Source: Nitrospirota bacterium
GTDB lineage: Bacteria > Nitrospirota > Thermodesulfovibrionia > Thermodesulfovibrionales > Dissulfurispiraceae
Direction: 5' to 3'
Assembly (NCBI GenBank): GCA_040754455.1
Contig: JBFMCP010000004.1
Location: 1 to 64,000 of the forward strand
Length of the DNA: 64,000 bases
The notes below the pieces were generated by a model. It was not told the DNA's origin, did not search any database, and worked only from the letters and a program-made list of their open reading frames with translations. A program made the position numbers and the translations under genes. Below are positions 1-64,000 of the stretch, piece by piece (the stretch's first letter is position 1; each line of letters begins with the position of its first letter).

Positions 1-575
1 GTGAGATACGAGCCGCCCTTGGAGACGAGACCGCCGTAGCGGTACCCCTGCTTCTTGAGACGTTCGATGGTCATGAGGTTGATGCCGCAGTGGATCGCCA
101 TGAAGGCTACACCTTCCTCGCACTGTGCTTCCATAACATCCCAGAGCAGCTCTTCGGGCATTTTTACTGCGCCGCCGTATTTCTCGATGGCAATAGCAAA
201 GGCTTCATAGAGCGGCACGGTGCCGATGGGGAGGGTGATGGCATCCATCACTGCTCTTCTGATACCGCCGATATCGCCGCCGACGCTCAGGTCCATGAGC
301 GAATCGGCATGATACTGCTCAGCAACCTTTGCCTTTTCGATTTCCATGGCAATATCCGAAATATCGGTGGAGGTGCCGATGGAAGCGTTGATCTTTGTTC
401 TTAATCCCTTGCCGATACCGACGACTTTGCTCGTTCTGTTTTTATTTGCCGGTATGACAATCTTCCCCGCCGCAACCCTGCGCCGTACGACTTCGACATC
501 CTGACCTTCATCCGCTGCTACCTTCTGAATCTCCGGGGTGACTTCTCCCCTCTTTGCTCTTTCCAACTGTGTCAT
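1..575 (-). CDS. bzaF: ThiC-family radical SAM protein, probably 5-hydroxybenzimidazole synthase (BzaF/BzaB-like); runs off the window
   Basis: Not in ORF track. Manual translation from ATG at 575 (GGAGG RBS at 580-584): MTQLERAKRGEVTPE...RTKINASIGTS...MDLSVGGD...IGTVPLYEAF...FMAIHCG...KQGYRYGGLVSKGG. Last visible gene of a cobalamin operon. Confidence 0.75.
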   Translation of the reverse strand, partial: MTQLERAKRGEVTPEIQKVAADEGQDVEVVRRRVAAGKIVIPANKNRTSKVVGIGKGLRTKINASIGTSTDISDIAMEIEKAKVAEQYHADSLMDLSVGGDIGGIRRAVMDAITLPIGTVPLYEAFAIAIEKYGGAVKMPEELLWDVMEAQCEEGVAFMAIHCGINLMTIERLKKQGYRYGGLVSKGGSYL

Positions 576-622
576 GAGACCTCCTTTATTGTGAAAAAGA
601 ATCTAAAATGAGTAAGCGGAAA

Positions 623-1861
623 TCAAAAGTGCTTACTGTCGGCTGCAAGTAGTACATACAAAAGGCTATCTATCTCATCGATGAGCTTCTTGAACAATCC
701 TCCATAGCTTTTGGAATTTGCAAAGAGCTCTGTCCTGATCTTCTGGATTTCGGGGTCATCGCACTTTTCATAGGTAATATGTCCGTTCTGCAGTGCCTGC
801 CGCTCTAAAATGAGGAGCTTTTTCGCACTGCCAACGAAGGGTATGAATAGCTTCTCAATACGTGATGCGTGATCGGTAATAAGTGAAGAATGTACTGCAT
901 TGTTATATTTCAGTAGTCCACTGATTCTTTTGATAAGAATGAATAAAGAGCAATATTCGAGTCCCCGTATGCCTCTGCGCCACTGCAGGAGCAGGGGGTT
1001 CCGCCAGAACCAGAGAAAGTTGCGTGTACCGAGGACGATCAGCTCGTCAATCAATGCCTCCATTTCTGAAATGAGCTCGGATGCGCCATCAGCATGGAAG
1101 TACGGAAGCACGGAGGTGCGGAAGTCCCCTTCAATAGACACATGCCCGGCAAGATAGCTCCATAGATTTTTGAGAACAGTTGCTCCGTTTGCATCATCAG
1201 GAGTATCGAAGTGAATGAGCGAAAGGAGCACCTTGCCCTTACCGTAGCTGCCTTCAACGACAGCGGGATCGTTGATAAGGCGTTTCGGATCGAGATTGAT
1301 CCCGTAGATTTTTTCCAGCTCTTGCCAGCTGCGGGTCGACTCAACGTCAGCCACGTTCAGGTCGGAGCTGAAGGCGTCCGGCATTGCCTGCGCGTAAGTG
1401 GCGAGCACGTTTATTGAGCTGTCAATAGCAAACTGGGACGGCCACCAGGCATAAAAGACAGGCTCTGCAATTCCTTGCCATAAAGGATGAGCGGACAGGT
1501 TGAGCTTTATCTTTCCGCTGAAGCTCGGCACCCGCTCTCTCGTCGGCTTTCTCTTTATCGGCAGCAGGCCTATGCCGTCGAGCGTAGCGAGCCCGGCACC
1601 GCCGCAGAATCCGAGATAGTTACCGCCATTGTGGATGAACTGTTTAATTGCCTCGACTCCTTCATCACCGAGTGACTTCATTTTATTTGATGCCCATCCT
1701 CCTGGCACAAAAAGCAGGGTGTATCCCTGCAGCTTGCCCGCCCTGATATCCTCCGAACGAATCAGATCAAAGGGAAGATTATGAGCCAATAACGCTTCGT
1801 AAGCCATAACCCCCCACAGATATGATTCATCCCACAACAAAGCAACTCTATTCATAGTCAT
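623..1861 (-). CDS. BPL_N / class I glutamine-amidotransferase-like domain protein, function unknown
   Basis: LLFVPGG...GGNYLGFCGGAG nucleophile-elbow motif; long helical C-terminal half. Confidence 0.75.
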   Translation of the reverse strand: MTMNRVALLWDESYLWGVMAYEALLAHNLPFDLIRSEDIRAGKLQGYTLLFVPGGWASNKMKSLGDEGVEAIKQFIHNGGNYLGFCGGAGLATLDGIGLLPIKRKPTRERVPSFSGKIKLNLSAHPLWQGIAEPVFYAWWPSQFAIDSSINVLATYAQAMPDAFSSDLNVADVESTRSWQELEKIYGINLDPKRLINDPAVVEGSYGKGKVLLSLIHFDTPDDANGATVLKNLWSYLAGHVSIEGDFRTSVLPYFHADGASELISEMEALIDELIVLGTRNFLWFWRNPLLLQWRRGIRGLEYCSLFILIKRISGLLKYNNAVHSSLITDHASRIEKLFIPFVGSAKKLLILERQALQNGHITYEKCDDPEIQKIRTELFANSKSYGGLFKKLIDEIDSLLYVLLAADSKHF

Positions 1862-1968
1862 ATAAAGAGAGCTTTACTCCTTTGCAAAAGTAGGGAAAAA
1901 CATCGGCTGCATAAGTCCTCAGCTCAAAGTACGAAATTCTAAAATGTTTCTGATTTCGTGTTTCGAAT

Positions 1969-3882
1969 TTAGTATTTTCCTTTTTGCTCATAGCCTCGTG
2001 GTGTAATCATTAAATTGTTCCAGGTGGAGGTCTTTGAGTTCCCGATGATAACGGTCGTCTGCATATCGATATCGTGATCGAGCATATGCTCGAGATCAGT
2101 GATAACGACAGCTTCGTTCTCCCTCATCGCCCCTTTGACGATGCCCACCGGCGTCTCGGGTTTTCTGTATTTCATGATGATTTCGTGTGCCCGGTTGATA
2201 TGCTCCACTCTGCCTCTGCTCTTTGGATTGTAGAGCGCAATGACGAAGTCAGCCATTGCTGCTGCTTCAAGGCGCCTTTCGATAACGTCCCACGGTGTCA
2301 GCCGATCAGAGAGACTTATGGAGGCAAAGTCATGCATGAGGGGAGCGCCGAGCCGTGATGCACAGGCATTCAGGGCGGAAATGCCGGGAATGACCTCGAC
2401 GGACAGTTGACAGGTGATAGCTGATTGCGGGCGGCTTTTAAGGAGCTCAAACACCAGTCCTGCCATCGCATAGATGCCGGGGTCGCCGCCGCTGATGACG
2501 GCAACGGTTTTACCGCTCTCAGCGAGCTCAACTGCCGCTTTGCACCGGTCCACCTCCTGGGTCATGCCGGTGGAGACGACTTCTTTGTCTTTGATAAGTT
2601 CCTGTATCAGATCCAGATAGGTGCCGTACCCGACAATAACATCTGATTTCCTGATCGCATCCTGAGCGTAAGGAGTAATATGCTCGATGCTCCCCGGTCC
2701 GGTGCCGACAATGTAAATCTTTTCATGATGATCCGGTGAATCGGTGCATGGGTGAATCGGTGAAGCTGAACTTTCTTGTCGCTCCGATTCTTTCCCTTCC
2801 CACTTCTCCTTGTCCTTATGATTGATAAGTTCCGCAACTGCTATGGTCACATTACCCGCTTTCTGTTTCGAGATGAGAAGCGTATCAGCTCCGGCCGCCA
2901 GCAGCGCAGCCGGTTCGGCAACCGCATAGGCGCCTGTTGCCTTGAATACTGTTTCCGACGGTGCTATGCCGTTCACCTTGTTCAGATCATCAGGAGCAAA
3001 GATGACGATCTCGTAGCCGTATTTTTTTGCGAAATCAATGAGCCCCGGCTCCTTCGACTTCAGGTCGATAGTGGCAAGACGCTCTATGGACAGGAGCGAG
3101 AGATTATGTCCATGCAGTATGTTCTTTACCGTCTCTTCAATCTCCTGTGCTGAAGTGCCGCTGTTGCAGCCGATGCCGAGCACGAGGTTTTTGGGCCTGA
3201 GATAGAGTTGACCCTTAACCCGGCACGCGTGTGCCGGGCATCGAGGCTCTGAAGGAGGGAGGGATGTACGATACACATCCCTCTTATTGGTAATAACAAT
3301 ATCGGCAAACGGGGGATCAGCTACCCTCAAGAACTGATCGGGCAAGGTGAGGTCGAGCTCTGAATATACACGTAATGCCCCGTTGTTAATAAAGCGCGTT
3401 CCGATGTGTGGAACAAGCGTCCAGTCCTCAATGGCGAGCGCGTTCTCCTGTGCCCATAGATCAATCGAGGGGAGATGATTGATGTCGGAGGCGGTGGTAA
3501 TGACTGCCTCGCCGCCGAGGAACTCCGCTATCTGCCGTGCCCGCTCATTCGCGCCGCCGATATGCCCGCTCAAAAGACTGATGGAGAATTTTCCTCTTTC
3601 ATCGATAACAACCACCGCGGGATCAAGCTTTTTGTCTTTGATCAAGGGCGCGATAGTGCGCACCACAATCCCTGCTGCCATGATGAAAATGAGTGTCGTA
3701 CATTCATTCCAGAGGGCGGGGAGACTGTCTGCTCCAAACTTTTCAATGCGGGCGCGCGGATAGCGTCCTCTAAGCTTTTGGGCAAGTGCCCGTCCGTTAT
3801 CGGTTATATAAAAAATGACTGTGCTGTCTTGTCTGTCTTCGTGCATCCTGCTCCTGGTTTCCGATTTATTTGCGATATCCAT
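1969..3882 (-). CDS. cbiG/cbiH: CbiG-CbiH fusion (cobalt-precorrin-5A hydrolase + precorrin-3B C17 methyltransferase)
   Basis: N-part GIVVRTIAPLIKDKKLDPAVVVID, LSGHIGGAN, ITTASD, GIGC, VAEPAAL; C-part VGTGPG, ISGGDPGIYAMAG, HDFASISLSDRLTPW, TPRGY. Confidence 0.93.
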   Translation of the reverse strand: MDIANKSETRSRMHEDRQDSTVIFYITDNGRALAQKLRGRYPRARIEKFGADSLPALWNECTTLIFIMAAGIVVRTIAPLIKDKKLDPAVVVIDERGKFSISLLSGHIGGANERARQIAEFLGGEAVITTASDINHLPSIDLWAQENALAIEDWTLVPHIGTRFINNGALRVYSELDLTLPDQFLRVADPPFADIVITNKRDVYRTSLPPSEPRCPAHACRVKGQLYLRPKNLVLGIGCNSGTSAQEIEETVKNILHGHNLSLLSIERLATIDLKSKEPGLIDFAKKYGYEIVIFAPDDLNKVNGIAPSETVFKATGAYAVAEPAALLAAGADTLLISKQKAGNVTIAVAELINHKDKEKWEGKESERQESSASPIHPCTDSPDHHEKIYIVGTGPGSIEHITPYAQDAIRKSDVIVGYGTYLDLIQELIKDKEVVSTGMTQEVDRCKAAVELAESGKTVAVISGGDPGIYAMAGLVFELLKSRPQSAITCQLSVEVIPGISALNACASRLGAPLMHDFASISLSDRLTPWDVIERRLEAAAMADFVIALYNPKSRGRVEHINRAHEIIMKYRKPETPVGIVKGAMRENEAVVITDLEHMLDHDIDMQTTVIIGNSKTSTWNNLMITPRGYEQKGKY

Positions 3883-4621
3883 GTTTGAAATCCTTGTCGT
3901 ACAGCTTCGATTCTTTGCCTAAAGATAGCTCCGAGGCCTTGAGAGACTCGCCGACATATATGAGGGCGGTCTTTTTGATGCCCTTCTGCTCTACTATATC
4001 TGCAATATTCTTGAGCGCGCCCCGGACAATCTTTTGCCCGGGCCATGAAGCTTTCTCGATAACGACGACCGGGGTGTCTTCGGGATATCCCTGCAGCAAC
4101 TCGTCTCTGACCTTGGCGATCATGCCGACGCTCAGAAAGATCACCAGCGTTGCCCTATGCTTTGCCAGGTCGCTCAGCCGTTCGGATTCAGGAACAGGGG
4201 TCCTCCCCTCAAGCCTCGTGAATATGACGGTCTGGCTTATTTCGGGTATCGTGAGCTCCTGTCCGAGCACCGCAGCCCCTGCCATTGCCGAGGAGACGCC
4301 CGGGATGACCTCATATTCGATATACAGCTCTCTGAGCTTCTCGATCTGCTCGGAGATTGCACTGTAGAAGGCGGTATCCCCGGTATGGAGTCGCACAACG
4401 GTTTTTCCCTCTGCTATCGCATGTCTCATGACATCGATGGTTTCCTCAAGGGTCATGGAAGCGGAGTTGTGGATTTCCGCCTTGATTCCCTTAAGAAGCT
4501 CGGGATTTACGAGGCTTCCGGCATAGATGACCACGTCAGCCTGATCGAGCAGACGTCTGCCCTTGAGCGTAATGAGCTCCGGATCGCCCGGGCCGGCGCC
4601 GATGAAGTAGACTTTACTCAT
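3866..4621 (-). CDS. cbiF: cobalt-precorrin-4 C11-methyltransferase
   Basis: VYFIGAGPGDPELITLKG, YAGSLVN, RLHTGD, ELTIPEISQTVI. Confidence 0.95.
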   Translation of the reverse strand: MSKVYFIGAGPGDPELITLKGRRLLDQADVVIYAGSLVNPELLKGIKAEIHNSASMTLEETIDVMRHAIAEGKTVVRLHTGDTAFYSAISEQIEKLRELYIEYEVIPGVSSAMAGAAVLGQELTIPEISQTVIFTRLEGRTPVPESERLSDLAKHRATLVIFLSVGMIAKVRDELLQGYPEDTPVVVIEKASWPGQKIVRGALKNIADIVEQKGIKKTALIYVGESLKASELSLGKESKLYDKDFKHGYRK

Positions 4622-5411
4622 GAGTTGCTCCTTGTATCCTCTGGTGTATGTAGTCGAGCAGAAAGGCGGTCATGTTTTTGATCTCCTCTGTCTGGGGTAG
4701 CGTGGCCGCAACCCGCTTCAGGTAATCGTGCTCGACCATGATTTTGAAAGAGGAGGTGAAATTCAGATCGAATACCCAGGCCATTTTCGCCATCTTGAAA
4801 TCGGTGAGCGTCCGGAGCATGGTGAGGGGCACCAGCTGTCTTTTTAGAATAGTTGCGACGATCTCTTTTGAATATTCAGGACTGTCGGGCAGGCCGAGCC
4901 CGGCAACAGAAGCCCTCTCTTCTTCGGGAGCATCGTAATATTCGAAAAACACCCGCCAGATATCGAGCTTGTCCGCGTCACGTACCAGCTTCAAAAGCAG
5001 CACCGCAAAGGGATCTGCTATATCGGGTATTCGGTAGGTATTATGGAATTTGACCACAGTGATGACGACCTGCTGTTCCTCTTCAGGCAGTCTTTTCAGG
5101 ACCTGCCGCTCCTCGAGGACTTTTGCACCCAGCTCCCCATGGTTTACCGAGGCGCTGTCCCTGAAGGTCCTGTACTGTGCATACTGAGGAAATCTTCCCA
5201 CATCGTGGAAGAGGCCAGCGGTTTCGGCCAGCAAGAGCTCGTTGTCATTGAGCGCCTGCCCCTGTGCAAGCCTGACGATGTTGCTGCAAACGTGGGCGGT
5301 ATGCTGTTCTTTGAGAACGATATTCTTCTGATCCTCCTTATTGGAGGAGTAAAATGACGCGCAGTAATCACTGAACCACTGTCTGAAAAACGAGAGATCG
5401 CCCCGTTTCAT
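4614..5411 (-). CDS. HD-domain metal-dependent phosphohydrolase
   Basis: H...FHDVGRFPQY...NHG...HN...RDADKLD; overlaps both neighbouring genes. Confidence 0.85.
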   Translation of the reverse strand: MKRGDLSFFRQWFSDYCASFYSSNKEDQKNIVLKEQHTAHVCSNIVRLAQGQALNDNELLLAETAGLFHDVGRFPQYAQYRTFRDSASVNHGELGAKVLEERQVLKRLPEEEQQVVITVVKFHNTYRIPDIADPFAVLLLKLVRDADKLDIWRVFFEYYDAPEEERASVAGLGLPDSPEYSKEIVATILKRQLVPLTMLRTLTDFKMAKMAWVFDLNFTSSFKIMVEHDYLKRVAATLPQTEEIKNMTAFLLDYIHQRIQGATHE

Positions 5412-6172
5412 TTTTTTACAATCACCGTCGAAAAGTAGTTGAGCTCTTTTCCCCTAAGGCTTTGTATGTCCTCAATGACCTGTTCGTCTTCCATGCCCGC
5501 CCGTGAGATGTAGGTGGCTTTCATGGTGAGGTGCATCTCATCGAGAAGAGCGAGGACTTTGTCAAAGACCTTATGCACCTTCATGAGGACGACGGTATCG
5601 AACCGTTCGAGCACGTCTTTCAAATCATCAGTGCTGTAGGTCGCTGGAAGAACGGCGACCCGTTCATCAGCAAGGCCCAGGGATATCCCGGCCCTCGCGG
5701 CTGATGCGGTGATGGATGATATGCCGGGAACGAACTCGATACGCAGCTCCGGATTCAGATCGATGAGCCGATCGTGCAGGTAAAAGAAGGTGCTGTAGAT
5801 TGTCGGGTCGCCGATGGTAATAAAGGCCATATCCGTTCCCTTATTGAGAATGCCCGATACCGTTTTCACTGTCTCATTCCATTTCATATCCAATCCGGAA
5901 TGATCAGAGCCAGGATCGTTTTTCTCTGTGCTCTCTGCCCTGTGCTCTGCGCTCTGATGTCTGGTCTTTCTCATGGGGAAATAGGCCTCGATGATTTCCT
6001 TGCCATCCAGATCGATAGCCTTCTTTACAATGGAAAGGGCGAGGCTGCTTCCCTCCTCTTTCCCCTTGGGAACGCAGACGCACGGAACGGTTTTGAGAAT
6101 CCGCACCGCTTTAAGGGTAAGGAGCTCGGGGTCACCCGGGCCGACACCTATGACGTAAAGAGTTCCTGCCAT
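5408..6172 (-). CDS. cbiL: cobalt-precorrin-2 C20-methyltransferase
   Basis: GVGPGDPELLTLKA, ITIGDPTIYSTF, VPGISS, VLMKV. Confidence 0.93.
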   Translation of the reverse strand: MAGTLYVIGVGPGDPELLTLKAVRILKTVPCVCVPKGKEEGSSLALSIVKKAIDLDGKEIIEAYFPMRKTRHQSAEHRAESTEKNDPGSDHSGLDMKWNETVKTVSGILNKGTDMAFITIGDPTIYSTFFYLHDRLIDLNPELRIEFVPGISSITASAARAGISLGLADERVAVLPATYSTDDLKDVLERFDTVVLMKVHKVFDKVLALLDEMHLTMKATYISRAGMEDEQVIEDIQSLRGKELNYFSTVIVKK

Positions 6173-6215
6173 ATGTTATTGAACCCTCTCGTAATGTATT
6201 TTGTTCTGATCGAAT

Positions 6216-7610
6216 TCAGTGTCCTTGTGCGGCGCCGGCTGCTCGGGTGGATAGTCCAGAGGCATGATATCGAGCATGCCGTTCTCCTCGTATCACAAAG
6301 ACGGGATTCAACGGTGAAAAATAATTACCCGTGCCGATTTCTTTCATCCTCGATATCGAGACCTGGGTAACGTCAATCTGAAAGCCGGCGCTTTCGAGCT
6401 TGCCGATTGCCTCACGCAGTGTTTCAAGTGTCGCTGCATTGATCACTACAATGCCTGAATGCATAGCGGCTGCTAGAGTGTCGACAATCCCTGTAAGCTG
6501 TCCGGCACTGCCGCCGATGAATACCCTGTCGGGAGCAGGGAGATCTTGCACCGCACCGGGTGCGGTCCCCTCTATAATCTCAAGATTCGGGACAGCGAAC
6601 TGTGCTTTATTGGTTTTGATATGCTCTATCTGCTCACTATTCTGCTCGACGGCAAAGACCTTGAGCCCCGGAAAGAGCCGCGCCGCCTCAATGGATACTG
6701 ATCCTGACCCCGCTCCGATATCCCACAGTACGCCATGGGAGGGAAGCTTCAATTTATGAATGGTTATCGCCCTTACTTCGTCCTTTGTTATGAGCCCCCT
6801 TGAGTGGTTTATCCGATTCTCTGTCAATCCGAACCTGATGTCCGGCTTCCGGCTTCCCGAAACGGCGCTACACGAAGACTCGCTCCGGCCGGCTTCCCGA
6901 TACGGGCCTTCGCTGAGGGTCGCTCCGGCCGGCTTCTGGATTATGATGACCACATTCGGCTCAGAGAAGGTCATCCCCGCAATTTCACCGGGGGTTCCTT
7001 CAGTGATCCGCTCGTCGGGATAGCCGAGCTTTTCACCGACATGCATCTTAATTTCAGATTGCTGATCGCTGATTGCTGATGCAAGAAATCCCGCTATAAC
7101 TGAAGGGTTATTTTCTTTATCAGTAAGGATCGCGAGTTTATTGTAGTGCTGAAGCAAAGAGGGGATATCGTCGATGGTATAGGGCAGCCGCCTTCTCTTG
7201 ACAGGGTCAGGTCCGCCGTGAAGGCTCATGAGGAACGCATCATCCCAGGCTTCCTTTATCCTCGCAAAGGCGATCTGGATGCTCGACAGTTCCGGGATTA
7301 TTTCGACGGCATCTTTCCCGAACTCCTTGACGGCTCTTCTGCCGATGCCGAAAAACATCGGATCGCCGGACGCGAGGAGAACTACCTTCTCGGTCTTATA
7401 ATGCTGATGAATGAACGCAATGGTTTCATCAACGTTATTGATCTCTCTGATGCGGGCTCTTGCCGCATCAAACTCTTCGTAACGCATGAAGACCTCGAGG
7501 AGCCTTCTGGACACGAGAATGCTGTCGGCCTTGAGAACGATCGCACGCGCCTTCTCATTGAGCGGCTTGTAGCCGATGCCTATGACATATAGTTTACTCG
7601 CTGCTTCCAA
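6216..7610 (-). CDS. cbiET: bifunctional precorrin-6Y C5,15-methyltransferase CbiE/CbiT
   Basis: LASGDPMFFGIG, ITKDEVRA, WDIGAGSGSVSIE, PDRVFIGGS; probable TTG start at 7610 after AAGGAG (ORF-track start lies inside cbiD). Confidence 0.9.
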   Translation of the reverse strand: MEAASKLYVIGIGYKPLNEKARAIVLKADSILVSRRLLEVFMRYEEFDAARARIREINNVDETIAFIHQHYKTEKVVLLASGDPMFFGIGRRAVKEFGKDAVEIIPELSSIQIAFARIKEAWDDAFLMSLHGGPDPVKRRRLPYTIDDIPSLLQHYNKLAILTDKENNPSVIAGFLASAISDQQSEIKMHVGEKLGYPDERITEGTPGEIAGMTFSEPNVVIIIQKPAGATLSEGPYREAGRSESSCSAVSGSRKPDIRFGLTENRINHSRGLITKDEVRAITIHKLKLPSHGVLWDIGAGSGSVSIEAARLFPGLKVFAVEQNSEQIEHIKTNKAQFAVPNLEIIEGTAPGAVQDLPAPDRVFIGGSAGQLTGIVDTLAAAMHSGIVVINAATLETLREAIGKLESAGFQIDVTQVSISRMKEIGTGNYFSPLNPVFVIRGERHARYHASGLSTRAAGAAQGH

Positions 7611-8754
7611 TGATAGCTCCTTCGTAAGAAACGAGACAGGTTGTAACCGGAATTCCGCCGGTGATCCCTTCGCTGTACCGCTGAGCGGCGGCGCACACCC
7701 CGGCAAAGATTTCGGATTTGTGTTTGCTGGGTGATGAGCTGACGAAATCAAAGATGTCCCGTGCCGTGTTGAACTCCTTTGCAGCACGGGACAGGCCTGT
7801 GTCCATCTTCGCCAGGAAAGCCAGGGCTTTTTTTATCTCCAGGGCCCCATGCCGTACATGCGTCTGGGGTGTTGCCATGGCGATTTTGATCATTTTCGCC
7901 CACTGGGCGGCGAGGTGGACTTGTTTGAAATCGTGCTTTTTGGCTTCGAGAAGCGAATATTCGAGATAGTCGCCCATCATGACATATGCCTCGTCAGGGA
8001 GATGATACTTTCTCATGTGCGCCCGTTCGGAGGCCCTGCCGGCGGAAAGCACAACTATTTCGCTCCCCGAAGCTTTCGCTACATCCATAGAGGCGGTAAT
8101 CGTTGCGGTCCACGCCTCGGAAGAGACGGGACGTACTATGCCCGTCGTACCGAGTATGGAGATACCGCCGATGATGCCCAGTCGTTCATTCAACGTCTTC
8201 TTCGCCAATTTCTCTCCTTTAGGAACGGAGATGGTCACTTCGATGTCCAGTGCGGAAGCGCGGAAGCCCGGAAACCCGGAAACCTCGGATAACGCCTCTT
8301 TGATTGCCGCTTCGATCATTCTCTTCGGGACAGGATTTATTGCAGGTTCTCCGACAGCTACGGACAACCCGGGTTTGGTAACCGTGCCAACGCCTTTGCC
8401 GCCCTTAATGAGAAGCGACGGTGCATTGAGAAGAACTCTCCGTTTCTCCGGTCCATGCAAAAATGTTGCTGTTGCAACGATCTCGGCTCCGTTTGTCACA
8501 TCGGGATCATCTCCCGCGTCTTTTATTACCGATGCCCATGCCGAGGGTCCGTCGGACCCGGATCCTGAATCGTGAATTGCGAACCTCACCCTACCGCCGT
8601 CAGGAAAAGGAATCTCTACATCCGTGATGAGTGAGTTGTCGTTACTCATCGTGCATAACGCCTTGCGCATTACAAGTAATGTCGCTGCCTTAGCCGCTGC
8701 TGCAGCACAGGCGCCGGTGGTGTATCCAGAACGGAGCGCTTTCTTTCTTAGCAT
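7594..8754 (-). CDS. cbiD: cobalt-precorrin-5B C1-methyltransferase
   Basis: LRSGYTTGACAAAAAKAA, KDAGDDPDVTNG, GEPAINPVP, GISILGTTGIVRP. Confidence 0.96.
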   Translation of the reverse strand: MLRKKALRSGYTTGACAAAAAKAATLLVMRKALCTMSNDNSLITDVEIPFPDGGRVRFAIHDSGSGSDGPSAWASVIKDAGDDPDVTNGAEIVATATFLHGPEKRRVLLNAPSLLIKGGKGVGTVTKPGLSVAVGEPAINPVPKRMIEAAIKEALSEVSGFPGFRASALDIEVTISVPKGEKLAKKTLNERLGIIGGISILGTTGIVRPVSSEAWTATITASMDVAKASGSEIVVLSAGRASERAHMRKYHLPDEAYVMMGDYLEYSLLEAKKHDFKQVHLAAQWAKMIKIAMATPQTHVRHGALEIKKALAFLAKMDTGLSRAAKEFNTARDIFDFVSSSPSKHKSEIFAGVCAAAQRYSEGITGGIPVTTCLVSYEGAIIGSSE

Positions 8755-9266
8755 TCTATGCCGATCCTTGCCTTCACGCCTTTATCATAGTAGTGTTTGA
8801 TCTCCCTCATCTCGGTAACGAGATCCGCCTTGTGCATAATCCGTTCATCGGCATATCTGCCGGTAAGGACCAGTTCCACAGGAGTAGGCTTCTGTTCCAG
8901 GAGGTCGAGAACGTCGTCGACCTCCAAAAGACCATAATGGAGCGCAACGTTGATCTCATCGAGAATCACCAGATCGTATTTCCCTGAAGTGATGATCCCT
9001 GTCACCTCGGCAAGGCCCTTTCGCGCTGCGGCGAGCGCTGCCTTTGAAGGCTTGTTCCCGCGCAAAAAGCCGGTACCGTATTGCTTGACCGTGATATGCT
9101 TGCCGAGCTTTTCGAGGATCTTATGCTCGCTGCAGCGTTTCATCTTGACGAATTGCGCGATGTATATTTTTAGCCCTGCACCGGCTGCCCTGATGGCAAG
9201 TCCCAGTGCCGCCGTGGTCTTCCCCTTGCTGTTTCCCGTATAGACCTGTATGTATCCTTTACGCAT
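8748..9266 (-). CDS. cobO: cob(I)yrinic acid a,c-diamide adenosyltransferase (CobO/BtuR type)
   Basis: VYTGNSKGKTTAALG, LDEINVAL, ELVLTGR, ADLVTEM. Confidence 0.93.
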   Translation of the reverse strand: MRKGYIQVYTGNSKGKTTAALGLAIRAAGAGLKIYIAQFVKMKRCSEHKILEKLGKHITVKQYGTGFLRGNKPSKAALAAARKGLAEVTGIITSGKYDLVILDEINVALHYGLLEVDDVLDLLEQKPTPVELVLTGRYADERIMHKADLVTEMREIKHYYDKGVKARIGIEC

Positions 9267-9310
9267 AACACGTAGGAAGTAAGAAGTAAGGAGTAAGAGA
9301 TGAGATGCTT

Positions 9311-10186
9311 TTACTTTTCATTTCTCACTTCCCATTTCTTACTTGTTTTCATGATTTCTCTTCTCGCCTCACCAATGGTGAGCGGTATCTTTTCGAAAGG
9401 TACGTTATCTTCGTGCTTCAGCCGGTAGATCAGCTCGGCGACCTGGGGAAGCCGCAGCTTCACCTGCGACAGATCATCAGGAGCATTAAAGACCTCCTCG
9501 GGAGTGCCGCCCCGCGCAATACCGCCTTTGCTTAAAATGTAGAGGCGATGGAGGAAGAGCGGCACTAAGTCCACACTATGCGTTGCCATAACGATAGTGA
9601 CCCCCCTCTCCCTGTTCAGCCGTGTCAGGAGGCTCATCATCTTGTATTCACCCATAGGATCCAGTCCGGCAGTCGGCTCATCGAGGAGTAGAATCTCGTG
9701 TCCCATTGCCAGGAGGCCGGCAATACAGATCCTCTTCTTCTGACCGAAGCTCAGATGATGGATCGATTTCTTTGCATAGCCTTCCATTTCGACGTCACGT
9801 AAGGCACTCTGCACGCGCTCTGCCACCTCTTCCTCGGCAAATCCCATATTCAAAGGTCCGAAGGCAACATCCTCAAAGACCGTAGGAGCAAAGAGCTGGT
9901 CATCGGGGTTTTGAAACACGAGGCCGACTTTTTTGTAAATATCTCTGGGATGCAGCTTTCTGATCTCGATAGCGTCGAGATGGGCACTGCCTTTGAAGTC
10001 CTTCAGCAGTCCGTCCATAATCTTGAGCAAGGTTGTTTTCCCGGAGCCGTTTGATCCCAGTATGCCGATGAATTCACCCTCGCGTACATCCAAAGCTATA
10101 TGAGACAATGCACGGGTTCCGTCAGCATAATTGAACTCGTCTATTTTTACTGCGATCCTTGTTCTGTTTTGCATTATATCTGCCAC
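9311..10186 (-). CDS. cbiO: cobalt ECF transporter ATPase
   Basis: GSNGSGKTT, FQNPDDQLF, LSFGQKKR, LLDEPTAGLDP. Confidence 0.93.
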   Translation of the reverse strand: MADIMQNRTRIAVKIDEFNYADGTRALSHIALDVREGEFIGILGSNGSGKTTLLKIMDGLLKDFKGSAHLDAIEIRKLHPRDIYKKVGLVFQNPDDQLFAPTVFEDVAFGPLNMGFAEEEVAERVQSALRDVEMEGYAKKSIHHLSFGQKKRICIAGLLAMGHEILLLDEPTAGLDPMGEYKMMSLLTRLNRERGVTIVMATHSVDLVPLFLHRLYILSKGGIARGGTPEEVFNAPDDLSQVKLRLPQVAELIYRLKHEDNVPFEKIPLTIGEARREIMKTSKKWEVRNEK

Positions 10187-10926
10187 ACGAACCCCATAAT
10201 AAGAAGAAGCATGAGCGACGCAAGAATCTCGGAGGGCCTGAATGGTTTGTGCTTTAGCAGTGGCATATTGCCGTCATATCCCCTCTGGATCATCGAGACG
10301 GTGGTATTTTGACTATGCTCAAATGCCTTAAGCACCAATGAGCCCGTTAATGTTCCGAAAGAATTCAGCCCGCGGCGCATGTTTGAATAGCCAAGCCTGT
10401 TCCGCTGCGCCTGATAAATGACCATTGCCTCTTCGAAGAGGACAAAGATATAGCGATAGGCAAACATTAATATTTCAATAAACCCTTTGGGAACTCGAAG
10501 CCAGGCGAGTCCTGCCATGAGCTCGGTAAAGGGTGTGGCAAAGCCCAGCAAGGCAACGACGGACACAGCGCCGATGATGCGTGCTGCAATTACAAGACCG
10601 CTTATAAGGCCGTCCCTATGCCCTGTTATGGTCAAGCCGAAAATGTCGAAGGAAAAGAGTATGTCTCTGCCGGAGAAGAGAAACTTGATCAGTACCACCA
10701 TCCCTACAATAAAGACCGGCTCAGAGAACCTGAGCAGGAAGACCCTGACCGGAATGTTCATTCGCAGACAGAGGGCAAGGCAGAGAGAGGCTGTAATCAG
10801 CGGGAATGCAAAGCCTTTGTAGCTCAGAACCATAATAAGAAGCACTGCAGCCACCAGGATTTTTACCCGTGCATCTATTTTTGAAAGATGATGGTCTTTT
10901 TTAAAATGTTCGGAAAAGATATTCAT
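10174..10926 (-). CDS. cbiQ: cobalt ECF transporter T component
   Basis: IDARVK start, hydrophobic helices, YRYIFVL, RGYDG. Confidence 0.9.
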   Translation of the reverse strand: MNIFSEHFKKDHHLSKIDARVKILVAAVLLIMVLSYKGFAFPLITASLCLALCLRMNIPVRVFLLRFSEPVFIVGMVVLIKFLFSGRDILFSFDIFGLTITGHRDGLISGLVIAARIIGAVSVVALLGFATPFTELMAGLAWLRVPKGFIEILMFAYRYIFVLFEEAMVIYQAQRNRLGYSNMRRGLNSFGTLTGSLVLKAFEHSQNTTVSMIQRGYDGNMPLLKHKPFRPSEILASLMLLLIMGFVWQI

Positions 10927-10950
10927 TTATCTCACTATTGCCAGGACAAT

Positions 10951-11301
10951 TTATCCTTTTGTTGTCTTCGATAAAGCGTGATTTTCGTCAGTAGTACGGT
11001 CATCCTGCCTTTGCTCAATAAGTTTCCGCCACGAATACCCTGCTATAAACCCTCCGATTGCACCGGCAATCAGGAAAACAAACAGGAGCAGGTCTCCCTG
11101 ATCCGTGTTGATGAGCGGTTCTCGTGCTTCCCTTCCGTGTTCCTTGGCGAATTTTTCGACCACCGATTCATCAACGCCGCTCCATTTCTCGCTGCCGAAG
11201 GCAGCCAGAGAACAGAGTACAGAGAACAGAACACAGACTAAGACAACCCGTATTCTGTATTTATTTTTCTGACGTCTGACGTCTGACTCCTGTGTTTTCA
11301 T
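10951..11301 (-). CDS. small cobalt transporter membrane subunit (CbiN-like)
   Basis: Two hydrophobic segments around WSGVDESVVEK; lies between cbiM and cbiQ. Confidence 0.7.
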   Translation of the reverse strand: MKTQESDVRRQKNKYRIRVVLVCVLFSVLCSLAAFGSEKWSGVDESVVEKFAKEHGREAREPLINTDQGDLLLFVFLIAGAIGGFIAGYSWRKLIEQRQDDRTTDENHALSKTTKG

Positions 11302-12089
11302 ATCGTTACCTCTCCCGGTTTTATCACATGCATTTTCACAAGGAGATCCGGCCTTTTTTTGTAAAGCAGCGTTACCATCCCGGCTGTCATTGCCCCTTCA
11401 AGGATTCCGAGGGGGAGCTGGGTGGGGATAAAGGCGATGAGTATCTTCCAGAAAAGAGGGCTAAAGGGCGAGTCCCCCTTTATGCCTGATGCAAGTTCTG
11501 CCGATGTTGTGATGTATGTTGCCCAATCTGCAAGGAGTCCTGCTGCAAAGCCTGCAATCGACACGTTTATTTTCATGGTACGCAATGCCCTGAATGTCAA
11601 AAAGCCTGCAAACGATCCCATCACGCCCATCGAAACAATATCGGCACCCCAGGTGCTCAATCCTCCATGGGCGAGAAAAAGCGCTTGGATGAGGAGCGCA
11701 ACGGCAGTAATCAGGATACTGATCGCGGGCCCCACGAGAATCCCCGATATGCCGGTGCCGCAGGGATGGGAGCAGGTGCCTGCCGTCGGCACCGGTATGG
11801 GCATGCAGGAGATGATGAAGACCACCGCCGCCATAAGCCCGACAAGAGGTTTGAATGACAGATCGATGGATGATATCTTTTTAAGCTTATAAAGCCCATA
11901 GAGTACAAAAGGAACAGCAACGAGCGACCAGAAGAGTGCCCACTGAAAGGGAAGTATCCCTTCTGAGATATGCATTGCATGCGCATCCGAGACAGTGAAA
12001 AGTAGAAATGTAGGGAGAAAGAATCCTATCTTCTGTCCTTTTCCGTTTTCAGCCTTCTGTCTTTTGTCTTCAGGTTTTTGTCTTCTCAT
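11298..12089 (-). CDS. cbiM: cobalt ECF transporter substrate-binding component
   Basis: AHA-MHISEGILP N-terminus after a leader, GTCSHPCG, LAHGGLSTWG, TQLPLGILEG. Confidence 0.93.
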   Translation of the reverse strand: MRRQKPEDKRQKAENGKGQKIGFFLPTFLLFTVSDAHAMHISEGILPFQWALFWSLVAVPFVLYGLYKLKKISSIDLSFKPLVGLMAAVVFIISCMPIPVPTAGTCSHPCGTGISGILVGPAISILITAVALLIQALFLAHGGLSTWGADIVSMGVMGSFAGFLTFRALRTMKINVSIAGFAAGLLADWATYITTSAELASGIKGDSPFSPLFWKILIAFIPTQLPLGILEGAMTAGMVTLLYKKRPDLLVKMHVIKPGEVTI

Positions 12090-13081
12090 TCTTCCTCCGC
12101 CATTTTCAATAATGCATTTACAATTGCTACTGCTACAGGGGTGCCGCCTTTCCTGCTCAGGGTGGTGATGAAAGGGAATGATTGTGAGGCGAGCAATGCC
12201 TTTGACTCAAAGGCCTTTACAAAGCCTACCGGCACACCGACGACAAGAGGCGGTGAATCGATGAATTGGTGAATCGGTGACTTGAAAAGCTCTACTACTT
12301 TGAGCAGGGCAGTCGGTGCGTTGCCGATGGCGACGATGCCGACGTTTTCATCAAACCCTTTCTCGATGGCAATTTCCGCGCGTGTCTTTCCTGTTGTTTC
12401 CGAGAGCTGTGCCACATCATCATCCGAAATAGCGCAGATGACCTTTCCGCCCCATCGTTCAAGGCGTTTCTTGCTGATGCCCGTTTTCACCATCTCCACA
12501 TCGGTGAGGATGTTCTTCCCCGCCCTGATGGCCTTGATCCCCGCTGCAACTGCGTCCTTATGAAACGTAAGGGTCTGTTTAAAATCGAAGTCAGCGGTGG
12601 CATGAATGACGCGTTTTACGATGGGAAGCCGTTCTGCGGGGATGTCCCTGAGGTCGAGTTCCTCTTCGATAATCTCGAAGCTTCTCTTTTCAATCATCTC
12701 GGGGACATAGTTGCCGGCAGCATCGATTCTTTCCTTTACGATCTGGGCGAGCTTCTCATGAATGCCGAGCGGCTCGGTATAAATGAACTCGATGTCGGGA
12801 TAGGCGGCCCGGGCCTCAGCGATGATTTCCGGAATATCTTTGGTCACGTGCATTCCTGCACTCAGGAAGAAAGGATGAAGGACAATTCTCCCGGCACCGC
12901 TCCGGGCACATTCATCAATAGTTTCTTTGATATCCGGCGACACAAACTGGAGATAGGCGACCTTAACGCAATCACTGGCGCAGCCGGGGTGGACGGTGCT
13001 GTGCACCATGCTGCCTACCTGCTCGAGATTGTTAGCACCCTGTTTAGGACTGCCGTGGCCTACGAGTATTATCTTTTCCAT
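12086..13081 (-). CDS. cbiX/cbiC: CbiX cobaltochelatase-CbiC precorrin-8X methylmutase fusion
   Basis: N-part LVGHGS, PFFLSAGMHVTKDIP, EPLG.H; C-part IEKRSF, RVIHATAD, IGNAPTAL, GVPVGFV, GGTPVAVA. Confidence 0.9.
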   Translation of the reverse strand: MEKIILVGHGSPKQGANNLEQVGSMVHSTVHPGCASDCVKVAYLQFVSPDIKETIDECARSGAGRIVLHPFFLSAGMHVTKDIPEIIAEARAAYPDIEFIYTEPLGIHEKLAQIVKERIDAAGNYVPEMIEKRSFEIIEEELDLRDIPAERLPIVKRVIHATADFDFKQTLTFHKDAVAAGIKAIRAGKNILTDVEMVKTGISKKRLERWGGKVICAISDDDVAQLSETTGKTRAEIAIEKGFDENVGIVAIGNAPTALLKVVELFKSPIHQFIDSPPLVVGVPVGFVKAFESKALLASQSFPFITTLSRKGGTPVAVAIVNALLKMAEEE

Positions 13082-13088
13082 AATGCGG

Positions 13089-14597
13089 TTATATCTCCCT
13101 TATATAATGTACGAAGTTGCGGGCGATGCCGGAATTGCTCCCGAAGTGGACATGGATATAACTGGCGAGCGCTCTTTTCGTGCGGTATCCTTCGCTGAGG
13201 AGCGGCTGTCCCGATTTGTCTCTGACCGAGTAGATAGTCCCCATATCAGAAGTCAGCGTACAGAGACCGGAATTCAGACTTTTTTCTTTGTCTGTTCTCC
13301 GGCTTTTGGCTTCCGGCTTCCGATATCCGTCTTTTATCTGCGAGTAATGAAATTCATGCCCCCTGCAGGTTTCGCCCTTGGCCCCCAGAATGCAGTCCTC
13401 CTCGAGCAGAACCTCCCGGTACCCGAGACGGGACCTGCCCTTTTTCATCTCGGTCTCGAATGGAAAGGCCCCTACCATAGGGAAAAAGGTGCCGGTAAAA
13501 TCGTAAATGCCCTGCGAGAGATACATCAGTCCTCCGCATTCGGCATAAACAGGTTTGCCGGCCTGTATCCAATCATTGATACGATGAAGCATCGAGGCGT
13601 GTTTTGAGAGCTCACCTGCATAGAGTTCCGGATAGCCGCCGCCGATATAGAGGGCGTCTATATGTTCCGGCAGACGGTCATCAGAGAGAGGGCTGAAAGG
13701 AACGACTTCTGCCCCTCCCTCTCGCAATGCATCGAGATTGTCCTCGTAGTAAAAGCAGAAAGCCTTATCGTAAGCAATAGCAACTCGCGGTGGACGGGAG
13801 AATCGGTGCATCGATGAAGATGCTTTTCTTTTCTTCTCCGGGGCTCCCGTTCCCCGTTTCGTCGATGCAAGAAGTTTGTCTATATCGATATATTCCGATA
13901 CGGCATCCGCGAGCTTTTCGATATCCTCTTTTGCTAGAGGGCTCTCTTCAGCCACCGTAAGCCCGAGGTGGCGATGCGGGATCTCGAACTGCAGGTCCCG
14001 CGGGAGATACCCGAGGACTGGGATGTCCTTAACACTCTCCTTGAGCCGCGCATAGTGGCTCTCGGAAGCGACACGATTGAAGATGACCCCGGCAATTCCA
14101 GGAGCCGGAGAATCGGAAGATCGGTGCATCGGTAAATCGGTGAGTTCTCCGCTTCTGAGAGTGGTTTTCTCCATGTCGCTGTATCTCCGTGTCTCCGCAT
14201 CATAAGAAATGAATCCCTTCACCACCGCTCCTGCGCTTTCGGCCATTCCGTATGCATCGACAACGAGGAGTACCGGGAGTCCGAGGAGCTGTGCCAGGAG
14301 AGCGGTGCTGCTATCGCCGTCGTACATGCCCATGACCCCTTCGACCACGGTGATATCCGCATCTGCCGCATATCGCCCGAAACAATCGATGACGTAGTCC
14401 TGTCCGCACATCCATATATCAAGGTTCCTGGAGGGCCGCCCGGTAATAAGCCGGTGCAGCCCGGCATCGATGAAGTCAGGTCCTGTCTTGAAGGCCTGAA
14501 CCTCCAGGCCCTTTTCCCTGAGTGCAGCAAGGATACCGAGTGTTACGGTAGTTTTGCCGCAGCCGCTATGTGTGCCCGCTATGACGATGCCCTGCAT
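13089..14597 (-). CDS. cbiA: cobyrinate a,c-diamide synthase
   Basis: SGCGKTT, FKTGPDFID, EGVMGMYDG, GGGYPEL, AECGGLMYL, GHEFHYS. Confidence 0.95.
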   Translation of the reverse strand: MQGIVIAGTHSGCGKTTVTLGILAALREKGLEVQAFKTGPDFIDAGLHRLITGRPSRNLDIWMCGQDYVIDCFGRYAADADITVVEGVMGMYDGDSSTALLAQLLGLPVLLVVDAYGMAESAGAVVKGFISYDAETRRYSDMEKTTLRSGELTDLPMHRSSDSPAPGIAGVIFNRVASESHYARLKESVKDIPVLGYLPRDLQFEIPHRHLGLTVAEESPLAKEDIEKLADAVSEYIDIDKLLASTKRGTGAPEKKRKASSSMHRFSRPPRVAIAYDKAFCFYYEDNLDALREGGAEVVPFSPLSDDRLPEHIDALYIGGGYPELYAGELSKHASMLHRINDWIQAGKPVYAECGGLMYLSQGIYDFTGTFFPMVGAFPFETEMKKGRSRLGYREVLLEEDCILGAKGETCRGHEFHYSQIKDGYRKPEAKSRRTDKEKSLNSGLCTLTSDMGTIYSVRDKSGQPLLSEGYRTKRALASYIHVHFGSNSGIARNFVHYIREI

Positions 14598-15655
14598 ACC
14601 CGTGCAAGCTCCTTGAGTAATCGACTGTTTTCTTTGTGAGACCGTACCGCTATCCTTATGTAGGAGCCCGCAATCCCAACGAAGTTGGAACAGTCCCTCA
14701 CCAGAATTCCCCTCTGCCGTAGCAGGCGGACTATTGTTGATGCATGCTCAATCCGTAGGAGATAGTAGTTTGCGGCAGAAGGAATATACGTTATCTGCAA
14801 GCGTTTCAACTCTCTCTCGATGAACTTTTTCTCCTCCCTGATAACCTTGAGCGTCTCCTTTTTATATGCGGCATCATCCAGCGCAGCAATGCCTGCTCTC
14901 TGGGCAAGGGTGCTTACGGTCCATGGCTCTTTATGTCTTTTTACGGTCTCTACAAGGGAGAGAGGGAAGACGCCGAAACCGAGGCGCAGTCCAGAGAGGG
15001 CATAGAACTTTGTCATTGACCGCAACACGATGAGATAGGGATTGGTCTCGACCTCCTTGATGATTGATTGTCCCGGCACAAAATCGATGAAGGCTTCATC
15101 AACAACGAGATGGCATTGTAACGCCCTTGCCGCATCTGCTATGCCGAGGAGGGTCTTTCTCTCGATGAGCCGTCCCGTCGGATTATTGGGATTACAGAGA
15201 AAGGCCAGAGTACAGCCTTCCATGGCATTGATGAAGTGGTCGGGATTGATATCGAAGCTGTTGCTTCCATCGAGCAGCGGATGCCTGATCGTTATCTTTT
15301 TTTCACGGTACTGTAGTTTCACTGCCCGTTCGTATTCACAGAACGTCGGTGCGGGAATGACCGCATGTGCGGATTTGAGCGCGCGTGCGACTAAATGGAT
15401 CAATTCGGTACTGCCATTGCCGCAGATGATCGATTCGTGATTGATCCCGTACTTCTTTCCGATCCGTGCTGCAAGTTGGCCTGCATCTGGATCGGGATAG
15501 TGGTAAAGATATCGGATATGCTTTCTGATTGCAGCGGCAACACTCTGAGGGACGCCAAGGGGATTGATCGAAGCGCTGAAATCGAGGATCTTCTGCTCCG
15601 GGACCTCCAGCTCCCGGGCTGCTCGGTAGATATTGCCGCCGTGGGATTCCATCAT
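14579..15655 (-). CDS. cobD: L-threonine-O-3-phosphate decarboxylase
   Basis: HGGN, DFSASINPLG, CNPNNPTG, DEAFIDF, RSMTKFYALSGLRLG. Confidence 0.92.
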   Translation of the reverse strand: MMESHGGNIYRAARELEVPEQKILDFSASINPLGVPQSVAAAIRKHIRYLYHYPDPDAGQLAARIGKKYGINHESIICGNGSTELIHLVARALKSAHAVIPAPTFCEYERAVKLQYREKKITIRHPLLDGSNSFDINPDHFINAMEGCTLAFLCNPNNPTGRLIERKTLLGIADAARALQCHLVVDEAFIDFVPGQSIIKEVETNPYLIVLRSMTKFYALSGLRLGFGVFPLSLVETVKRHKEPWTVSTLAQRAGIAALDDAAYKKETLKVIREEKKFIERELKRLQITYIPSAANYYLLRIEHASTIVRLLRQRGILVRDCSNFVGIAGSYIRIAVRSHKENSRLLKELARVCRASS

Positions 15656-16650
15656 GATACATGCCTCAGGGAGAGCAATGCGGCAGCAGCGCCGATGCCG
15701 AGCAGAGCAGTCGCTTTTGCGATCTGGAGTGCCAGTTCTGATGCCGCCATATAATCCTCTGCCCTGTTCTCACCGATATAGGGCTTTTCGAACAGTATGC
15801 CGCCATAGGTTGCAGGTCCGCCCATCCTGATGCCGATGGCGCCGGCCATGGCAGCTTCGGGAATGCCGCTGTTCGGGCTCGTATGGTTTCTGCCGTCGCG
15901 GCGCATGACCGCAAAGGAGGAGCGGGCGGCAGATGATGTCCGCCCTTTCTTCAAAAGGGTAATGATAAAAGTTGCGGCAACGATGAGCAGTCCGGTGATC
16001 CGTGCCGGCAGATAATTGGCGATATCATCCAGACGCGCTGCTGCCCAGCCGAAATGCAGGTACCGCCCGTTCTTGTACCCAACCATGGAGTCGAGGGTGT
16101 TGACCGCCTTGTAGGCGATGGCGAGCGGAAGGCCGCCGATGACCAGATAAAAGAGCGGAGCGATGATGCCGTCCGACAGGTTTTCTGAAAGCGTCTCCAT
16201 GGCTGCTTTCAGTATCTCTCTCTCGGAGAGGTTCCGGGTATCGCGGCCGACGATCATGCCGAGATAGTTCCGTGCTCCCTCGATATTTTTTGTGCTCACC
16301 GCATGGATGACAAGCCGGACCGCGGCAATGAGCTCCCGGACGGCAATCGTGGTCGAGACCAGGTAAACGAGGACGAGCGATCCGAGCGCTGTTCCGATAG
16401 TGCCGGGCAGTGTTCTTGCGACAGCAGTAATAAACAGAGCGACGAGGAAGGCAGGGATGACGATTGACACGACAAGGATGACGCCGCCGAGCCGCTCGCC
16501 TGAAGGCCCCTTCAGGTGGCTTCTGATCATTCTTTCCGCTCTGTCTATGGCGTGCCCCATACCCCGTACCGGATGGGGCAGCCATCGGGGGTCGCCGATC
16601 GCGCTATCGAGCAGAAAAGCGAGGAGCAGCTCTACCGGCGTTATCATCAT
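15652..16650 (-). CDS. cbiB: adenosylcobinamide-phosphate synthase
   Basis: GDPRWLPHPV, IVGRDT, ENLSDGIIAP, YKAVNTLDSMVGYK, SPNSGIPEAA; ATGA overlap with cobQ stop. Confidence 0.95.
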   Translation of the reverse strand: MMITPVELLLAFLLDSAIGDPRWLPHPVRGMGHAIDRAERMIRSHLKGPSGERLGGVILVVSIVIPAFLVALFITAVARTLPGTIGTALGSLVLVYLVSTTIAVRELIAAVRLVIHAVSTKNIEGARNYLGMIVGRDTRNLSEREILKAAMETLSENLSDGIIAPLFYLVIGGLPLAIAYKAVNTLDSMVGYKNGRYLHFGWAAARLDDIANYLPARITGLLIVAATFIITLLKKGRTSSAARSSFAVMRRDGRNHTSPNSGIPEAAMAGAIGIRMGGPATYGGILFEKPYIGENRAEDYMAASELALQIAKATALLGIGAAAALLSLRHVS

Positions 16651-18200
16651 AGCCCTATAATCCTCTTCACGAACTCCATGTCGATATGTTCCCTTACCAC
16701 TGCAGCCAGATTGTCGATCGCCCTGTCTTTCATACCGGCATAGCTGCAGGTTGATCCGAGGGGCGGCAAACCTTTTTTTATCCGTATACCGTCCACGACG
16801 CATCTTCTGAATGTGTCATTATCAAAAATGCCGTGGATATAAGTGCCCCAACAGTTTCCATTTCTCGAACCGTCGAGAACATAGGTGTCGATGAATCGGT
16901 GAATGGGTGAATCGGTGCTGTTGCCTCTCCTTTTCAGCTTGAACAGCCCGATATCTCCCGTACTCTCGCCCATGTGGATTTCGTAGCCCTTCAAGGTAAG
17001 GGAAGGGGAATCGGTGAATGGATGAATCGGCGAATCGAACATCGGTTCATTGATCTCCGCCTCGACCTGACAGGTAGTTTTGCGTTTCTCAAAGAGTGTT
17101 TCGATATTGAGAAGGCCTAACCCGTCTATCTCCTTATACGGGCTCTCGACGCCGTGGGGGTCCAGAAGCCTCCTTCCCAGCATTTGATAGCCGCCGCACA
17201 TTCCCATGACCTGGACTCCTTTTGCATGAGCACGCCGGATGCTTTCATCAATACCGTGCTCCCGTAAAAAAAGGAGGTCCTTTACCGTATTCTTCGAGCC
17301 GGGGATGATGACGAGGTCGGCATGCTCGATGTCCGCAGGATTTGTGGAATAGATGAGCGCTACATCGGGCTCGTAGACAAAAGGATCAAAATCCGTAAAA
17401 TTGGAAATAAAGCGAAGCTTTATTACAACGATCTTTACTACCGTTGCTCCCGTCTTCTGGTTACCGGCTCCTGACTTCCGGGCGAGCGCCATCCCGTCCT
17501 CTTCAGGCAAGCCGATATTATGGATATAGGGAAGGACGCCGATTACCGGTGTTCCTGTTTTATCCCGGATCATGTCGAGCCCCGGCTGGAGTATGGCGAG
17601 ATCGCCGCGGAACTTATTGATGAGGAATGCCTTGATGTGTCTGCTGTCCCTGCCGAGGAGCTTGACGGTGCCGTAGAGCGAGGCGAAAACACCCCCTTTA
17701 TCGATGTCACCCACGAGGACCACCGGTGCCCTGGTATGTTTTGCCACCGACATGTTCACTACATCGACATCCATGAGGTTGATCTCGGCAGGGCTCCCCG
17801 CACCCTCGATGATGATCAGTTCATGCTCTCTTGAAAGTCTGCTATAGGATTTTTTTACCGATTCCCAAGCCTCCTTTTTGAATGCATAATATTCCCGGGC
17901 CCTCATGGTGGCATGGACTTTGCCATGGATAATCACCTGGGACCCGATTTCTCCTGATGCCTTGAGGAGAATGGGGTTCATATCCACGGTTGGTGCGATC
18001 CGCGCTGCTTCTGCCTGGAGTGCCTGGGCTCTTCCAATCTCTCCGCCCTCTGCGGTGATGTAAGAATTGAGCGCCATATTCTGCGCCTTGAACGGCGCCA
18101 CAGCCTTTCCCTCATCCCTGAATATCCTGCAGAGGGCTGCAACGAGAAGGCTCTTGCCTGCACCCGAACCGGTGCCCTGTATCATCAATGCCTTAGCCAT
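16647..18200 (-). CDS. cobQ: cobyric acid synthase
   Basis: QGTGSGAGKS, PFKAQNM, EGAGSPAEINL, SNFTDFD, CGGYQMLG, GYEIHMG. Confidence 0.96.
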   Translation of the reverse strand: MAKALMIQGTGSGAGKSLLVAALCRIFRDEGKAVAPFKAQNMALNSYITAEGGEIGRAQALQAEAARIAPTVDMNPILLKASGEIGSQVIIHGKVHATMRAREYYAFKKEAWESVKKSYSRLSREHELIIIEGAGSPAEINLMDVDVVNMSVAKHTRAPVVLVGDIDKGGVFASLYGTVKLLGRDSRHIKAFLINKFRGDLAILQPGLDMIRDKTGTPVIGVLPYIHNIGLPEEDGMALARKSGAGNQKTGATVVKIVVIKLRFISNFTDFDPFVYEPDVALIYSTNPADIEHADLVIIPGSKNTVKDLLFLREHGIDESIRRAHAKGVQVMGMCGGYQMLGRRLLDPHGVESPYKEIDGLGLLNIETLFEKRKTTCQVEAEINEPMFDSPIHPFTDSPSLTLKGYEIHMGESTGDIGLFKLKRRGNSTDSPIHRFIDTYVLDGSRNGNCWGTYIHGIFDNDTFRRCVVDGIRIKKGLPPLGSTCSYAGMKDRAIDNLAAVVREHIDMEFVKRIIGL

Positions 18201-18909
18201 GAAAGCTTCCTAAAATTTCAGGTGCGAGATTGAGCCCTTTGACAACGGGATACCGCTCCCAGAATTCGATGATGTTTACTGCGCCGAAGTTCTGCTCTAT
18301 CCTGAAGATGTTCTCGAGCGGGATGCCAAGGATATGGCAGAGTACGATCCTGTTGACGCCGCCGTGCGCAACAATGGCGATGTTTTCGCCGCTGTGTCCC
18401 GCTAGGATGGTATCCAGCGCCTTGACGACCCTTTCTCTTACCTCCATGGTGCTCTCGCCGTTGATCGGACTGTATTTGAGCGGATTGGTGGCCCATGCCT
18501 CGAACTCTGCTGGATAACGCTCCTTTATCTCCGCGAAGGACATCCCCTCCCAGATGCCGAAGCTCCTTTCGCGCAGATCAGGGTGCACTATCGGCTGCAA
18601 TCCGTGAGGACCGGCAATGATCTCGGCACTTTTGGCCGCCCTGCTGAGCTGCGAACAGTACACTGCTGTGATATATGGGCCTGTTGCTGCGCTCTCTTTA
18701 TCATTGACCGGTACATTATGCACCTCTTTCAGGTAACTCAACTGCTGCGAAAGACGTGCGGCTTTATGGTGCTCGAAGAGGAAGTCAGCGACCTTTTTCG
18801 CCTGCTCGATGCCTCGTGCTGAGAGGGGGACATCGATGCTGCCCTTGTAGCGCTTGACCTCGCCCCCTTCGGTCTCGCCGTGTCTGATTAAATAAAGTGT
18901 TGTAACCAT
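18193..18909 (-). CDS. cobC: alpha-ribazole phosphatase (histidine phosphatase family)
   Basis: LIRHGET, LRERSFGIWEG, VAHGGVNR; start at ATG 18909. Confidence 0.88.
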   Translation of the reverse strand: MVTTLYLIRHGETEGGEVKRYKGSIDVPLSARGIEQAKKVADFLFEHHKAARLSQQLSYLKEVHNVPVNDKESAATGPYITAVYCSQLSRAAKSAEIIAGPHGLQPIVHPDLRERSFGIWEGMSFAEIKERYPAEFEAWATNPLKYSPINGESTMEVRERVVKALDTILAGHSGENIAIVAHGGVNRIVLCHILGIPLENIFRIEQNFGAVNIIEFWERYPVVKGLNLAPEILGSFHG

Positions 18910-19700
18910 AGTGTAATAATCGCTAAGAAGATGATTTCTGAAACCTCGCTCAGGGCGCCGAGATTGTCTCCCGTGAGCCCGCCGAACCGCTGTTCGCAAA
19001 AACGCACTGCGAGAACGCTGAGGGCATAAAGTGCAGCAAAGAGGATCAGGAACAGGACAATGCTGTCAGGGCCGTACATTTTCAAAAGATGAAGCTCGGC
19101 GACCGCAATATAGCAAAGGGCGACCAGGAGCGATGAGAAGATTACCGTATTGCCTTTGACACCGTTCAGGAATATCCGGCCCAGACCGTTCTGGCGTGCG
19201 GAAGTCCCATGATACATCGCGGGAATCATGATCCATTTGGAAAAGACGGGCATGAGAAACAGCGCGGAATATGCGGTAAAGATCGATGCGGTAATAAGGA
19301 GGTTGTGTATAAAAAGATATTTCAGAAGTATGGTGATGAGAATTGCCACGACACCGATGGCACCGGTTGTGCTGTCTTTCATTACTGCAAGCCGCTTCTC
19401 TCTATCCAGTTCCCTATCTCCTCTCGACTTCACTGCCAGTGCATCAAAGGTATCCGCGAGACCGTCGATATGAAATCCTCCGTTGCTGAGCGTCAGCAAC
19501 AGGAGGAGAAGGCCGCCGGCAATCTCGGGCGAAAAGAGCTTGAGGAAGAGGGCTGCCGAAAGAGAGATTACCATTCCCTGAAAGGCGCCGACAGCAGGAA
19601 AGAAGGCTGCTGACTGGGCAATATCTCTCTCGGAGACCTCTCCCCGTACCTGTGTGGGGATGATCGTGAGAAACTGGAATGCAAGGAGTAATTGTTTCAT
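18888..19700 (-). CDS. cobS: adenosylcobinamide-GDP ribazoletransferase
   Basis: FQFLTIIP, HIDGLADTFD, MKDS..GAIG, GGLTGDNLGA. Confidence 0.94.
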   Translation of the reverse strand: MKQLLLAFQFLTIIPTQVRGEVSERDIAQSAAFFPAVGAFQGMVISLSAALFLKLFSPEIAGGLLLLLLTLSNGGFHIDGLADTFDALAVKSRGDRELDREKRLAVMKDSTTGAIGVVAILITILLKYLFIHNLLITASIFTAYSALFLMPVFSKWIMIPAMYHGTSARQNGLGRIFLNGVKGNTVIFSSLLVALCYIAVAELHLLKMYGPDSIVLFLILFAALYALSVLAVRFCEQRFGGLTGDNLGALSEVSEIIFLAIITLWLQHFI

Positions 19701-19753
19701 AGATTACAATTCAAAATTTAAAATCTATTTCTTTATTTTTGAATTTTCCTTTT

Positions 19754-20815
19754 TTAATTTTGAATTTCGTTTGATACTCCGGCCTCGCCGAATGTCGCCA
19801 TCTCTTTGTATATCTTCAGCCCCGCTTCGATCATGAGCATCGCGAGCGCTGCGCCGGTCCCCTCGCCAAGACGCAGATCGAGATCGAGAATAGGCCGTAA
19901 TCCCATCTTGTCGAGCATGATCCGGTGCCCCTTTTCAACTGAGGTGTGGGCGGCAAACATATATTCTGCGGTCTTCGGTTCAAGGGCATAGGCAATGAGT
20001 GCCCCAGCGGTCGAGATGAAGCCGTCAATAACAACGGGAATTCTATGTGCTGCTGCACCGAGCACCAGACCGGCGATGCCGCCGATCTCCGCGCCGCCGA
20101 CCTTCGAGAGGACATCGATGGCGTCGTTCGGGTCAGGCTGGTTCGCCTTTATTCCCGCCTCGATAACGGCGATCTTTCTGCTCAGCGACTCATCATTGAT
20201 GCCCGTACCTTTGCCCGTTACCTGTGCAACGGGAGTTCCGGTGAGCACCGCAGCGATGGCGCTTGAGGGGGTGGTGTTGCCGATACCCATCTCTCCGGTG
20301 CCGAAGAGCTTATACCCTTTCTTCGCATATCCCCCCGCAATCGTGATCCCCACTTCGAGACATTTGACCGCCTCTTCCCTTGTCATGGCAGGGCCTTTAG
20401 CGAAGTTTTTCGTGCCGTTGACTACCTTCATGGTTATCAGCCCCGGAAGCTCTTTGAACTCATGGTCGACGCCGATGTCCACCACCACGACTTCAGCACC
20501 GGCGTGGCGTGCCAGGACATTGATCCCTGCGCCGCCCCTGAGGAAATTCAGGACCATCTGCTGGGTCACCTCTTTGGGATATGCCGATACCCCCTCTGCA
20601 GTAATCCCGTGGTCTCCGGCGAAGGTGAAGACCACTTTTTTATCCAGAAGGGGATTCCTGTTCTCTGTTATGGCAACGAGCCTCCGGGCGAATTCTTCGA
20701 GCCGTCCCAGACTGCCGAGGGGCTTGGTGAGGTTGTCGAGGTATTTCTGTGCAGCAATGTAGAGCTGTTCATCAATGCTGCTGATGCTTTTTAAGGTGCT
20801 GCTGAGCAAGTCCAT
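19754..20815 (-). CDS. cobT: nicotinate-nucleotide:benzimidazole phosphoribosyltransferase
   Basis: [36 protein letters not shown]. Confidence 0.96.
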
Positions 20816-20833
20816 TATCTATCCTCCGGAGGC

Positions 20834-21343
20834 TTATTTTATCTTCAGCGGAATTCCTGCGGTAACGAGGTACACCTCGTCAGCCAGTGCGGCGATCTTC
20901 TGGTTCAGCGCACCGGCGAGATCTCTGAACCTTCTCGAAAGCGCACTGTCGGGAACGATCCCCAGGCCGACCTCGTTCGAAACAATAAATATGTTCGACG
21001 TCCTGCATTCGTCGAGCGACGCCACAAACTCGTCCATTGTGCTATCGATGTCTTTTCCCTGTGCAAGGAGCAGATTCGAAAGCCAGAGCGTTAGACAATC
21101 GATCAGAATTGCCCCGTAGCCATGGTGGGCCCTTTTCAGCGATGCAGCGATCCGGAGCGGCTCTTCGAGGGTAGCCCATTCTCCCGACCGCTCTTTTTTG
21201 TGGCGCTCCACTTTTTCCCGCATCTCGTCATCAAGGGCCTGGGCTGTCGCAATGTAGAGCTTTTGTCCCTGGTGCCGTGATGCCCGTTCCAGGCAGAACC
21301 TGCTTTTCCCGCTCTTTGCGCCGCCGATGACGAAGGTGATCAT
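20834..21343 (-). CDS. cobU: adenosylcobinamide kinase / phosphate guanylyltransferase
   Basis: GGAKSGKS, YIATA, IDCLTLWLSN, VSNEVGLG; ATG 21343 after AGGAG. Confidence 0.95.
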   Translation of the reverse strand: MITFVIGGAKSGKSRFCLERASRHQGQKLYIATAQALDDEMREKVERHKKERSGEWATLEEPLRIAASLKRAHHGYGAILIDCLTLWLSNLLLAQGKDIDSTMDEFVASLDECRTSNIFIVSNEVGLGIVPDSALSRRFRDLAGALNQKIAALADEVYLVTAGIPLKIK

Positions 21344-21354
21344 GTCTTCTCCTG

Positions 21355-21395
21355 AAAAAAACAAAAATCCTCAGAGCAGTCACGCTCTGAGGATT
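21355..21395 (-). terminator. intrinsic terminator in the riboswitch expression platform
   Basis: On minus strand AATCCTCAGAGC-GTGACT-GCTCTGAGGATT followed by a T-rich run, immediately before the cobU RBS. Confidence 0.8.
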
Positions 21396-21524
21396 GCACC
21401 CTGGTTTGCTTCATCCTCGTTGTTGCCCACTTCCGCGAGAGGGCTCTCTATTAGCTCATAGCCCGTGGCTCATAGCGACGAAAATAAATCAGACTATCAG
21501 CAATGAGCTAAAAGCTGCAGTTTG

Positions 21525-21710
21525 CAGGCAGGTCTTCTGGCTCTCCCGATCTTTACCAGCCTTCCCATCCGAAAATGAACAGTGGCGTAGAATAGGTAAA
21601 GGGCTTACTCCTCAATGGTGTCCGGAGTCGGGATCACAGCGGCGGGACCGCTCCCGATTCGGCTACTGCTCCTCACGGGATTCCCTATTAAGCCTTTCGG
21701 CACCTGGTAT
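21525..21710 (-). promoter_or_regulatory. cobalamin riboswitch
   Basis: Minus strand reads AGGTGCC..AATAGGGAA..GCGGTCCCGCCGCTGT..GCCACTG..GGGAAGG..GAGCCAGAAGACCTGCC (B12 box), upstream of cobU. Confidence 0.95.
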
Positions 21711-21716
21711 AAAAAT

Positions 21717-21744
21717 ATTATCGGTACGGGGAGCGAAATGTCAA
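21717..21744 (-). promoter_or_regulatory. putative sigma70 promoter of the cob operon
   Basis: TTGACA-16 nt-GATAAT directly upstream of the riboswitch. Confidence 0.6.
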
Positions 21745-21775
21745 GGAAAGAGCACGGCGGAGAGGGGTGCGGCAG

Positions 21776-21982
21776 TTATCTCAATCTTTTTCCGCACTTC
21801 GGGCAGAAATCGATACGTATGACATCGGTGGTGCCGGTGGTAGGGCAGGTCAGCTCCAGCAGTTCGATCTTGAGCATCTCCCGGCACACCCAACAGGACA
21901 CTTTTTTCTCAAGGGGCTGTGTTGCCCGGAATTCCTTCCACAGCTCTTCAGACTCTATGTTGTTGACTTTTTTCTTTTCCAT
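21776..21982 (-). CDS. small Cys-rich (zinc-ribbon-like) hypothetical protein
   Basis: 68 aa, CWVC and CPKCG pairs, GAGGAG RBS. Confidence 0.6.
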   Translation of the reverse strand: MEKKKVNNIESEELWKEFRATQPLEKKVSCWVCREMLKIELLELTCPTTGTTDVIRIDFCPKCGKRLR

Positions 21983-22071
21983 ATATACTCCTCTAAACAG
22001 TAATATATTATATCGGCTGAAACGTAAAACGCTTTAATTGTTGTGTGGAACGGACAGGAAAGGGTGCGGCG

Positions 22072-22770
22072 ATGAACAGCAGACCAAAAATCTCCATTAT
22101 AATCCCGGTTGTTAATGAAACCTCCGGCATTAACCAGACCATCTCCCACCTTCTTTATCAAGTAACATCCGGGAGCGCCGTTGTCGAGATCATCGTCGTT
22201 GACGGCACTCCGGAAGGGTCAACGATAGCAGCGATACAACACGCTGCGATAGTAAAGCTTGTTTCCCGGAAAGGGAGAGGGATGCAGATGAACGCAGGGG
22301 CTTCTGTTGCATCGGGAGACCTCCTGCTCTTCCTCCATGCCGACACACGGCTGCCGGACAAGGCGTTGGAACTTATTGTGTCGGCGATGCAGGAGCGCAC
22401 TTATGTGGCCGGCGCCTTTGATCTGGGCATCGCCTCTGACCGGCTGGTCTTCAGGCTGATCGAGCGACTCGCCTCCCTGCGCTCTCGCTGTACCAGAATT
22501 CCCTATGGTGACCAGGCACTGTTCATCCGGAAAGGTTATTTCGAGCAGCTCGGCGGATTCCCGAATATCCCTTTGATGGAAGATGTTGAGCTTATGCGGC
22601 GCATCAAGAAAAGAAAGGACGCTATTTATATTATCCCGGCACGGGTGCTTACCTCTCCGCGCCGCTGGGAGCGGGAGGGTGTCATCCGCTGCACACTCAG
22701 AAACTGGTCATTGATACTGTTGTATCTTTTGGGAATTCACCCTGAAAAATTGGTAAAATTCTATAAATAG
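22072..22770 (+). CDS. GT2 glycosyltransferase, arsenosugar-biosynthesis-associated (TIGR04283-like)
   Basis: ISIIIPVVNE, GRGMQMNAGA, LFLHADT, PYGDQALF, PLMEDVE, TSPRRW. Confidence 0.88.
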   Translation: MNSRPKISIIIPVVNETSGINQTISHLLYQVTSGSAVVEIIVVDGTPEGSTIAAIQHAAIVKLVSRKGRGMQMNAGASVASGDLLLFLHADTRLPDKALELIVSAMQERTYVAGAFDLGIASDRLVFRLIERLASLRSRCTRIPYGDQALFIRKGYFEQLGGFPNIPLMEDVELMRRIKKRKDAIYIIPARVLTSPRRWEREGVIRCTLRNWSLILLYLLGIHPEKLVKFYK

Positions 22771-22792
22771 GATATGGATTGCGGAGGAGGAG

Positions 22793-24787
22793 ATGATAGC
22801 GGAGCAGGTGGTGTTCTGGAAGAAAGAGCAGCTCACAAAGAGGGGAATCGATATTGTTCAGATCAATATGGGGAACCGATGCAACCAGACATGTTCGCAC
22901 TGCCACATCGGCGCATCTCCCCAGGGAGATCTCAATATGGATCATGCAACGGCGAGGCGTATTCTCGATAAACTCCTGGCCTCTGGTATCAATCATATAG
23001 AGTTTACCGGCGGTACCCCCGAGCTCAATCCCCACTTTGCCATGTTTATCGAGGAGCTTTCACGGGCAGGCAGGCACCTCGCGGTGAGGACGAGTTTGAC
23101 GGTCCTCGATATACCTGAATACGCTTGTTTTGTAGACCTGTATAAAAAGCACAACGTGAAGGTCGTCGCATCACTTCCCGGAATTTTTGAGGACCAGATC
23201 GACCGGCAGCGGGGAAAAGGGGTCTTCGAAAAGACCTTGCGGGTGCTGAAGCGGCTGAATGATATCGGCTATGGGACCAGCGGGCTCTCCCTGGATTTTG
23301 TATACAACCCTACCGGAGACTGCCTGCCCATCGAACAAGTGCAGCTCGAAGGCGAATACAAAAAGCTCATGAGAGAGCTGTATGGTATTTCCTTTGATAA
23401 CCTTATCACCATCGTGAACTCGCCGATCAAGCGGTTCAGGCAGCATCTCATCCAGCAGGGGAGGCTTGAAGAGTATATGCGGCTGCTGGTGAACAACTTT
23501 AACCCTGCAACCCTCGATAAGCTCATGTGCAGGCATCTGATCTCGGTTGATTATCAGGGGTATGTCTATGATTGCGATTTCAACCTCGCCCTCGGCATAC
23601 GCATAAAAGGCTATGAGCATGCAAAGTTCTGGGAGATCGATTTTAGTGACTTCGCACCTGAGATTACCTGTGATGAGCACTGCTATGCCTGCACGGCAAA
23701 CAAGGGAAGCGGTTGTCACGGAGCCCTGATAAAGAATGAGGCTGACTTCGATGTGAGAGAGAGCGTCAGAAAATACTACGGCGAGGAACTGCAGTCTTCG
23801 GCAGACCTGAAGACAACGGCCTGTTGTACCCCTGACGCGCTTCCCAAGCACGTCAGGGAGGTGCTTCCCTACATCGCCGAGGAGATTAAAACGAAATACT
23901 ACGGCTGCGGCTCGCCGATTCCGCTGGTGCTCGACGGCCTCAAGGTCCTCGACCTCGGCTGCGGTACTGGCAGGGACAGCTATGTGCTCTCGAAACTCGT
24001 GGGCGAGAGGGGATTTGTTTACGGCATTGATATGACCGAGCAGCAGGTCGAGGTGGCCCGCCAGTACAAGGAGGTTCAGGCAGGGAGGTTCGGGTATCAA
24101 AGGCCGAATACGGAATTCATTCTCGATGATATCGAGCACGCAGGAGAGCATTTCGGCAGGGAAACGCTCGATCTGATCATTTCGAACTGCGTCATCAATC
24201 TCGTTGAAGACAAGGAGAAGGTGATCAGGCAGGTTTATGAGCTCCTGAAGTACGGCGGCGAATTCTATTTCTCCGATATCTATGCCGACCGGCGGCTTCC
24301 CGCACATATCAGAAAAGACCCGGTCCTCTATGGAGAGTGTCTCGGCGGTGCGCTCTACTACAAGGATTTCGAAAGGATAGCGCGGAAAGCGGGTTTCATT
24401 GATCCGCGTGTGGTTTCAAAGAGGACAATTGTGATTACCAACGATGAGATAAAGAAACTCACCGGAAGCGTAACCTTCTATTCAATTACCTACCGCCTCT
24501 GGAAACTGGAGGGCCTCGAAGACGCCTGCGAAGATTACGGGCATATCGCCATATACAAAGGAGGCGTTCCCGAATCGCCGTTTGCCTTCGAGCTCGACAG
24601 CGCGCATATTTTTGAAAGGAACCGGCCTGAGAGGGTCTGCGGCAATACGGCACTGATGCTTTCCCGGACGAGGCTCAAAAAGTATGTCGCAGTGCTGGGA
24701 GATTTCAGCGAGCATTTCGGTCTGTTTAAGAACCGCGGGGCCCCTGCATCGGATAAGAGAGACAGCTTATCCGACGGATGCTGCTGA
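22793..24787 (+). CDS. arsS/arsM: ArsS-like radical SAM protein fused to an ArsM/AS3MT-like arsenite methyltransferase
   Basis: CNQTCSHC, TGGTPELNP, YDCDFN, HCYACTA; then YYGEELQSSADLKTTACC, YYGCG, LDLGCGTGRD, ISNCVINL, GECLGGALY, C-terminal CC. Confidence 0.85.
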   Translation: MIAEQVVFWKKEQLTKRGIDIVQINMGNRCNQTCSHCHIGASPQGDLNMDHATARRILDKLLASGINHIEFTGGTPELNPHFAMFIEELSRAGRHLAVRTSLTVLDIPEYACFVDLYKKHNVKVVASLPGIFEDQIDRQRGKGVFEKTLRVLKRLNDIGYGTSGLSLDFVYNPTGDCLPIEQVQLEGEYKKLMRELYGISFDNLITIVNSPIKRFRQHLIQQGRLEEYMRLLVNNFNPATLDKLMCRHLISVDYQGYVYDCDFNLALGIRIKGYEHAKFWEIDFSDFAPEITCDEHCYACTANKGSGCHGALIKNEADFDVRESVRKYYGEELQSSADLKTTACCTPDALPKHVREVLPYIAEEIKTKYYGCGSPIPLVLDGLKVLDLGCGTGRDSYVLSKLVGERGFVYGIDMTEQQVEVARQYKEVQAGRFGYQRPNTEFILDDIEHAGEHFGRETLDLIISNCVINLVEDKEKVIRQVYELLKYGGEFYFSDIYADRRLPAHIRKDPVLYGECLGGALYYKDFERIARKAGFIDPRVVSKRTIVITNDEIKKLTGSVTFYSITYRLWKLEGLEDACEDYGHIAIYKGGVPESPFAFELDSAHIFERNRPERVCGNTALMLSRTRLKKYVAVLGDFSEHFGLFKNRGAPASDKRDSLSDGCC

Positions 24788-24811
24788 TGCGTTTTGAAAT
24801 TCAGAAGGGTG

Positions 24812-24966
24812 GACACAGGCAGGAAGGGGTACGGCAAGGAGCTTTCTCATGTACATTTATTATAATAGATATGCCATTAAAAACAGCTGGTATCAGAGTT
24901 TGTTCCCTTTGTGGAAGCTAAGAAAGCGCTATAAAGCTCCTTGCCGTACCCCTTCCTGCCTGTGTC
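24812..24966. repeat. 155-bp element with perfect 34-bp terminal inverted repeats
   Basis: GACACAGGCAGGAAGGGGTACGGCAAGGAGCTTT (24812-24845) and its exact reverse complement (24933-24966). Confidence 0.9.
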
Positions 24967-24994
24967 ATATTAGGTGCATCGTGTAAGATCAGAT

Positions 24995-25678
24995 ATGTCG
25001 ACGCGATGCGTTCTCATGTTCATAAAGGCTCCTGAAAAGGGGACAGTAAAATCCCGCCTGGCCAAAGACCTCGGCGACGAGGCTGCTCTTGAGCTCTATC
25101 GATGCTTTGTTGTGGATATGATCAATACGCTACGCGCATCACTACATCCTTTCATGTGCTGTTTTTATCCGCCTGACGCTCTGGAAAAGATAGTAGCCTG
25201 GCTGGGAAGAGGATATTCGTATCTTCCTCAAAGGGGCAATGACTTGGGAGAGCGGATGAGAAATGCTTTTATAGATATCTTTAACGAAGGAGTGACAGAA
25301 GTGGTGATCATCGGCAGCGACAGTCCTGATTTGCCAGCGGAGATCATCGATGAGGCTTTCCGTTCGCTGCACCATCATGATGTCGTGATAGGCCCTGCCT
25401 TCGATGGCGGATATTATCTCATCGGCTTTAAGCGGGATGCATTTCTCCCCGAACTGTTCGAGGCGATACCCTGGAGCACCGGGGCCGTCTTTGAGCAGAC
25501 GGTAGATATTTTGCGTAAAAAGCGATATAAGATGTATATACTGCCTGAATGGGGGGATGTGGACTGTCGTGATGACCTCATGGCCCTGTTCAGGCGGAAC
25601 AGGAACACACCGTTTGCTTCATCAGGAACAATGTCATACCTCTTTGCCCATAAGGAAGTTACCGGGGGCCGCATTTGA
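24995..25678 (+). CDS. DUF2064 / TIGR04282-like arsenosugar-associated transferase
   Basis: KAPEKGTVKSRL, QRGNDLGERM, IGSDSPDL, GPAFDGGYYLIG, IPWST, DVD. Confidence 0.87.
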   Translation: MSTRCVLMFIKAPEKGTVKSRLAKDLGDEAALELYRCFVVDMINTLRASLHPFMCCFYPPDALEKIVAWLGRGYSYLPQRGNDLGERMRNAFIDIFNEGVTEVVIIGSDSPDLPAEIIDEAFRSLHHHDVVIGPAFDGGYYLIGFKRDAFLPELFEAIPWSTGAVFEQTVDILRKKRYKMYILPEWGDVDCRDDLMALFRRNRNTPFASSGTMSYLFAHKEVTGGRI

Positions 25679-25778
25679 TTACGGGTTCATCAAGCCGCCC
25701 GCAAAGCTCTGCTCTATCGACAAACCGCAGAGCAAACCCCTGCTTAAGTTGCTCAAGAGGATACTCTCCTGAAGGACA

Positions 25779-26474
25779 ATGAAAGCTCATAAGGGAAAGC
25801 TCATTCTGATCGCCTTTCTCATCGGTGCGGCCCTGCTCTTCCGGGCCCTGGGCATCGATGAGTATGTAACCTTTGAGCGTCTCAAGGAGCACAAAGAGAC
25901 GCTTGGGCGGTTCGTACAGGACCGGTATCTCGTCTCGGTCGTAGGATATATCTTCATCTACATTGTTTTTATCGGGCTCTCGCTCCCCGGAGGCGCAGTC
26001 CTGACCGTTGCCGGCGGGTTCCTCTTCGGGACAGTCCTGGGGATGGTCTATGTCAACATTGCCGCAACGGCAGGGGCCTGCATTGCCTTTCTGCTTTCGC
26101 GCCACCTGATCGGCAGCTGGGTGCAGCAGAAATACCGGCGCAGGATAGAAAAGTTTAATGAAGAGTTTGCCAGAAACGGCCATAGGTACCTGCTTGTATT
26201 GCGCCTGATACCGGTCTTCCCGTTCTTTCTGGTGAATCTCTTTGCCGGCATTACGACAGTGCCGTTCAGGACCTTTCTGTGGACGACATCACTCGGCATT
26301 ATCCCGGGCTCGGCGATCTATGCCTTTGCAGGGGACCAGATCGAGAAAATCGATTCGGTTAACGATATCGTTACGATGAAAGTCATGGTGACCCTTCTTC
26401 TCCTCGCTTTCCTTGTTCTTGCACCCCTCGGCATAAACTACCTGAAGTGTTACATCACGAAAAAGTGCGGATAA
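25779..26474 (+). CDS. TVP38/TMEM64 (DedA superfamily) membrane protein
   Basis: LPGGAVLTVAGGFLFG, LRLIPVFPFFLVN, GIIPG. Confidence 0.9.
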   Translation: MKAHKGKLILIAFLIGAALLFRALGIDEYVTFERLKEHKETLGRFVQDRYLVSVVGYIFIYIVFIGLSLPGGAVLTVAGGFLFGTVLGMVYVNIAATAGACIAFLLSRHLIGSWVQQKYRRRIEKFNEEFARNGHRYLLVLRLIPVFPFFLVNLFAGITTVPFRTFLWTTSLGIIPGSAIYAFAGDQIEKIDSVNDIVTMKVMVTLLLLAFLVLAPLGINYLKCYITKKCG

Positions 26475-26714
26475 GCCCTCTCCCGGCCATCTAAATTTAC
26501 AAGCAATTTACATTGCGGAGAGATATTATTTAAATAGGAAGCGGCTTCCGGAAGGTGATTGCCGGCCGACCGACTCCTATGATCTGTATCATACTTTTGC
26601 CCTGCACAATTAAGGTAATTTACATAATCTCGAACGCTGTGCAGTAATCGCACCCATAAAGGGTTGCCGAATAGAGATGCTGCCGTTTCGTAGCACGAGA
26701 GAAGGAGGCGTACG

Positions 26715-29420
26715 ATGGGCATAACGCGCAGGGATTTTCTGAAAGTGTGTGCAGTCGGAGCAACCGTTGCCGCAGGGTCGCGATATTTCCAGCTCGCGCA
26801 ATCCGCTTCTCAGGAGCAGGGACTCATCGAATTGATACGGTCGACCTGCTCGCCGAACTGCACCGGGGCGTGCGGGTTCAACGCCATGGTCCACAAGGGA
26901 AGGATCACCTCGCTCATTCAGGCTGCGGACTATCCTGACCAGGAGTACAATCCGCGGGGTTGCCTGAGGGGGCAGTCGATGCTCAACCTCATCTACGGAC
27001 CTGACCGGCTCAAGCACCCGCTCATCAGGGCAGGGAAGAGGGGCGAGGGGAAATTCAGGGCAGTCAGCTGGGATGAGGCGCTCGATTACGTTGCCGACAA
27101 GTTCGTCGCCATTATGGACAAGTACGGCCCCGAGTCGGTGGCGGCCTCCATCCAGGTGCCCGGCACCGGATATGTCAACAAAGGGGCACTGATGCGGCTT
27201 GCTTCGCTGTACGAATGGAGCGTGCTCCACGCCTACACCATGAACGGCGACCTGCCGGCCTTCTGGCCCATGACCTTCGGCGTACAGACCGAAGAGCTGG
27301 AGTCGCTGGAATGGATGAATTCGCGGTACACCGCCATCTTCGGATCGAACATCCTCGTGACCAGGGTGCCTGATGCCAAATTCATCAACATCGGCAGGGA
27401 GCGGGGCGCCAAGGTCATCATGGTCGATCCGAACTATACACCTACTGCATCAAAAGCCGATGAATGGATACAGATCAACCCCGCCACCGACGCGGCATTT
27501 GCTCTGGGTATCGTGAACGTCATCGTCGATGAAAAGCTCTATGACGAGGAATTCATCAAGAGTTTTACCGACATGCCGCTCCTGGTGCGGCTCGATAACA
27601 ATAAGAAGCTCCGTGCCTATGATGTCAAAGCGCTCAGCAGCAGGGCTGCGGCACGAAAGGGCAAGATCCCCGAATACCGCGACCTCTTTGTCGCCTATGA
27701 CACCGCCTCAAAGGCCTATGTCATCCCCGACCCTGAAAATCTCACAAGGACATTCAATCCCGCACTCGAAGGCACTTTTGAGGTAGAGATTACTTCGGGA
27801 AAGAGAGTGAAGGTAAAGCCGGTCTTCCAGCTGCTTAAGGAGTTTGTCGGCAAGGAATACTCTCCGGAGCAGGCGGCGAAGACCATCGCTCCCGATGCTT
27901 CGAGAATCAGTGAATATGCAGAGACGATCCGAAGGCTTGCGCGGGAGATGGCAACGGTCAAGCCGCTCCACATTGTCTACGGCGCGAGCAACTACCAGTG
28001 GTTTCATGGTGACCTGAAGGGCAGGGCGCTCTCGCTGATCGTCGCACTGACCGGTAATCTGGGCAAACCGGGCGCCGGCATATCGACCTACGCTGGACAG
28101 TACCGGGTCCGCTGGCCCCTCGGCGCATGGTGGGGTTTCAAGGAGAAGAAGAACCGCTGGGTCACCTACCTGCTCTGGATCAATGACGAATACCGGAACA
28201 GCGAAGAATACAAGAAATACAACAAGGAGACGCCCTATCCCAAAAACGGCGTCAAGGCCTTTATCTACGGCTGGCACAACCCGTTCGACCAGCACAACAT
28301 GTCGAATCGGCTCAGGGAAAAGGCAACCAACGGCGACCTCGAACTGATCGTTGCCACTGATTTCCAGATGAGCACTTCCTGCCTCTGGTCCGATGTCGTC
28401 CTGCCGGGCGTGGCATGGTACGAGAAATATGACCTCACTGCAACGGTCTCGCATCCCTATGTGCAGCTCCAGCAGCCTGCCATAGAGCCGCTCTTTGAGT
28501 GCATGCCCGAGATATGGATCTTCAAGGAGATCGCCAAGAGGATCGCCTACCGGCTGAACGACGATGAATTGAAGAAGGCTGTCGAGGAGTTTTATCCGGA
28601 CCCCGACCTCTTTAGAAGAGAGGAGGCGGCGCGAAGGGCAGGGACATGGAGCCTGAAGCTCGCCCGCGAGATCACGCAACAGGCATCTCTTGCCGCCGCA
28701 GACCTGATGCTCAGGACCGGTGGAGAGCAGGTCAAGGGGATCACTATCGATATGCTCAAGAAAGGGCCGGTGCGTCTCAACCTGCCGACTCCGAACAAAC
28801 GGCAGATCATGTTTTGGGAGCAGGTCGCACAGAAACAACCCTTCCCGCCGGTCTCGTATCCCGCACCGCTGCCCAAGACTGCGCGGTTCGTCAAGAGCGG
28901 ACGGGCAGAGTTCTATAAGGACGAGGACATCTTTATCGATATCGGCGAAACGCTGCCGGTGCACAAAGACCCCTTTGTCGACACCGAGCACAAGAGGGGG
29001 GATGGCAAGAAGTATGGCCTTTCCTTTATCACAAGGAATGCCCTCTACCGGGTCCATTCCACGCATAGCAACAACATCACCATGCTCGAGCTGCAGGACT
29101 TCAAGCCCAAGGTCTGGATGAACCCCAAGACCGCAGCAGAGCGGAAGATAAAAGAGGGAGACCTTGTCGAGGTTTATAACAGCAGAGGGAAGCTCTACGG
29201 CTATGCGGTCCCTGACCCGGGGCTGCACCCGAAGGTCATTGTCTTCGAACAGGGGTGGTGGAGCAGGTACCTGAAAGGCACCTCATACAACACCCTGACC
29301 TATCCCTGGGTAAAGACCTCTCATGTCATCTATTTCGTCCCGGGCATGTGGGAGCCTACCACTGCCTGGAACGAGGCGGCATGCGAAGTGAAAAAGGCAG
29401 AGGGGGTGACACATGCGTAA
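26715..29420 (+). CDS. Tat-exported molybdopterin oxidoreductase catalytic subunit (DMSO reductase family, NarG/PcrA-like Asp-ligand group)
   Basis: TRRDFLK Tat motif; CSPNCTGAC...NPRGC FeS motif; GDLP..WP.TFGVQTE..ES; C-terminal RVHSTH cofactor-binding domain. Confidence 0.9.
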   Translation: MGITRRDFLKVCAVGATVAAGSRYFQLAQSASQEQGLIELIRSTCSPNCTGACGFNAMVHKGRITSLIQAADYPDQEYNPRGCLRGQSMLNLIYGPDRLKHPLIRAGKRGEGKFRAVSWDEALDYVADKFVAIMDKYGPESVAASIQVPGTGYVNKGALMRLASLYEWSVLHAYTMNGDLPAFWPMTFGVQTEELESLEWMNSRYTAIFGSNILVTRVPDAKFINIGRERGAKVIMVDPNYTPTASKADEWIQINPATDAAFALGIVNVIVDEKLYDEEFIKSFTDMPLLVRLDNNKKLRAYDVKALSSRAAARKGKIPEYRDLFVAYDTASKAYVIPDPENLTRTFNPALEGTFEVEITSGKRVKVKPVFQLLKEFVGKEYSPEQAAKTIAPDASRISEYAETIRRLAREMATVKPLHIVYGASNYQWFHGDLKGRALSLIVALTGNLGKPGAGISTYAGQYRVRWPLGAWWGFKEKKNRWVTYLLWINDEYRNSEEYKKYNKETPYPKNGVKAFIYGWHNPFDQHNMSNRLREKATNGDLELIVATDFQMSTSCLWSDVVLPGVAWYEKYDLTATVSHPYVQLQQPAIEPLFECMPEIWIFKEIAKRIAYRLNDDELKKAVEEFYPDPDLFRREEAARRAGTWSLKLAREITQQASLAAADLMLRTGGEQVKGITIDMLKKGPVRLNLPTPNKRQIMFWEQVAQKQPFPPVSYPAPLPKTARFVKSGRAEFYKDEDIFIDIGETLPVHKDPFVDTEHKRGDGKKYGLSFITRNALYRVHSTHSNNITMLELQDFKPKVWMNPKTAAERKIKEGDLVEVYNSRGKLYGYAVPDPGLHPKVIVFEQGWWSRYLKGTSYNTLTYPWVKTSHVIYFVPGMWEPTTAWNEAACEVKKAEGVTHA

Positions 29421-30159
29421 GTACGGAATGGTCATCGATCTCAACCGATGCATCGGCTGCAGGAGCTGTGCGGTTGCCTGCAAGATCCACAATGCCCAAC
29501 CGCCGGGCACCTGGTGGCAGCGGGTCGAATCTGTCGGCTCCAAAGAGCATATGGTGCCTGCCGGCGAGTATCCCGATATAACAGAAACATTCCTTCCCGT
29601 GCCCTGCATGCATTGCGAAAAGCCAGCCTGCGTCAAAGTCTGCCCCGTAGGCGCTACCTGGAAAAGGGAGGACGGCATTGTTCTTGTCGATTACGAGCGC
29701 TGCGTCGGCTGTAGATACTGCATGACCGCTTGCCCCTACGGTGTACGGCAGTTCAACTGGCAGGATTCGAAGAAGAGTTTTGAGCAGGGTTTCGAGAATG
29801 CCGGGTTCGAAGAGAACTGGTTCAAGGACAAAGAGTACCGCTACGGTTATCCCCTGGAACACCGGACGAAAGGAAGACTTGTCTATGCGCCAAAGCGGCC
29901 GAAGGGCGTAGTCGAGAAATGCACTTTCTGTGTACAGTATGTCGATCAGGGCCTGCAGCCTGCCTGCGTGCGCGGCTGTCCGGGCAACGCACGGATATTC
30001 GGAGATATGAACGACCCGAACAGCGATATCTCGAAGGTCCTGAGGAGCAGGGATATATTCAGGCTCAACGAGGAGCTGGGCACCGAGCCCAAGGTCTTCT
30101 ACATTCCCCTGGCAAGAAAAGAGGGCAAAGGAGGCATCAGTTATGGAAAAAAATTATAG
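29413..30159 (+). CDS. 4Fe-4S electron-transfer subunit (DmsB/PsrB/NrfC type)
   Basis: CIGCRSCAVAC, CMHCEKPACVKVCP, CVGCRYCMTACP, CTFC...ACVRGCP. Confidence 0.93.
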   Translation: MRKYGMVIDLNRCIGCRSCAVACKIHNAQPPGTWWQRVESVGSKEHMVPAGEYPDITETFLPVPCMHCEKPACVKVCPVGATWKREDGIVLVDYERCVGCRYCMTACPYGVRQFNWQDSKKSFEQGFENAGFEENWFKDKEYRYGYPLEHRTKGRLVYAPKRPKGVVEKCTFCVQYVDQGLQPACVRGCPGNARIFGDMNDPNSDISKVLRSRDIFRLNEELGTEPKVFYIPLARKEGKGGISYGKKL

Positions 30160-31411
30160 ATCGGCCGTCGCTATTCTCACTGCCGTCGCACTGCTCGGGG
30201 CAGCGGCGTGGATTTTTCAGCTCTATCAAGGGATGATCGTGACCAATATGCGCAATCCCTTTTCGTGGGGACTCTATGTGGCGACGTGGGCCTTCTTCGT
30301 CGGAACTGCCGCCGGTGGTCTGGTCGTCTCATCGGCCATCTACATCTTCGGTGCGAAACAGCTTAAGCCGATCGCCAAGGTTGCTTCGCTTACGGCGTTC
30401 CTCTTTGCCGTGGGCGCTATGCTCGTGCTTCTCCCCGACATCGGACGGCCCGACCGGCTGCTGAATATGCTGCTCCATCCGAACTTCAACTCCATGCTCC
30501 CCTGGGACGTCATTGTGCTCTCCTCCTATGCAATAGTTTCGGCGATCTACACCTACATCCTCCTGCGTCCTGATATCCTGAAGAGGGGAATCAAGGTGCC
30601 CTTTTACGGCGTGATTATGAAAAAGGAGCTCAGCACCATCGAATTGGCTCTGGAGAAAGAGAAATCGGAGAAATACGCACGAAGGATGGCGCCTATAGCG
30701 CTCCCGCTCGCAATACTTATCCACACTGTCACCGCCTGGGTGCTCGCTACCCAGCTCGCGCGGGCATGGTGGTTCGGCGGTGTGCTCGCGCCGACCTTTA
30801 TCGCTGCAGCCCTTGCGACCGGTCCGGCCATTGTGATCCTCGCGTCGTTGATTGCCTACGGGTACAAGAAGGACCTCGAGCCCACCTATGGCCTGCTGGC
30901 GAAAGTCTCTGCAATCTCGTCGATCATCATGCTCTTTATCTACTACAACGATTTCGTGGTGAGACTCTGGTGGAACAACGGCAGGGAGGCAGAGGTGGTC
31001 AAGCTCGTCTTTCACAAATACATCGGTCTGCACGCTGTTGAGATCATATTCATTCTCCTGTCAGTCTTTATCTTTACTGCTCGTCCGAGGAACAAGGAAT
31101 GGCTGGTGCGGGGGAGCCTGGCAGTGGTCATCGGTGTGTTTGCGCACCGCATTCTGCTCATCCCCCCTGCCTACAACCTGATACCGCTGAGGCTGCCGGT
31201 CATCATGCGCGGCGCGACCGTGGAGTGGGCGTACCCGATCGCCGTAGGAGAAATAAGGGGATCACTCTTCAACCCCGAGCAAGTGTTCACCTCGTACTGG
31301 AGCTATTTCCCCTCGGCGATCGAGATCACTGTTACTGCTGGCGTTATGGCGGCCTTAGGGCTCGCGTTTCTGAGCCTGATACGAATGCTGCCCATCATGG
31401 AGGCGGAGTGA
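30143..31411 (+). CDS. NrfD/PsrC-family membrane anchor
   Basis: WGLYVATWAFFVG, DIGRPDR, SMLPWD, IHTVTAW; many transmembrane segments. Confidence 0.9.
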   Translation: MEKNYRSAVAILTAVALLGAAAWIFQLYQGMIVTNMRNPFSWGLYVATWAFFVGTAAGGLVVSSAIYIFGAKQLKPIAKVASLTAFLFAVGAMLVLLPDIGRPDRLLNMLLHPNFNSMLPWDVIVLSSYAIVSAIYTYILLRPDILKRGIKVPFYGVIMKKELSTIELALEKEKSEKYARRMAPIALPLAILIHTVTAWVLATQLARAWWFGGVLAPTFIAAALATGPAIVILASLIAYGYKKDLEPTYGLLAKVSAISSIIMLFIYYNDFVVRLWWNNGREAEVVKLVFHKYIGLHAVEIIFILLSVFIFTARPRNKEWLVRGSLAVVIGVFAHRILLIPPAYNLIPLRLPVIMRGATVEWAYPIAVGEIRGSLFNPEQVFTSYWSYFPSAIEITVTAGVMAALGLAFLSLIRMLPIMEAE

Positions 31412-31899
31412 TGAACCCCTTCGGCTTCTTCTCCTTTGTCTTCTCCTATCCGACCGAGGAAACGATAAAGGTCATTGCAGCATGCGCGCAGACCGGCAGG
31501 CCCTCATGCGGACGCCGATGCGCTGAGGCACTGGGCAACGTGGACCTCGAGGAGCTGCAGGCGGAATATACACGTCTCTTCATCAATGCTTATCCCACAC
31601 TGCTCTGCCCGCCCTATGAATCCTTTTACCGGGAAGGTACGGTCTACGGTACTACCGCAGGGGTAGTCAGGGACTTCTATAAAGACCACGGCTTCGATTA
31701 TGTCTACGAGGGCGAGCCCCCTGACCTCCTCAGCGTGGAACTCGACTTCCTCGCCATGACCGATGACGGCGCCTTCCGCGAACGGCTGAAAGAATGGGTC
31801 TTCGACTTCACCGAAAGGGTCAAAAAGAATTCGGAAGTTTATGGTGTGTGCGCGGGGGAGTTGGAGAAGTTGCTGGCAGCAGAGGTAATGCCTGTGTGA
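31411..31899 (+). CDS. TorD/DmsD/NarJ-family maturation chaperone
   Basis: EYTRLF, PPYESFY, EPPDLLSVELDFL; ATG overlaps the NrfD stop. Confidence 0.85.
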   Translation: MNPFGFFSFVFSYPTEETIKVIAACAQTGRPSCGRRCAEALGNVDLEELQAEYTRLFINAYPTLLCPPYESFYREGTVYGTTAGVVRDFYKDHGFDYVYEGEPPDLLSVELDFLAMTDDGAFRERLKEWVFDFTERVKKNSEVYGVCAGELEKLLAAEVMPV

Positions 31900-32265
31900 A
31901 TGTATTCTCTCCACACGCATAATGTCCTCCAATTTCTTGACGACTACGGGCAGACTGAAGACGCGGCCGAGAAATTTCCTTACTGCTTCTTCGGCCTCTT
32001 TCACAACCGGTCGAAGTGCTTGATCAATTATATATAGATGCGAGTTGTCCTTCATACCATTCCAGTCTCTGATTAAGACATCTATATGGTTGCTGCAAGC
32101 ACGAGATGGAGAGCCAGGAGTACCTGCCTTTTGGGAATGGCCATTTTGACCTGGTTGCAAGGGAACAGGAAAATAACATTTCAAACTAATAATTTACTCT
32201 GCCTGAGTAGTAAAAAGGCGTTGAATATTAAAGTTATTTTACACACAGCCGATAACATTCCCACC

Positions 32266-33447
32266 ATGCCTCAACGCTATCGAGAAGAAATTCTTGCCAG
32301 AATCAGAAACGGCTATTCCCTCCCCGTTTTGTCTCCGGTTGCCGTCAGATTGATCGAAATGGCGTCGAGTGAGACTTGTTCGGTGCAGGATATGGCGTGT
32401 CTTATTGAGCAGGACCAGTCCCTGGCAGTGCGCGTTGTCAATCTGTCGAACGCCGCGTTTTTCCGTACGGGAGAGCAGGTGAGCTCTATTGATCATGCGG
32501 TCCAGAGGGTCGGCTTCAACCGCCTCCGGGTGATGGCGCTGACACTCTCCCTGCGTGACATCTTTCCTATGGGAAAAGTAGGACCGGTGGATTACGAGGA
32601 GTTCTGGCGTGCGTCGCTCTACCGTGCAGTGTTCGCAAAATCGCTCGCCGCACGGCTCGGCACCTGCAATCCTGATGAGGCTTTTCTCTCGGCGCTGACG
32701 CTCGAGGTGGGCTTTTTGATCTTTACCGATATGCTCCTGAAGGACCGGCGCGACATCGAACGGTTTGATCTCCATCATCTTGATGCGCTTCTTGCCTGGG
32801 AGACAAAGCATTACGGTGTCAATCACCGGGAGATCGGCGAGGAAGCGCTCAGGTACTGGGGGTTCCCGGAAGAGATCGTGGAATGCCAGAGATACTATCA
32901 TGTGGGCTTCAGGGACGAAGGGGCCCCGCAGCTTGCCGCGGTCTGCGATATCGCGAGGAGCTTTTCGAGCATCGTGAATGAGAAAACCGCGAGCTGGCAT
33001 ATACCGTTCTATGAGGCGAAAACGGTCTACGGCATTGAAAGCGACCTGCTGGTGAGGATGCTCTCCACTGCTTTCGATGAGGTGCAGGATATCTCTATGA
33101 GCCTGAAGCTGGTGAGAAGCAGGGATAAAGATATTATGGCGGTCCTGCAAAAAGCACAAGAAGCGCTGAAGGGGCTTGCTGCTTCTGCGGAGCAGTGGCA
33201 TGCGTATGCTGTCAAAAGGGTTGCCAATGGCAACGGCACCCCTGTTGAAAAGGAATTTCTCGTCTTGAAGAGAAGACTCCGGCACGCGGCAGGTGAAATC
33301 AAAGAAGCAATGAGACCCATTCACGACTTCGCTTATATAATAAAAGGCTCTCTCGATCGAATGACAGGACCCTGCGTATGCGCTGAAACGATTATCGCTG
33401 AATGCGGTAAGTTGAATCGAACCTTAGCGTTGTTGCCGATGAAGTAG
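32266..33447 (+). CDS. HDOD-domain signalling protein
   Basis: LPVLSPVA, IEQDQSLAVRVVNLSN, HREIGEEALRYWGFPEEI. Confidence 0.85.
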   Translation: MPQRYREEILARIRNGYSLPVLSPVAVRLIEMASSETCSVQDMACLIEQDQSLAVRVVNLSNAAFFRTGEQVSSIDHAVQRVGFNRLRVMALTLSLRDIFPMGKVGPVDYEEFWRASLYRAVFAKSLAARLGTCNPDEAFLSALTLEVGFLIFTDMLLKDRRDIERFDLHHLDALLAWETKHYGVNHREIGEEALRYWGFPEEIVECQRYYHVGFRDEGAPQLAAVCDIARSFSSIVNEKTASWHIPFYEAKTVYGIESDLLVRMLSTAFDEVQDISMSLKLVRSRDKDIMAVLQKAQEALKGLAASAEQWHAYAVKRVANGNGTPVEKEFLVLKRRLRHAAGEIKEAMRPIHDFAYIIKGSLDRMTGPCVCAETIIAECGKLNRTLALLPMK

Positions 33448-33500
33448 AAGCCTGTACAGCAACTTCCACCAGCTGCAGTATGCCCCCTGAGAATCCTCTG

Positions 33501-35588
33501 CTATCTGGATGCTTTGGCCTTTTCAGCTGTCGGCACAAGATCTTTGTGCGGCACGCCCGCGCGGAACGAGAACAATGAGTCGAGTGCTGATGCAATATAA
33601 CTGTAAAGAGCTGTGGATAATTCTTTCACCCGCGCATCTGACAATGTTACCTGTGTTGCATCCCAGGGATTGAGCTTGTACTGATAGGTGACAGGAGCGA
33701 GCTTCGGAGAGGCGATCAAGAGCTGATCGCCGCTGATAAAGCCGACGATCTGGCTGTTCCCCGACGGCTTGACAACCGCCCATCCCTGATCACCCGGTGC
33801 AACACGGAAGAGGTCCCTCCCCCAGGACTGATTCGCTCCTCTGTTTCCCATAAGTCCCATCACGGTGGGCAGTACATCGACCTGGCTGCCTACGGTATGA
33901 GCCCGTTTCCCCGCCCATTTCGGATCGCCGGGATAGTAGAGGAGCAGCGGGATATGAAAGGCCGCAAGGTCGAGCGGCGTTTTCAGCGATCCATAACCAA
34001 AGCCGTGATCACCGAGTATTACGAACAGTGTATCTTTAAACCACGGCTCTTTGCTTGCCGCATCGAAGAATTTCCCCAACGCCCAATCTGCATACCTGAT
34101 GCCGTTTAATCTCGGGATGAGGTGCTCCGGCCCTGTGAGGTCTTTGAATGGAGCAGGCGAGGGGAGATCAAAAGGAGCATGATTGCTCAATGTCTGCAGG
34201 AAGGCGAAGGCAGGACCCTCATCTGAAAGCCGCCGGATTTCCTCCACTCCTCTCATGAACATATCTTCATCTGAAACTCCCCACGTCGGATCTTTATGTT
34301 TTGGATTGCGGTAGTCGTTCCTGCCCACAAAGTGCTTCATGCCCTGATTGCGGAAGAAGCCTTCCTGATTATCCCAGGTAAAGTCCCCGTTGTAGACATA
34401 GATGGAGTGAAAACCCGCTTCGCTCAGCAGCGATATGAAGGAGCGGAAGGGCTGCTTTGCAAGGCTGTGCTTCATGAGATACTCGAACCCGGGGAGATTG
34501 GGGAAACTGCAGATCGTTGCGAATACCCCCTGATGCGTATGGGTCCCCTGGGAAAAGAAACGGTCGAAGAGAATTCCCTTTCGGGCAATCCGATCGAACT
34601 GCGGTGTCGCTCCATAGGGAGCTCCCAGCGCGCCGACGAATTCAGCAGAGAGGCTTTCCATGAGAATGACGACTACATGCCGCGGCGGTGTTGAGAACGT
34701 TACTGTTCGTCCGTTGCTCCCCGGATAGCGAAGGAGCGGGTAGATGTCCTGAGCAAAGGGGTGATCTCCGGGCTGTAGGATGAGCGAGCGGGTGGTTTCA
34801 AGGGTCTCCTTTCGGGGGATCTTATTGCGCCAGAACTTCGTAAGATCATGCCGCTTCTGTTCCAATACCGTTCTCGACAGGGTGTAGATGCCGTTCAGGG
34901 CAAGGTGGTTGGCAAACGTATGTTTGCTGAAATAGGCATCACCCCATCGTAACGGCTTCGAATTCGTGATCCCTCCGCGGGCCCCGATGATCAGCACGGC
35001 GATGAGGACAATCCCGACGGGGAGGACCTTTTTAAGGTGTCTTTCTCTTGAGAATGAAGGTGCAGAGGGCATAAGCTTTGCAAGTTGCCGCTTGAGAATA
35101 TAAGCGATGAGCGCAGTCGCTGCGAGCCATAAGAGCGTATAGCGAATGACAGGGAATCCGTACCATATCATAGTTGCGACGGTTGCAGGATCATCCTTGA
35201 TATATTCAAGGGCAAGCTGATTGAAGCGGTCGTGAAATTCGCGGTAGAACTCCCACTCCGCCAGGCCGAGGAAGACGAGGGGGGACCAGAGGAGCGCCAA
35301 GCCCCAGGGGAGGAGTTTCAATGCAACGGAGCGGTACTGCCATCCATAACGGGGGACAAGAAGCCACAATGCCAGCGGGAAGAGGAGATAGCTCGTTACC
35401 GTGAGATCGAATCGTGCGCCTACAAGAAAACTCTGGGCCAGGGTGCCTGCCGGAATATCGACGGTAAGAATGTTGTTGCGCCAGAGCATGCCGAGCCGCA
35501 GAAGGAAAAATACTACCAGCCAGCCAACGGAAAGGCGAAGGATATAAGAAAATTCAGGAATGATCTTCGGTGTTTTGCGCATGGGCAC
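33501..35588 (-). CDS. LTA-synthase-family / sulfatase-fold membrane protein
   Basis: N-terminal TM helices, ILMESLS, TLSNHAPF, RYADWALG, GDHG, SQVDVLPT. Confidence 0.88.
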   Translation of the reverse strand: MPMRKTPKIIPEFSYILRLSVGWLVVFFLLRLGMLWRNNILTVDIPAGTLAQSFLVGARFDLTVTSYLLFPLALWLLVPRYGWQYRSVALKLLPWGLALLWSPLVFLGLAEWEFYREFHDRFNQLALEYIKDDPATVATMIWYGFPVIRYTLLWLAATALIAYILKRQLAKLMPSAPSFSRERHLKKVLPVGIVLIAVLIIGARGGITNSKPLRWGDAYFSKHTFANHLALNGIYTLSRTVLEQKRHDLTKFWRNKIPRKETLETTRSLILQPGDHPFAQDIYPLLRYPGSNGRTVTFSTPPRHVVVILMESLSAEFVGALGAPYGATPQFDRIARKGILFDRFFSQGTHTHQGVFATICSFPNLPGFEYLMKHSLAKQPFRSFISLLSEAGFHSIYVYNGDFTWDNQEGFFRNQGMKHFVGRNDYRNPKHKDPTWGVSDEDMFMRGVEEIRRLSDEGPAFAFLQTLSNHAPFDLPSPAPFKDLTGPEHLIPRLNGIRYADWALGKFFDAASKEPWFKDTLFVILGDHGFGYGSLKTPLDLAAFHIPLLLYYPGDPKWAGKRAHTVGSQVDVLPTVMGLMGNRGANQSWGRDLFRVAPGDQGWAVVKPSGNSQIVGFISGDQLLIASPKLAPVTYQYKLNPWDATQVTLSDARVKELSTALYSYIASALDSLFSFRAGVPHKDLVPTAEKAKASR

Positions 35589-35671
35589 TACAATGGTCTT
35601 AAGCTTTCTCTCTAATAATAGTTCAGGAAGGCATTATACCATAATCAGGTGTGCCCAGCGCTGATGAGAAT

Positions 35672-36015
35672 TGGTGGAGGCGGTGGGATTCGAACCCACG
35701 TCCGAAAGTACTACTCTCAAGCCTCTACATGCTTATCCTGCCTATTTAATCTCGGATGCCAGATTGCCGGCAGGCAGGCCTGCTGACATCCCATCCCCTC
35801 AGTCTTTCGTCAGGCTTAAGGGAGTCACCTGACGGCAGCCTGCTGTATGACGCTGGTCTCTCAAGCACAGACAACCCAAGAGGAGCGTGCTGCTCGTTAA
35901 GCAGCGAGTGCCAGTTCGTTGTTGGCGTTTGTGTTTTTTTCCACCTTTTTACGTGGTGATGGAGCCACGGCATGCCACTTGAGCCTCATAACCCCCGTCG
36001 AGTCCTGTCGCCCCC
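35672..36015 (-). ncRNA. ssrA: tmRNA; tag ANNELALAA
   Basis: 5' GGGGGCGACAGGACTCGAC, 3' GGGTTCGAATCCCACCGCCTCCACCA; tag reading frame at 35897-35926; follows smpB. Confidence 0.96.
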
Positions 36016-36152
36016 TACGTGGTAAAATCCAAAACCCCAAATCTCAAATTCCAAATTTGTTTGGAGTTTGATACTTGGTCATTGGAATTTAATCTATTAT
36101 ACCATATACCGCGGGTGTGAATCCTGCTCTCCTTCTTCCATAATGTCGTAAT

Positions 36153-36599
36153 TCAGCCTCTGTTTTTTATTGCTTTTTCGATATCTCTTTTGGCCTCGCG
36201 CTCTTTGATGGTCTCTCTCTTTTCGTATTCCTTTTTGCCTTTTGCGAGGCCTATTTCGACTTTGGCGTAAGGTCCTTTGAAATAGATTTTCAGCGGCACG
36301 AGGGTATAGCCCTTCTGCTGGGCCCTGCCTTTCATCCGCTCGATTTCCTTCCGGTTGAGAAGGAGTTTTCTTGTCCTCACTGGATCATGGTTCATGATAT
36401 TGCCGTGCGTATAAGGACTTATGTGGCAATTGAAGAGGAACACTTCGCCGTCTTTGATAAGCACGTAGCTGTCTTTGAGGTTGGCTTTGCCGTCGCGCAG
36501 CGACTTTACCTCGGTGCCGAGGAGCTGGATGCCCGCTTCGAGGGTATCTTCAATGCTGTAGTCATGATATGCTTTTCTGTTCTGCGCGACGACTTTCAT
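36153..36599 (-). CDS. smpB: SsrA-binding protein
   Basis: [30 protein letters not shown]. Confidence 0.97.
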
Positions 36600-36786
36600 A
36601 CTCTTTATGATAACAAATAATAAAAGGATAGGGTTCAGGCGTTCGAAGGTTCAAGGTGTCGAGTGAGCCTGTATTCTCACCCCCTCGGCCACTTGCCCCC
36701 CTGCTTTCTTCGTTTGGACCCTGTCTTTTCTTTGCGAAAATCAACTATAATGCTATTCTAATTCATAATCGATTGCGGAGGTCTTT

Positions 36787-37221
36787 ATGAGAAGGCTTTT
36801 TACGGCGACAGCAGCTCTGATAATACTGGTGGTTATTGTTTCCTGCGGCGGGAAGAAGGAGGCTATCAGGACCTCCGAGGATTCGAGGATTGCAACCGAG
36901 GCGTTTAAAGTCGTCGAGGATATAAAAGAGGCCTACCTTAAAAAAGATGTCCAGACCATTGAGCGGAACACAACCAGAGAGGGTTTCAAGGTCATCAGCC
37001 AGACAGTGAGAAGGTTTGACTCTGCCTCGCTGAATTTCAACCCTGTATGGACGGAAATAGAGCAGGATGGCACGGTGAATCTCAATGTCTCATGGACCGG
37101 CACCTGGAAGAGAGGGAGCTCCACATTCGACGAACGGGGCATGGCGGTATTTGTGCTCAAAGGCAGACCGCTCAAGGTGGATGCTATTGTCAGGGAGAAT
37201 CCTTTCAGGTACCCTGAATAG
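36787..37221 (+). CDS. putative lipoprotein
   Basis: Basic N-terminus, hydrophobic stretch, IVSC lipobox, GGAGG RBS. Confidence 0.7.
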   Translation: MRRLFTATAALIILVVIVSCGGKKEAIRTSEDSRIATEAFKVVEDIKEAYLKKDVQTIERNTTREGFKVISQTVRRFDSASLNFNPVWTEIEQDGTVNLNVSWTGTWKRGSSTFDERGMAVFVLKGRPLKVDAIVRENPFRYPE

Positions 37222-37271
37222 GGCTTTTCTCCGCTGCCGGACATGGATACCCGCCATGCCTTTGGTTGTTT

Positions 37272-37958
37272 CTATATCGGATTGCCCCATTTCCCTTTCC
37301 TCGTCGGTGCTTTAAGAGCCGCTTGTAACCGCTCCATGAATTCCGAACGGGGGACTTCTTTTGCCCCGAAGCTTATGAGATGCTCTGTCGTCACTTGGCA
37401 ATCGATCATGGTGAAGCCCCACTCGACGAGCCGGCGGACGAGTTTGACAAACGCGACCTTTGATGCATTGCTCCGCTTTGCGAACATGGACTCCCCGAAG
37501 AAAGCACTGCCGAGGGCGATGCCATAGAGTCCGCCGACGAGGCTGCCTTCGTGCCAGCTCTCGACAGAGTGAGCATAGCCTGAACGATGGAGGCGAATAT
37601 AGGCTGCCTCCATTTCCCCCGTAATCCATGTGCCGTCGCTTCTTTTCCGTTTTATAGAAGCACAGTTTCTGATCACCTCTTCAAATGCGGTATCCATCGT
37701 CACCCGGTAGATATCTTTGTTGATGAACTGCCTTAGGCTCCTCGAAATCTTCAGCTCTTCAGGTAACAGGATAAGACGCGGGTCAGGCGACCACCAGAGG
37801 ATCGGATATTCCTCCGAATACCAGGGGAATATGCCCATCGAGTAGGCAAGCAGGAGGCGATCTTCACTCAGATCGCCGCCGACAGCGAGGAGTCCGTCAT
37901 CTTCAGCCAGTTCGGGAGGGGGGAATATAAGCTCTCTGGATAAACGAAAGATAGTCAT
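37272..37958 (-). CDS. aat: leucyl/phenylalanyl-tRNA-protein transferase
   Basis: GLLAVGGDL, GIFPWY, WWSPDPR, GGLYG, FFGESMF, IDCQ. Confidence 0.96.
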   Translation of the reverse strand: MTIFRLSRELIFPPPELAEDDGLLAVGGDLSEDRLLLAYSMGIFPWYSEEYPILWWSPDPRLILLPEELKISRSLRQFINKDIYRVTMDTAFEEVIRNCASIKRKRSDGTWITGEMEAAYIRLHRSGYAHSVESWHEGSLVGGLYGIALGSAFFGESMFAKRSNASKVAFVKLVRRLVEWGFTMIDCQVTTEHLISFGAKEVPRSEFMERLQAALKAPTRKGKWGNPI

Positions 37959-38011
37959 GATCTATTTTAAAGCATGAGCAGAGAAGAAGTATGCGGTGTC
38001 AAAACAGAGGG

Positions 38012-40264
38012 CTAAGAATATTTAAAGGTCAGACGCTCGTCTTCCAGGTCGATGTGTACCTTCCCTCCCTTGATCAGCTTGCCGAAAAGCACTTCCTCGG
38101 AAATGGCGTTCTTCACCTTTTCCTGAATGAGCCGTCCCAGCGGCCGCGCTCCGAAGAGCGGGTCGTATCCGTTTTTTGCAAGCCATTCGCTGGCTGCATC
38201 GGAGAGCGTGATCCGGACCTTTTTCTGGTCGAGCTGGTGCTGCAGTTCGGCAATGAACTTGTCGACGATCTTTCTCATGACCGGCGGCGTTATGGGATTG
38301 AAATTGATAATGCCATCGAGACGGTTCCTGAATTCAGGGCTGAAGAGCCGGTTGACGGCATCGGTACCTTTTGCCTGTGTATCCTTGCTCCGGTCGCCGA
38401 AGCCGACCACGCTCCTCGTCATATCTTTTGCCCCGGCATTGGAGGTCATGATGAGAATGACGTTTCTGAAATCCGCTTTTTTGCCGTTATTGTCGGTCAG
38501 CGTCGCGTAGTCCATCACCTGGAGCAGGATGCTGAAGAGGTCGGGATGTGCCTTCTCGATCTCATCGAGCAGGAGGACGCAATAAGGATGCTTCCTGATC
38601 CCGTCGGTCAGCAATCCTCCCTGGTCGAACCCCACATAGCCCGGAGGCGCCCCGATAAGACGCGCGACCGCATGTTTTTCCATGTATTCGCTCATGTCAA
38701 AGCGCATAAACTGGACGCCGAGCACTGCAGCCATCTGCTTCGATACTTCCGTTTTACCGACACCAGTAGGGCCGGTGAAGAGGAACGATCCGATGGGCCG
38801 GTCAGGTGAGCCGAGGCCTGCCCTGGAGCGCTTGATGGCGGCAACGAGCGAGTGGATCGCGTCATCCTGACCGTAGACCACCCGCTTCAGTTCGTCTTCG
38901 AGCTTTTTCAGCCGGTCCATATCAGAGGTCGATATAGTCCTCGAGGGAATTTTTGCGATCTTTGCTACAACCTTTTCGACATCGGCAACGCCGACGGTCT
39001 TCTTGGCCTTGTACGCGGAAGAGAGCTTCAGCACCGCCCCTGCTTCATCGATCACATCAATCGCCTTATCGGGAAGGTAGCGGTCGTTGATGTACTTGGC
39101 GGAGAGCTCTGCTGCCGCCCGCAGTGCCCCTCTGGTGTAGGTGACGCCGTGGAAGTCCTCATAGTAATCCTTCAATCCGTCGAGAATATGCACGGTCTCC
39201 TCAACGTCCGGCTCCTGAATCTCGATCTTCTGGAACCTCCTCGAGAGTGCACGGTCTTTTTCGAAGTGGTTCTTGTATTCTTCATAGGTCGTTGCGCCGA
39301 TGCAGCGCAGTCTGCCCGAGTTCAGCAGGGGCTTCAGTATGTTCGATGCATCCATGGAGCTGCCGCTCGTTGCGCCGGCGCCGACGACCGTATGGATTTC
39401 GTCGATGAAGAGGATGGCGTTCTTGATCTTTTCAATGCCCTTCATCGCCGCCTTCAGGCGAGCTTCGAAATCGCCCCGGTATTTTGTCCCGGCGAGCAGG
39501 GCCCCCATATCGAGAGAGAATATCTTTACTGACTTGAGTGCATCGGGCACGTTCCCTTCGTGAATTCTTAAAGCAAGGCCTTCGACAATGGCGGTCTTGC
39601 CCACACCGGGCTCGCCGACGAAGATGATATTGTTCTTTCTCCGTCTGCTCAACACCTGAATAGTCCTTTTGAGCTCCATATCGCGCCCGACAAGGGGATC
39701 GATCTCTCCGCACGCTGCCTTTTCGACCAGCTCGACGGTGAATTGTTTCAGAGGATCTCTGCTCGGCGCTCCCCCCTGGCCGGGACGGGGTGCATCCTCC
39801 CTATCCTCGTCTTCCGAAATCGGTTCCTCGGGCATTATTGAGGCGCCGTGGGAAATATAATTGAGAATATCCAACCGTGAAATACCTTCTGACTCGAGGA
39901 AGTAGGCGGCGTGGGAGTCATCTTCGAGAAGAAGGCTCGCCAGGATATCGCCGGCATCGACCTCCTCTTTCCCTGCGGACCTGATGTGGTGGAGCGCCCT
40001 CTGGATCACCCGCTGAAAGCCGACCGTGGTGCGTGGATAGGTATCGGTTTTTTTCGGCAGTTTGGGGACTTTTTCCTGAAAGAACTGTTCAAGCAGGGAC
40101 TTGAGCCGCGCCACATCCCCTCCGCAGCCGGTAATGATCTCGGCACCCCATTCGTCATGGAGCAGCGCGAGCAGGAGGTGCTCGATTGTCAGGTACTCAT
40201 GCCGTCTGCTTTCCGCATCCCGTATGGTTGCCTCGATGGACAGTTCCAGTTCTTTATTGATCAT
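38012..40264 (-). CDS. clpA: ATP-dependent Clp protease ATPase ClpA
   Basis: Two AAA modules ([16 protein letters not shown]), no middle coiled coil; ATGA-coupled to clpS. Confidence 0.95.
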
Positions 40265-40575
40265 TCTTTCTCCATTATGCATTTGAGCGGAAACTGGTTC
40301 TTCCGCGCGAGGTCATGCACTGCGGCGACCTTTGTTTCCGCAATGTCCCTGGTATAAACACCGGCGACCCCCCTGCCGTTCTTGTGGACATGGAGCATGA
40401 TCTGCGTTGCCTCGGGAGGCGATTTGTGGAACACCTTCTCGAGGACCAGCACGACGAAGTCCATGGTCGTGTAATCGTCATTCAGAAGAACGACCTTGTA
40501 GAGGCGCGGTGTTGTCGCCTTTTTGCGGGTTTTTACTTCGAGCTCTTCTTCGAATTCGTGGAGATGGTCAGCCAT
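40261..40575 (-). CDS. clpS: ClpS adaptor
   Basis: [25 protein letters not shown]. Confidence 0.96.
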
Positions 40576-40621
40576 GTCGATTCGCCCTGTTTGTTGCGGC
40601 AAAAATACCGGTTATCAGAAC

Positions 40622-40825
40622 CTATTTGCAGGAACTGCATGCCCCTGAGCTGCAGGATGAGCATCCTGAAGAGGAGGACTTCTCCACTCCGCTCATGCCG
40701 AATACCGAGAACTTTTTCTCGATATGCTCCGAGGCGCATTTGATACAGGTCACCTTCTGGTTGCCGAACACGAGCTTTTCGAATTCCTGCCCGCACCGGG
40801 TGCACTTATATTCATAAATCGGCAT
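40622..40825 (-). CDS. FmdB-family zinc-ribbon protein
   Basis: [15 protein letters not shown], second CxxC, Cys-rich tail. Confidence 0.88.
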
Positions 40826-40995
40826 ATGCTATCACCTTCTATGGTCGTGGAACATTGCTCAATAAACCTTTATTTTAGTATAACATAGTGCTTGCATTAT
40901 TAGAGCAAATCCTTTAAGGTAAAAATAGCGTCAGGAAGGGGCAGAAGAATCACTGTACCTGCAGCGATTCACGAAACGAGCAACAGGAGGAGCTA

Positions 40996-41232
40996 ATGGG
41001 AATAAGCAAGGGTCAAAGCCTTCAGGACAATTTTTTGAACCAGTTGAGAAAAGACAGAATACCGGTCATCATCTATCTTACCAACGGGGTGCGTCTGAAG
41101 GGTGTCGTCAAGGGTTTTGACAATTTTGTTATCCTGATCAAGGAATCAAACGAGCAGCTTATCTACAAACACGCCGTTTCCACGATCGTTCCTGAAAAGC
41201 CCGTCGATCTGAGAGTCGAAAACAGCGATTGA
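40996..41232 (+). CDS. hfq: RNA chaperone Hfq
   Basis: [32 protein letters not shown]. Confidence 0.97.
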
Positions 41233-41630
41233 TGCAGGCCTTTAGAAATCCCATCCCAACTGTTGATATAATCATCGAATACAGAAACGGCATTGTCCTG
41301 GTGAAGCGCAAGAACCCTCCGTTCGGGTGGGCCATCCCCGGAGGGTTCGTTGATTACGGAGAAAGCCTCGAAAGGGCGGCGGTACGGGAGGCACGAGAGG
41401 AAACCGGGCTGGAGGTGAAGCTTACCAGGCAGATGCATACCTATTCCGATCCCGGAAGGGACGAACGATTCCACACCATTACGACGGTGTATATCGCAAC
41501 GGGAGAGGGAGAAGCGAACGCAGGAGATGATGCAAAGGAAGTCGGTGTCTTTCAGAAGGATACGCTTCCGGAAGACATTGTCTTTGACCATAAGGATATT
41601 CTCAACGATTACTTTACCGGGAGGTATTGA
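41232..41630 (+). CDS. NUDIX hydrolase
   Basis: [25 protein letters not shown]udix box. Confidence 0.93.
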
Positions 41631-41633
41631 CTC

Positions 41634-42299
41634 ATGCTGCAGTCCATGAGAAAACATGCAAAGTTTTTCTACTTTTTATTTTTTATCGTGATCCTTTCCT
41701 TTGTCTTCTGGGGGGTGGGAACGCAGGACCGGCAGACCACGGTCAGCGTTGCCGAGATAGGCAAGGAGAAGATTACTGCCGAAGAATACTGGAGAACCTA
41801 CGAGCGCATGCGGGAAATGTACCGGGAGATGTACAAGGGGCAGCTCACCGAGGAAGTGGAGAAGAATATGAAGCTCAAGGAAACCGTGCTCAACGGCCTT
41901 GTAGAGGAGAAGGTGCTGCTCGTGGCAGCGCGGGACATCGGCATGACCGTGACCGACAGGGAACTCCAGGATGTGATATCGAACGATCCTCGTTTCATGA
42001 GGGACGGCATCTTCAGACAGGATGTCTACTTCAAGGCGCTTGAGCTTTCGAGAATTACTCCCGAGGCTTTTGAGAATTCACTGCGGGAACAGCTTCTGGC
42101 AGGAAAGATGCGGAGGCTTATCTGGGCTTCTGTTGAGGTGGGTCCCGCTGATCTCAAAAATATGCCGGCAGACGAGAAGCAGGCGGCTGCGATAATGCAG
42201 ACCATGCTCATGAGCAAAAGGAACGAGGCGGTAAAATCCTATGTCGACGGGTTGAAACAGCGGATGAACGTGAAAGTAAACATTGATATTATTTCGTAA
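41634..42299 (+). CDS. SurA/PpiD N-terminal domain protein
   Basis: MLQSMRK + TM helix ending SFVFWG, followed by a helical chaperone-like domain. Confidence 0.8.
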   Translation: MLQSMRKHAKFFYFLFFIVILSFVFWGVGTQDRQTTVSVAEIGKEKITAEEYWRTYERMREMYREMYKGQLTEEVEKNMKLKETVLNGLVEEKVLLVAARDIGMTVTDRELQDVISNDPRFMRDGIFRQDVYFKALELSRITPEAFENSLREQLLAGKMRRLIWASVEVGPADLKNMPADEKQAAAIMQTMLMSKRNEAVKSYVDGLKQRMNVKVNIDIIS

Positions 42300-42481
42300 C
42301 CGACAACAAGGCAGAAATCAGTCGGAGCGACCCTTCGCGTAGACCCGCTTCGGGAAGCCAGAATGCAGAATTCAGAATAACGTATTTTAAAGGGTTTGTG
42401 AATATTTGCCGTTATTCTGACTCCTGAATTCTGGCTTCTGTATTCTAATATTCTGACTTCTTGTTGATAAAAATGGTATAA

Positions 42482-43975
<1,494 letters not shown>

Positions 43976-44044
43976 TCAGATTAAGAAGAAAAGAGCAAAA
44001 TTTAAAAATATGGAATTTTTTTATTTTGATTTTTAATTTAAGAT

Positions 44045-45589
44045 ATGACCCACGATGAAAATAAGATATTAGTGCTCGACTTCGGATCACAGTATACCCA
44101 GCTCATTGCGAGGAGGATACGCGAGGGCAGGGTCTATTCCGAGATATTTCCCTTCAATGCTCCTATGGAGAAGATCAGGGCCTTTAACCCCCGGGGCATT
44201 ATTCTTTCGGGAGGTCCCTCCAGTGTGTATGACGACAAAGCACCGGTGCCGGACCCGGAGGTGTTCAAGCTCGGCATACCGGTCCTCGGCATCTGCTACG
44301 GCATGCAGCTGATGGCACACTATCTGGGAGGAGAAGTGGCGAGGGCTACGAAGCGGGAGTACGGAAGGGCCGAGCTGCTGGTGGATGATGACTCAGACCT
44401 CCTGTGGGGTTTAACCCAAAAGACAAAGGTCTGGATGAGCCACGGCGACAGGATCGAGATACTGCCCGAAGGCTTTTCTATAGCCGGGCATACCGATAAT
44501 TCGCCCATCGCTGCAATGGCAAACAGGGAAAAGAGGTTCTATGCGATACAGTTCCATCCCGAAGTTGTCCATACCGATGAGGGGACACGCATTCTGCATA
44601 ACTTCGTCTACACCATCTGCGGCTGCAAGCCTACTTGGGAAATGGCCTCGTTCATCGAGTGGGCGGTTGCCGATATCCGCTCAAAAGTTGGCAATAAGAA
44701 GGTCATCTGCGCCCTGAGCGGCGGCGTCGATTCTTCGGTAGTCGCCCTGCTCATCCATAAGGCAATCGGAGATAATCTTACCTGCATCTTTGTCGACAAC
44801 GGGCTGTTGAGGAAGGGCGAGGCGGAAAAGGTCAGGAGGACCTTCGAAGACCATTTCCGCATGAAGGTAATCCATGTGGATGCCCGGAAGCGCTTTCTCG
44901 ACAGGCTCTCGGGGATTACTGACCCCGAAAGGAAGCGAAAGATCATCGGCAATGAGTTTATCGTTGTCTTTGAGGAAGAAGCAAAAAAAATCAGCGATGC
45001 CGATTTCCTTGCACAGGGGACGCTCTACCCCGACGTGATCGAGAGCGTTTCGTTCAAAGGCCCCTCTGCAGTGATCAAGAGCCACCATAATGTCGGCGGC
45101 CTGCCTGAGGTGATGAAGCTCAAGCTCATCGAACCTTTGAGAGAGCTGTTTAAGGATGAAGTGAGGGTGCTGGGTGAGGAGCTCGGCCTGCCCGAAGAGA
45201 TCTGCTGGAGGCATCCCTTCCCCGGACCGGGGCTCGCCATCCGGTGCATCGGAGAGATCACGTACGAAAAACTCGAGATCCTGCGAGAAGCAGATGCCAT
45301 CGCCCTTGAGGAGATAAAGATAGCAGGACTCTATCGTGAGATATGGCAGGCCTTTGCTGTGATCCTTCCGGTGAGGACCGTTGGCGTTATGGGCGATGAG
45401 AGGACCTATGATCATGCGGTCGCTATCCGTGCGGTGACCAGCCTCGACGGTATGACCGCTGATTGGGCCAGAATTCCCTATGACATTATGGGAAGGATCT
45501 CCAACAGGATCATCAACGAGGTGAAAGGCGTCAACAGAGTCGTCTACGACATCACCTCAAAGCCCCCCGGAACGATTGAGTGGGAATAA
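44045..45589 (+). CDS. guaA: GMP synthase
   Basis: [38 protein letters not shown]. Confidence 0.98.
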
Positions 45590-45666
45590 ACGCGTTTACA
45601 GCGTTGAGCGTTATTGCGCCAAGCGTATCGGATTATGAAATCACGCTATAGCGCTGATTGCAATTT

Positions 45667-46545
45667 ATGGATCTGAAAACTTATCTCAGAGAAAAAAAAG
45701 ACCTTGTCGATTCTTTTCTGGTCGACTATTTTTCAAGTCCCCTTGCTCCCCCTAAACTCCAGGAGTCACTTGTCTACTCGCTCTCTGCAGGAGGCAAGAG
45801 GGTAAGGCCGGTACTCTGCATCGCCGCATACGAGGCGTGCGGGAAGAATGCGCAGGAAGTCGTACCTTTTGCTGCTGCCCTCGAGCTGATTCACACCTAT
45901 TCCCTGATTCACGATGATCTCCCCGCTATGGACAATGATGACCTGCGGCGCGGCAAGCCTACCAATCACAAGGTGTTCGGTGAAGGCATGGCGATTCTCG
46001 CCGGAGACGGGCTGCTGACCGAGGCCTTCTATCTTCTGTCTTCATCTGACCGCCACCAGCCGTCAGGACTCCTCAAAGTCATTCATGAGGTCGCCAGGGC
46101 CGCGGGGATACGGGGCATGGTCGGGGGACAGGCACAGGATCTTCTGTCTGAGAACACAGAACCTGATGCTGCGACGCTTGCCTATATCCATACGCATAAG
46201 ACCGCCGCATTGATCGCTGCATCGGTAAAGATCGGCGGCATCTTGGCCTGTACCTCTGAAGCGCATCTGAATGCGCTGGCCGAGTATGGCGAGAATATAG
46301 GTCTTGCCTTCCAGGTCATCGATGATATCCTCGATATTGAAGGCGAGACCGAAGTGATCGGCAAGCCGAAAGGTTCCGACGAGAAAAAGAAGAAAATGAC
46401 GTATCCCAAGCTCTACGGCATTGAGAAGTCGAAAGAGAAGGCCAGGGAGTTGATCGATAACGCACTCAAGGCGCTCGAAGTGTTTGATGAAAAGGCCGAT
46501 CCCCTCAGGGCCATTGCGCGGTATCTGCTGGAACGAAAAAATTAG
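45667..46545 (+). CDS. ispA: polyprenyl (farnesyl) diphosphate synthase
   Basis: GGKRVRP, HDDLPAMDNDDLRRG, FQVIDDILD. Confidence 0.93.
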   Translation: MDLKTYLREKKDLVDSFLVDYFSSPLAPPKLQESLVYSLSAGGKRVRPVLCIAAYEACGKNAQEVVPFAAALELIHTYSLIHDDLPAMDNDDLRRGKPTNHKVFGEGMAILAGDGLLTEAFYLLSSSDRHQPSGLLKVIHEVARAAGIRGMVGGQAQDLLSENTEPDAATLAYIHTHKTAALIAASVKIGGILACTSEAHLNALAEYGENIGLAFQVIDDILDIEGETEVIGKPKGSDEKKKKMTYPKLYGIEKSKEKARELIDNALKALEVFDEKADPLRAIARYLLERKN

Positions 46546-46554
46546 GATTTGTGT

Positions 46555-46604
46555 GGCAACGGCAGGGAGGGATACGAATCGGAGCTCCCCTCCCTGCCGC
46601 TGTT
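46555..46604. repeat. GC-rich hairpin related to the ends of the 24812 element; possible terminator after ispA
   Basis: CGGCAGGGAGGG...CCCTCCCTGCCG with internal GGAGCT. Confidence 0.6.
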
Positions 46605-46728
46605 TAACGTTGGTGCAAATCTTCAGAAATCCTGTCTGAAAATACCGTTTCTGCTAAAAATTCAAAATTGGTTTATAATAAATAGACATTTGTTATCTCA
46701 ATAAATTAATGCAGCACATCTTTGTATC

Positions 46729-48627
46729 ATGCTTATAGAACGTATACATACGCCGCGCGACCTGAAGTCCCTCTCTCTAGAAGACCTGAAAGCCCTCGCC
46801 GAGGAATTGCGCGGTCTCATCATCGAACGGGTCTCCATCAATGGCGGGCACCTCGCCTCGAACCTGGGCGTTGTCGAACTGACCATTGCACTTCATCGGG
46901 TCTTCAACTCTCCGACCGACAAGATCGTTTGGGACGTGGGGCACCAATCCTATTCTCATAAACTCCTGACCGGCAGATATACGGAGTTCCCGACGATACG
47001 GCAGTATCAGGGGATATCGGGGTTCCCCCGGATCGGCGAGAGCCCGCATGACGCCTTCGGCACAGGGCACAGCTCTACTTCGATCTCCGCAGCGCTGGGC
47101 ATAGCCGAGGCACGCGAGAGGCTGGGTGAGGAGTTCAAGGTGATCGCCGTCATTGGTGACGGCGCATTGACCTCGGGCCTTGCTTTCGAAGGGCTCAACC
47201 ACGCCGGTCATCTGAAGAAAGATATTGTCGTTATTCTCAACGATAATGAGATGTCCATCTCCCGGAACGTGGGAGCCATGGCCACGTACCTGAGCAAAGT
47301 GCTCACCGGCACATTCTATCAAAAGTTCAAAAAAGAGACGAAGGCCTTTCTGGAAGGTATTCCCAAATTCGGGGAATCGGTGGCCAAGATCGCCCAAAAG
47401 GCAGAGGGAAGCCTGAAGGGTTTCTTCCTTCCCGGTGGATTGTTCGAGGACCTGGGATTCAACTATCTGGGCCCTATCGATGGACACGATATCCCACTGC
47501 TTATCGAGACACTGGAGCGCATCAAAGACAACAGAGAGCCGATGCTCATACATGTTGTTACCAAAAAGGGAAAGGGATACAAGTTCTCTGAAGAGGATCC
47601 CTGCATCTATCATGGTACCGGCCCCTTTGAGGTCGACACCGGCGTTGCAAAAGGCCACGATGCGTGTATCTCATTCAGCGATGCGTTCGGCAAAGCGCTT
47701 GTTGAGCTTGCCGCATCGGACGAACGGATTGTTGCCATCAGTGCGGCGATGAAAGAGGGGACGGGGCTCTCGGCCTTTGCCGATCTGTATCCCGACCGGT
47801 TCTATGATGTCGGCATTGCTGAACCGCATGCAGCCACCTTTGCCGCGGGGCTCGCAACGCAGGGGCTCAGGCCGGTGGTGGCGATCTACTCCAGCTTCCT
47901 CCAGAGGGCCTATGACGAGATCATTCACGATGTCTGCCTCCAGAATCTCCCGGTCATCTTCGCCATCGACAGGGCGGGGATCGTCGGAGAGGACGGTGCA
48001 ACGCACCAGGGACTGTTCGATATCTCTTTCCTGCGTCATATTCCGAATCTCATGGTCATGGCGCCGAGGGATAATCATGAGTTAAAGGCAATGCTGAAAG
48101 TTGCCCTGAAGCATAAAGGCCCTTCTGCGCTTCGTTATCCGAGGGGCAAAATAAGGACGCTGCCGAATCTCGATGTGCGGCATCTGAAAATAGAGGTCGG
48201 CAGAGCAGAGGTGCTTGCGGAAGGTAATGACCTGGCGATCATTACCGTAGGCAATACTGTGTATTCCTCTCTCAAGGCTGCAGAGATGCTGAAGAGAGAG
48301 GGGATCAGCGCCTCGGTGATCAATGCCCGTTTCCTCAAGCCGCTCGACGCTGAGCTGATCATAGCGCTGGCGAAAAAGAATAAGCGTATCATTACGGTAG
48401 AGGAAAACGTTCTCGCAGGGGGCTTTGGTTCTGCGGTGCTCGAATGCCTGAGCAGCGCGGGACTCACTGATATCGCCGTCAAGAGGATCGGTATCGATGA
48501 TGCCTTTGTCGAGCACGGCAGCCAGGCCATTCTCAGAAAAAAATACGGCCTCGATGAGGAAGGAATATACCAGACCGCCCTCTCGTTTTTCCGACGGCCG
48601 CTCCACATCGTCTCTGCTGCACAATAA
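46729..48627 (+). CDS. dxs: 1-deoxy-D-xylulose-5-phosphate synthase
   Basis: GGHLASNLGVVEL, WDVGHQ, GDGALT...LNDNEMSI, DRAG.VGEDG.THQG. Confidence 0.98.
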   Translation: MLIERIHTPRDLKSLSLEDLKALAEELRGLIIERVSINGGHLASNLGVVELTIALHRVFNSPTDKIVWDVGHQSYSHKLLTGRYTEFPTIRQYQGISGFPRIGESPHDAFGTGHSSTSISAALGIAEARERLGEEFKVIAVIGDGALTSGLAFEGLNHAGHLKKDIVVILNDNEMSISRNVGAMATYLSKVLTGTFYQKFKKETKAFLEGIPKFGESVAKIAQKAEGSLKGFFLPGGLFEDLGFNYLGPIDGHDIPLLIETLERIKDNREPMLIHVVTKKGKGYKFSEEDPCIYHGTGPFEVDTGVAKGHDACISFSDAFGKALVELAASDERIVAISAAMKEGTGLSAFADLYPDRFYDVGIAEPHAATFAAGLATQGLRPVVAIYSSFLQRAYDEIIHDVCLQNLPVIFAIDRAGIVGEDGATHQGLFDISFLRHIPNLMVMAPRDNHELKAMLKVALKHKGPSALRYPRGKIRTLPNLDVRHLKIEVGRAEVLAEGNDLAIITVGNTVYSSLKAAEMLKREGISASVINARFLKPLDAELIIALAKKNKRIITVEENVLAGGFGSAVLECLSSAGLTDIAVKRIGIDDAFVEHGSQAILRKKYGLDEEGIYQTALSFFRRPLHIVSAAQ

Positions 48628-48682
48628 CATTTTCCTCCCCTCTTGTGATAAGGTAATTGCATAAGACTTTTGCGTTGGCCAT

Positions 48683-48878
48683 GTTTGAAATTGGTGCAGA
48701 GGTGGTTAACGGGAGGGAGGGGCACTCCGAGGAGCTTTCTCATGCGCGTTTATTTGGACTGAATCTGCCACGCTCTTCATCAAGAATAATTGTTATCACG
48801 AGTTTGCAACCTTGGTGGAAGTATAAGGAAGCGAGATTAAGCGCCTCTCCACACCTCTCCCTGCCCGTGCTGCATTAG
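48683..48878. repeat. diverged second copy of the 24812 inverted-repeat element
   Basis: Shares TTTGAAATT, GGAGCTTTCTCATG, TTTATT, TGCCA, TATCA(C)GAGTTTG, GTGGAAG, AAGCG in the same order; imperfect terminal IR. Confidence 0.75.
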
Positions 48879-48900
48879 TCCAGTATCCTATGAACATACT

Positions 48901-49632
48901 ATGAAAGAGCGTCTCGATAAGGTTCTGGTTGACAGGGGCCTGGCCCCGAGCCGCGAGCGTGCGCGGGCATTGATCATGGAAGGTAAGGTGCTGGTGGGTG
49001 GCATGCCGGCGACCAAGGCAGGGTCCGTGATCGCAGCCGATGCTGCCATAGAGCTGAAAGGCGAGGATATCCCCTATGTCAGCCGCGGCGGACTCAAGCT
49101 CGAGGCTGCACTCGATCATTTCCACATTCCGTTGCAGGACAACGTCGCTATGGATGTGGGGGCGTCCACCGGCGGCTTCACCGATTGCATGCTCCAGCGC
49201 GGCGCCCGCAAAGTCTATTGTGTTGACGTCGGCTACGGCCAGCTTGCCTGGAAGCTGCGGCAGGACCCGCGAGTGACACTGATCGAACGGACCAATATCC
49301 GCTTTCTCGAACGGGAGAGGATACCCGACGACCTCGATATTGTCACGATCGATGTCTCTTTCATCTCTCTCGCAAAGGTTGTCCCCAAAGTCCTGGAATT
49401 TCTTAAGCCCGGAGGAGCAATCATTGCCCTTATCAAGCCGCAGTTCGAGGTGGGCAAAGGAGAGGTGGATAAAGGCGGCATTGTAAAGGATGAGACAAAA
49501 CGGATGAAGGCCGTTGAGCGGGTGAAGGGCGAGCTTGAAGCCCTCGGACTCGAAACAGTTGGCGTGATACCGTCTCCTATTTTAGGACAGAAGGGGAATG
49601 TGGAATTTTTGATTTATCTGATTAAAAGATAA
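48901..49632 (+). CDS. tlyA: TlyA-family rRNA methyltransferase
   Basis: RLDKVLV S4 domain, YVSRGGLKL, DVGASTGGFTD, DVSFISL, KPQFE. Confidence 0.96.
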   Translation: MKERLDKVLVDRGLAPSRERARALIMEGKVLVGGMPATKAGSVIAADAAIELKGEDIPYVSRGGLKLEAALDHFHIPLQDNVAMDVGASTGGFTDCMLQRGARKVYCVDVGYGQLAWKLRQDPRVTLIERTNIRFLERERIPDDLDIVTIDVSFISLAKVVPKVLEFLKPGGAIIALIKPQFEVGKGEVDKGGIVKDETKRMKAVERVKGELEALGLETVGVIPSPILGQKGNVEFLIYLIKR

Positions 49633-49767
49633 AGGTAGTGCTGATTTTCAGTGTTCCTTTTTTTGATTTCAAAGATATTTGTATATTGCTCTTCTGTTTA
49701 GTATATAATATTCATTCCTGTTTTTTAGGAGTGGAGTTCATGATGATCAGGAGTTGCAGAGCGAGTA

Positions 49768-50898
49768 ATGGTAACGCCGGAGTTCGTTAACAAGAAGACG
49801 TGGAATAAGGTGCTCAACTACATTGCCTTAAGCGATGAGCTGCCGCCTTATTTGCTCATGGATAAAGAGATTGTCAGTGAGAAGGTCTCCCTCATCGGTA
49901 AGAACATAAAGAATGCAAAGGTGTTCTATGCGGTCAAGGCTAATCCCGATATCGAGGTGCTCAAGCTGATGAACAGCCTCGGGACGGGCTTTGAAATCGC
50001 TTCCGAAGGTGAGCTGCAGATGCTCGCCTCCATCGGAGTAGCGCCCGATCGCATCATCACCAGCAATCCCATGAAGACCCTTAAATTCCTTGAGCAGGCA
50101 GTGGAGTACGGTGTTACCTATTTTGCCTATGATTCTATGGTAGAGGTGGACAAGCTTGCCCGCTATGCGCGGGGAAGCAATGTCTACGTGCGCCTTTCGG
50201 TGCCGAATGAGGGAAGCGAATGGCCGCTCAGCAAAAAGTTCGGTGTTGAGCTGGACGAGGCGGCGGAACTGCTCACCTATGCGAAGAAGAAAGGACTTAA
50301 TCCTATAGGGATCACCTTTCATGTCGGCTCGCAATGCAACAATGTCTACAACTGGAACTCAGCGGTCGACAAGGCGCGGGAACTGTGGGATACCGCCGAG
50401 CAGAATGGGATAACGCTCAGAATGCTCAATATCGGCGGCGGTTATCCGATCCGTTACACGAAAAACGTTATCGACATCGAGACTATCGAGAAAAAGGTCA
50501 ACAAGGCCATCTACCAGAAATTCCCGGAGGATATCGAGATATTTATCGAGCCGGGGAGGGCGGTGGTCGGTGATGCCGGCATCTTTGTCTCGACCGTTGT
50601 GGGCAAGGCAGCGCGGGGCGATGAGAACTGGCTCTATATCGACGTTGGAGTGTTCAACGGCCTCATGGAGAGCATCGGCGGCATCAAGTATACTTATGTG
50701 GTAGGAAGCAGGAACGACCCGAAGGTCTGGACCATAGCAGGGCCGAGCTGCGACAGCTTTGATGTCATCGATAAGGAGGTAGAGCTGCCGGAGCCCGAGG
50801 TGGGCAACCGTATTCTCATACTCTCAAGCGGTGCCTACACGATTTCCTATGCGTCCGAGTTCAACGGCTTTTCGATTCCGAAGACGATTTTAATATAG
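49768..50898 (+). CDS. fold-type III PLP ornithine/lysine decarboxylase
   Basis: FYAVKAN, KKFG, FHVGSQ, NIGGG, EPGR, GPSCDSFD, GAYT...FNGF. Confidence 0.92.
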   Translation: MVTPEFVNKKTWNKVLNYIALSDELPPYLLMDKEIVSEKVSLIGKNIKNAKVFYAVKANPDIEVLKLMNSLGTGFEIASEGELQMLASIGVAPDRIITSNPMKTLKFLEQAVEYGVTYFAYDSMVEVDKLARYARGSNVYVRLSVPNEGSEWPLSKKFGVELDEAAELLTYAKKKGLNPIGITFHVGSQCNNVYNWNSAVDKARELWDTAEQNGITLRMLNIGGGYPIRYTKNVIDIETIEKKVNKAIYQKFPEDIEIFIEPGRAVVGDAGIFVSTVVGKAARGDENWLYIDVGVFNGLMESIGGIKYTYVVGSRNDPKVWTIAGPSCDSFDVIDKEVELPEPEVGNRILILSSGAYTISYASEFNGFSIPKTILI

Positions 50899-51014
50899 CG
50901 TTATAGCGTTCATCGAGTTGAGCGTTATGGCGTTAAGAATAAATACAAATTCCGTGTTATAGCACGACAAACGCTCCACGCTATGACGCGAGAACGCACT
51001 ATCAGGAGGAGACA

Positions 51015-51851
51015 ATGATCAAGTTTTTCGAGAAGGACCCCTATGCGCCTATACAGTATGTATATGAAGTCGAAGATGTGCTCTACAAGGGGAAGAGCGA
51101 CTTCCAGGAAATCATGGTCATTCAGAACCCCCATTTCGGAAAAATGCTCATCCTCGACGGCGTTGTCCAGATAACGGAGCGGGACGAGCTCTTCTACCAC
51201 GAAATGCTGGTCCATATGGTACTGCACGCCCATCCCGATCCCAGGAAGGTGATCGTCATCGGCGGGGGTGACGGCGGGACGGTCAGAGAAGTCCTGAAGC
51301 ACGATACGGTCGAGAAGGTCTACTTCATCGAGATCGATGAAGAGGTCATCAATGTCTCGAAAAAGTTCTTTCCCACTGTTGCCTGCGGGGTCGACGACCC
51401 GCGTGTCGAGATCAAGTGCATGGACGGTGCCGAGTTCGTCAAAGAGCGCGATGGCGACATTGATGCGATCATTGTCGATTCCACCGACATCATCGGCTTT
51501 GCGAAGAGCCTGTTTACCGTCGAGTTCTTCAAATCGGTAAAGGACGCCCTTACCGATGAGGGCATGTTCGTGACCCTTTCGGAATCCCTTCATTTTCATA
51601 AGGATATCGTAATCGAAGTGCAGGAGGCGATGAAGCTCATCTTCCCCATTGTCGACCTCTATACCGTCCCCATTGCTACATATGCGGGCAACTGGTGGAC
51701 CTTCTCTGCGGCTTCAATGAAGCACGACCTCCGGAAGATGCGTCGCGAGTACAAGATCGATACCCGTTACTACAGTGACGAGATCCACCAACAGGCATTC
51801 CTGCCGCCGAAGATGTACGAGAGGCTCATGCAGCGGAAGCTGCAATGGTAG
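51015..51851 (+). CDS. speE: polyamine aminopropyltransferase (spermidine synthase)
   Basis: LDGVVQ.TERDE..YHEML.H, IGGGDGG, IVDSTD. Confidence 0.93.
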   Translation: MIKFFEKDPYAPIQYVYEVEDVLYKGKSDFQEIMVIQNPHFGKMLILDGVVQITERDELFYHEMLVHMVLHAHPDPRKVIVIGGGDGGTVREVLKHDTVEKVYFIEIDEEVINVSKKFFPTVACGVDDPRVEIKCMDGAEFVKERDGDIDAIIVDSTDIIGFAKSLFTVEFFKSVKDALTDEGMFVTLSESLHFHKDIVIEVQEAMKLIFPIVDLYTVPIATYAGNWWTFSAASMKHDLRKMRREYKIDTRYYSDEIHQQAFLPPKMYERLMQRKLQW

Positions 51852-51856
51852 TCAAC

Positions 51857-51886
51857 TTGACAGGGTATTTGTTTAATTGATAAATT
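51857..51886 (+). promoter_or_regulatory. sigma70 promoter of the hrcA-grpE-dnaK-dnaJ operon
   Basis: TTGACA at 51857, TGn-TAAATT at 51878-51886, directly before CIRCE. Confidence 0.65.
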
Positions 51887-51887
51887 A

Positions 51888-51914
51888 TTAGCACTCTAAC
51901 AGTGAGAGTGCTAA
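51888..51914. promoter_or_regulatory. CIRCE element (HrcA operator)
   Basis: Perfect TTAGCACTC-N9-GAGTGCTAA. Confidence 0.98.
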
Positions 51915-51928
51915 AGAGGTGTAGGTCT

Positions 51929-52978
51929 ATGTCTTCTGATATGCTTGATGGAAGGAGTAAAGATATCCTTTATGCCGTAGTGGAGAGCTATATCAGCACC
52001 CCCGAGCCGGTAGGCTCACGTTTCATCACGAAAAAGTATCCTTTTGGATTCTCATCGGCTACAATTAGAAATATAATGGCGGATCTTGAGGATCTCGGCT
52101 TCCTGATCCAGCCCCACACTTCTGCCGGAAGGGTTCCGACCGACAAAGGGTATCGTTTCTTTGTCGATGCCCTGCTCCATAAAGAAAGGGATTCGGGCCA
52201 GCAGGAGGTGCCGCGCGAGTTCGCAAAGCAGTTTACCCATAAACTGGAACGGATAAAAACCAATATGAATGCAATGTTTTCCGAGGTAACCAATACCCTT
52301 TCCATGATGTCGAACTACGTGGGTGTTGCCATGCCCCCCAAGTCCGAAAAGAGCACGCTCAAGAGGCTGGACCTCATGAAGTACAAGGGATCGAGCGTTG
52401 TCGCCATTTTACTGACCGATGAGGGGATCATAAAGAACAGGGTGCTGAACGTGCATGCAGACCTCGCCCAGGAGGACCTTACCAGGATTGCCGAATATCT
52501 CAACGCGGAGTACGCGGGCAGCACGCTCGACGAAATAAAGAGCTCGCTGATAAAGCGTATGAAGCACGAAAAGGCTCTCTGGGACAAGCTCATTGCAAAG
52601 GCGATGGAGATCTGCGAGCAGGCTCTCTCCTTCGGTGAGGACGATATCTTCGTATCGAATCTCTACGATGTCATGGATCTGCCCGACTTTTCCAACATTG
52701 CGCGGATCAAGGAGCTTTCCCGCGCCATCAAGGACAAACATATGATCGTGAGTCTCCTCGATGACTTCATCGAAGCGGACGGTGTGAATGTCGTCATCGG
52801 TGATGAAAATCCGATTGAGGATCTGAGGCGGTTGAGCGTCGTCTCCTCCACCTACAAGGAAGGGGACCGTCCGATGGGTGTCATTGCATTGATCGGTCCG
52901 ACGAGAATGGACTATGCAAAGGCCATTTTTATGGTCGATGCAGTGGCAAAATGCGTAAGCAGAACATTCGAGAGCTAG
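51929..52978 (+). CDS. hrcA: heat-inducible transcription repressor
   Basis: EPVGS, SSATIRNIMADLE, QPHTSAGRVPTDKGYR, IGPTRMDY. Confidence 0.97.
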   Translation: MSSDMLDGRSKDILYAVVESYISTPEPVGSRFITKKYPFGFSSATIRNIMADLEDLGFLIQPHTSAGRVPTDKGYRFFVDALLHKERDSGQQEVPREFAKQFTHKLERIKTNMNAMFSEVTNTLSMMSNYVGVAMPPKSEKSTLKRLDLMKYKGSSVVAILLTDEGIIKNRVLNVHADLAQEDLTRIAEYLNAEYAGSTLDEIKSSLIKRMKHEKALWDKLIAKAMEICEQALSFGEDDIFVSNLYDVMDLPDFSNIARIKELSRAIKDKHMIVSLLDDFIEADGVNVVIGDENPIEDLRRLSVVSSTYKEGDRPMGVIALIGPTRMDYAKAIFMVDAVAKCVSRTFES

Positions 52979-52992
52979 GATAGTCAGGGAGG

Positions 52993-53565
52993 ATGGATAT
53001 GGCTGAGAAAGATCAGGCGACAGAGACCGCAGAGAGCACCCCGGGCAAACCCGAAGAGCTCGGGGTCTCGCCGGAGCTCGAGGATAAGGTGACGGAAACG
53101 GTTGAGCATATACAGGCAGAGCTTGAGGAGATGAAAGACAAGTATCTCAGGCTCTATGCGGATTTTGACAATTACCGGAAGAAAGTCCAGAAGGACAAAG
53201 AGGAGCTGGTAAGGTATGCGAACGAATCGCTGGTCTACGAGCTCCTTCCCGTTATTGACAATCTCGAAATGGCGCTGAAGCATACTGCCGAGGGTAATTC
53301 CGAGGCCTTGCAGGCGCTCGCCAAGGGTGTGGAAAACACCCTCAGGGAATTGAACAGGACTCTTGAGAAGTTCGGTGTAATACCGATCGAGGCGCAGAAT
53401 AAGGCCTTTGATCCCGCCTACCATCATGCAATGCAGCAGGTCGAGCGGTCTGATGTGGAGAGCAACACCGTGGTGGAAGAGTTCAGAAAAGGCTATCTGT
53501 TCAAAGACAAAGTCTTGCGGCCTTCTCTTGTCGTTGTCTCGAAGAAACCGGACGGCAATCAATAA
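52993..53565 (+). CDS. grpE: nucleotide exchange factor GrpE
   Basis: ADFDNYRK, LLPVIDNLE, FDPAYHHA, GY...VLRPSLVVV. Confidence 0.96.
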   Translation: MDMAEKDQATETAESTPGKPEELGVSPELEDKVTETVEHIQAELEEMKDKYLRLYADFDNYRKKVQKDKEELVRYANESLVYELLPVIDNLEMALKHTAEGNSEALQALAKGVENTLRELNRTLEKFGVIPIEAQNKAFDPAYHHAMQQVERSDVESNTVVEEFRKGYLFKDKVLRPSLVVVSKKPDGNQ

Positions 53566-53608
53566 AATACCATCTGAAAAAATTACCTGTTAAGGCAAGG
53601 AGGATGAA

Positions 53609-55522
53609 ATGGGAAAGGCGATAGGCATAGATCTCGGCACGACGAACTCGGTAGTTGCGGTGGTAATGGGTGGAGAGCCGGTAGTTATTCCGAACCAGGA
53701 GGGGAACCGGACAACCCCGTCCGTTGTCGCTTTTACCGATAAAGGAGAGCGGCTTGTCGGCCAGATCGCCAAGCGGCAGGCGATCACCAATCCTGAGAAT
53801 ACCATTTTTTCGATAAAGAGGCTTATGGGAAGGAAGTACAACTCCCCCGAAGTGGAACATGCAAAGAAGCGGCTCCCCTACAAGATCGTCGAGGCGCCGA
53901 ACGGCGATGCCCATGTCGAGATACGGGGGAAACGGTATTCTCCTCCCGAGATTTCCGCGATGATCCTCCAAAAGCTGAAACAGGCGGCAGAAGATTACCT
54001 CGGCGAGCCGGTTACCGACGCGGTGATCACAGTCCCTGCCTATTTCGATGACAGCCAGCGGCAGGCGACCAAGGATGCGGGCCAGATTGCGGGCCTCAAT
54101 GTACTGAGAATCATCAACGAGCCGACTGCTGCAGCCCTTGCCTACGGTCTCGAAAAGAAGAAAGAGGAAGAGGTCGCGGTCTATGACCTCGGCGGCGGTA
54201 CGTTCGACATCTCGATCCTCGAAATCGGTGAGGGCGTCATCGAGGTGCGGGCTACCAACGGTGATACGTATCTCGGCGGCGATGACTTCGATCTGCGGGT
54301 CATGGATTGGCTGGTGGACGAATTCAAGAAGGAGCAGGGCATTGATCTCAGGAACGACAAGATGGCGCTCCAGAGGCTCAAGGAGGCTGCGGAAAGGGCT
54401 AAGATAGAGCTCTCTACTGCATCGGAAACGGAGATCAACCTTCCCTTTATTACCGCCGATGCGACGGGACCGAAGCACCTGCTCATGAAACTCTCGAGAT
54501 CCAAATTCGAGCAGCTCACCGACGACCTCATGCAGAAGACCATAGAGCCCTGCAAGAGGGCGCTCGCCGATGCAAAGTACTCGCAGTCCGATATCGATGA
54601 GGTGATTCTCGTCGGAGGACAGACGAGGACGCCCAAGGTGCAGCAGATCGTCCAGGGATACTTCGGAAAAGAGCCGAACAAGTCGGTCAACCCTGATGAA
54701 GTGGTCGCCGTCGGCGCAGCAATACAGGGTGCAGTGCTCAAGGGAGAGGTGAAAGAGGTGCTGCTGCTGGATGTCACGCCTCTCTCGCTCGGTATCGAGA
54801 CGCTCGGCGGCATCTTCACCAAGATCATCGAGAGGAACACGACCATTCCTACCAAGAAATCGCAGATATTCTCCACGGCATCGGACAACCAGCCGGCGGT
54901 CACCATAAAGATTTATCAGGGAGAGCGCGAGATGGCTGCTGACAATAAGCTGCTCGGTGTCTTCGAGCTTGTCGGGATCCCCCCTGCACCCAGAGGCGTG
55001 CCGCAGATCGAGGTTACCTTCGACATCGACGCCAACGGCATCCTCCATGTCTCCGCAAAGGACCTTGGCACTGGCAAGGAGCAGTCCATACGGATTACCG
55101 CATCGAGCGGGCTTTCGGATGAAGAGGTAAAGAGGATGATGCGCGATGCAGAGGCACATGCGGAAGAAGACAGAAAGAGAAAAGAGCTCATCGAGGCGAA
55201 GAATCAGGCCGATACGCTGATTTACTCTGTCGAGAAATCGCTCAAAGAGTACGGCGACAAGGTTACCGAGACGGAGAAAAAAGAGATCGAAGCAGCCCTC
55301 GAGAAGTGCAGGAAGGCCAAAGACACGGGAACGACTGCCGACGAAGTGCGCTCAGCGATGGATGAGCTTACCAGGGCATCACATAAGATAGCCGAGCATA
55401 TCTACAAGGCTGCACAGGAACAGCAGGCCGGTGCAGGGGCTGCGGGGGCCGGCGCAAAGGCCAAGTCTCCTGAAGAAGAAGTAGTAGAAGCAGAATTTGA
55501 AGATGTGGATAAAAACAAATAG
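53609..55522 (+). CDS. dnaK: chaperone DnaK
   Basis: [28 protein letters not shown]. Confidence 0.99.
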
Positions 55523-55524
55523 TG

Positions 55525-56643
55525 ATGAAAGATTATTATAAGGTCCTGGGCGTAGACCGTTCGGCAACACAGGAAGAGATAAAAAAGGTTTTTCGGCAGC
55601 TCGCTTTAAAATATCACCCTGACCGGAATCAGGGCGACAAGGAGGCGGAAGAGAAATTCAAGGAGATCAACGAGGCCTATTCCTGCATCGGTGATCCTGA
55701 AAAGCGCGCCCACTATGATCGCTACGGTACTGCGGAGGGCTTCGGTGCAGGCGCCGGCGCCGGGTTCGGCGGCTTTGGTGCAGGCGCTCCCTTCAGCGAT
55801 ATTTTCGAAGATATCTTCGACGATTTCTTCGGCGCTTTCGGAGGGGGCGGGGCTAAGAGGGCGAGGGCGACCAAAGGCGCCGATTTGCGGTACAACATGA
55901 CCATTACCCTCGAAGAGTGCGCTTTCGGTACTGAAAAGGAAATAAAGATCCCTCGTTGGCAGTCGTGCGATGTCTGCAGCGGCTCCGGCGCAGAGCCGGG
56001 CAAGCCGCCGGTCACCTGCAGCCAGTGCAAGGGAACAGGACACATCCGGTTTCAGCAGGGTTTCTTCAGTGTCTCAAAGACCTGCGGCAAATGCCAGGGC
56101 ACGGGCAAGATCATCACCGATCCGTGCCATGCCTGTAAAGGCAACGGGAAAATAAAAGTTCAGAGAGAAGTGTTAGTAAAGATCCCTGCCGGTGTCGACA
56201 ACGGCTCGCGTCTGAGAATGACCGGCGAGGGAGACTTCGGCAGCTATGGCGGCCCTCCGGGTGATCTCTACATTGTGCTCACGGTTGAAGAGCATCCTTT
56301 CTTCAAACGCGAGGGGATGGATGTCCTTTGCCAGATGCCGCTCTCGTTCCCCAAAGCGGTATTTGGGGGGGAGGTCGAGGTGCCCACACTCAACGGGCCG
56401 GCAAAGCTCAGGATCCCTCCGGGAACACCCTCGGGGAAGTCTTTTCACCTTAAAGGCAGAGGGATACCGAAGCTCGGCAGCCACTATCGGGGAGATCAGA
56501 TCGTGAGTGTCTACATCGATGTGCCCAAAAAGCTCACCCCGCGTCAGAAGGAGCTGCTCGAGGAGTTTGCCAGTATCGGCGACGAGACGCATGATGAGGC
56601 GAAGGGGTTCAAGAGCAAGCTGAAAGACCTCTTCTCAATGTGA
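55525..56643 (+). CDS. dnaJ: chaperone DnaJ
   Basis: HPD motif, G/F region, four CxxCxGxG repeats. Confidence 0.98.
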
Positions 56644-56686
56644 GAGCCCTCCCGCATATCTCAATTCTGAATACCTCTGATTATCG

Positions 56687-57457
56687 ATGAGAATATTCAT
56701 AGCCCCGGAACATATCCAGCGGCAGCACGATATCAAAGTCCCTGCAGATAAAGCCCACTATATTATCTCCGTGCTCAGGAGCAGAGTAGGCGACCCCATC
56801 GAGATTATCGATGGCAGAGGAAAGGCCTTTGAGGCGATTATCACCGGCATAACGAGAAGGGATGTTGTGGTCGACCTGCGGAGAGAGCTTCCTGCAAATG
56901 CCGAATCGCCGGCTTACCTCGTCCTCTGCCAGGGGATGCTGAAGGGCGAGAAGATGGACCTCGTAGTGCAGAAGGCGACCGAGCTGGGTACGAAGGAAAT
57001 CATTCCTCTTATCACCGAACGCTGTATCGTAAGGGCCACGCGAAAAGTACAGCGCTGGAGCACCATTGCCGAAGAGGCCGCGGAGCAGTGCGGCAGGGCG
57101 TTTATTCCGATAGTGCATGAGCCGGAGGAGTTGAACTCTTGGCTCATGGCACACAGCTCATCACAGTTAAAGGGCTTTATCTTTTGGGAGGAGGGAGGCG
57201 TGCCATTACGCGAAGCGTTTCAAAAGGTGTCCGACTACCTGATTCTCCCATCCACCCATTCACCCATTCACCTTATCATCGGTCCTGAAGGAGGGCTCAC
57301 TGCCGCTGAAATCAAGAGTGCGGAAGCGAGAGGGCTCATAAGGACATCGCTTGGCAGCCGCACGCTCCGCGCTGAAACAGCGGCGATTGTTTCGATGGCA
57401 CTGGTACAGTTTCTTGTCGAGAATAGAGAGAAGTTACCAGTGACAAATGGCCAGTGA
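56687..57457 (+). CDS. rsmE: 16S rRNA m3U1498 methyltransferase
   Basis: QKATELG, EAAEQCGR, IGPEGG, LRAETA. Confidence 0.95.
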   Translation: MRIFIAPEHIQRQHDIKVPADKAHYIISVLRSRVGDPIEIIDGRGKAFEAIITGITRRDVVVDLRRELPANAESPAYLVLCQGMLKGEKMDLVVQKATELGTKEIIPLITERCIVRATRKVQRWSTIAEEAAEQCGRAFIPIVHEPEELNSWLMAHSSSQLKGFIFWEEGGVPLREAFQKVSDYLILPSTHSPIHLIIGPEGGLTAAEIKSAEARGLIRTSLGSRTLRAETAAIVSMALVQFLVENREKLPVTNGQ

Positions 57458-57475
57458 TTATCGCTATAATCAGGT

Positions 57476-58789
57476 ATGGCTGAGCGTAACGAGTCCCCCC
57501 TCAGGAATCATAGCTATCTCCTCATTCTTTTGATTGCCGCAACCGTCATTGTCGCCACCAGCACGGTTCTGAACTATCGGAGTGCGGTATCCACCGCAGG
57601 AGATTCCCTGAGGCTTCAGGCCTTCGGCATTGCTGTCAGCCTTGAAGCATCGCTTAAAGACCGCAGCGGACTGCCTGTAGTGGACAGTAAGCTGCCGGCG
57701 CCCGGCAATAGAAACAACCTCTTCAAAGATATTATTGCAGAAGGGAACTGGGAAGGAATTGCCTTTATTGCGCTTTATGACCGTGAAGGGATGACGCTTC
57801 TCCACTCGAATGAGAATCTTATCGGCAGGCGCATCACTGATGCAACCATCAGGAGCGTTGCAGCAAGCGGCAGCCCTGCGCATGGCTATTTCACTCTGGG
57901 GACCGGTGAAAGGGTTTTTATTCTTGATTTTCCTGTCCATCTTCAGAATTCCGTAGGCATTCTCAGGCTGTCCCTCCATACCTATCCTGTAGAGCGTAGT
58001 GTGCGACAGGCACGATTTCAGCTTGCAAGTATTACATTCATCATCGGTATTCTATGGGGTATGGGATTTTTTTTCATAAGAGCGGTCAAGCGTTCCGAAG
58101 AGCTGAAAAAGGCAATGGCTGAAAGAGAGCGGCTCGCCGTACTGGGGGGAATGGCCTCGGTGCTCGCCCATGAGATACGGAATCCGCTCGGCAGCATAAA
58201 GGGGTTCGCTCAATATCTCAGAGAAGGCAAACGCCAGGAGCAGGATAATAAGGAATACCTCGATATCATCGTGTCCGAATCGGAGCGGCTCGAGGCGCTG
58301 ACCGAGGATCTCCTCCTCTACGCAAAGCCGGTGGAGATAAAGGCGGAAGCGTTCGATCTCAATAATCTTATAGGTGAAGTGGTGCGGATGGTGCAGGGCT
58401 GTAGCGAGGGTAAACCGGGTCTTACCGTGCAGCAGTCTGCTGCGCCTGCATTACTGATGAAGTCGGATAAGGATAGGCTCAGGCAGGTGCTGCTGAACAT
58501 CATGCAGAATGCTGCCGATGCAGTGGAAGGTTCAGGGATGGTTGCGATAAGCACCCAGGGTGCGGGAGATAGGATAATAATAACCATAAAGGATAACGGC
58601 TGCGGCATGGATAAAGAGACAAAGGAGAAAGCCTTCACACCCTTCTACACGACAAAGACTCGCGGTACGGGCCTGGGCCTTGCCATTGTCGATAAATTGG
58701 TGAAAGCGCTCGACGGCACGATAGAGGTGGAAAGCGAATACGGGAAAGGAACGGAGTTCAGAATTACTTTGCCGAGGAATCTTATATAA
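57476..58789 (+). CDS. sensor histidine kinase (ZraS-like)
   Basis: Two TM segments, AHEIRNPL, NIMQNA, DNGCG, GTGLGL. Confidence 0.93.
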   Translation: MAERNESPLRNHSYLLILLIAATVIVATSTVLNYRSAVSTAGDSLRLQAFGIAVSLEASLKDRSGLPVVDSKLPAPGNRNNLFKDIIAEGNWEGIAFIALYDREGMTLLHSNENLIGRRITDATIRSVAASGSPAHGYFTLGTGERVFILDFPVHLQNSVGILRLSLHTYPVERSVRQARFQLASITFIIGILWGMGFFFIRAVKRSEELKKAMAERERLAVLGGMASVLAHEIRNPLGSIKGFAQYLREGKRQEQDNKEYLDIIVSESERLEALTEDLLLYAKPVEIKAEAFDLNNLIGEVVRMVQGCSEGKPGLTVQQSAAPALLMKSDKDRLRQVLLNIMQNAADAVEGSGMVAISTQGAGDRIIITIKDNGCGMDKETKEKAFTPFYTTKTRGTGLGLAIVDKLVKALDGTIEVESEYGKGTEFRITLPRNLI

Positions 58790-58832
58790 TAAAAACGGTG
58801 GATAAGCTTGCAATGGCACCATAAGAAAGGTT

Positions 58833-60149
<1,317 letters not shown>

Positions 60150-60155
<6 letters not shown>

Positions 60156-60311
60156 TCTTATGGTTGGGAAGGAGGCACCAAAAGGAAATAAAGTTTCCGT
60201 ATTGCCCCACGCTTGTGAGCCGAACAAGACAACCTGCACAAGTCTGTCGCCATAAAGTTCTTTCAGCTTATGCCGCACCTCACCTCTCACCAGCTCGATC
60301 GAGGAATCCAT
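60150..60311 (-). pseudogene. truncated minimal nucleotidyltransferase (MNT) gene
   Basis: GGAGGGAGG RBS, then MDSSIELVRGEVRHKLKELYGDRLVQVVLFGSQAWG; resemblance lost before the DxD motif; 53 aa. Confidence 0.65.
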
Positions 60312-60466
60312 AACCTCCCTCCTTCAGAGTCTTTCGCAACACTATACACATTATGCCATTTGTATGATCACAGCGGAAAAGGGCTGAAAAAAGGGGGTGT
60401 TTGGTATAAAATGATGTACTGGATAATTCAATTAAGGCATTTTGCGGCATGGGGGAGCAGCATATC

Positions 60467-60593
60467 ATGGGTTCTAAAAAGCGTTGACGGTTAGAGGAAA
60501 AACGGCGAAATTTACAGTCATATACGCAAAAAATGGCTTGTTGAAACGCCAGAAGAACATGTCCGTCAGGAATATCTTTGTTTTCTACTATAG
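60467..60593 (+). pseudogene. remnant of an HsdR N-terminal-like domain (restriction-modification gene start)
   Basis: 60501-60593 reads NGEIYSHIRKKWLVETPEEHVRQEYLCFLL*; upstream ATG is out of frame. Confidence 0.65.
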
Positions 60594-60721
60594 CTTGTTC
60601 GAGAGGAGGGATGGACTTTTTAATTTAACTCCGGTTGTCTGAAAGAAAATGGGACGGGAATATTATTTTGATTTTGGATAAGACTTTCGGGAAGGAATTG
60701 GGAGAAAGGAGAACCAAAAAC

Positions 60722-61069
60722 ATGTCGCTGCCGGTTTTAGTGAAAACGCTTGTAGAAAAGAAAATCGGTGCATACTGTAAGAGAAGGGTGCCGACATATG
60801 CGGCGGATAAAGTGAATCTTTCCTATAAAATACGCGGCAATAGTGTCACTCTCTTTGAGAACAGGGCACCGTGGCATCCTGACATGAAAGAGTGGACATC
60901 CATGGCGATTGCACAGATAAGATATGACAATGCAACCGGCACATGGACGCTTTATTGCGCAGACAGAAACGATAGATGGCATGAATACCGGGATATGGAG
61001 CCGACGAAAAATTTAGACGAAATATTGAAGGAGATAGATAAAGACCCTACAGGCATATTCTGGGGTTAA
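60722..61069 (+). CDS. DUF3024-like protein
   Basis: RGNSVTLFENRAPW, IAQIRY, WTLYCADRN.RW, EIDKDPTGIFWG; AAGGAG RBS. Confidence 0.85.
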   Translation: MSLPVLVKTLVEKKIGAYCKRRVPTYAADKVNLSYKIRGNSVTLFENRAPWHPDMKEWTSMAIAQIRYDNATGTWTLYCADRNDRWHEYRDMEPTKNLDEILKEIDKDPTGIFWG

Positions 61070-61233
61070 TTTTTCATTGAAAACTCATTGATCCAGGTGA
61101 TACCCTCCTCCTTTCTGAACGTGGCAAACTGCCGCTTCGCATACAAAGGGTTGAGGTAACTTGGCAGGGAAAAGAATGAGAGCGTTTTGGGAGCCCAACA
61201 TGTCGATCACGGATGTAACGAGTAAAGGCCACG

Positions 61234-61266
61234 TGCAAATATTGCATCGGGAGTGCAAAAATTGCA
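61234..61266. promoter_or_regulatory. tandem enhancer-binding-protein sites
   Basis: TGCAAATATTGCA and TGCAAAAATTGCA, 20 bp apart, about 125-155 bp upstream of a sigma54 promoter. Confidence 0.7.
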
Positions 61267-61388
61267 TTTGAAGCAGGCGCGAGGTCATGGGTATAGGTCA
61301 TGGGCAAGCTGATAGAATCCCCGGAGAATATGGATTTTCAGCCTGCTTCCTATAACCCAACCCCATTGCCTATCACCCATTCTCCGCA

Positions 61389-61404
61389 TGGCACGGCACT
61401 TGCT
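61389..61404 (+). promoter_or_regulatory. sigma54 -24/-12 promoter
   Basis: TGGCAC-GGCAC-TTGCT. Confidence 0.88.
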
Positions 61405-61452
61405 TTTATCCGGGGAGGAAGTGAAAACCGATGTGGAGAAGGAGGTGAGATA

Positions 61453-61869
61453 ATGAGAAAGGCAGTAATCGCGAGCCTTGCAGTGATTCTGGTCGCGGCA
61501 GTCGTTACCGGTGCTATGGCCATTGGCCCTGGATACGGCAGGGGTATGATGGGCATGGGGCCTGGCTTCGGTGCAGGGGCGAACCTTACTCCTGAGCAGG
61601 TCCAGAAGTTTGAGCAGTTCCAGAAAGAAGTTGCACCTCTTCGCGAACAGATGTTCAAGCTGAGGACAGAAATGATGACCCTCAGGTCACAGGCAAACCC
61701 TGACTGGAAAGCTATTGCCGATAAGCAGAAGGCAATGGTTGATGTCAGGATGGAGATCTGGAAAAAGGCAGCAGATGCCGGTGTCGGACCCGGACAGTGC
61801 GGGTGCGGTATGAACATGGGCGCCAGAGGCCAGGGCCGTATGATGGGCATGGGCAGAATGGCTATGTAA
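61453..61869 (+). CDS. Spy/CpxP/ZraP-like periplasmic protein
   Basis: Signal peptide, G/M-rich segments, LTPEQ motif, helical core; GGAGGTG RBS. Confidence 0.82.
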   Translation: MRKAVIASLAVILVAAVVTGAMAIGPGYGRGMMGMGPGFGAGANLTPEQVQKFEQFQKEVAPLREQMFKLRTEMMTLRSQANPDWKAIADKQKAMVDVRMEIWKKAADAGVGPGQCGCGMNMGARGQGRMMGMGRMAM

Positions 61870-61898
61870 TAAGAATCTATTTCAGTAGGCAGGTGATC

Positions 61899-62036
61899 GG
61901 AAGCAGGGGGCACAGTATGTTCGTCTCATTCTCGCAAGGCATCCAGCCTTGCTGCGAGGCTCCGCCAGCCCGCTCCGCCGTCCATGACTACTCCTGGGCT
62001 GCCGAAGCCGCTCACATACTGTGCACCCCTGCCTCC
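61899..62036. repeat. 138-bp element with terminal inverted repeats and internal hairpins
   Basis: GGAAGCAGGGG-GCACAGTATGT versus ACATACTGTGCACCCCTGCCTCC; inner stems GCAAGGC/GCCTTGC and CAGCCC/GGGCTG. Confidence 0.75.
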
Positions 62037-62085
62037 TAATGAGATAGGTTCTAGCGGGAATGCAAAGAAAAGCACAACAAAAGAT

Positions 62086-62511
62086 ATGAGCACAGCTTTC
62101 AAGATATGCATCGCAGGACTTGTTGTCCTCCTTATCATACCGCTGGCGTCGGCATTCGCAGAGTCCGATGTCAAAGAGGGGTATGACGAGAATACCGAGA
62201 TAACGATGAGGGGAAAGATTACAGAAATCGTGCAGGAGAGGAGAGGGCCTGTTATCGTTCGGCTTAAATCCGGAAACAAAACCTATGCGGTGGTTACCGC
62301 CCCCCCCTGGCATCTGGAGAGCGAGCGGGCCGCCTTTACTCCAGGCTCGGAAATAGAAGTGAGAGGTTCCAAATATTTCGGAAGAGACGGTGCTCTCTAT
62401 ATTGTAGCAAGGCACCTGAAGGATCTCGCGACAGGCAGGGTGATCACCTTGAGAGACTCATCGTGCAAACCGATGTGGATGCATCGCGGACATCCCCGGC
62501 TCCGGCCCTGA
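62086..62511 (+). CDS. exported OB-fold-like protein
   Basis: Signal peptide, YDENTEITMRGKI, APPW.L, G.EIEVRGS, TLRD...PMW. Confidence 0.65.
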   Translation: MSTAFKICIAGLVVLLIIPLASAFAESDVKEGYDENTEITMRGKITEIVQERRGPVIVRLKSGNKTYAVVTAPPWHLESERAAFTPGSEIEVRGSKYFGRDGALYIVARHLKDLATGRVITLRDSSCKPMWMHRGHPRLRP

Positions 62512-62767
62512 TATATCTTCAACGAAATACCCTTTCTCCTCAAAACCCGCCTACGTTTCCAATGCTTTTCTAGCTCGCTACTGCTTGTCGGGGGAGGTGT
62601 GAGTAAAGAACACAAAATATGATATAGTATTATCCCGTATTTTGACGCGATGCATTGATTCAAGATTGTTTTCAAAAAAGACGAAAAAGAAGGAGATGGC
62701 AATTCTCTTTTTAAATAAATCAAAGCCTCGGGGGCTGAAGAATACAGCGTGAAAGGGTAAACGAGGT

Positions 62768-64000
62768 ATGTCTATTCAGAAACCAGCCCTCAAAATCGGT
62801 GATCTGCTCATCAAAAACGGCCTCATCAGCGAGAGCCAGCTTCAGGAAGCATTAGCCCGCCAGAAAGAGTTGAAGGAGAAAGGTGAAGTCGCCCTTCTGG
62901 GGAATGTCCTCGTGGAGATGAAGATCCTTACGGCAACACAGCTTTTGAAATTCCTTCACCGGCATGCGATAAAACCTCCCCTCGGTGAGATATTGCTGCT
63001 TGATAAAAAGATAACGAAAAGAGACCTGGCGAACGCCCTTGCATTGCAGGAACGTTATCCCGACAGAAAGCTGGGAGATATACTCATCAATGATCTCAAA
63101 GTAATCAGTGATGATGTGCTGACCGCTGCCATAGCAAAACAGAACGATATCTCAAGAATCAAACCGGCGATATCAGATGTCGATCCAGACGTGCTCTTTG
63201 CCTTCAGCAAGGAAACTCTGTTGAGCAATATGTTTGTTCCGTACAAGAAAATCGAGACGGAAAACGGGGAGATTAGCTGCCAGATCCTCATTTCCACGCC
63301 GGGGAGGGGTGATCTGCGGAAGATCGAAGATATGGTGGGCGCCGCAATTGTACGGGCACAGAGATCGAACGGAGCATCCGCTTCAGGCAACGGCGCTCAA
63401 CCGAAGAAGGTACAGTTCGAGTATGCGCTTGCAAGTGCGGACGAAATACGGACGTTCATTGCCACCGTATTCGAGCAAAAGGAAGCAATAAGCTTCTCCC
63501 GCAAGGTCAATGTCGAGGCCAACGAGGCAAGCAACATATTAATGATTGGCAGCAAGTACTATTCGACGAACTCCAACCTCAATATCTTCATGCAGATACT
63601 CATGAAGGCCCTGGACGCCGGAGCTTCCGATGTTCATATCGAACCGATGCGGGATCGGTTGCAGATCCGTTTCAGGATAGACGGGGTATTGATCAGGCAG
63701 CCTGATCTGCCCAAGACATTGAACAGCGTTTTTGTTAGAGGTCTCAAGAATTTCTTCAGGATGAAGGATTCCCATATGCTCAATGTTATTCTCGACGGTA
63801 GGAAGAGCGTGCTGTACAGCGATAAGAATGTAGAGGCTGACCTCAGGATCTCCGTGTTGCCCACGCTCTTCGGCGACAAGATGGTCGTGAGAATCCTCGT
63901 GCAGAATAAAGAAGTGCCCACGTTTGAGAAGCTCGGCATGTGCAAGAACATTCTCAAGAAATACAAAATGGTCTGCTCCTCTTCATCAGGGATTGTGATC
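62768..64000 (+). CDS. GspE/PilB-family secretion/pilus ATPase, partial
   Basis: Not in ORF track. Manual translation MSIQKPALKIGDLLIKNGLISESQLQEALARQ..., ASDVHIEP, RFRIDGVL, LRISVLPTLFGDKMVVRIL. Confidence 0.9.
   Translation, partial: MSIQKPALKIGDLLIKNGLISESQLQEALARQKELKEKGEVALLGNVLVEMKILTATQLLKFLHRHAIKPPLGEILLLDKKITKRDLANALALQERYPDRKLGDILINDLKVISDDVLTAAIAKQNDISRIKPAISDVDPDVLFAFSKETLLSNMFVPYKKIETENGEISCQILISTPGRGDLRKIEDMVGAAIVRAQRSNGASASGNGAQPKKVQFEYALASADEIRTFIATVFEQKEAISFSRKVNVEANEASNILMIGSKYYSTNSNLNIFMQILMKALDAGASDVHIEPMRDRLQIRFRIDGVLIRQPDLPKTLNSVFVRGLKNFFRMKDSHMLNVILDGRKSVLYSDKNVEADLRISVLPTLFGDKMVVRILVQNKEVPTFEKLGMCKNILKKYKMVCSSSSGIVI

Follow-up and report, generated by a model that had tools for sequence, protein, structure and literature searches.

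Seven short octamer arrays lie in frame within enzyme genes of a 64,000-nucleotide stretch of DNA from a groundwater Nitrospirota bacterium (positions 1 to 64,000 of contig JBFMCP010000004.1, hereafter the window), and on balance we regard them as translated copies, now fixed and slowly decaying, of an octamer family that spans the lineage, that is, as DNA of STRR or long-SSR type that arose by slippage and seeding. Members of the octamer family are scattered over this genome and over the phylum, and they contribute to an excess of period-7/8 tandem repeats throughout the genome. We are inclined to attribute the arrays to a repeat-making process that acts genome-wide and has counterparts in other bacteria, and not to a classical jumping gene.

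A preliminary description of this DNA had listed degenerate (ACCGATTC/ATTCACCN)n arrays, and all seven were recovered in frame, in CbiG-CbiH, CbiX-CbiC, CbiA, CobQ and RsmE (Table 1), with the peptides that it had given (SPIHPCTDSP, SPIHQFIDSP, SSMHRFSRPP, TDLPMHRSSDSP, TDSPIHRFID, DSPIHPFTDSP and THSPIH) and with ACCGATTC on the coding strand in seven of seven cases. The host genes were named by NCBIfam profile matches. All seven arrays pass a scan for 19 matching bases in 24, and six of the seven sites are found by TRF (period 8, 3.0–3.9 copies, 77–86% matches); all are tandem repeats in the LSSR/STRR sense, with a short unit of 5–11 bases repeated head to tail. The weakest of the seven is the copy at residues 260–270 of CbiA, the counterpart of which in genome G002 reads HSPIHPFTHSP. 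The other CbiA array is adjoined by a second octamer array of a different unit (CACGGAGA on the coding strand, 14168–14197). All three reading phases of the octamer unit occur in coding arrays.

Table 1. Octamer arrays, their host genes and the repeat hotspot (positions in the window)
Feature	Positions	Strand	Location, profile match or count
Octamer array, about 4 units, encodes SASPIHPCTDSPDH	2726..2769	-	CbiG-CbiH interdomain linker, aa 372-386
Octamer array, encodes KSPIHQFIDSPP	12246..12286	-	Loop in CbiC part of CbiX-CbiC, aa 266-279
Octamer array, weak and decayed, encodes SSSMHRFSRPP	13788..13820	-	CbiA aa 260-270
Octamer array, encodes LTDLPMHRSSDSPAP	14106..14147	-	CbiA aa 151-164
Octamer array, encodes STDSPIHRFID	16884..16921	-	CobQ loop 2, aa 427-439
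Octamer array, encodes FDSPIHPFTDSPS	17003..17039	-	CobQ loop 1, aa 388-400
Octamer array, ATTCACCC type, encodes LILPSTHSPIHLI	57239..57281	+	RsmE, directly before GPEGG motif
cbiG-cbiH fusion, host gene	1969..3882	-	TIGR01466 4.3e-101; NF004466 2.5e-76
cbiX-cbiC fusion, host gene	12086..13081	-	NF004057 1.5e-56; NF033198 1.2e-21
cbiA/cobB, host gene	13089..14597	-	NF002204 5.1e-146, match split in two stretches
cobQ, host gene	16647..18200	-	NF001989 4.1e-186
rsmE, host gene	56687..57457	+	NF008692 7.4e-66
Cobalamin operon stretch, period-7/8 repeat hotspot, all unit types	600..19800	-	17 arrays, 3.07 expected

Within genes, the stop-free orientation is a mere precondition of an open frame. 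The opposite strand does carry TGA at each unit junction (GGTGAA), as had been noted before, and because eight is not a multiple of three, this stop codon falls in all three frames, so that the orientation of any in-gene copy is forced. The earlier proposal that orientation inside genes is filtered by selection is supported; its assertion that the orientation is always stop-free holds inside genes but not for the family as a whole, since the rule is reversed in array-rich genomes, where the sense strand is the stop-bearing one for 61 of the 68 arrays that lie in co-directional spacers. Each 8-base step also shifts the frame, so that growth within a gene would need 24-base steps or the entry of a ready-made block, which favours copying-in over local growth.

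Exact copies of GAATCGGT number 10 in the window against 2.65 expected, a count reached in none of 100 shuffles, and six arrays fall within 14.3 kb where 0.10 would be expected (Poisson P = 1.3e-9). At a threshold of at least 19 of 24 matching bases, the genome holds octamer-family arrays at 23 loci on 12 contigs, compared with one in an order-5 Markov genome, none with the reversed unit and 0–7 with 20 shuffled units (12 of the 20 gave zero). Codon-shuffled controls, against which the preliminary description had asked to be judged, also fall short of the real count: called genes contain 15 arrays, whereas five protein-preserving synonymous-codon shuffles gave 1–6 and five codon-order shuffles 0–2. 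The deficit after synonymous shuffling indicates that the periodicity resides in the DNA. Within the unit, TTCACC (mostly ATTCACC) forms an invariant core, and one or two further bases are free. Fourteen of the 23 arrays belong to 12 housekeeping genes that are unrelated to one another and firmly matched to a family, and in all 14 the sense strand is stop-free.

Heptamer families of similar build co-occur with the octamer family. At a TRF score cut-off of at least 40, the genome contains 86 period-7 and 21 period-8 arrays, against one of each in the order-5 Markov genome; its period-7/8 tandem repeats comprise 126 unit families, and 58 of 182 arrays of 7- and 8-base units are located in frame. 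A tandem short unit, an excess over chance and dispersal over many loci, the properties of LSSR/STRR-type repeats, are thus all present. The repeats are densest in the cobalamin operon stretch (Table 1; P = 3e-8), which ranks first among 472 sliding 20-kb windows and has 12 arrays within genes where 1.27 are expected. Related units cluster, 21 of 123 pairs lying within 3 kb against 7.6 expected (P = 2e-5).

The in-gene copies are confined to indel-tolerant surface loops and linkers, and the orthologue alignments and structure check that had been recommended agree on this point. Every array site is hypervariable among the relatives compared (CobQ 20, CbiA 18, CbiX-CbiC 17, CbiG-CbiH 7, RsmE 22). 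The linker between CbiG (residues 22–351) and CbiH (389–632; NCBIfam limits) is variable or missing across the 7 relatives, the CbiX-CbiC loop differs in length among the 17 with SP at both ends mostly retained, and the CbiA loop at residues 151–164 is missing or different in the 18. In an AlphaFold2 model of CobQ, four segments have pLDDT below 50, and the two arrays fall on two of them (394–400 in loop 1 and 427–436 in loop 2).

In relatives, these same loops are repeat nests, with the same or other units. CobQ loop 1 holds the same octamer family in the same register in G013, where whole arm-loop-arm elements lie in frame within cobQ, and in-frame heptamer hairpin pairs in other genera. Loop 2 holds the octamer family in the same register in G013, G138, G191 and G008; in G114 and G230, four perfect TCACGCA heptamers replace the octamer array. 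Same-register octamers also occur in CbiA of G002 and in LpxK and RsmE of G008. That orthologues might contain the segments as ancestral sequence, which the preliminary description had set against its own proposal, is therefore true in part: at several sites, other genera have this octamer too, and in an identical register, so that the segments are not recent insertions confined to this genome. Since CobQ is about 70% identical between genera, the shared register implies that the arrays either persisted for a very long time or were seeded repeatedly in a site-specific way. Genome G001, which belongs to the same genus and groups as sister in the CobQ tree with support 95/93, has no array of the octamer family in CobQ and no pattern match across its genome. 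In RsmE, the last 1.5 units of the array are native, family-conserved S-P-I-H-L coding sequence, and TCA/TCC CCC ATT CAC (S-P-I-H) is retained without an array in G002, G014, G007 and G013; local expansion or microhomology must therefore be reckoned with.

The preliminary description had spoken of a dispersed element family that invades loops, as opposed to local slippage. One dispersed family is indeed present, but invasion by a mobile element is not supported: the flanks are not conserved, lengths are constant, and the rsmE array has a native end. We found no conserved flanks or termini around the 23 arrays, the flanks of which yield about 0.1 bit per position, equal to the small-sample bias, and the octamer arrays lack a MITE- or RPE-like body with defined termini. 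An inverted partner was not significant for 13 of 14 coding arrays (P > 0.14) and marginal for one, C47 (P = 0.014). Array copies are constant in length between strains about 1% apart: no gaps occur across the arrays in contigs of three other assemblies (X2, X5 and X8), although contigs hide rare variants, while the X5 contig has accumulated 59 substitutions over 6.2 kb. Filled and empty sites could be compared over a divergence of at most about 1%, within which the three assemblies do not differ, the next relatives being only about 70% identical (CobQ). No candidate mobilising gene was seen adjoining the arrays, and only 4 of 2.9 million viral contigs carry a 30-base array.

For the origin of such a fixed, decaying family, we infer the following mechanism. 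Replication slippage and template switching would make and renew arrays; loops of 7–8 bases presumably escape mismatch repair. New sites would be seeded via microhomology, by short-range copying from existing arrays or native proto-repeats, and selection would purge copies that break frame or fold, the survivors residing in spacers and floppy loops. The octamer family would no longer be renewed in this lineage, and its coding copies would be fossils that are lost only by exact in-frame deletion.

Several observations touch on this mechanism from either side. The 3-kb clustering of related units, the cbi hotspot of all unit types and the native proto-repeat end in rsmE speak for local seeding. 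For array-rich genomes, slippage is suggested by a weak correlation of the free base at lag-2 and lag-3 (z 2.7 and 2.0) and by the orthologous spacers of G053 and G035, in which arrays differ in length and content, one spacer holding a single unit versus about 10. Against slippage stands the eighth base of these arrays, which varies almost randomly between successive units (lag-1 z 0.03) next to a core that is 94.5–99.8% conserved, whereas the duplication of neighbouring units should yield runs of like units; in one 28-unit array, 26 cores are exact and the free position is variously T, C or G. A random free base beside a conserved core requires that the free base mutates much faster, that the core is under selection or that arrays are written with a free base. 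General slippage also offers no explanation for a unit that is patchy in distant classes and missing from G001 of the same genus, and slippage combined with frame selection leaves the 61 to 7 orientation bias in spacers unexplained.

Of 401 Nitrospirota genomes, 64 contain the octamer unit; they belong to 37 of 162 genera in a patchy pattern that reaches distant classes, and the load varies from 0 to 881 matches per genome. One common unit with so uneven a load would suit a trans-acting writer or mobiliser that inserts ready-made arrays or hairpins, the coding copies being true insertions as the preliminary description had proposed; we consider this unlikely. Candidate agents would be a short-template reverse transcriptase or polymerase, or a nuclease that acts on single strands, of HUH type or another. 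A writer would account for the invariant core with its almost random eighth base, for one genus in which the same CobQ loop bears perfect four-unit arrays of more than one family, for the whole arm-loop-arm elements in G013 cobQ and for entry into genes where the frame bars single 8-base steps. However, 126 unit families in one genome would require many templates, no candidate gene was seen beside the arrays, their flanks lack conservation, the seven sites show no presence/absence difference in the three other assemblies, the rsmE array blends into native sequence, and viral contigs with arrays are as rare as stated above.

Outside genes, the family is found in intercistronic spacers, where it often supplies the purine-rich arm in hairpins of arm-loop-arm form that start at the upstream stop codon. 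In the array-rich genus g92, none of 74 arrays lies within a gene, and in co-directional spacers the stop-bearing strand (GGTGAAT) is sense by 61 to 7 (P = 7e-12), in regions that were picked for holding arrays and with G044 and G053 being relatives. Relative to the upstream stop, the start of the array falls at -22 to +11 in 46 of 61 cases, and the array includes the stop codon in 17 of 61; all 20 flanking ORFs tested have Pfam matches, and in rmlD-B-C-A an array occupies four successive intergenic gaps, three between the genes and one upstream of rmlA. This habitat would befit a functional cis-element of operon mRNAs, in which a GGUGAAU array after stops serves as a binding site for a protein or the ribosome, or forms a protective hairpin like REP/BIME, with the core under selection and the opposite-orientation in-frame copies as non-functional by-products. 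Purifying selection on the motif predicts a conserved core with a drifting eighth base, and arrays are indeed kept in orthologous spacers while the free base differs; a role of this kind was proposed for TAACTGA repeats by MacGregor 2015 (PMC4679880). We nevertheless rate a cis-element as rather doubtful: it is silent on how copies reach protein loops, and the anchor is the upstream stop, not the next start, which lies at a median of 85 nt and within 15 nt in just 13 of 61 cases, so that a Shine-Dalgarno role is not general.

Compared with seeded, decaying repeat DNA, it is highly improbable that selection acts on the (TDSPIHRF)n peptide module, which might serve these enzymes as a common loop for docking or regulation, the DNA repeat merely reflecting a conserved peptide. 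The register common to several genera and the strains without indels would agree with this, but the shuffled-codon counts place the repeat in the DNA, the module is missing from the nearest relative G001 and from most genera, unrelated repeat peptides occupy the same loop in other genera, the loops are modelled as disordered, and all three reading phases are used. Least probable of all are contingency loci, in which 8-base slippage would switch genes on and off by phase-variable SSRs: the repeats are within genes and their unit length is not divisible by three, but the arrays are degenerate (about 80% match), sit mid-gene in biosynthetic enzymes and have equal length in the contigs of three other runs, though contigs hide rare variants.

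Several known systems resemble the arrays in part. Rickettsia palindromic elements are reportedly in-frame selfish DNA of about 100–150 bp with conserved sequence and palindromic ends; they share with the arrays an in-frame location in unrelated housekeeping proteins at fold-compatible surface positions, but here no flank is conserved, and the coding arrays are plain tandem repeats, 13 of 14 of which have no significant inverted partner. REP/BIME are intercistronic hairpins of enterobacteria; the non-coding members here are likewise repeats that can fold into hairpins and lie between cistrons or in 3' regions of operons, but with arms built from tandem 7–8-base units. STRRs are said to be heptamers of heterocystous cyanobacteria, with several families per genome, mostly intergenic and often in hairpin-capable inverted pairs. 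Dispersed head-to-tail repeats of the 7-base class in several families per genome are common to both, but an 8-base unit with a free base in Nitrospirota falls outside the strict STRR definition, and here many copies are translated in housekeeping enzymes and the unit is common to classes of a phylum.

Along with cyanobacterial STRRs, the closest known repeats are Mrazek's long SSRs and MacGregor's TAACTGA repeats. Long SSRs of 5–11 bases (Mrazek et al. 2007, as summarised in PMC4679880) show a genome-specific excess in scattered lineages, with heptanucleotides commonest and polymerase slippage as the proposed cause. Such an excess of long-unit tandem repeats exists here as well, but the in-gene repeats that this survey reported have mainly units that are multiples of three, whereas here 58 of 182 arrays have 7- or 8-base units in frame. 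TAACTGA direct repeats occur, according to MacGregor 2015 (PMC4679880), in marine Beggiatoaceae, Cyanobacteria and Bacteroidetes; they are patchy in distant lineages with no known vehicle, mostly intercistronic and in one orientation, and their forward strand has stops in three frames, so that only the reverse strand is found in ORFs, as the peptide LSVISYQ. They share with the octamer an orientation rule, patchy spread, an intercistronic habitat and a repeated peptide (LSVISYQ there, TDSPIHRF here), but differ in unit (ATTCACCN here) and phylum. TAACTGA arrays lie just upstream of start codons, and most of their in-ORF copies belong to hypothetical proteins or to the ends of proteins, whereas those studied here are anchored at the upstream stop codon and, within ORFs, occupy internal loops of well-conserved enzymes.

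The seven octamer arrays named in the preliminary description are present in the window at the positions tabulated below, and translation returns the peptides that it listed for them. They lie in five genes with firm NCBIfam matches, encoding a CbiG-CbiH fusion, a CbiX-CbiC fusion, CbiA/CobB, CobQ and RsmE, and in every case the coding strand is a degenerate (ACCGATTC)n. The window contains 10 exact copies of the octamer, as compared with an expectation of 2.65, and none of 100 shuffles attained 10. When the whole genome (3.27 Mb, 92 contigs, 52.5% GC) was scanned for 24-base stretches in which at least 19 positions agree with three units, 23 arrays were obtained, seven of them within the window; an order-5 Markov genome yielded one and the reversed unit none, while 20 shuffled units gave 0–7 (zero for 12 of the 20), the top counts being other real repeat families. 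This search bears out the proposal of one dispersed family, since 14 of the 23 arrays fall in genes that have firm family matches, 12 in all, the further hosts encoding LpxK, a glycogen-synthase-like transferase, a DUF401 protein, RibF, MiaA, a radical-SAM/DUF2344 protein and a MiaB-like enzyme. The suggested comparison with codon-shuffled controls gave the same answer: gene calls contained 15 arrays, versus 1–6 in five protein-preserving synonymous-codon shuffles and 0–2 in five codon-order shuffles. Given the excess over the synonymous-codon shuffles, the periodicity resides in the DNA and not in the peptide. Genes are not favoured as targets, because 61% of the arrays are in genes versus 84.5% coding sequence (our own gene calls).

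Repeat arrays in the window and contigs from other public metagenome runs (X2, X5, X8) that cross them
Feature	Position	Unit	Remarks
SEQ7-type array	1091-1114	AGCACGGA	cbi stretch
Contig of run X5	1900-3840		54 substitutions, no gap
Octamer array	2730-2761	octamer	CbiG-CbiH fusion
Heptamer array	5924-5956	CTCTGTG	cbi stretch
Longer tandem repeat	6849-6936	40 bases x2.2	81% match, TRF score 113; inside gene 6216-7787; overlaps TCCGGCT heptamer run
SEQ6-type array	8253-8289	CGGAAACC	cbi stretch
Intercistronic array	9272-9298	heptamer	cbi operon
Array pair	10951-11301	GTCAGAC and TCTGTTC types	occupies the region
Intercistronic array	11206-11287	heptamer	cbi operon
Contig of run X2	11505-18300		11 substitutions, no gap
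Contig of run X5	12096-18300		59 substitutions, no gap
Octamer array	12247-12278	octamer	CbiX-CbiC fusion
Octamer array	13800-13815	octamer	CbiA/CobB
Octamer array	14102-14141	octamer	CbiA/CobB
SEQ5-type array	14168-14197	CACGGAGA	adjoins CbiA octamer array
Contig of run X8	16804-17068		1 substitution, no gap
Octamer array	16885-16916	octamer	CobQ
Octamer array	17008-17039	octamer	CobQ
Intercistronic array	19737-19767	heptamer	cbi operon
Intergenic arrays	42359-42461	(ATTCTGA)n + (CAGAATG)n	CAGAA/TTCTG family heptamers; + strand gene region
Octamer array	57238-57269	octamer	RsmE

On the strand complementary to the array sense, GGTGAA recurs at every unit junction. The TGA reported there is correct and, as the unit length of 8 is not divisible by 3, it strikes all three frames, so that a single orientation is compatible with an open frame; the same argument is made by MacGregor for TAACTGA repeats in passages of PMC4679880. 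The claim that arrays always take the stop-free orientation therefore holds for the in-gene copies, where it is uninformative, and fails for the family as a whole, whose spacer copies in array-rich genomes mainly carry the opposite orientation.

This became evident from other genomes of the phylum. Allowing at most two mismatches, the pattern TTCACCNATTCACCNATTCACC matched in 64 of the 401 Nitrospirota genomes searched, spread over 37 of 162 genera and including 11 of 35 genomes of the family to which the genome under study belongs, with loads of 0–881 matches per genome and no more than two for the reversed-pattern control. Regions chosen for holding arrays in the richest genomes, both of another class (G044 and G053; 447 kb, 65% GC), contain 74 arrays of at least four units, the longest having 28, in which the seven core positions are 94.5–99.8% conserved. 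The eighth base is G in 47%, C in 28%, T in 23% and A in 3% of units, and is almost uncorrelated between neighbours (z of 0.03 at lag 1, 2.7 at lag 2 and 2.0 at lag 3). Taking ORF length as the gene call at 65% GC placed 35 of the 74 arrays in ORFs, a false picture that was superseded by GC3-based calls, with Pfam matches for all 20 flanking ORFs tested; by these calls, none of the 74 arrays is inside a gene. Sixty-one lie between co-directional genes with GGTGAAT as sense, seven have the opposite orientation (61 versus 7, binomial P 7e-12), three lie between convergent genes and three at contig ends. Measured from the upstream stop codon, 46 of the 61 start at -22 to +11, and in 17 the stop is inside the array. 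Among the rmlD-B-C-A genes of G053 (locus L205, 9952-13654), four successive gaps, three internal and one upstream of rmlA, each hold an array in the GGTGAAT sense. In the genome under study, the sense strand reads GGTGAAT in two of four spacer arrays of the octamer family, which lie at 4 and -22 bases from the stop. Comparing coding with intergenic copies thus revealed an orientation in the spacers of array-rich genomes opposite to that in genes, and from these counts we conclude that the main home of the octamer family is the intercistronic spacer.

Orthologous spacers of G053 and another genome, G035, with flanks about 90% identical, have arrays in both, differing in length and free base; in one spacer there are about ten units versus one. 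In an alignment of L233 (G035) with L205 (columns 6528-6879), the G035 array is split by about 190 bases that hold a hairpin rich in C/G as well as a heptamer array, (ATGACCA)n, and spacers therefore gather several small repeat types.

Short tandem arrays are not confined to the octamer. Tandem Repeats Finder, run over the whole genome under study, reported 86 period-7 and 21 period-8 arrays with scores of at least 40, as compared with one of each in a Markov genome. The best 240 arrays fall into 126 unit families, many of which combine a fixed core with variable bases (e.g., CAGAA+NN). Of 182 period-7/8 arrays, 58 are in genes, where the sense-strand unit is stop-free in 54, and 90 are in spacers between co-directional genes. 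In these spacers the purine-rich form typically begins 0–10 bases past the upstream stop codon and is often followed, ahead of the next start, by the complementary array, giving an arm-loop-arm hairpin. Arrays are also clustered: six octamer arrays fall within 14.3 kb (Poisson P 1.3e-9), and the cobalamin (cbi) operon stretch (600-19800) ranks first among 472 sliding 20-kb windows for period-7/8 arrays of all units, with 17 versus 3.07 expected, and 12 versus 1.27 in genes. Genome-wide, 21 of 123 pairs of arrays at most 3 kb apart share a related unit, versus 7.6 expected from random pairs (P 2e-5). Within the cbi operon, a (TTCTTAC)n array stops 5 nt ahead of a start codon and a (TTCAAAA)n array overlaps the gene upstream at its end. 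Over 0–116 kb of the contig, GC skew is +0.07 to +0.09 across + strand genes and -0.03 to -0.01 across the - strand cbi operon, a weak hint that the + strand is the leading strand and, therefore, that the 19-kb operon may be transcribed head-on to replication.

The preliminary description had the octamers inserted into protein loops. Alignment of each host protein with orthologues, drawn from as many as 22 related genomes, showed that all array sites coincide with indels and unrelated sequence in relatives. CobQ was also modelled with AlphaFold2 (40-sequence alignment, mean pLDDT 87.5); its arrays (residues 388–400, loop 1, and 427–439, loop 2) overlap two of the four segments with pLDDT below 50 (394–400 and 427–436). 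The sites are thus indel-rich, but they are not virgin, since other genera carry the octamer in the same register. In G013, of another genus, both CobQ loops have the same octamer peptide in the register seen here, each with both octamer hairpin arms; the purine arm is degenerate and therefore creates no in-frame stop. The loop 2 peptide recurs in register in G138, G191 and G008, the CbiA peptide in G002, and G008 has the octamer at the corresponding positions of LpxK and RsmE. Conversely, G001, a genome of the same genus and the sister in the CobQ tree (support 95/93), has no octamer-family array in CobQ, and the family pattern is unmatched across its whole genome. Within genus g8, whose CobQ proteins are 73–89% identical, loop 2 is nonetheless variable: G138 and G191 have four perfect ATTCACCN units, G008 a decayed array, and G114 (L266) and G230 (L268) four perfect TCACGCA heptamers encoding ITHHASRI; loop 1 contains in-frame heptamer hairpin pairs. 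The ACGCATC unit, as found in loop 2 of G114 and G230, is also an abundant family in the genome under study. Since the same or replaced units occupy the same loops across relatives, these sequence comparisons indicate that CobQ and the other array loops are repeat nests that are long-lived and turn over quickly. The copies in the genome under study, about 80% matched, are old ones.

Against the earlier view that local slippage was not involved, the final 1.5 units of the rsmE array (TCA CCC ATT CAC) encode an S-P-I-H that, beside GPEGG, is conserved in the array-less relatives G002, G014, G007 and G013; the array either grew from this native proto-repeat or was seeded via this microhomology. 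Nor do the data resemble a mobile element. In the 30 bases flanking the 23 arrays on either side, information content is about 0.1 bit per position, equal to the small-sample bias, and contigs from three public runs of other studies, which are blind to rare variants, cross the arrays without a gap, so that arrays are fixed between strains about 1% apart. No significant inverted partner was detected at 13 of 14 coding arrays (P > 0.14; P 0.014 for the array designated C47), and one was found at four of nine non-coding arrays, always upstream of the ATTCACC arm. A reading of the cbiG-cbiH linker as a read-through spacer hairpin was discarded, there being no significant inverted arm upstream (P 0.58), as was a recent transfer or recombination tract between cobQ of this genome and of G013, where loop-side identity is 23–26/40, much of it the arrays themselves, and the tree pairs the genome with G001.

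The simplest account that fits is one in which slippage and template switching throughout the genome would make and renew 7–8-base tandem arrays, new arrays would be seeded at short range or via microhomology, and selection would tolerate them in spacers and floppy loops, and in genes only where they bring no in-frame stops; the octamer copies studied here would be fossils of a family whose renewal has ceased in this lineage. Three features are left unexplained: the near-random free base alongside a core that is invariant, the patchy occurrence of one unit in distant classes, and the strict spacer orientation. These features keep two rivals alive: a trans-acting writer or mobiliser, and a functional RNA (as RNA, (GGUGAAUN)n) or DNA motif with its core under selection. 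GGUGA may be complementary to the 3' end of 16S rRNA; 16S rRNA is not assembled in G000 (the genome under study), G053, G044 or G035, and array placement is generally not at Shine-Dalgarno distance. HphI recognises GGTGA and cuts 8/7; a type IIS site reading was dropped, as the cut would miss the free base. Four IMG/VR viral contigs (L171–L174; GC 34–62%) have a 30-base array; their arrays run to 4–6 ATTCACCN units, each array with a single fixed eighth base, and such contigs are too few to signify phages as carriers. A broader proposal, which we consider rather improbable, is a sequence-specific, orientation-locked system in Nitrospirota, and perhaps, by likeness to TAACTGA repeats and STRR, in other phyla, in which a putative trans factor would write or maintain arrays made up of a core (6–7 bases) and one or more free bases, in the form of arm-loop-arm hairpins right after stop codons, spilling into permissive protein loops. 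Such a system would constitute DNA of a self-propagating class that has no genes, gives shape to operon mRNAs and keeps remodelling the surfaces of enzymes.

Our literature searches surfaced no paper on Nitrospirota hepta- or octamer repeats or on the ATTCACCN family. Added here are a phylum-wide octamer family with a free base, the stop-codon habitat to which it is locked in one orientation, the swap of unit families at one loop within a genus, and the cbi hotspot. Cyanobacterial STRR are among the closest known systems. The octamer family, with its single core and its free base, strict extragenic orientation rule and patchy spread, is a clean marker, and comparing array-rich with array-free sister genomes could address the long-open question of how STRR-type repeats originate and move. 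If the slippage, seeding and selection account is true, a steady supply of 7–8-base repeats would be a main source from which conserved enzymes across the phylum acquire new loop sequence, and the same process would furnish operon spacers. Also close are the long SSRs of Mrazek, as summarised in PMC4679880, and the TAACTGA repeats of MacGregor, for which the relevant passages of PMC4679880 likewise offer no mechanism. For annotation, array loops account for unusual insertions in otherwise ordinary proteins, for HMM matches that are split and for model segments of low confidence.

At the CbiA loop aligned to residues 235–260, SFPLVGNLS...EGLRTSRNDK is common to G002 (L109) and G030 (L117), and G015 (L105) has a related ...PMRGRNDK; these peptides look like the in-frame translation of another dispersed element.
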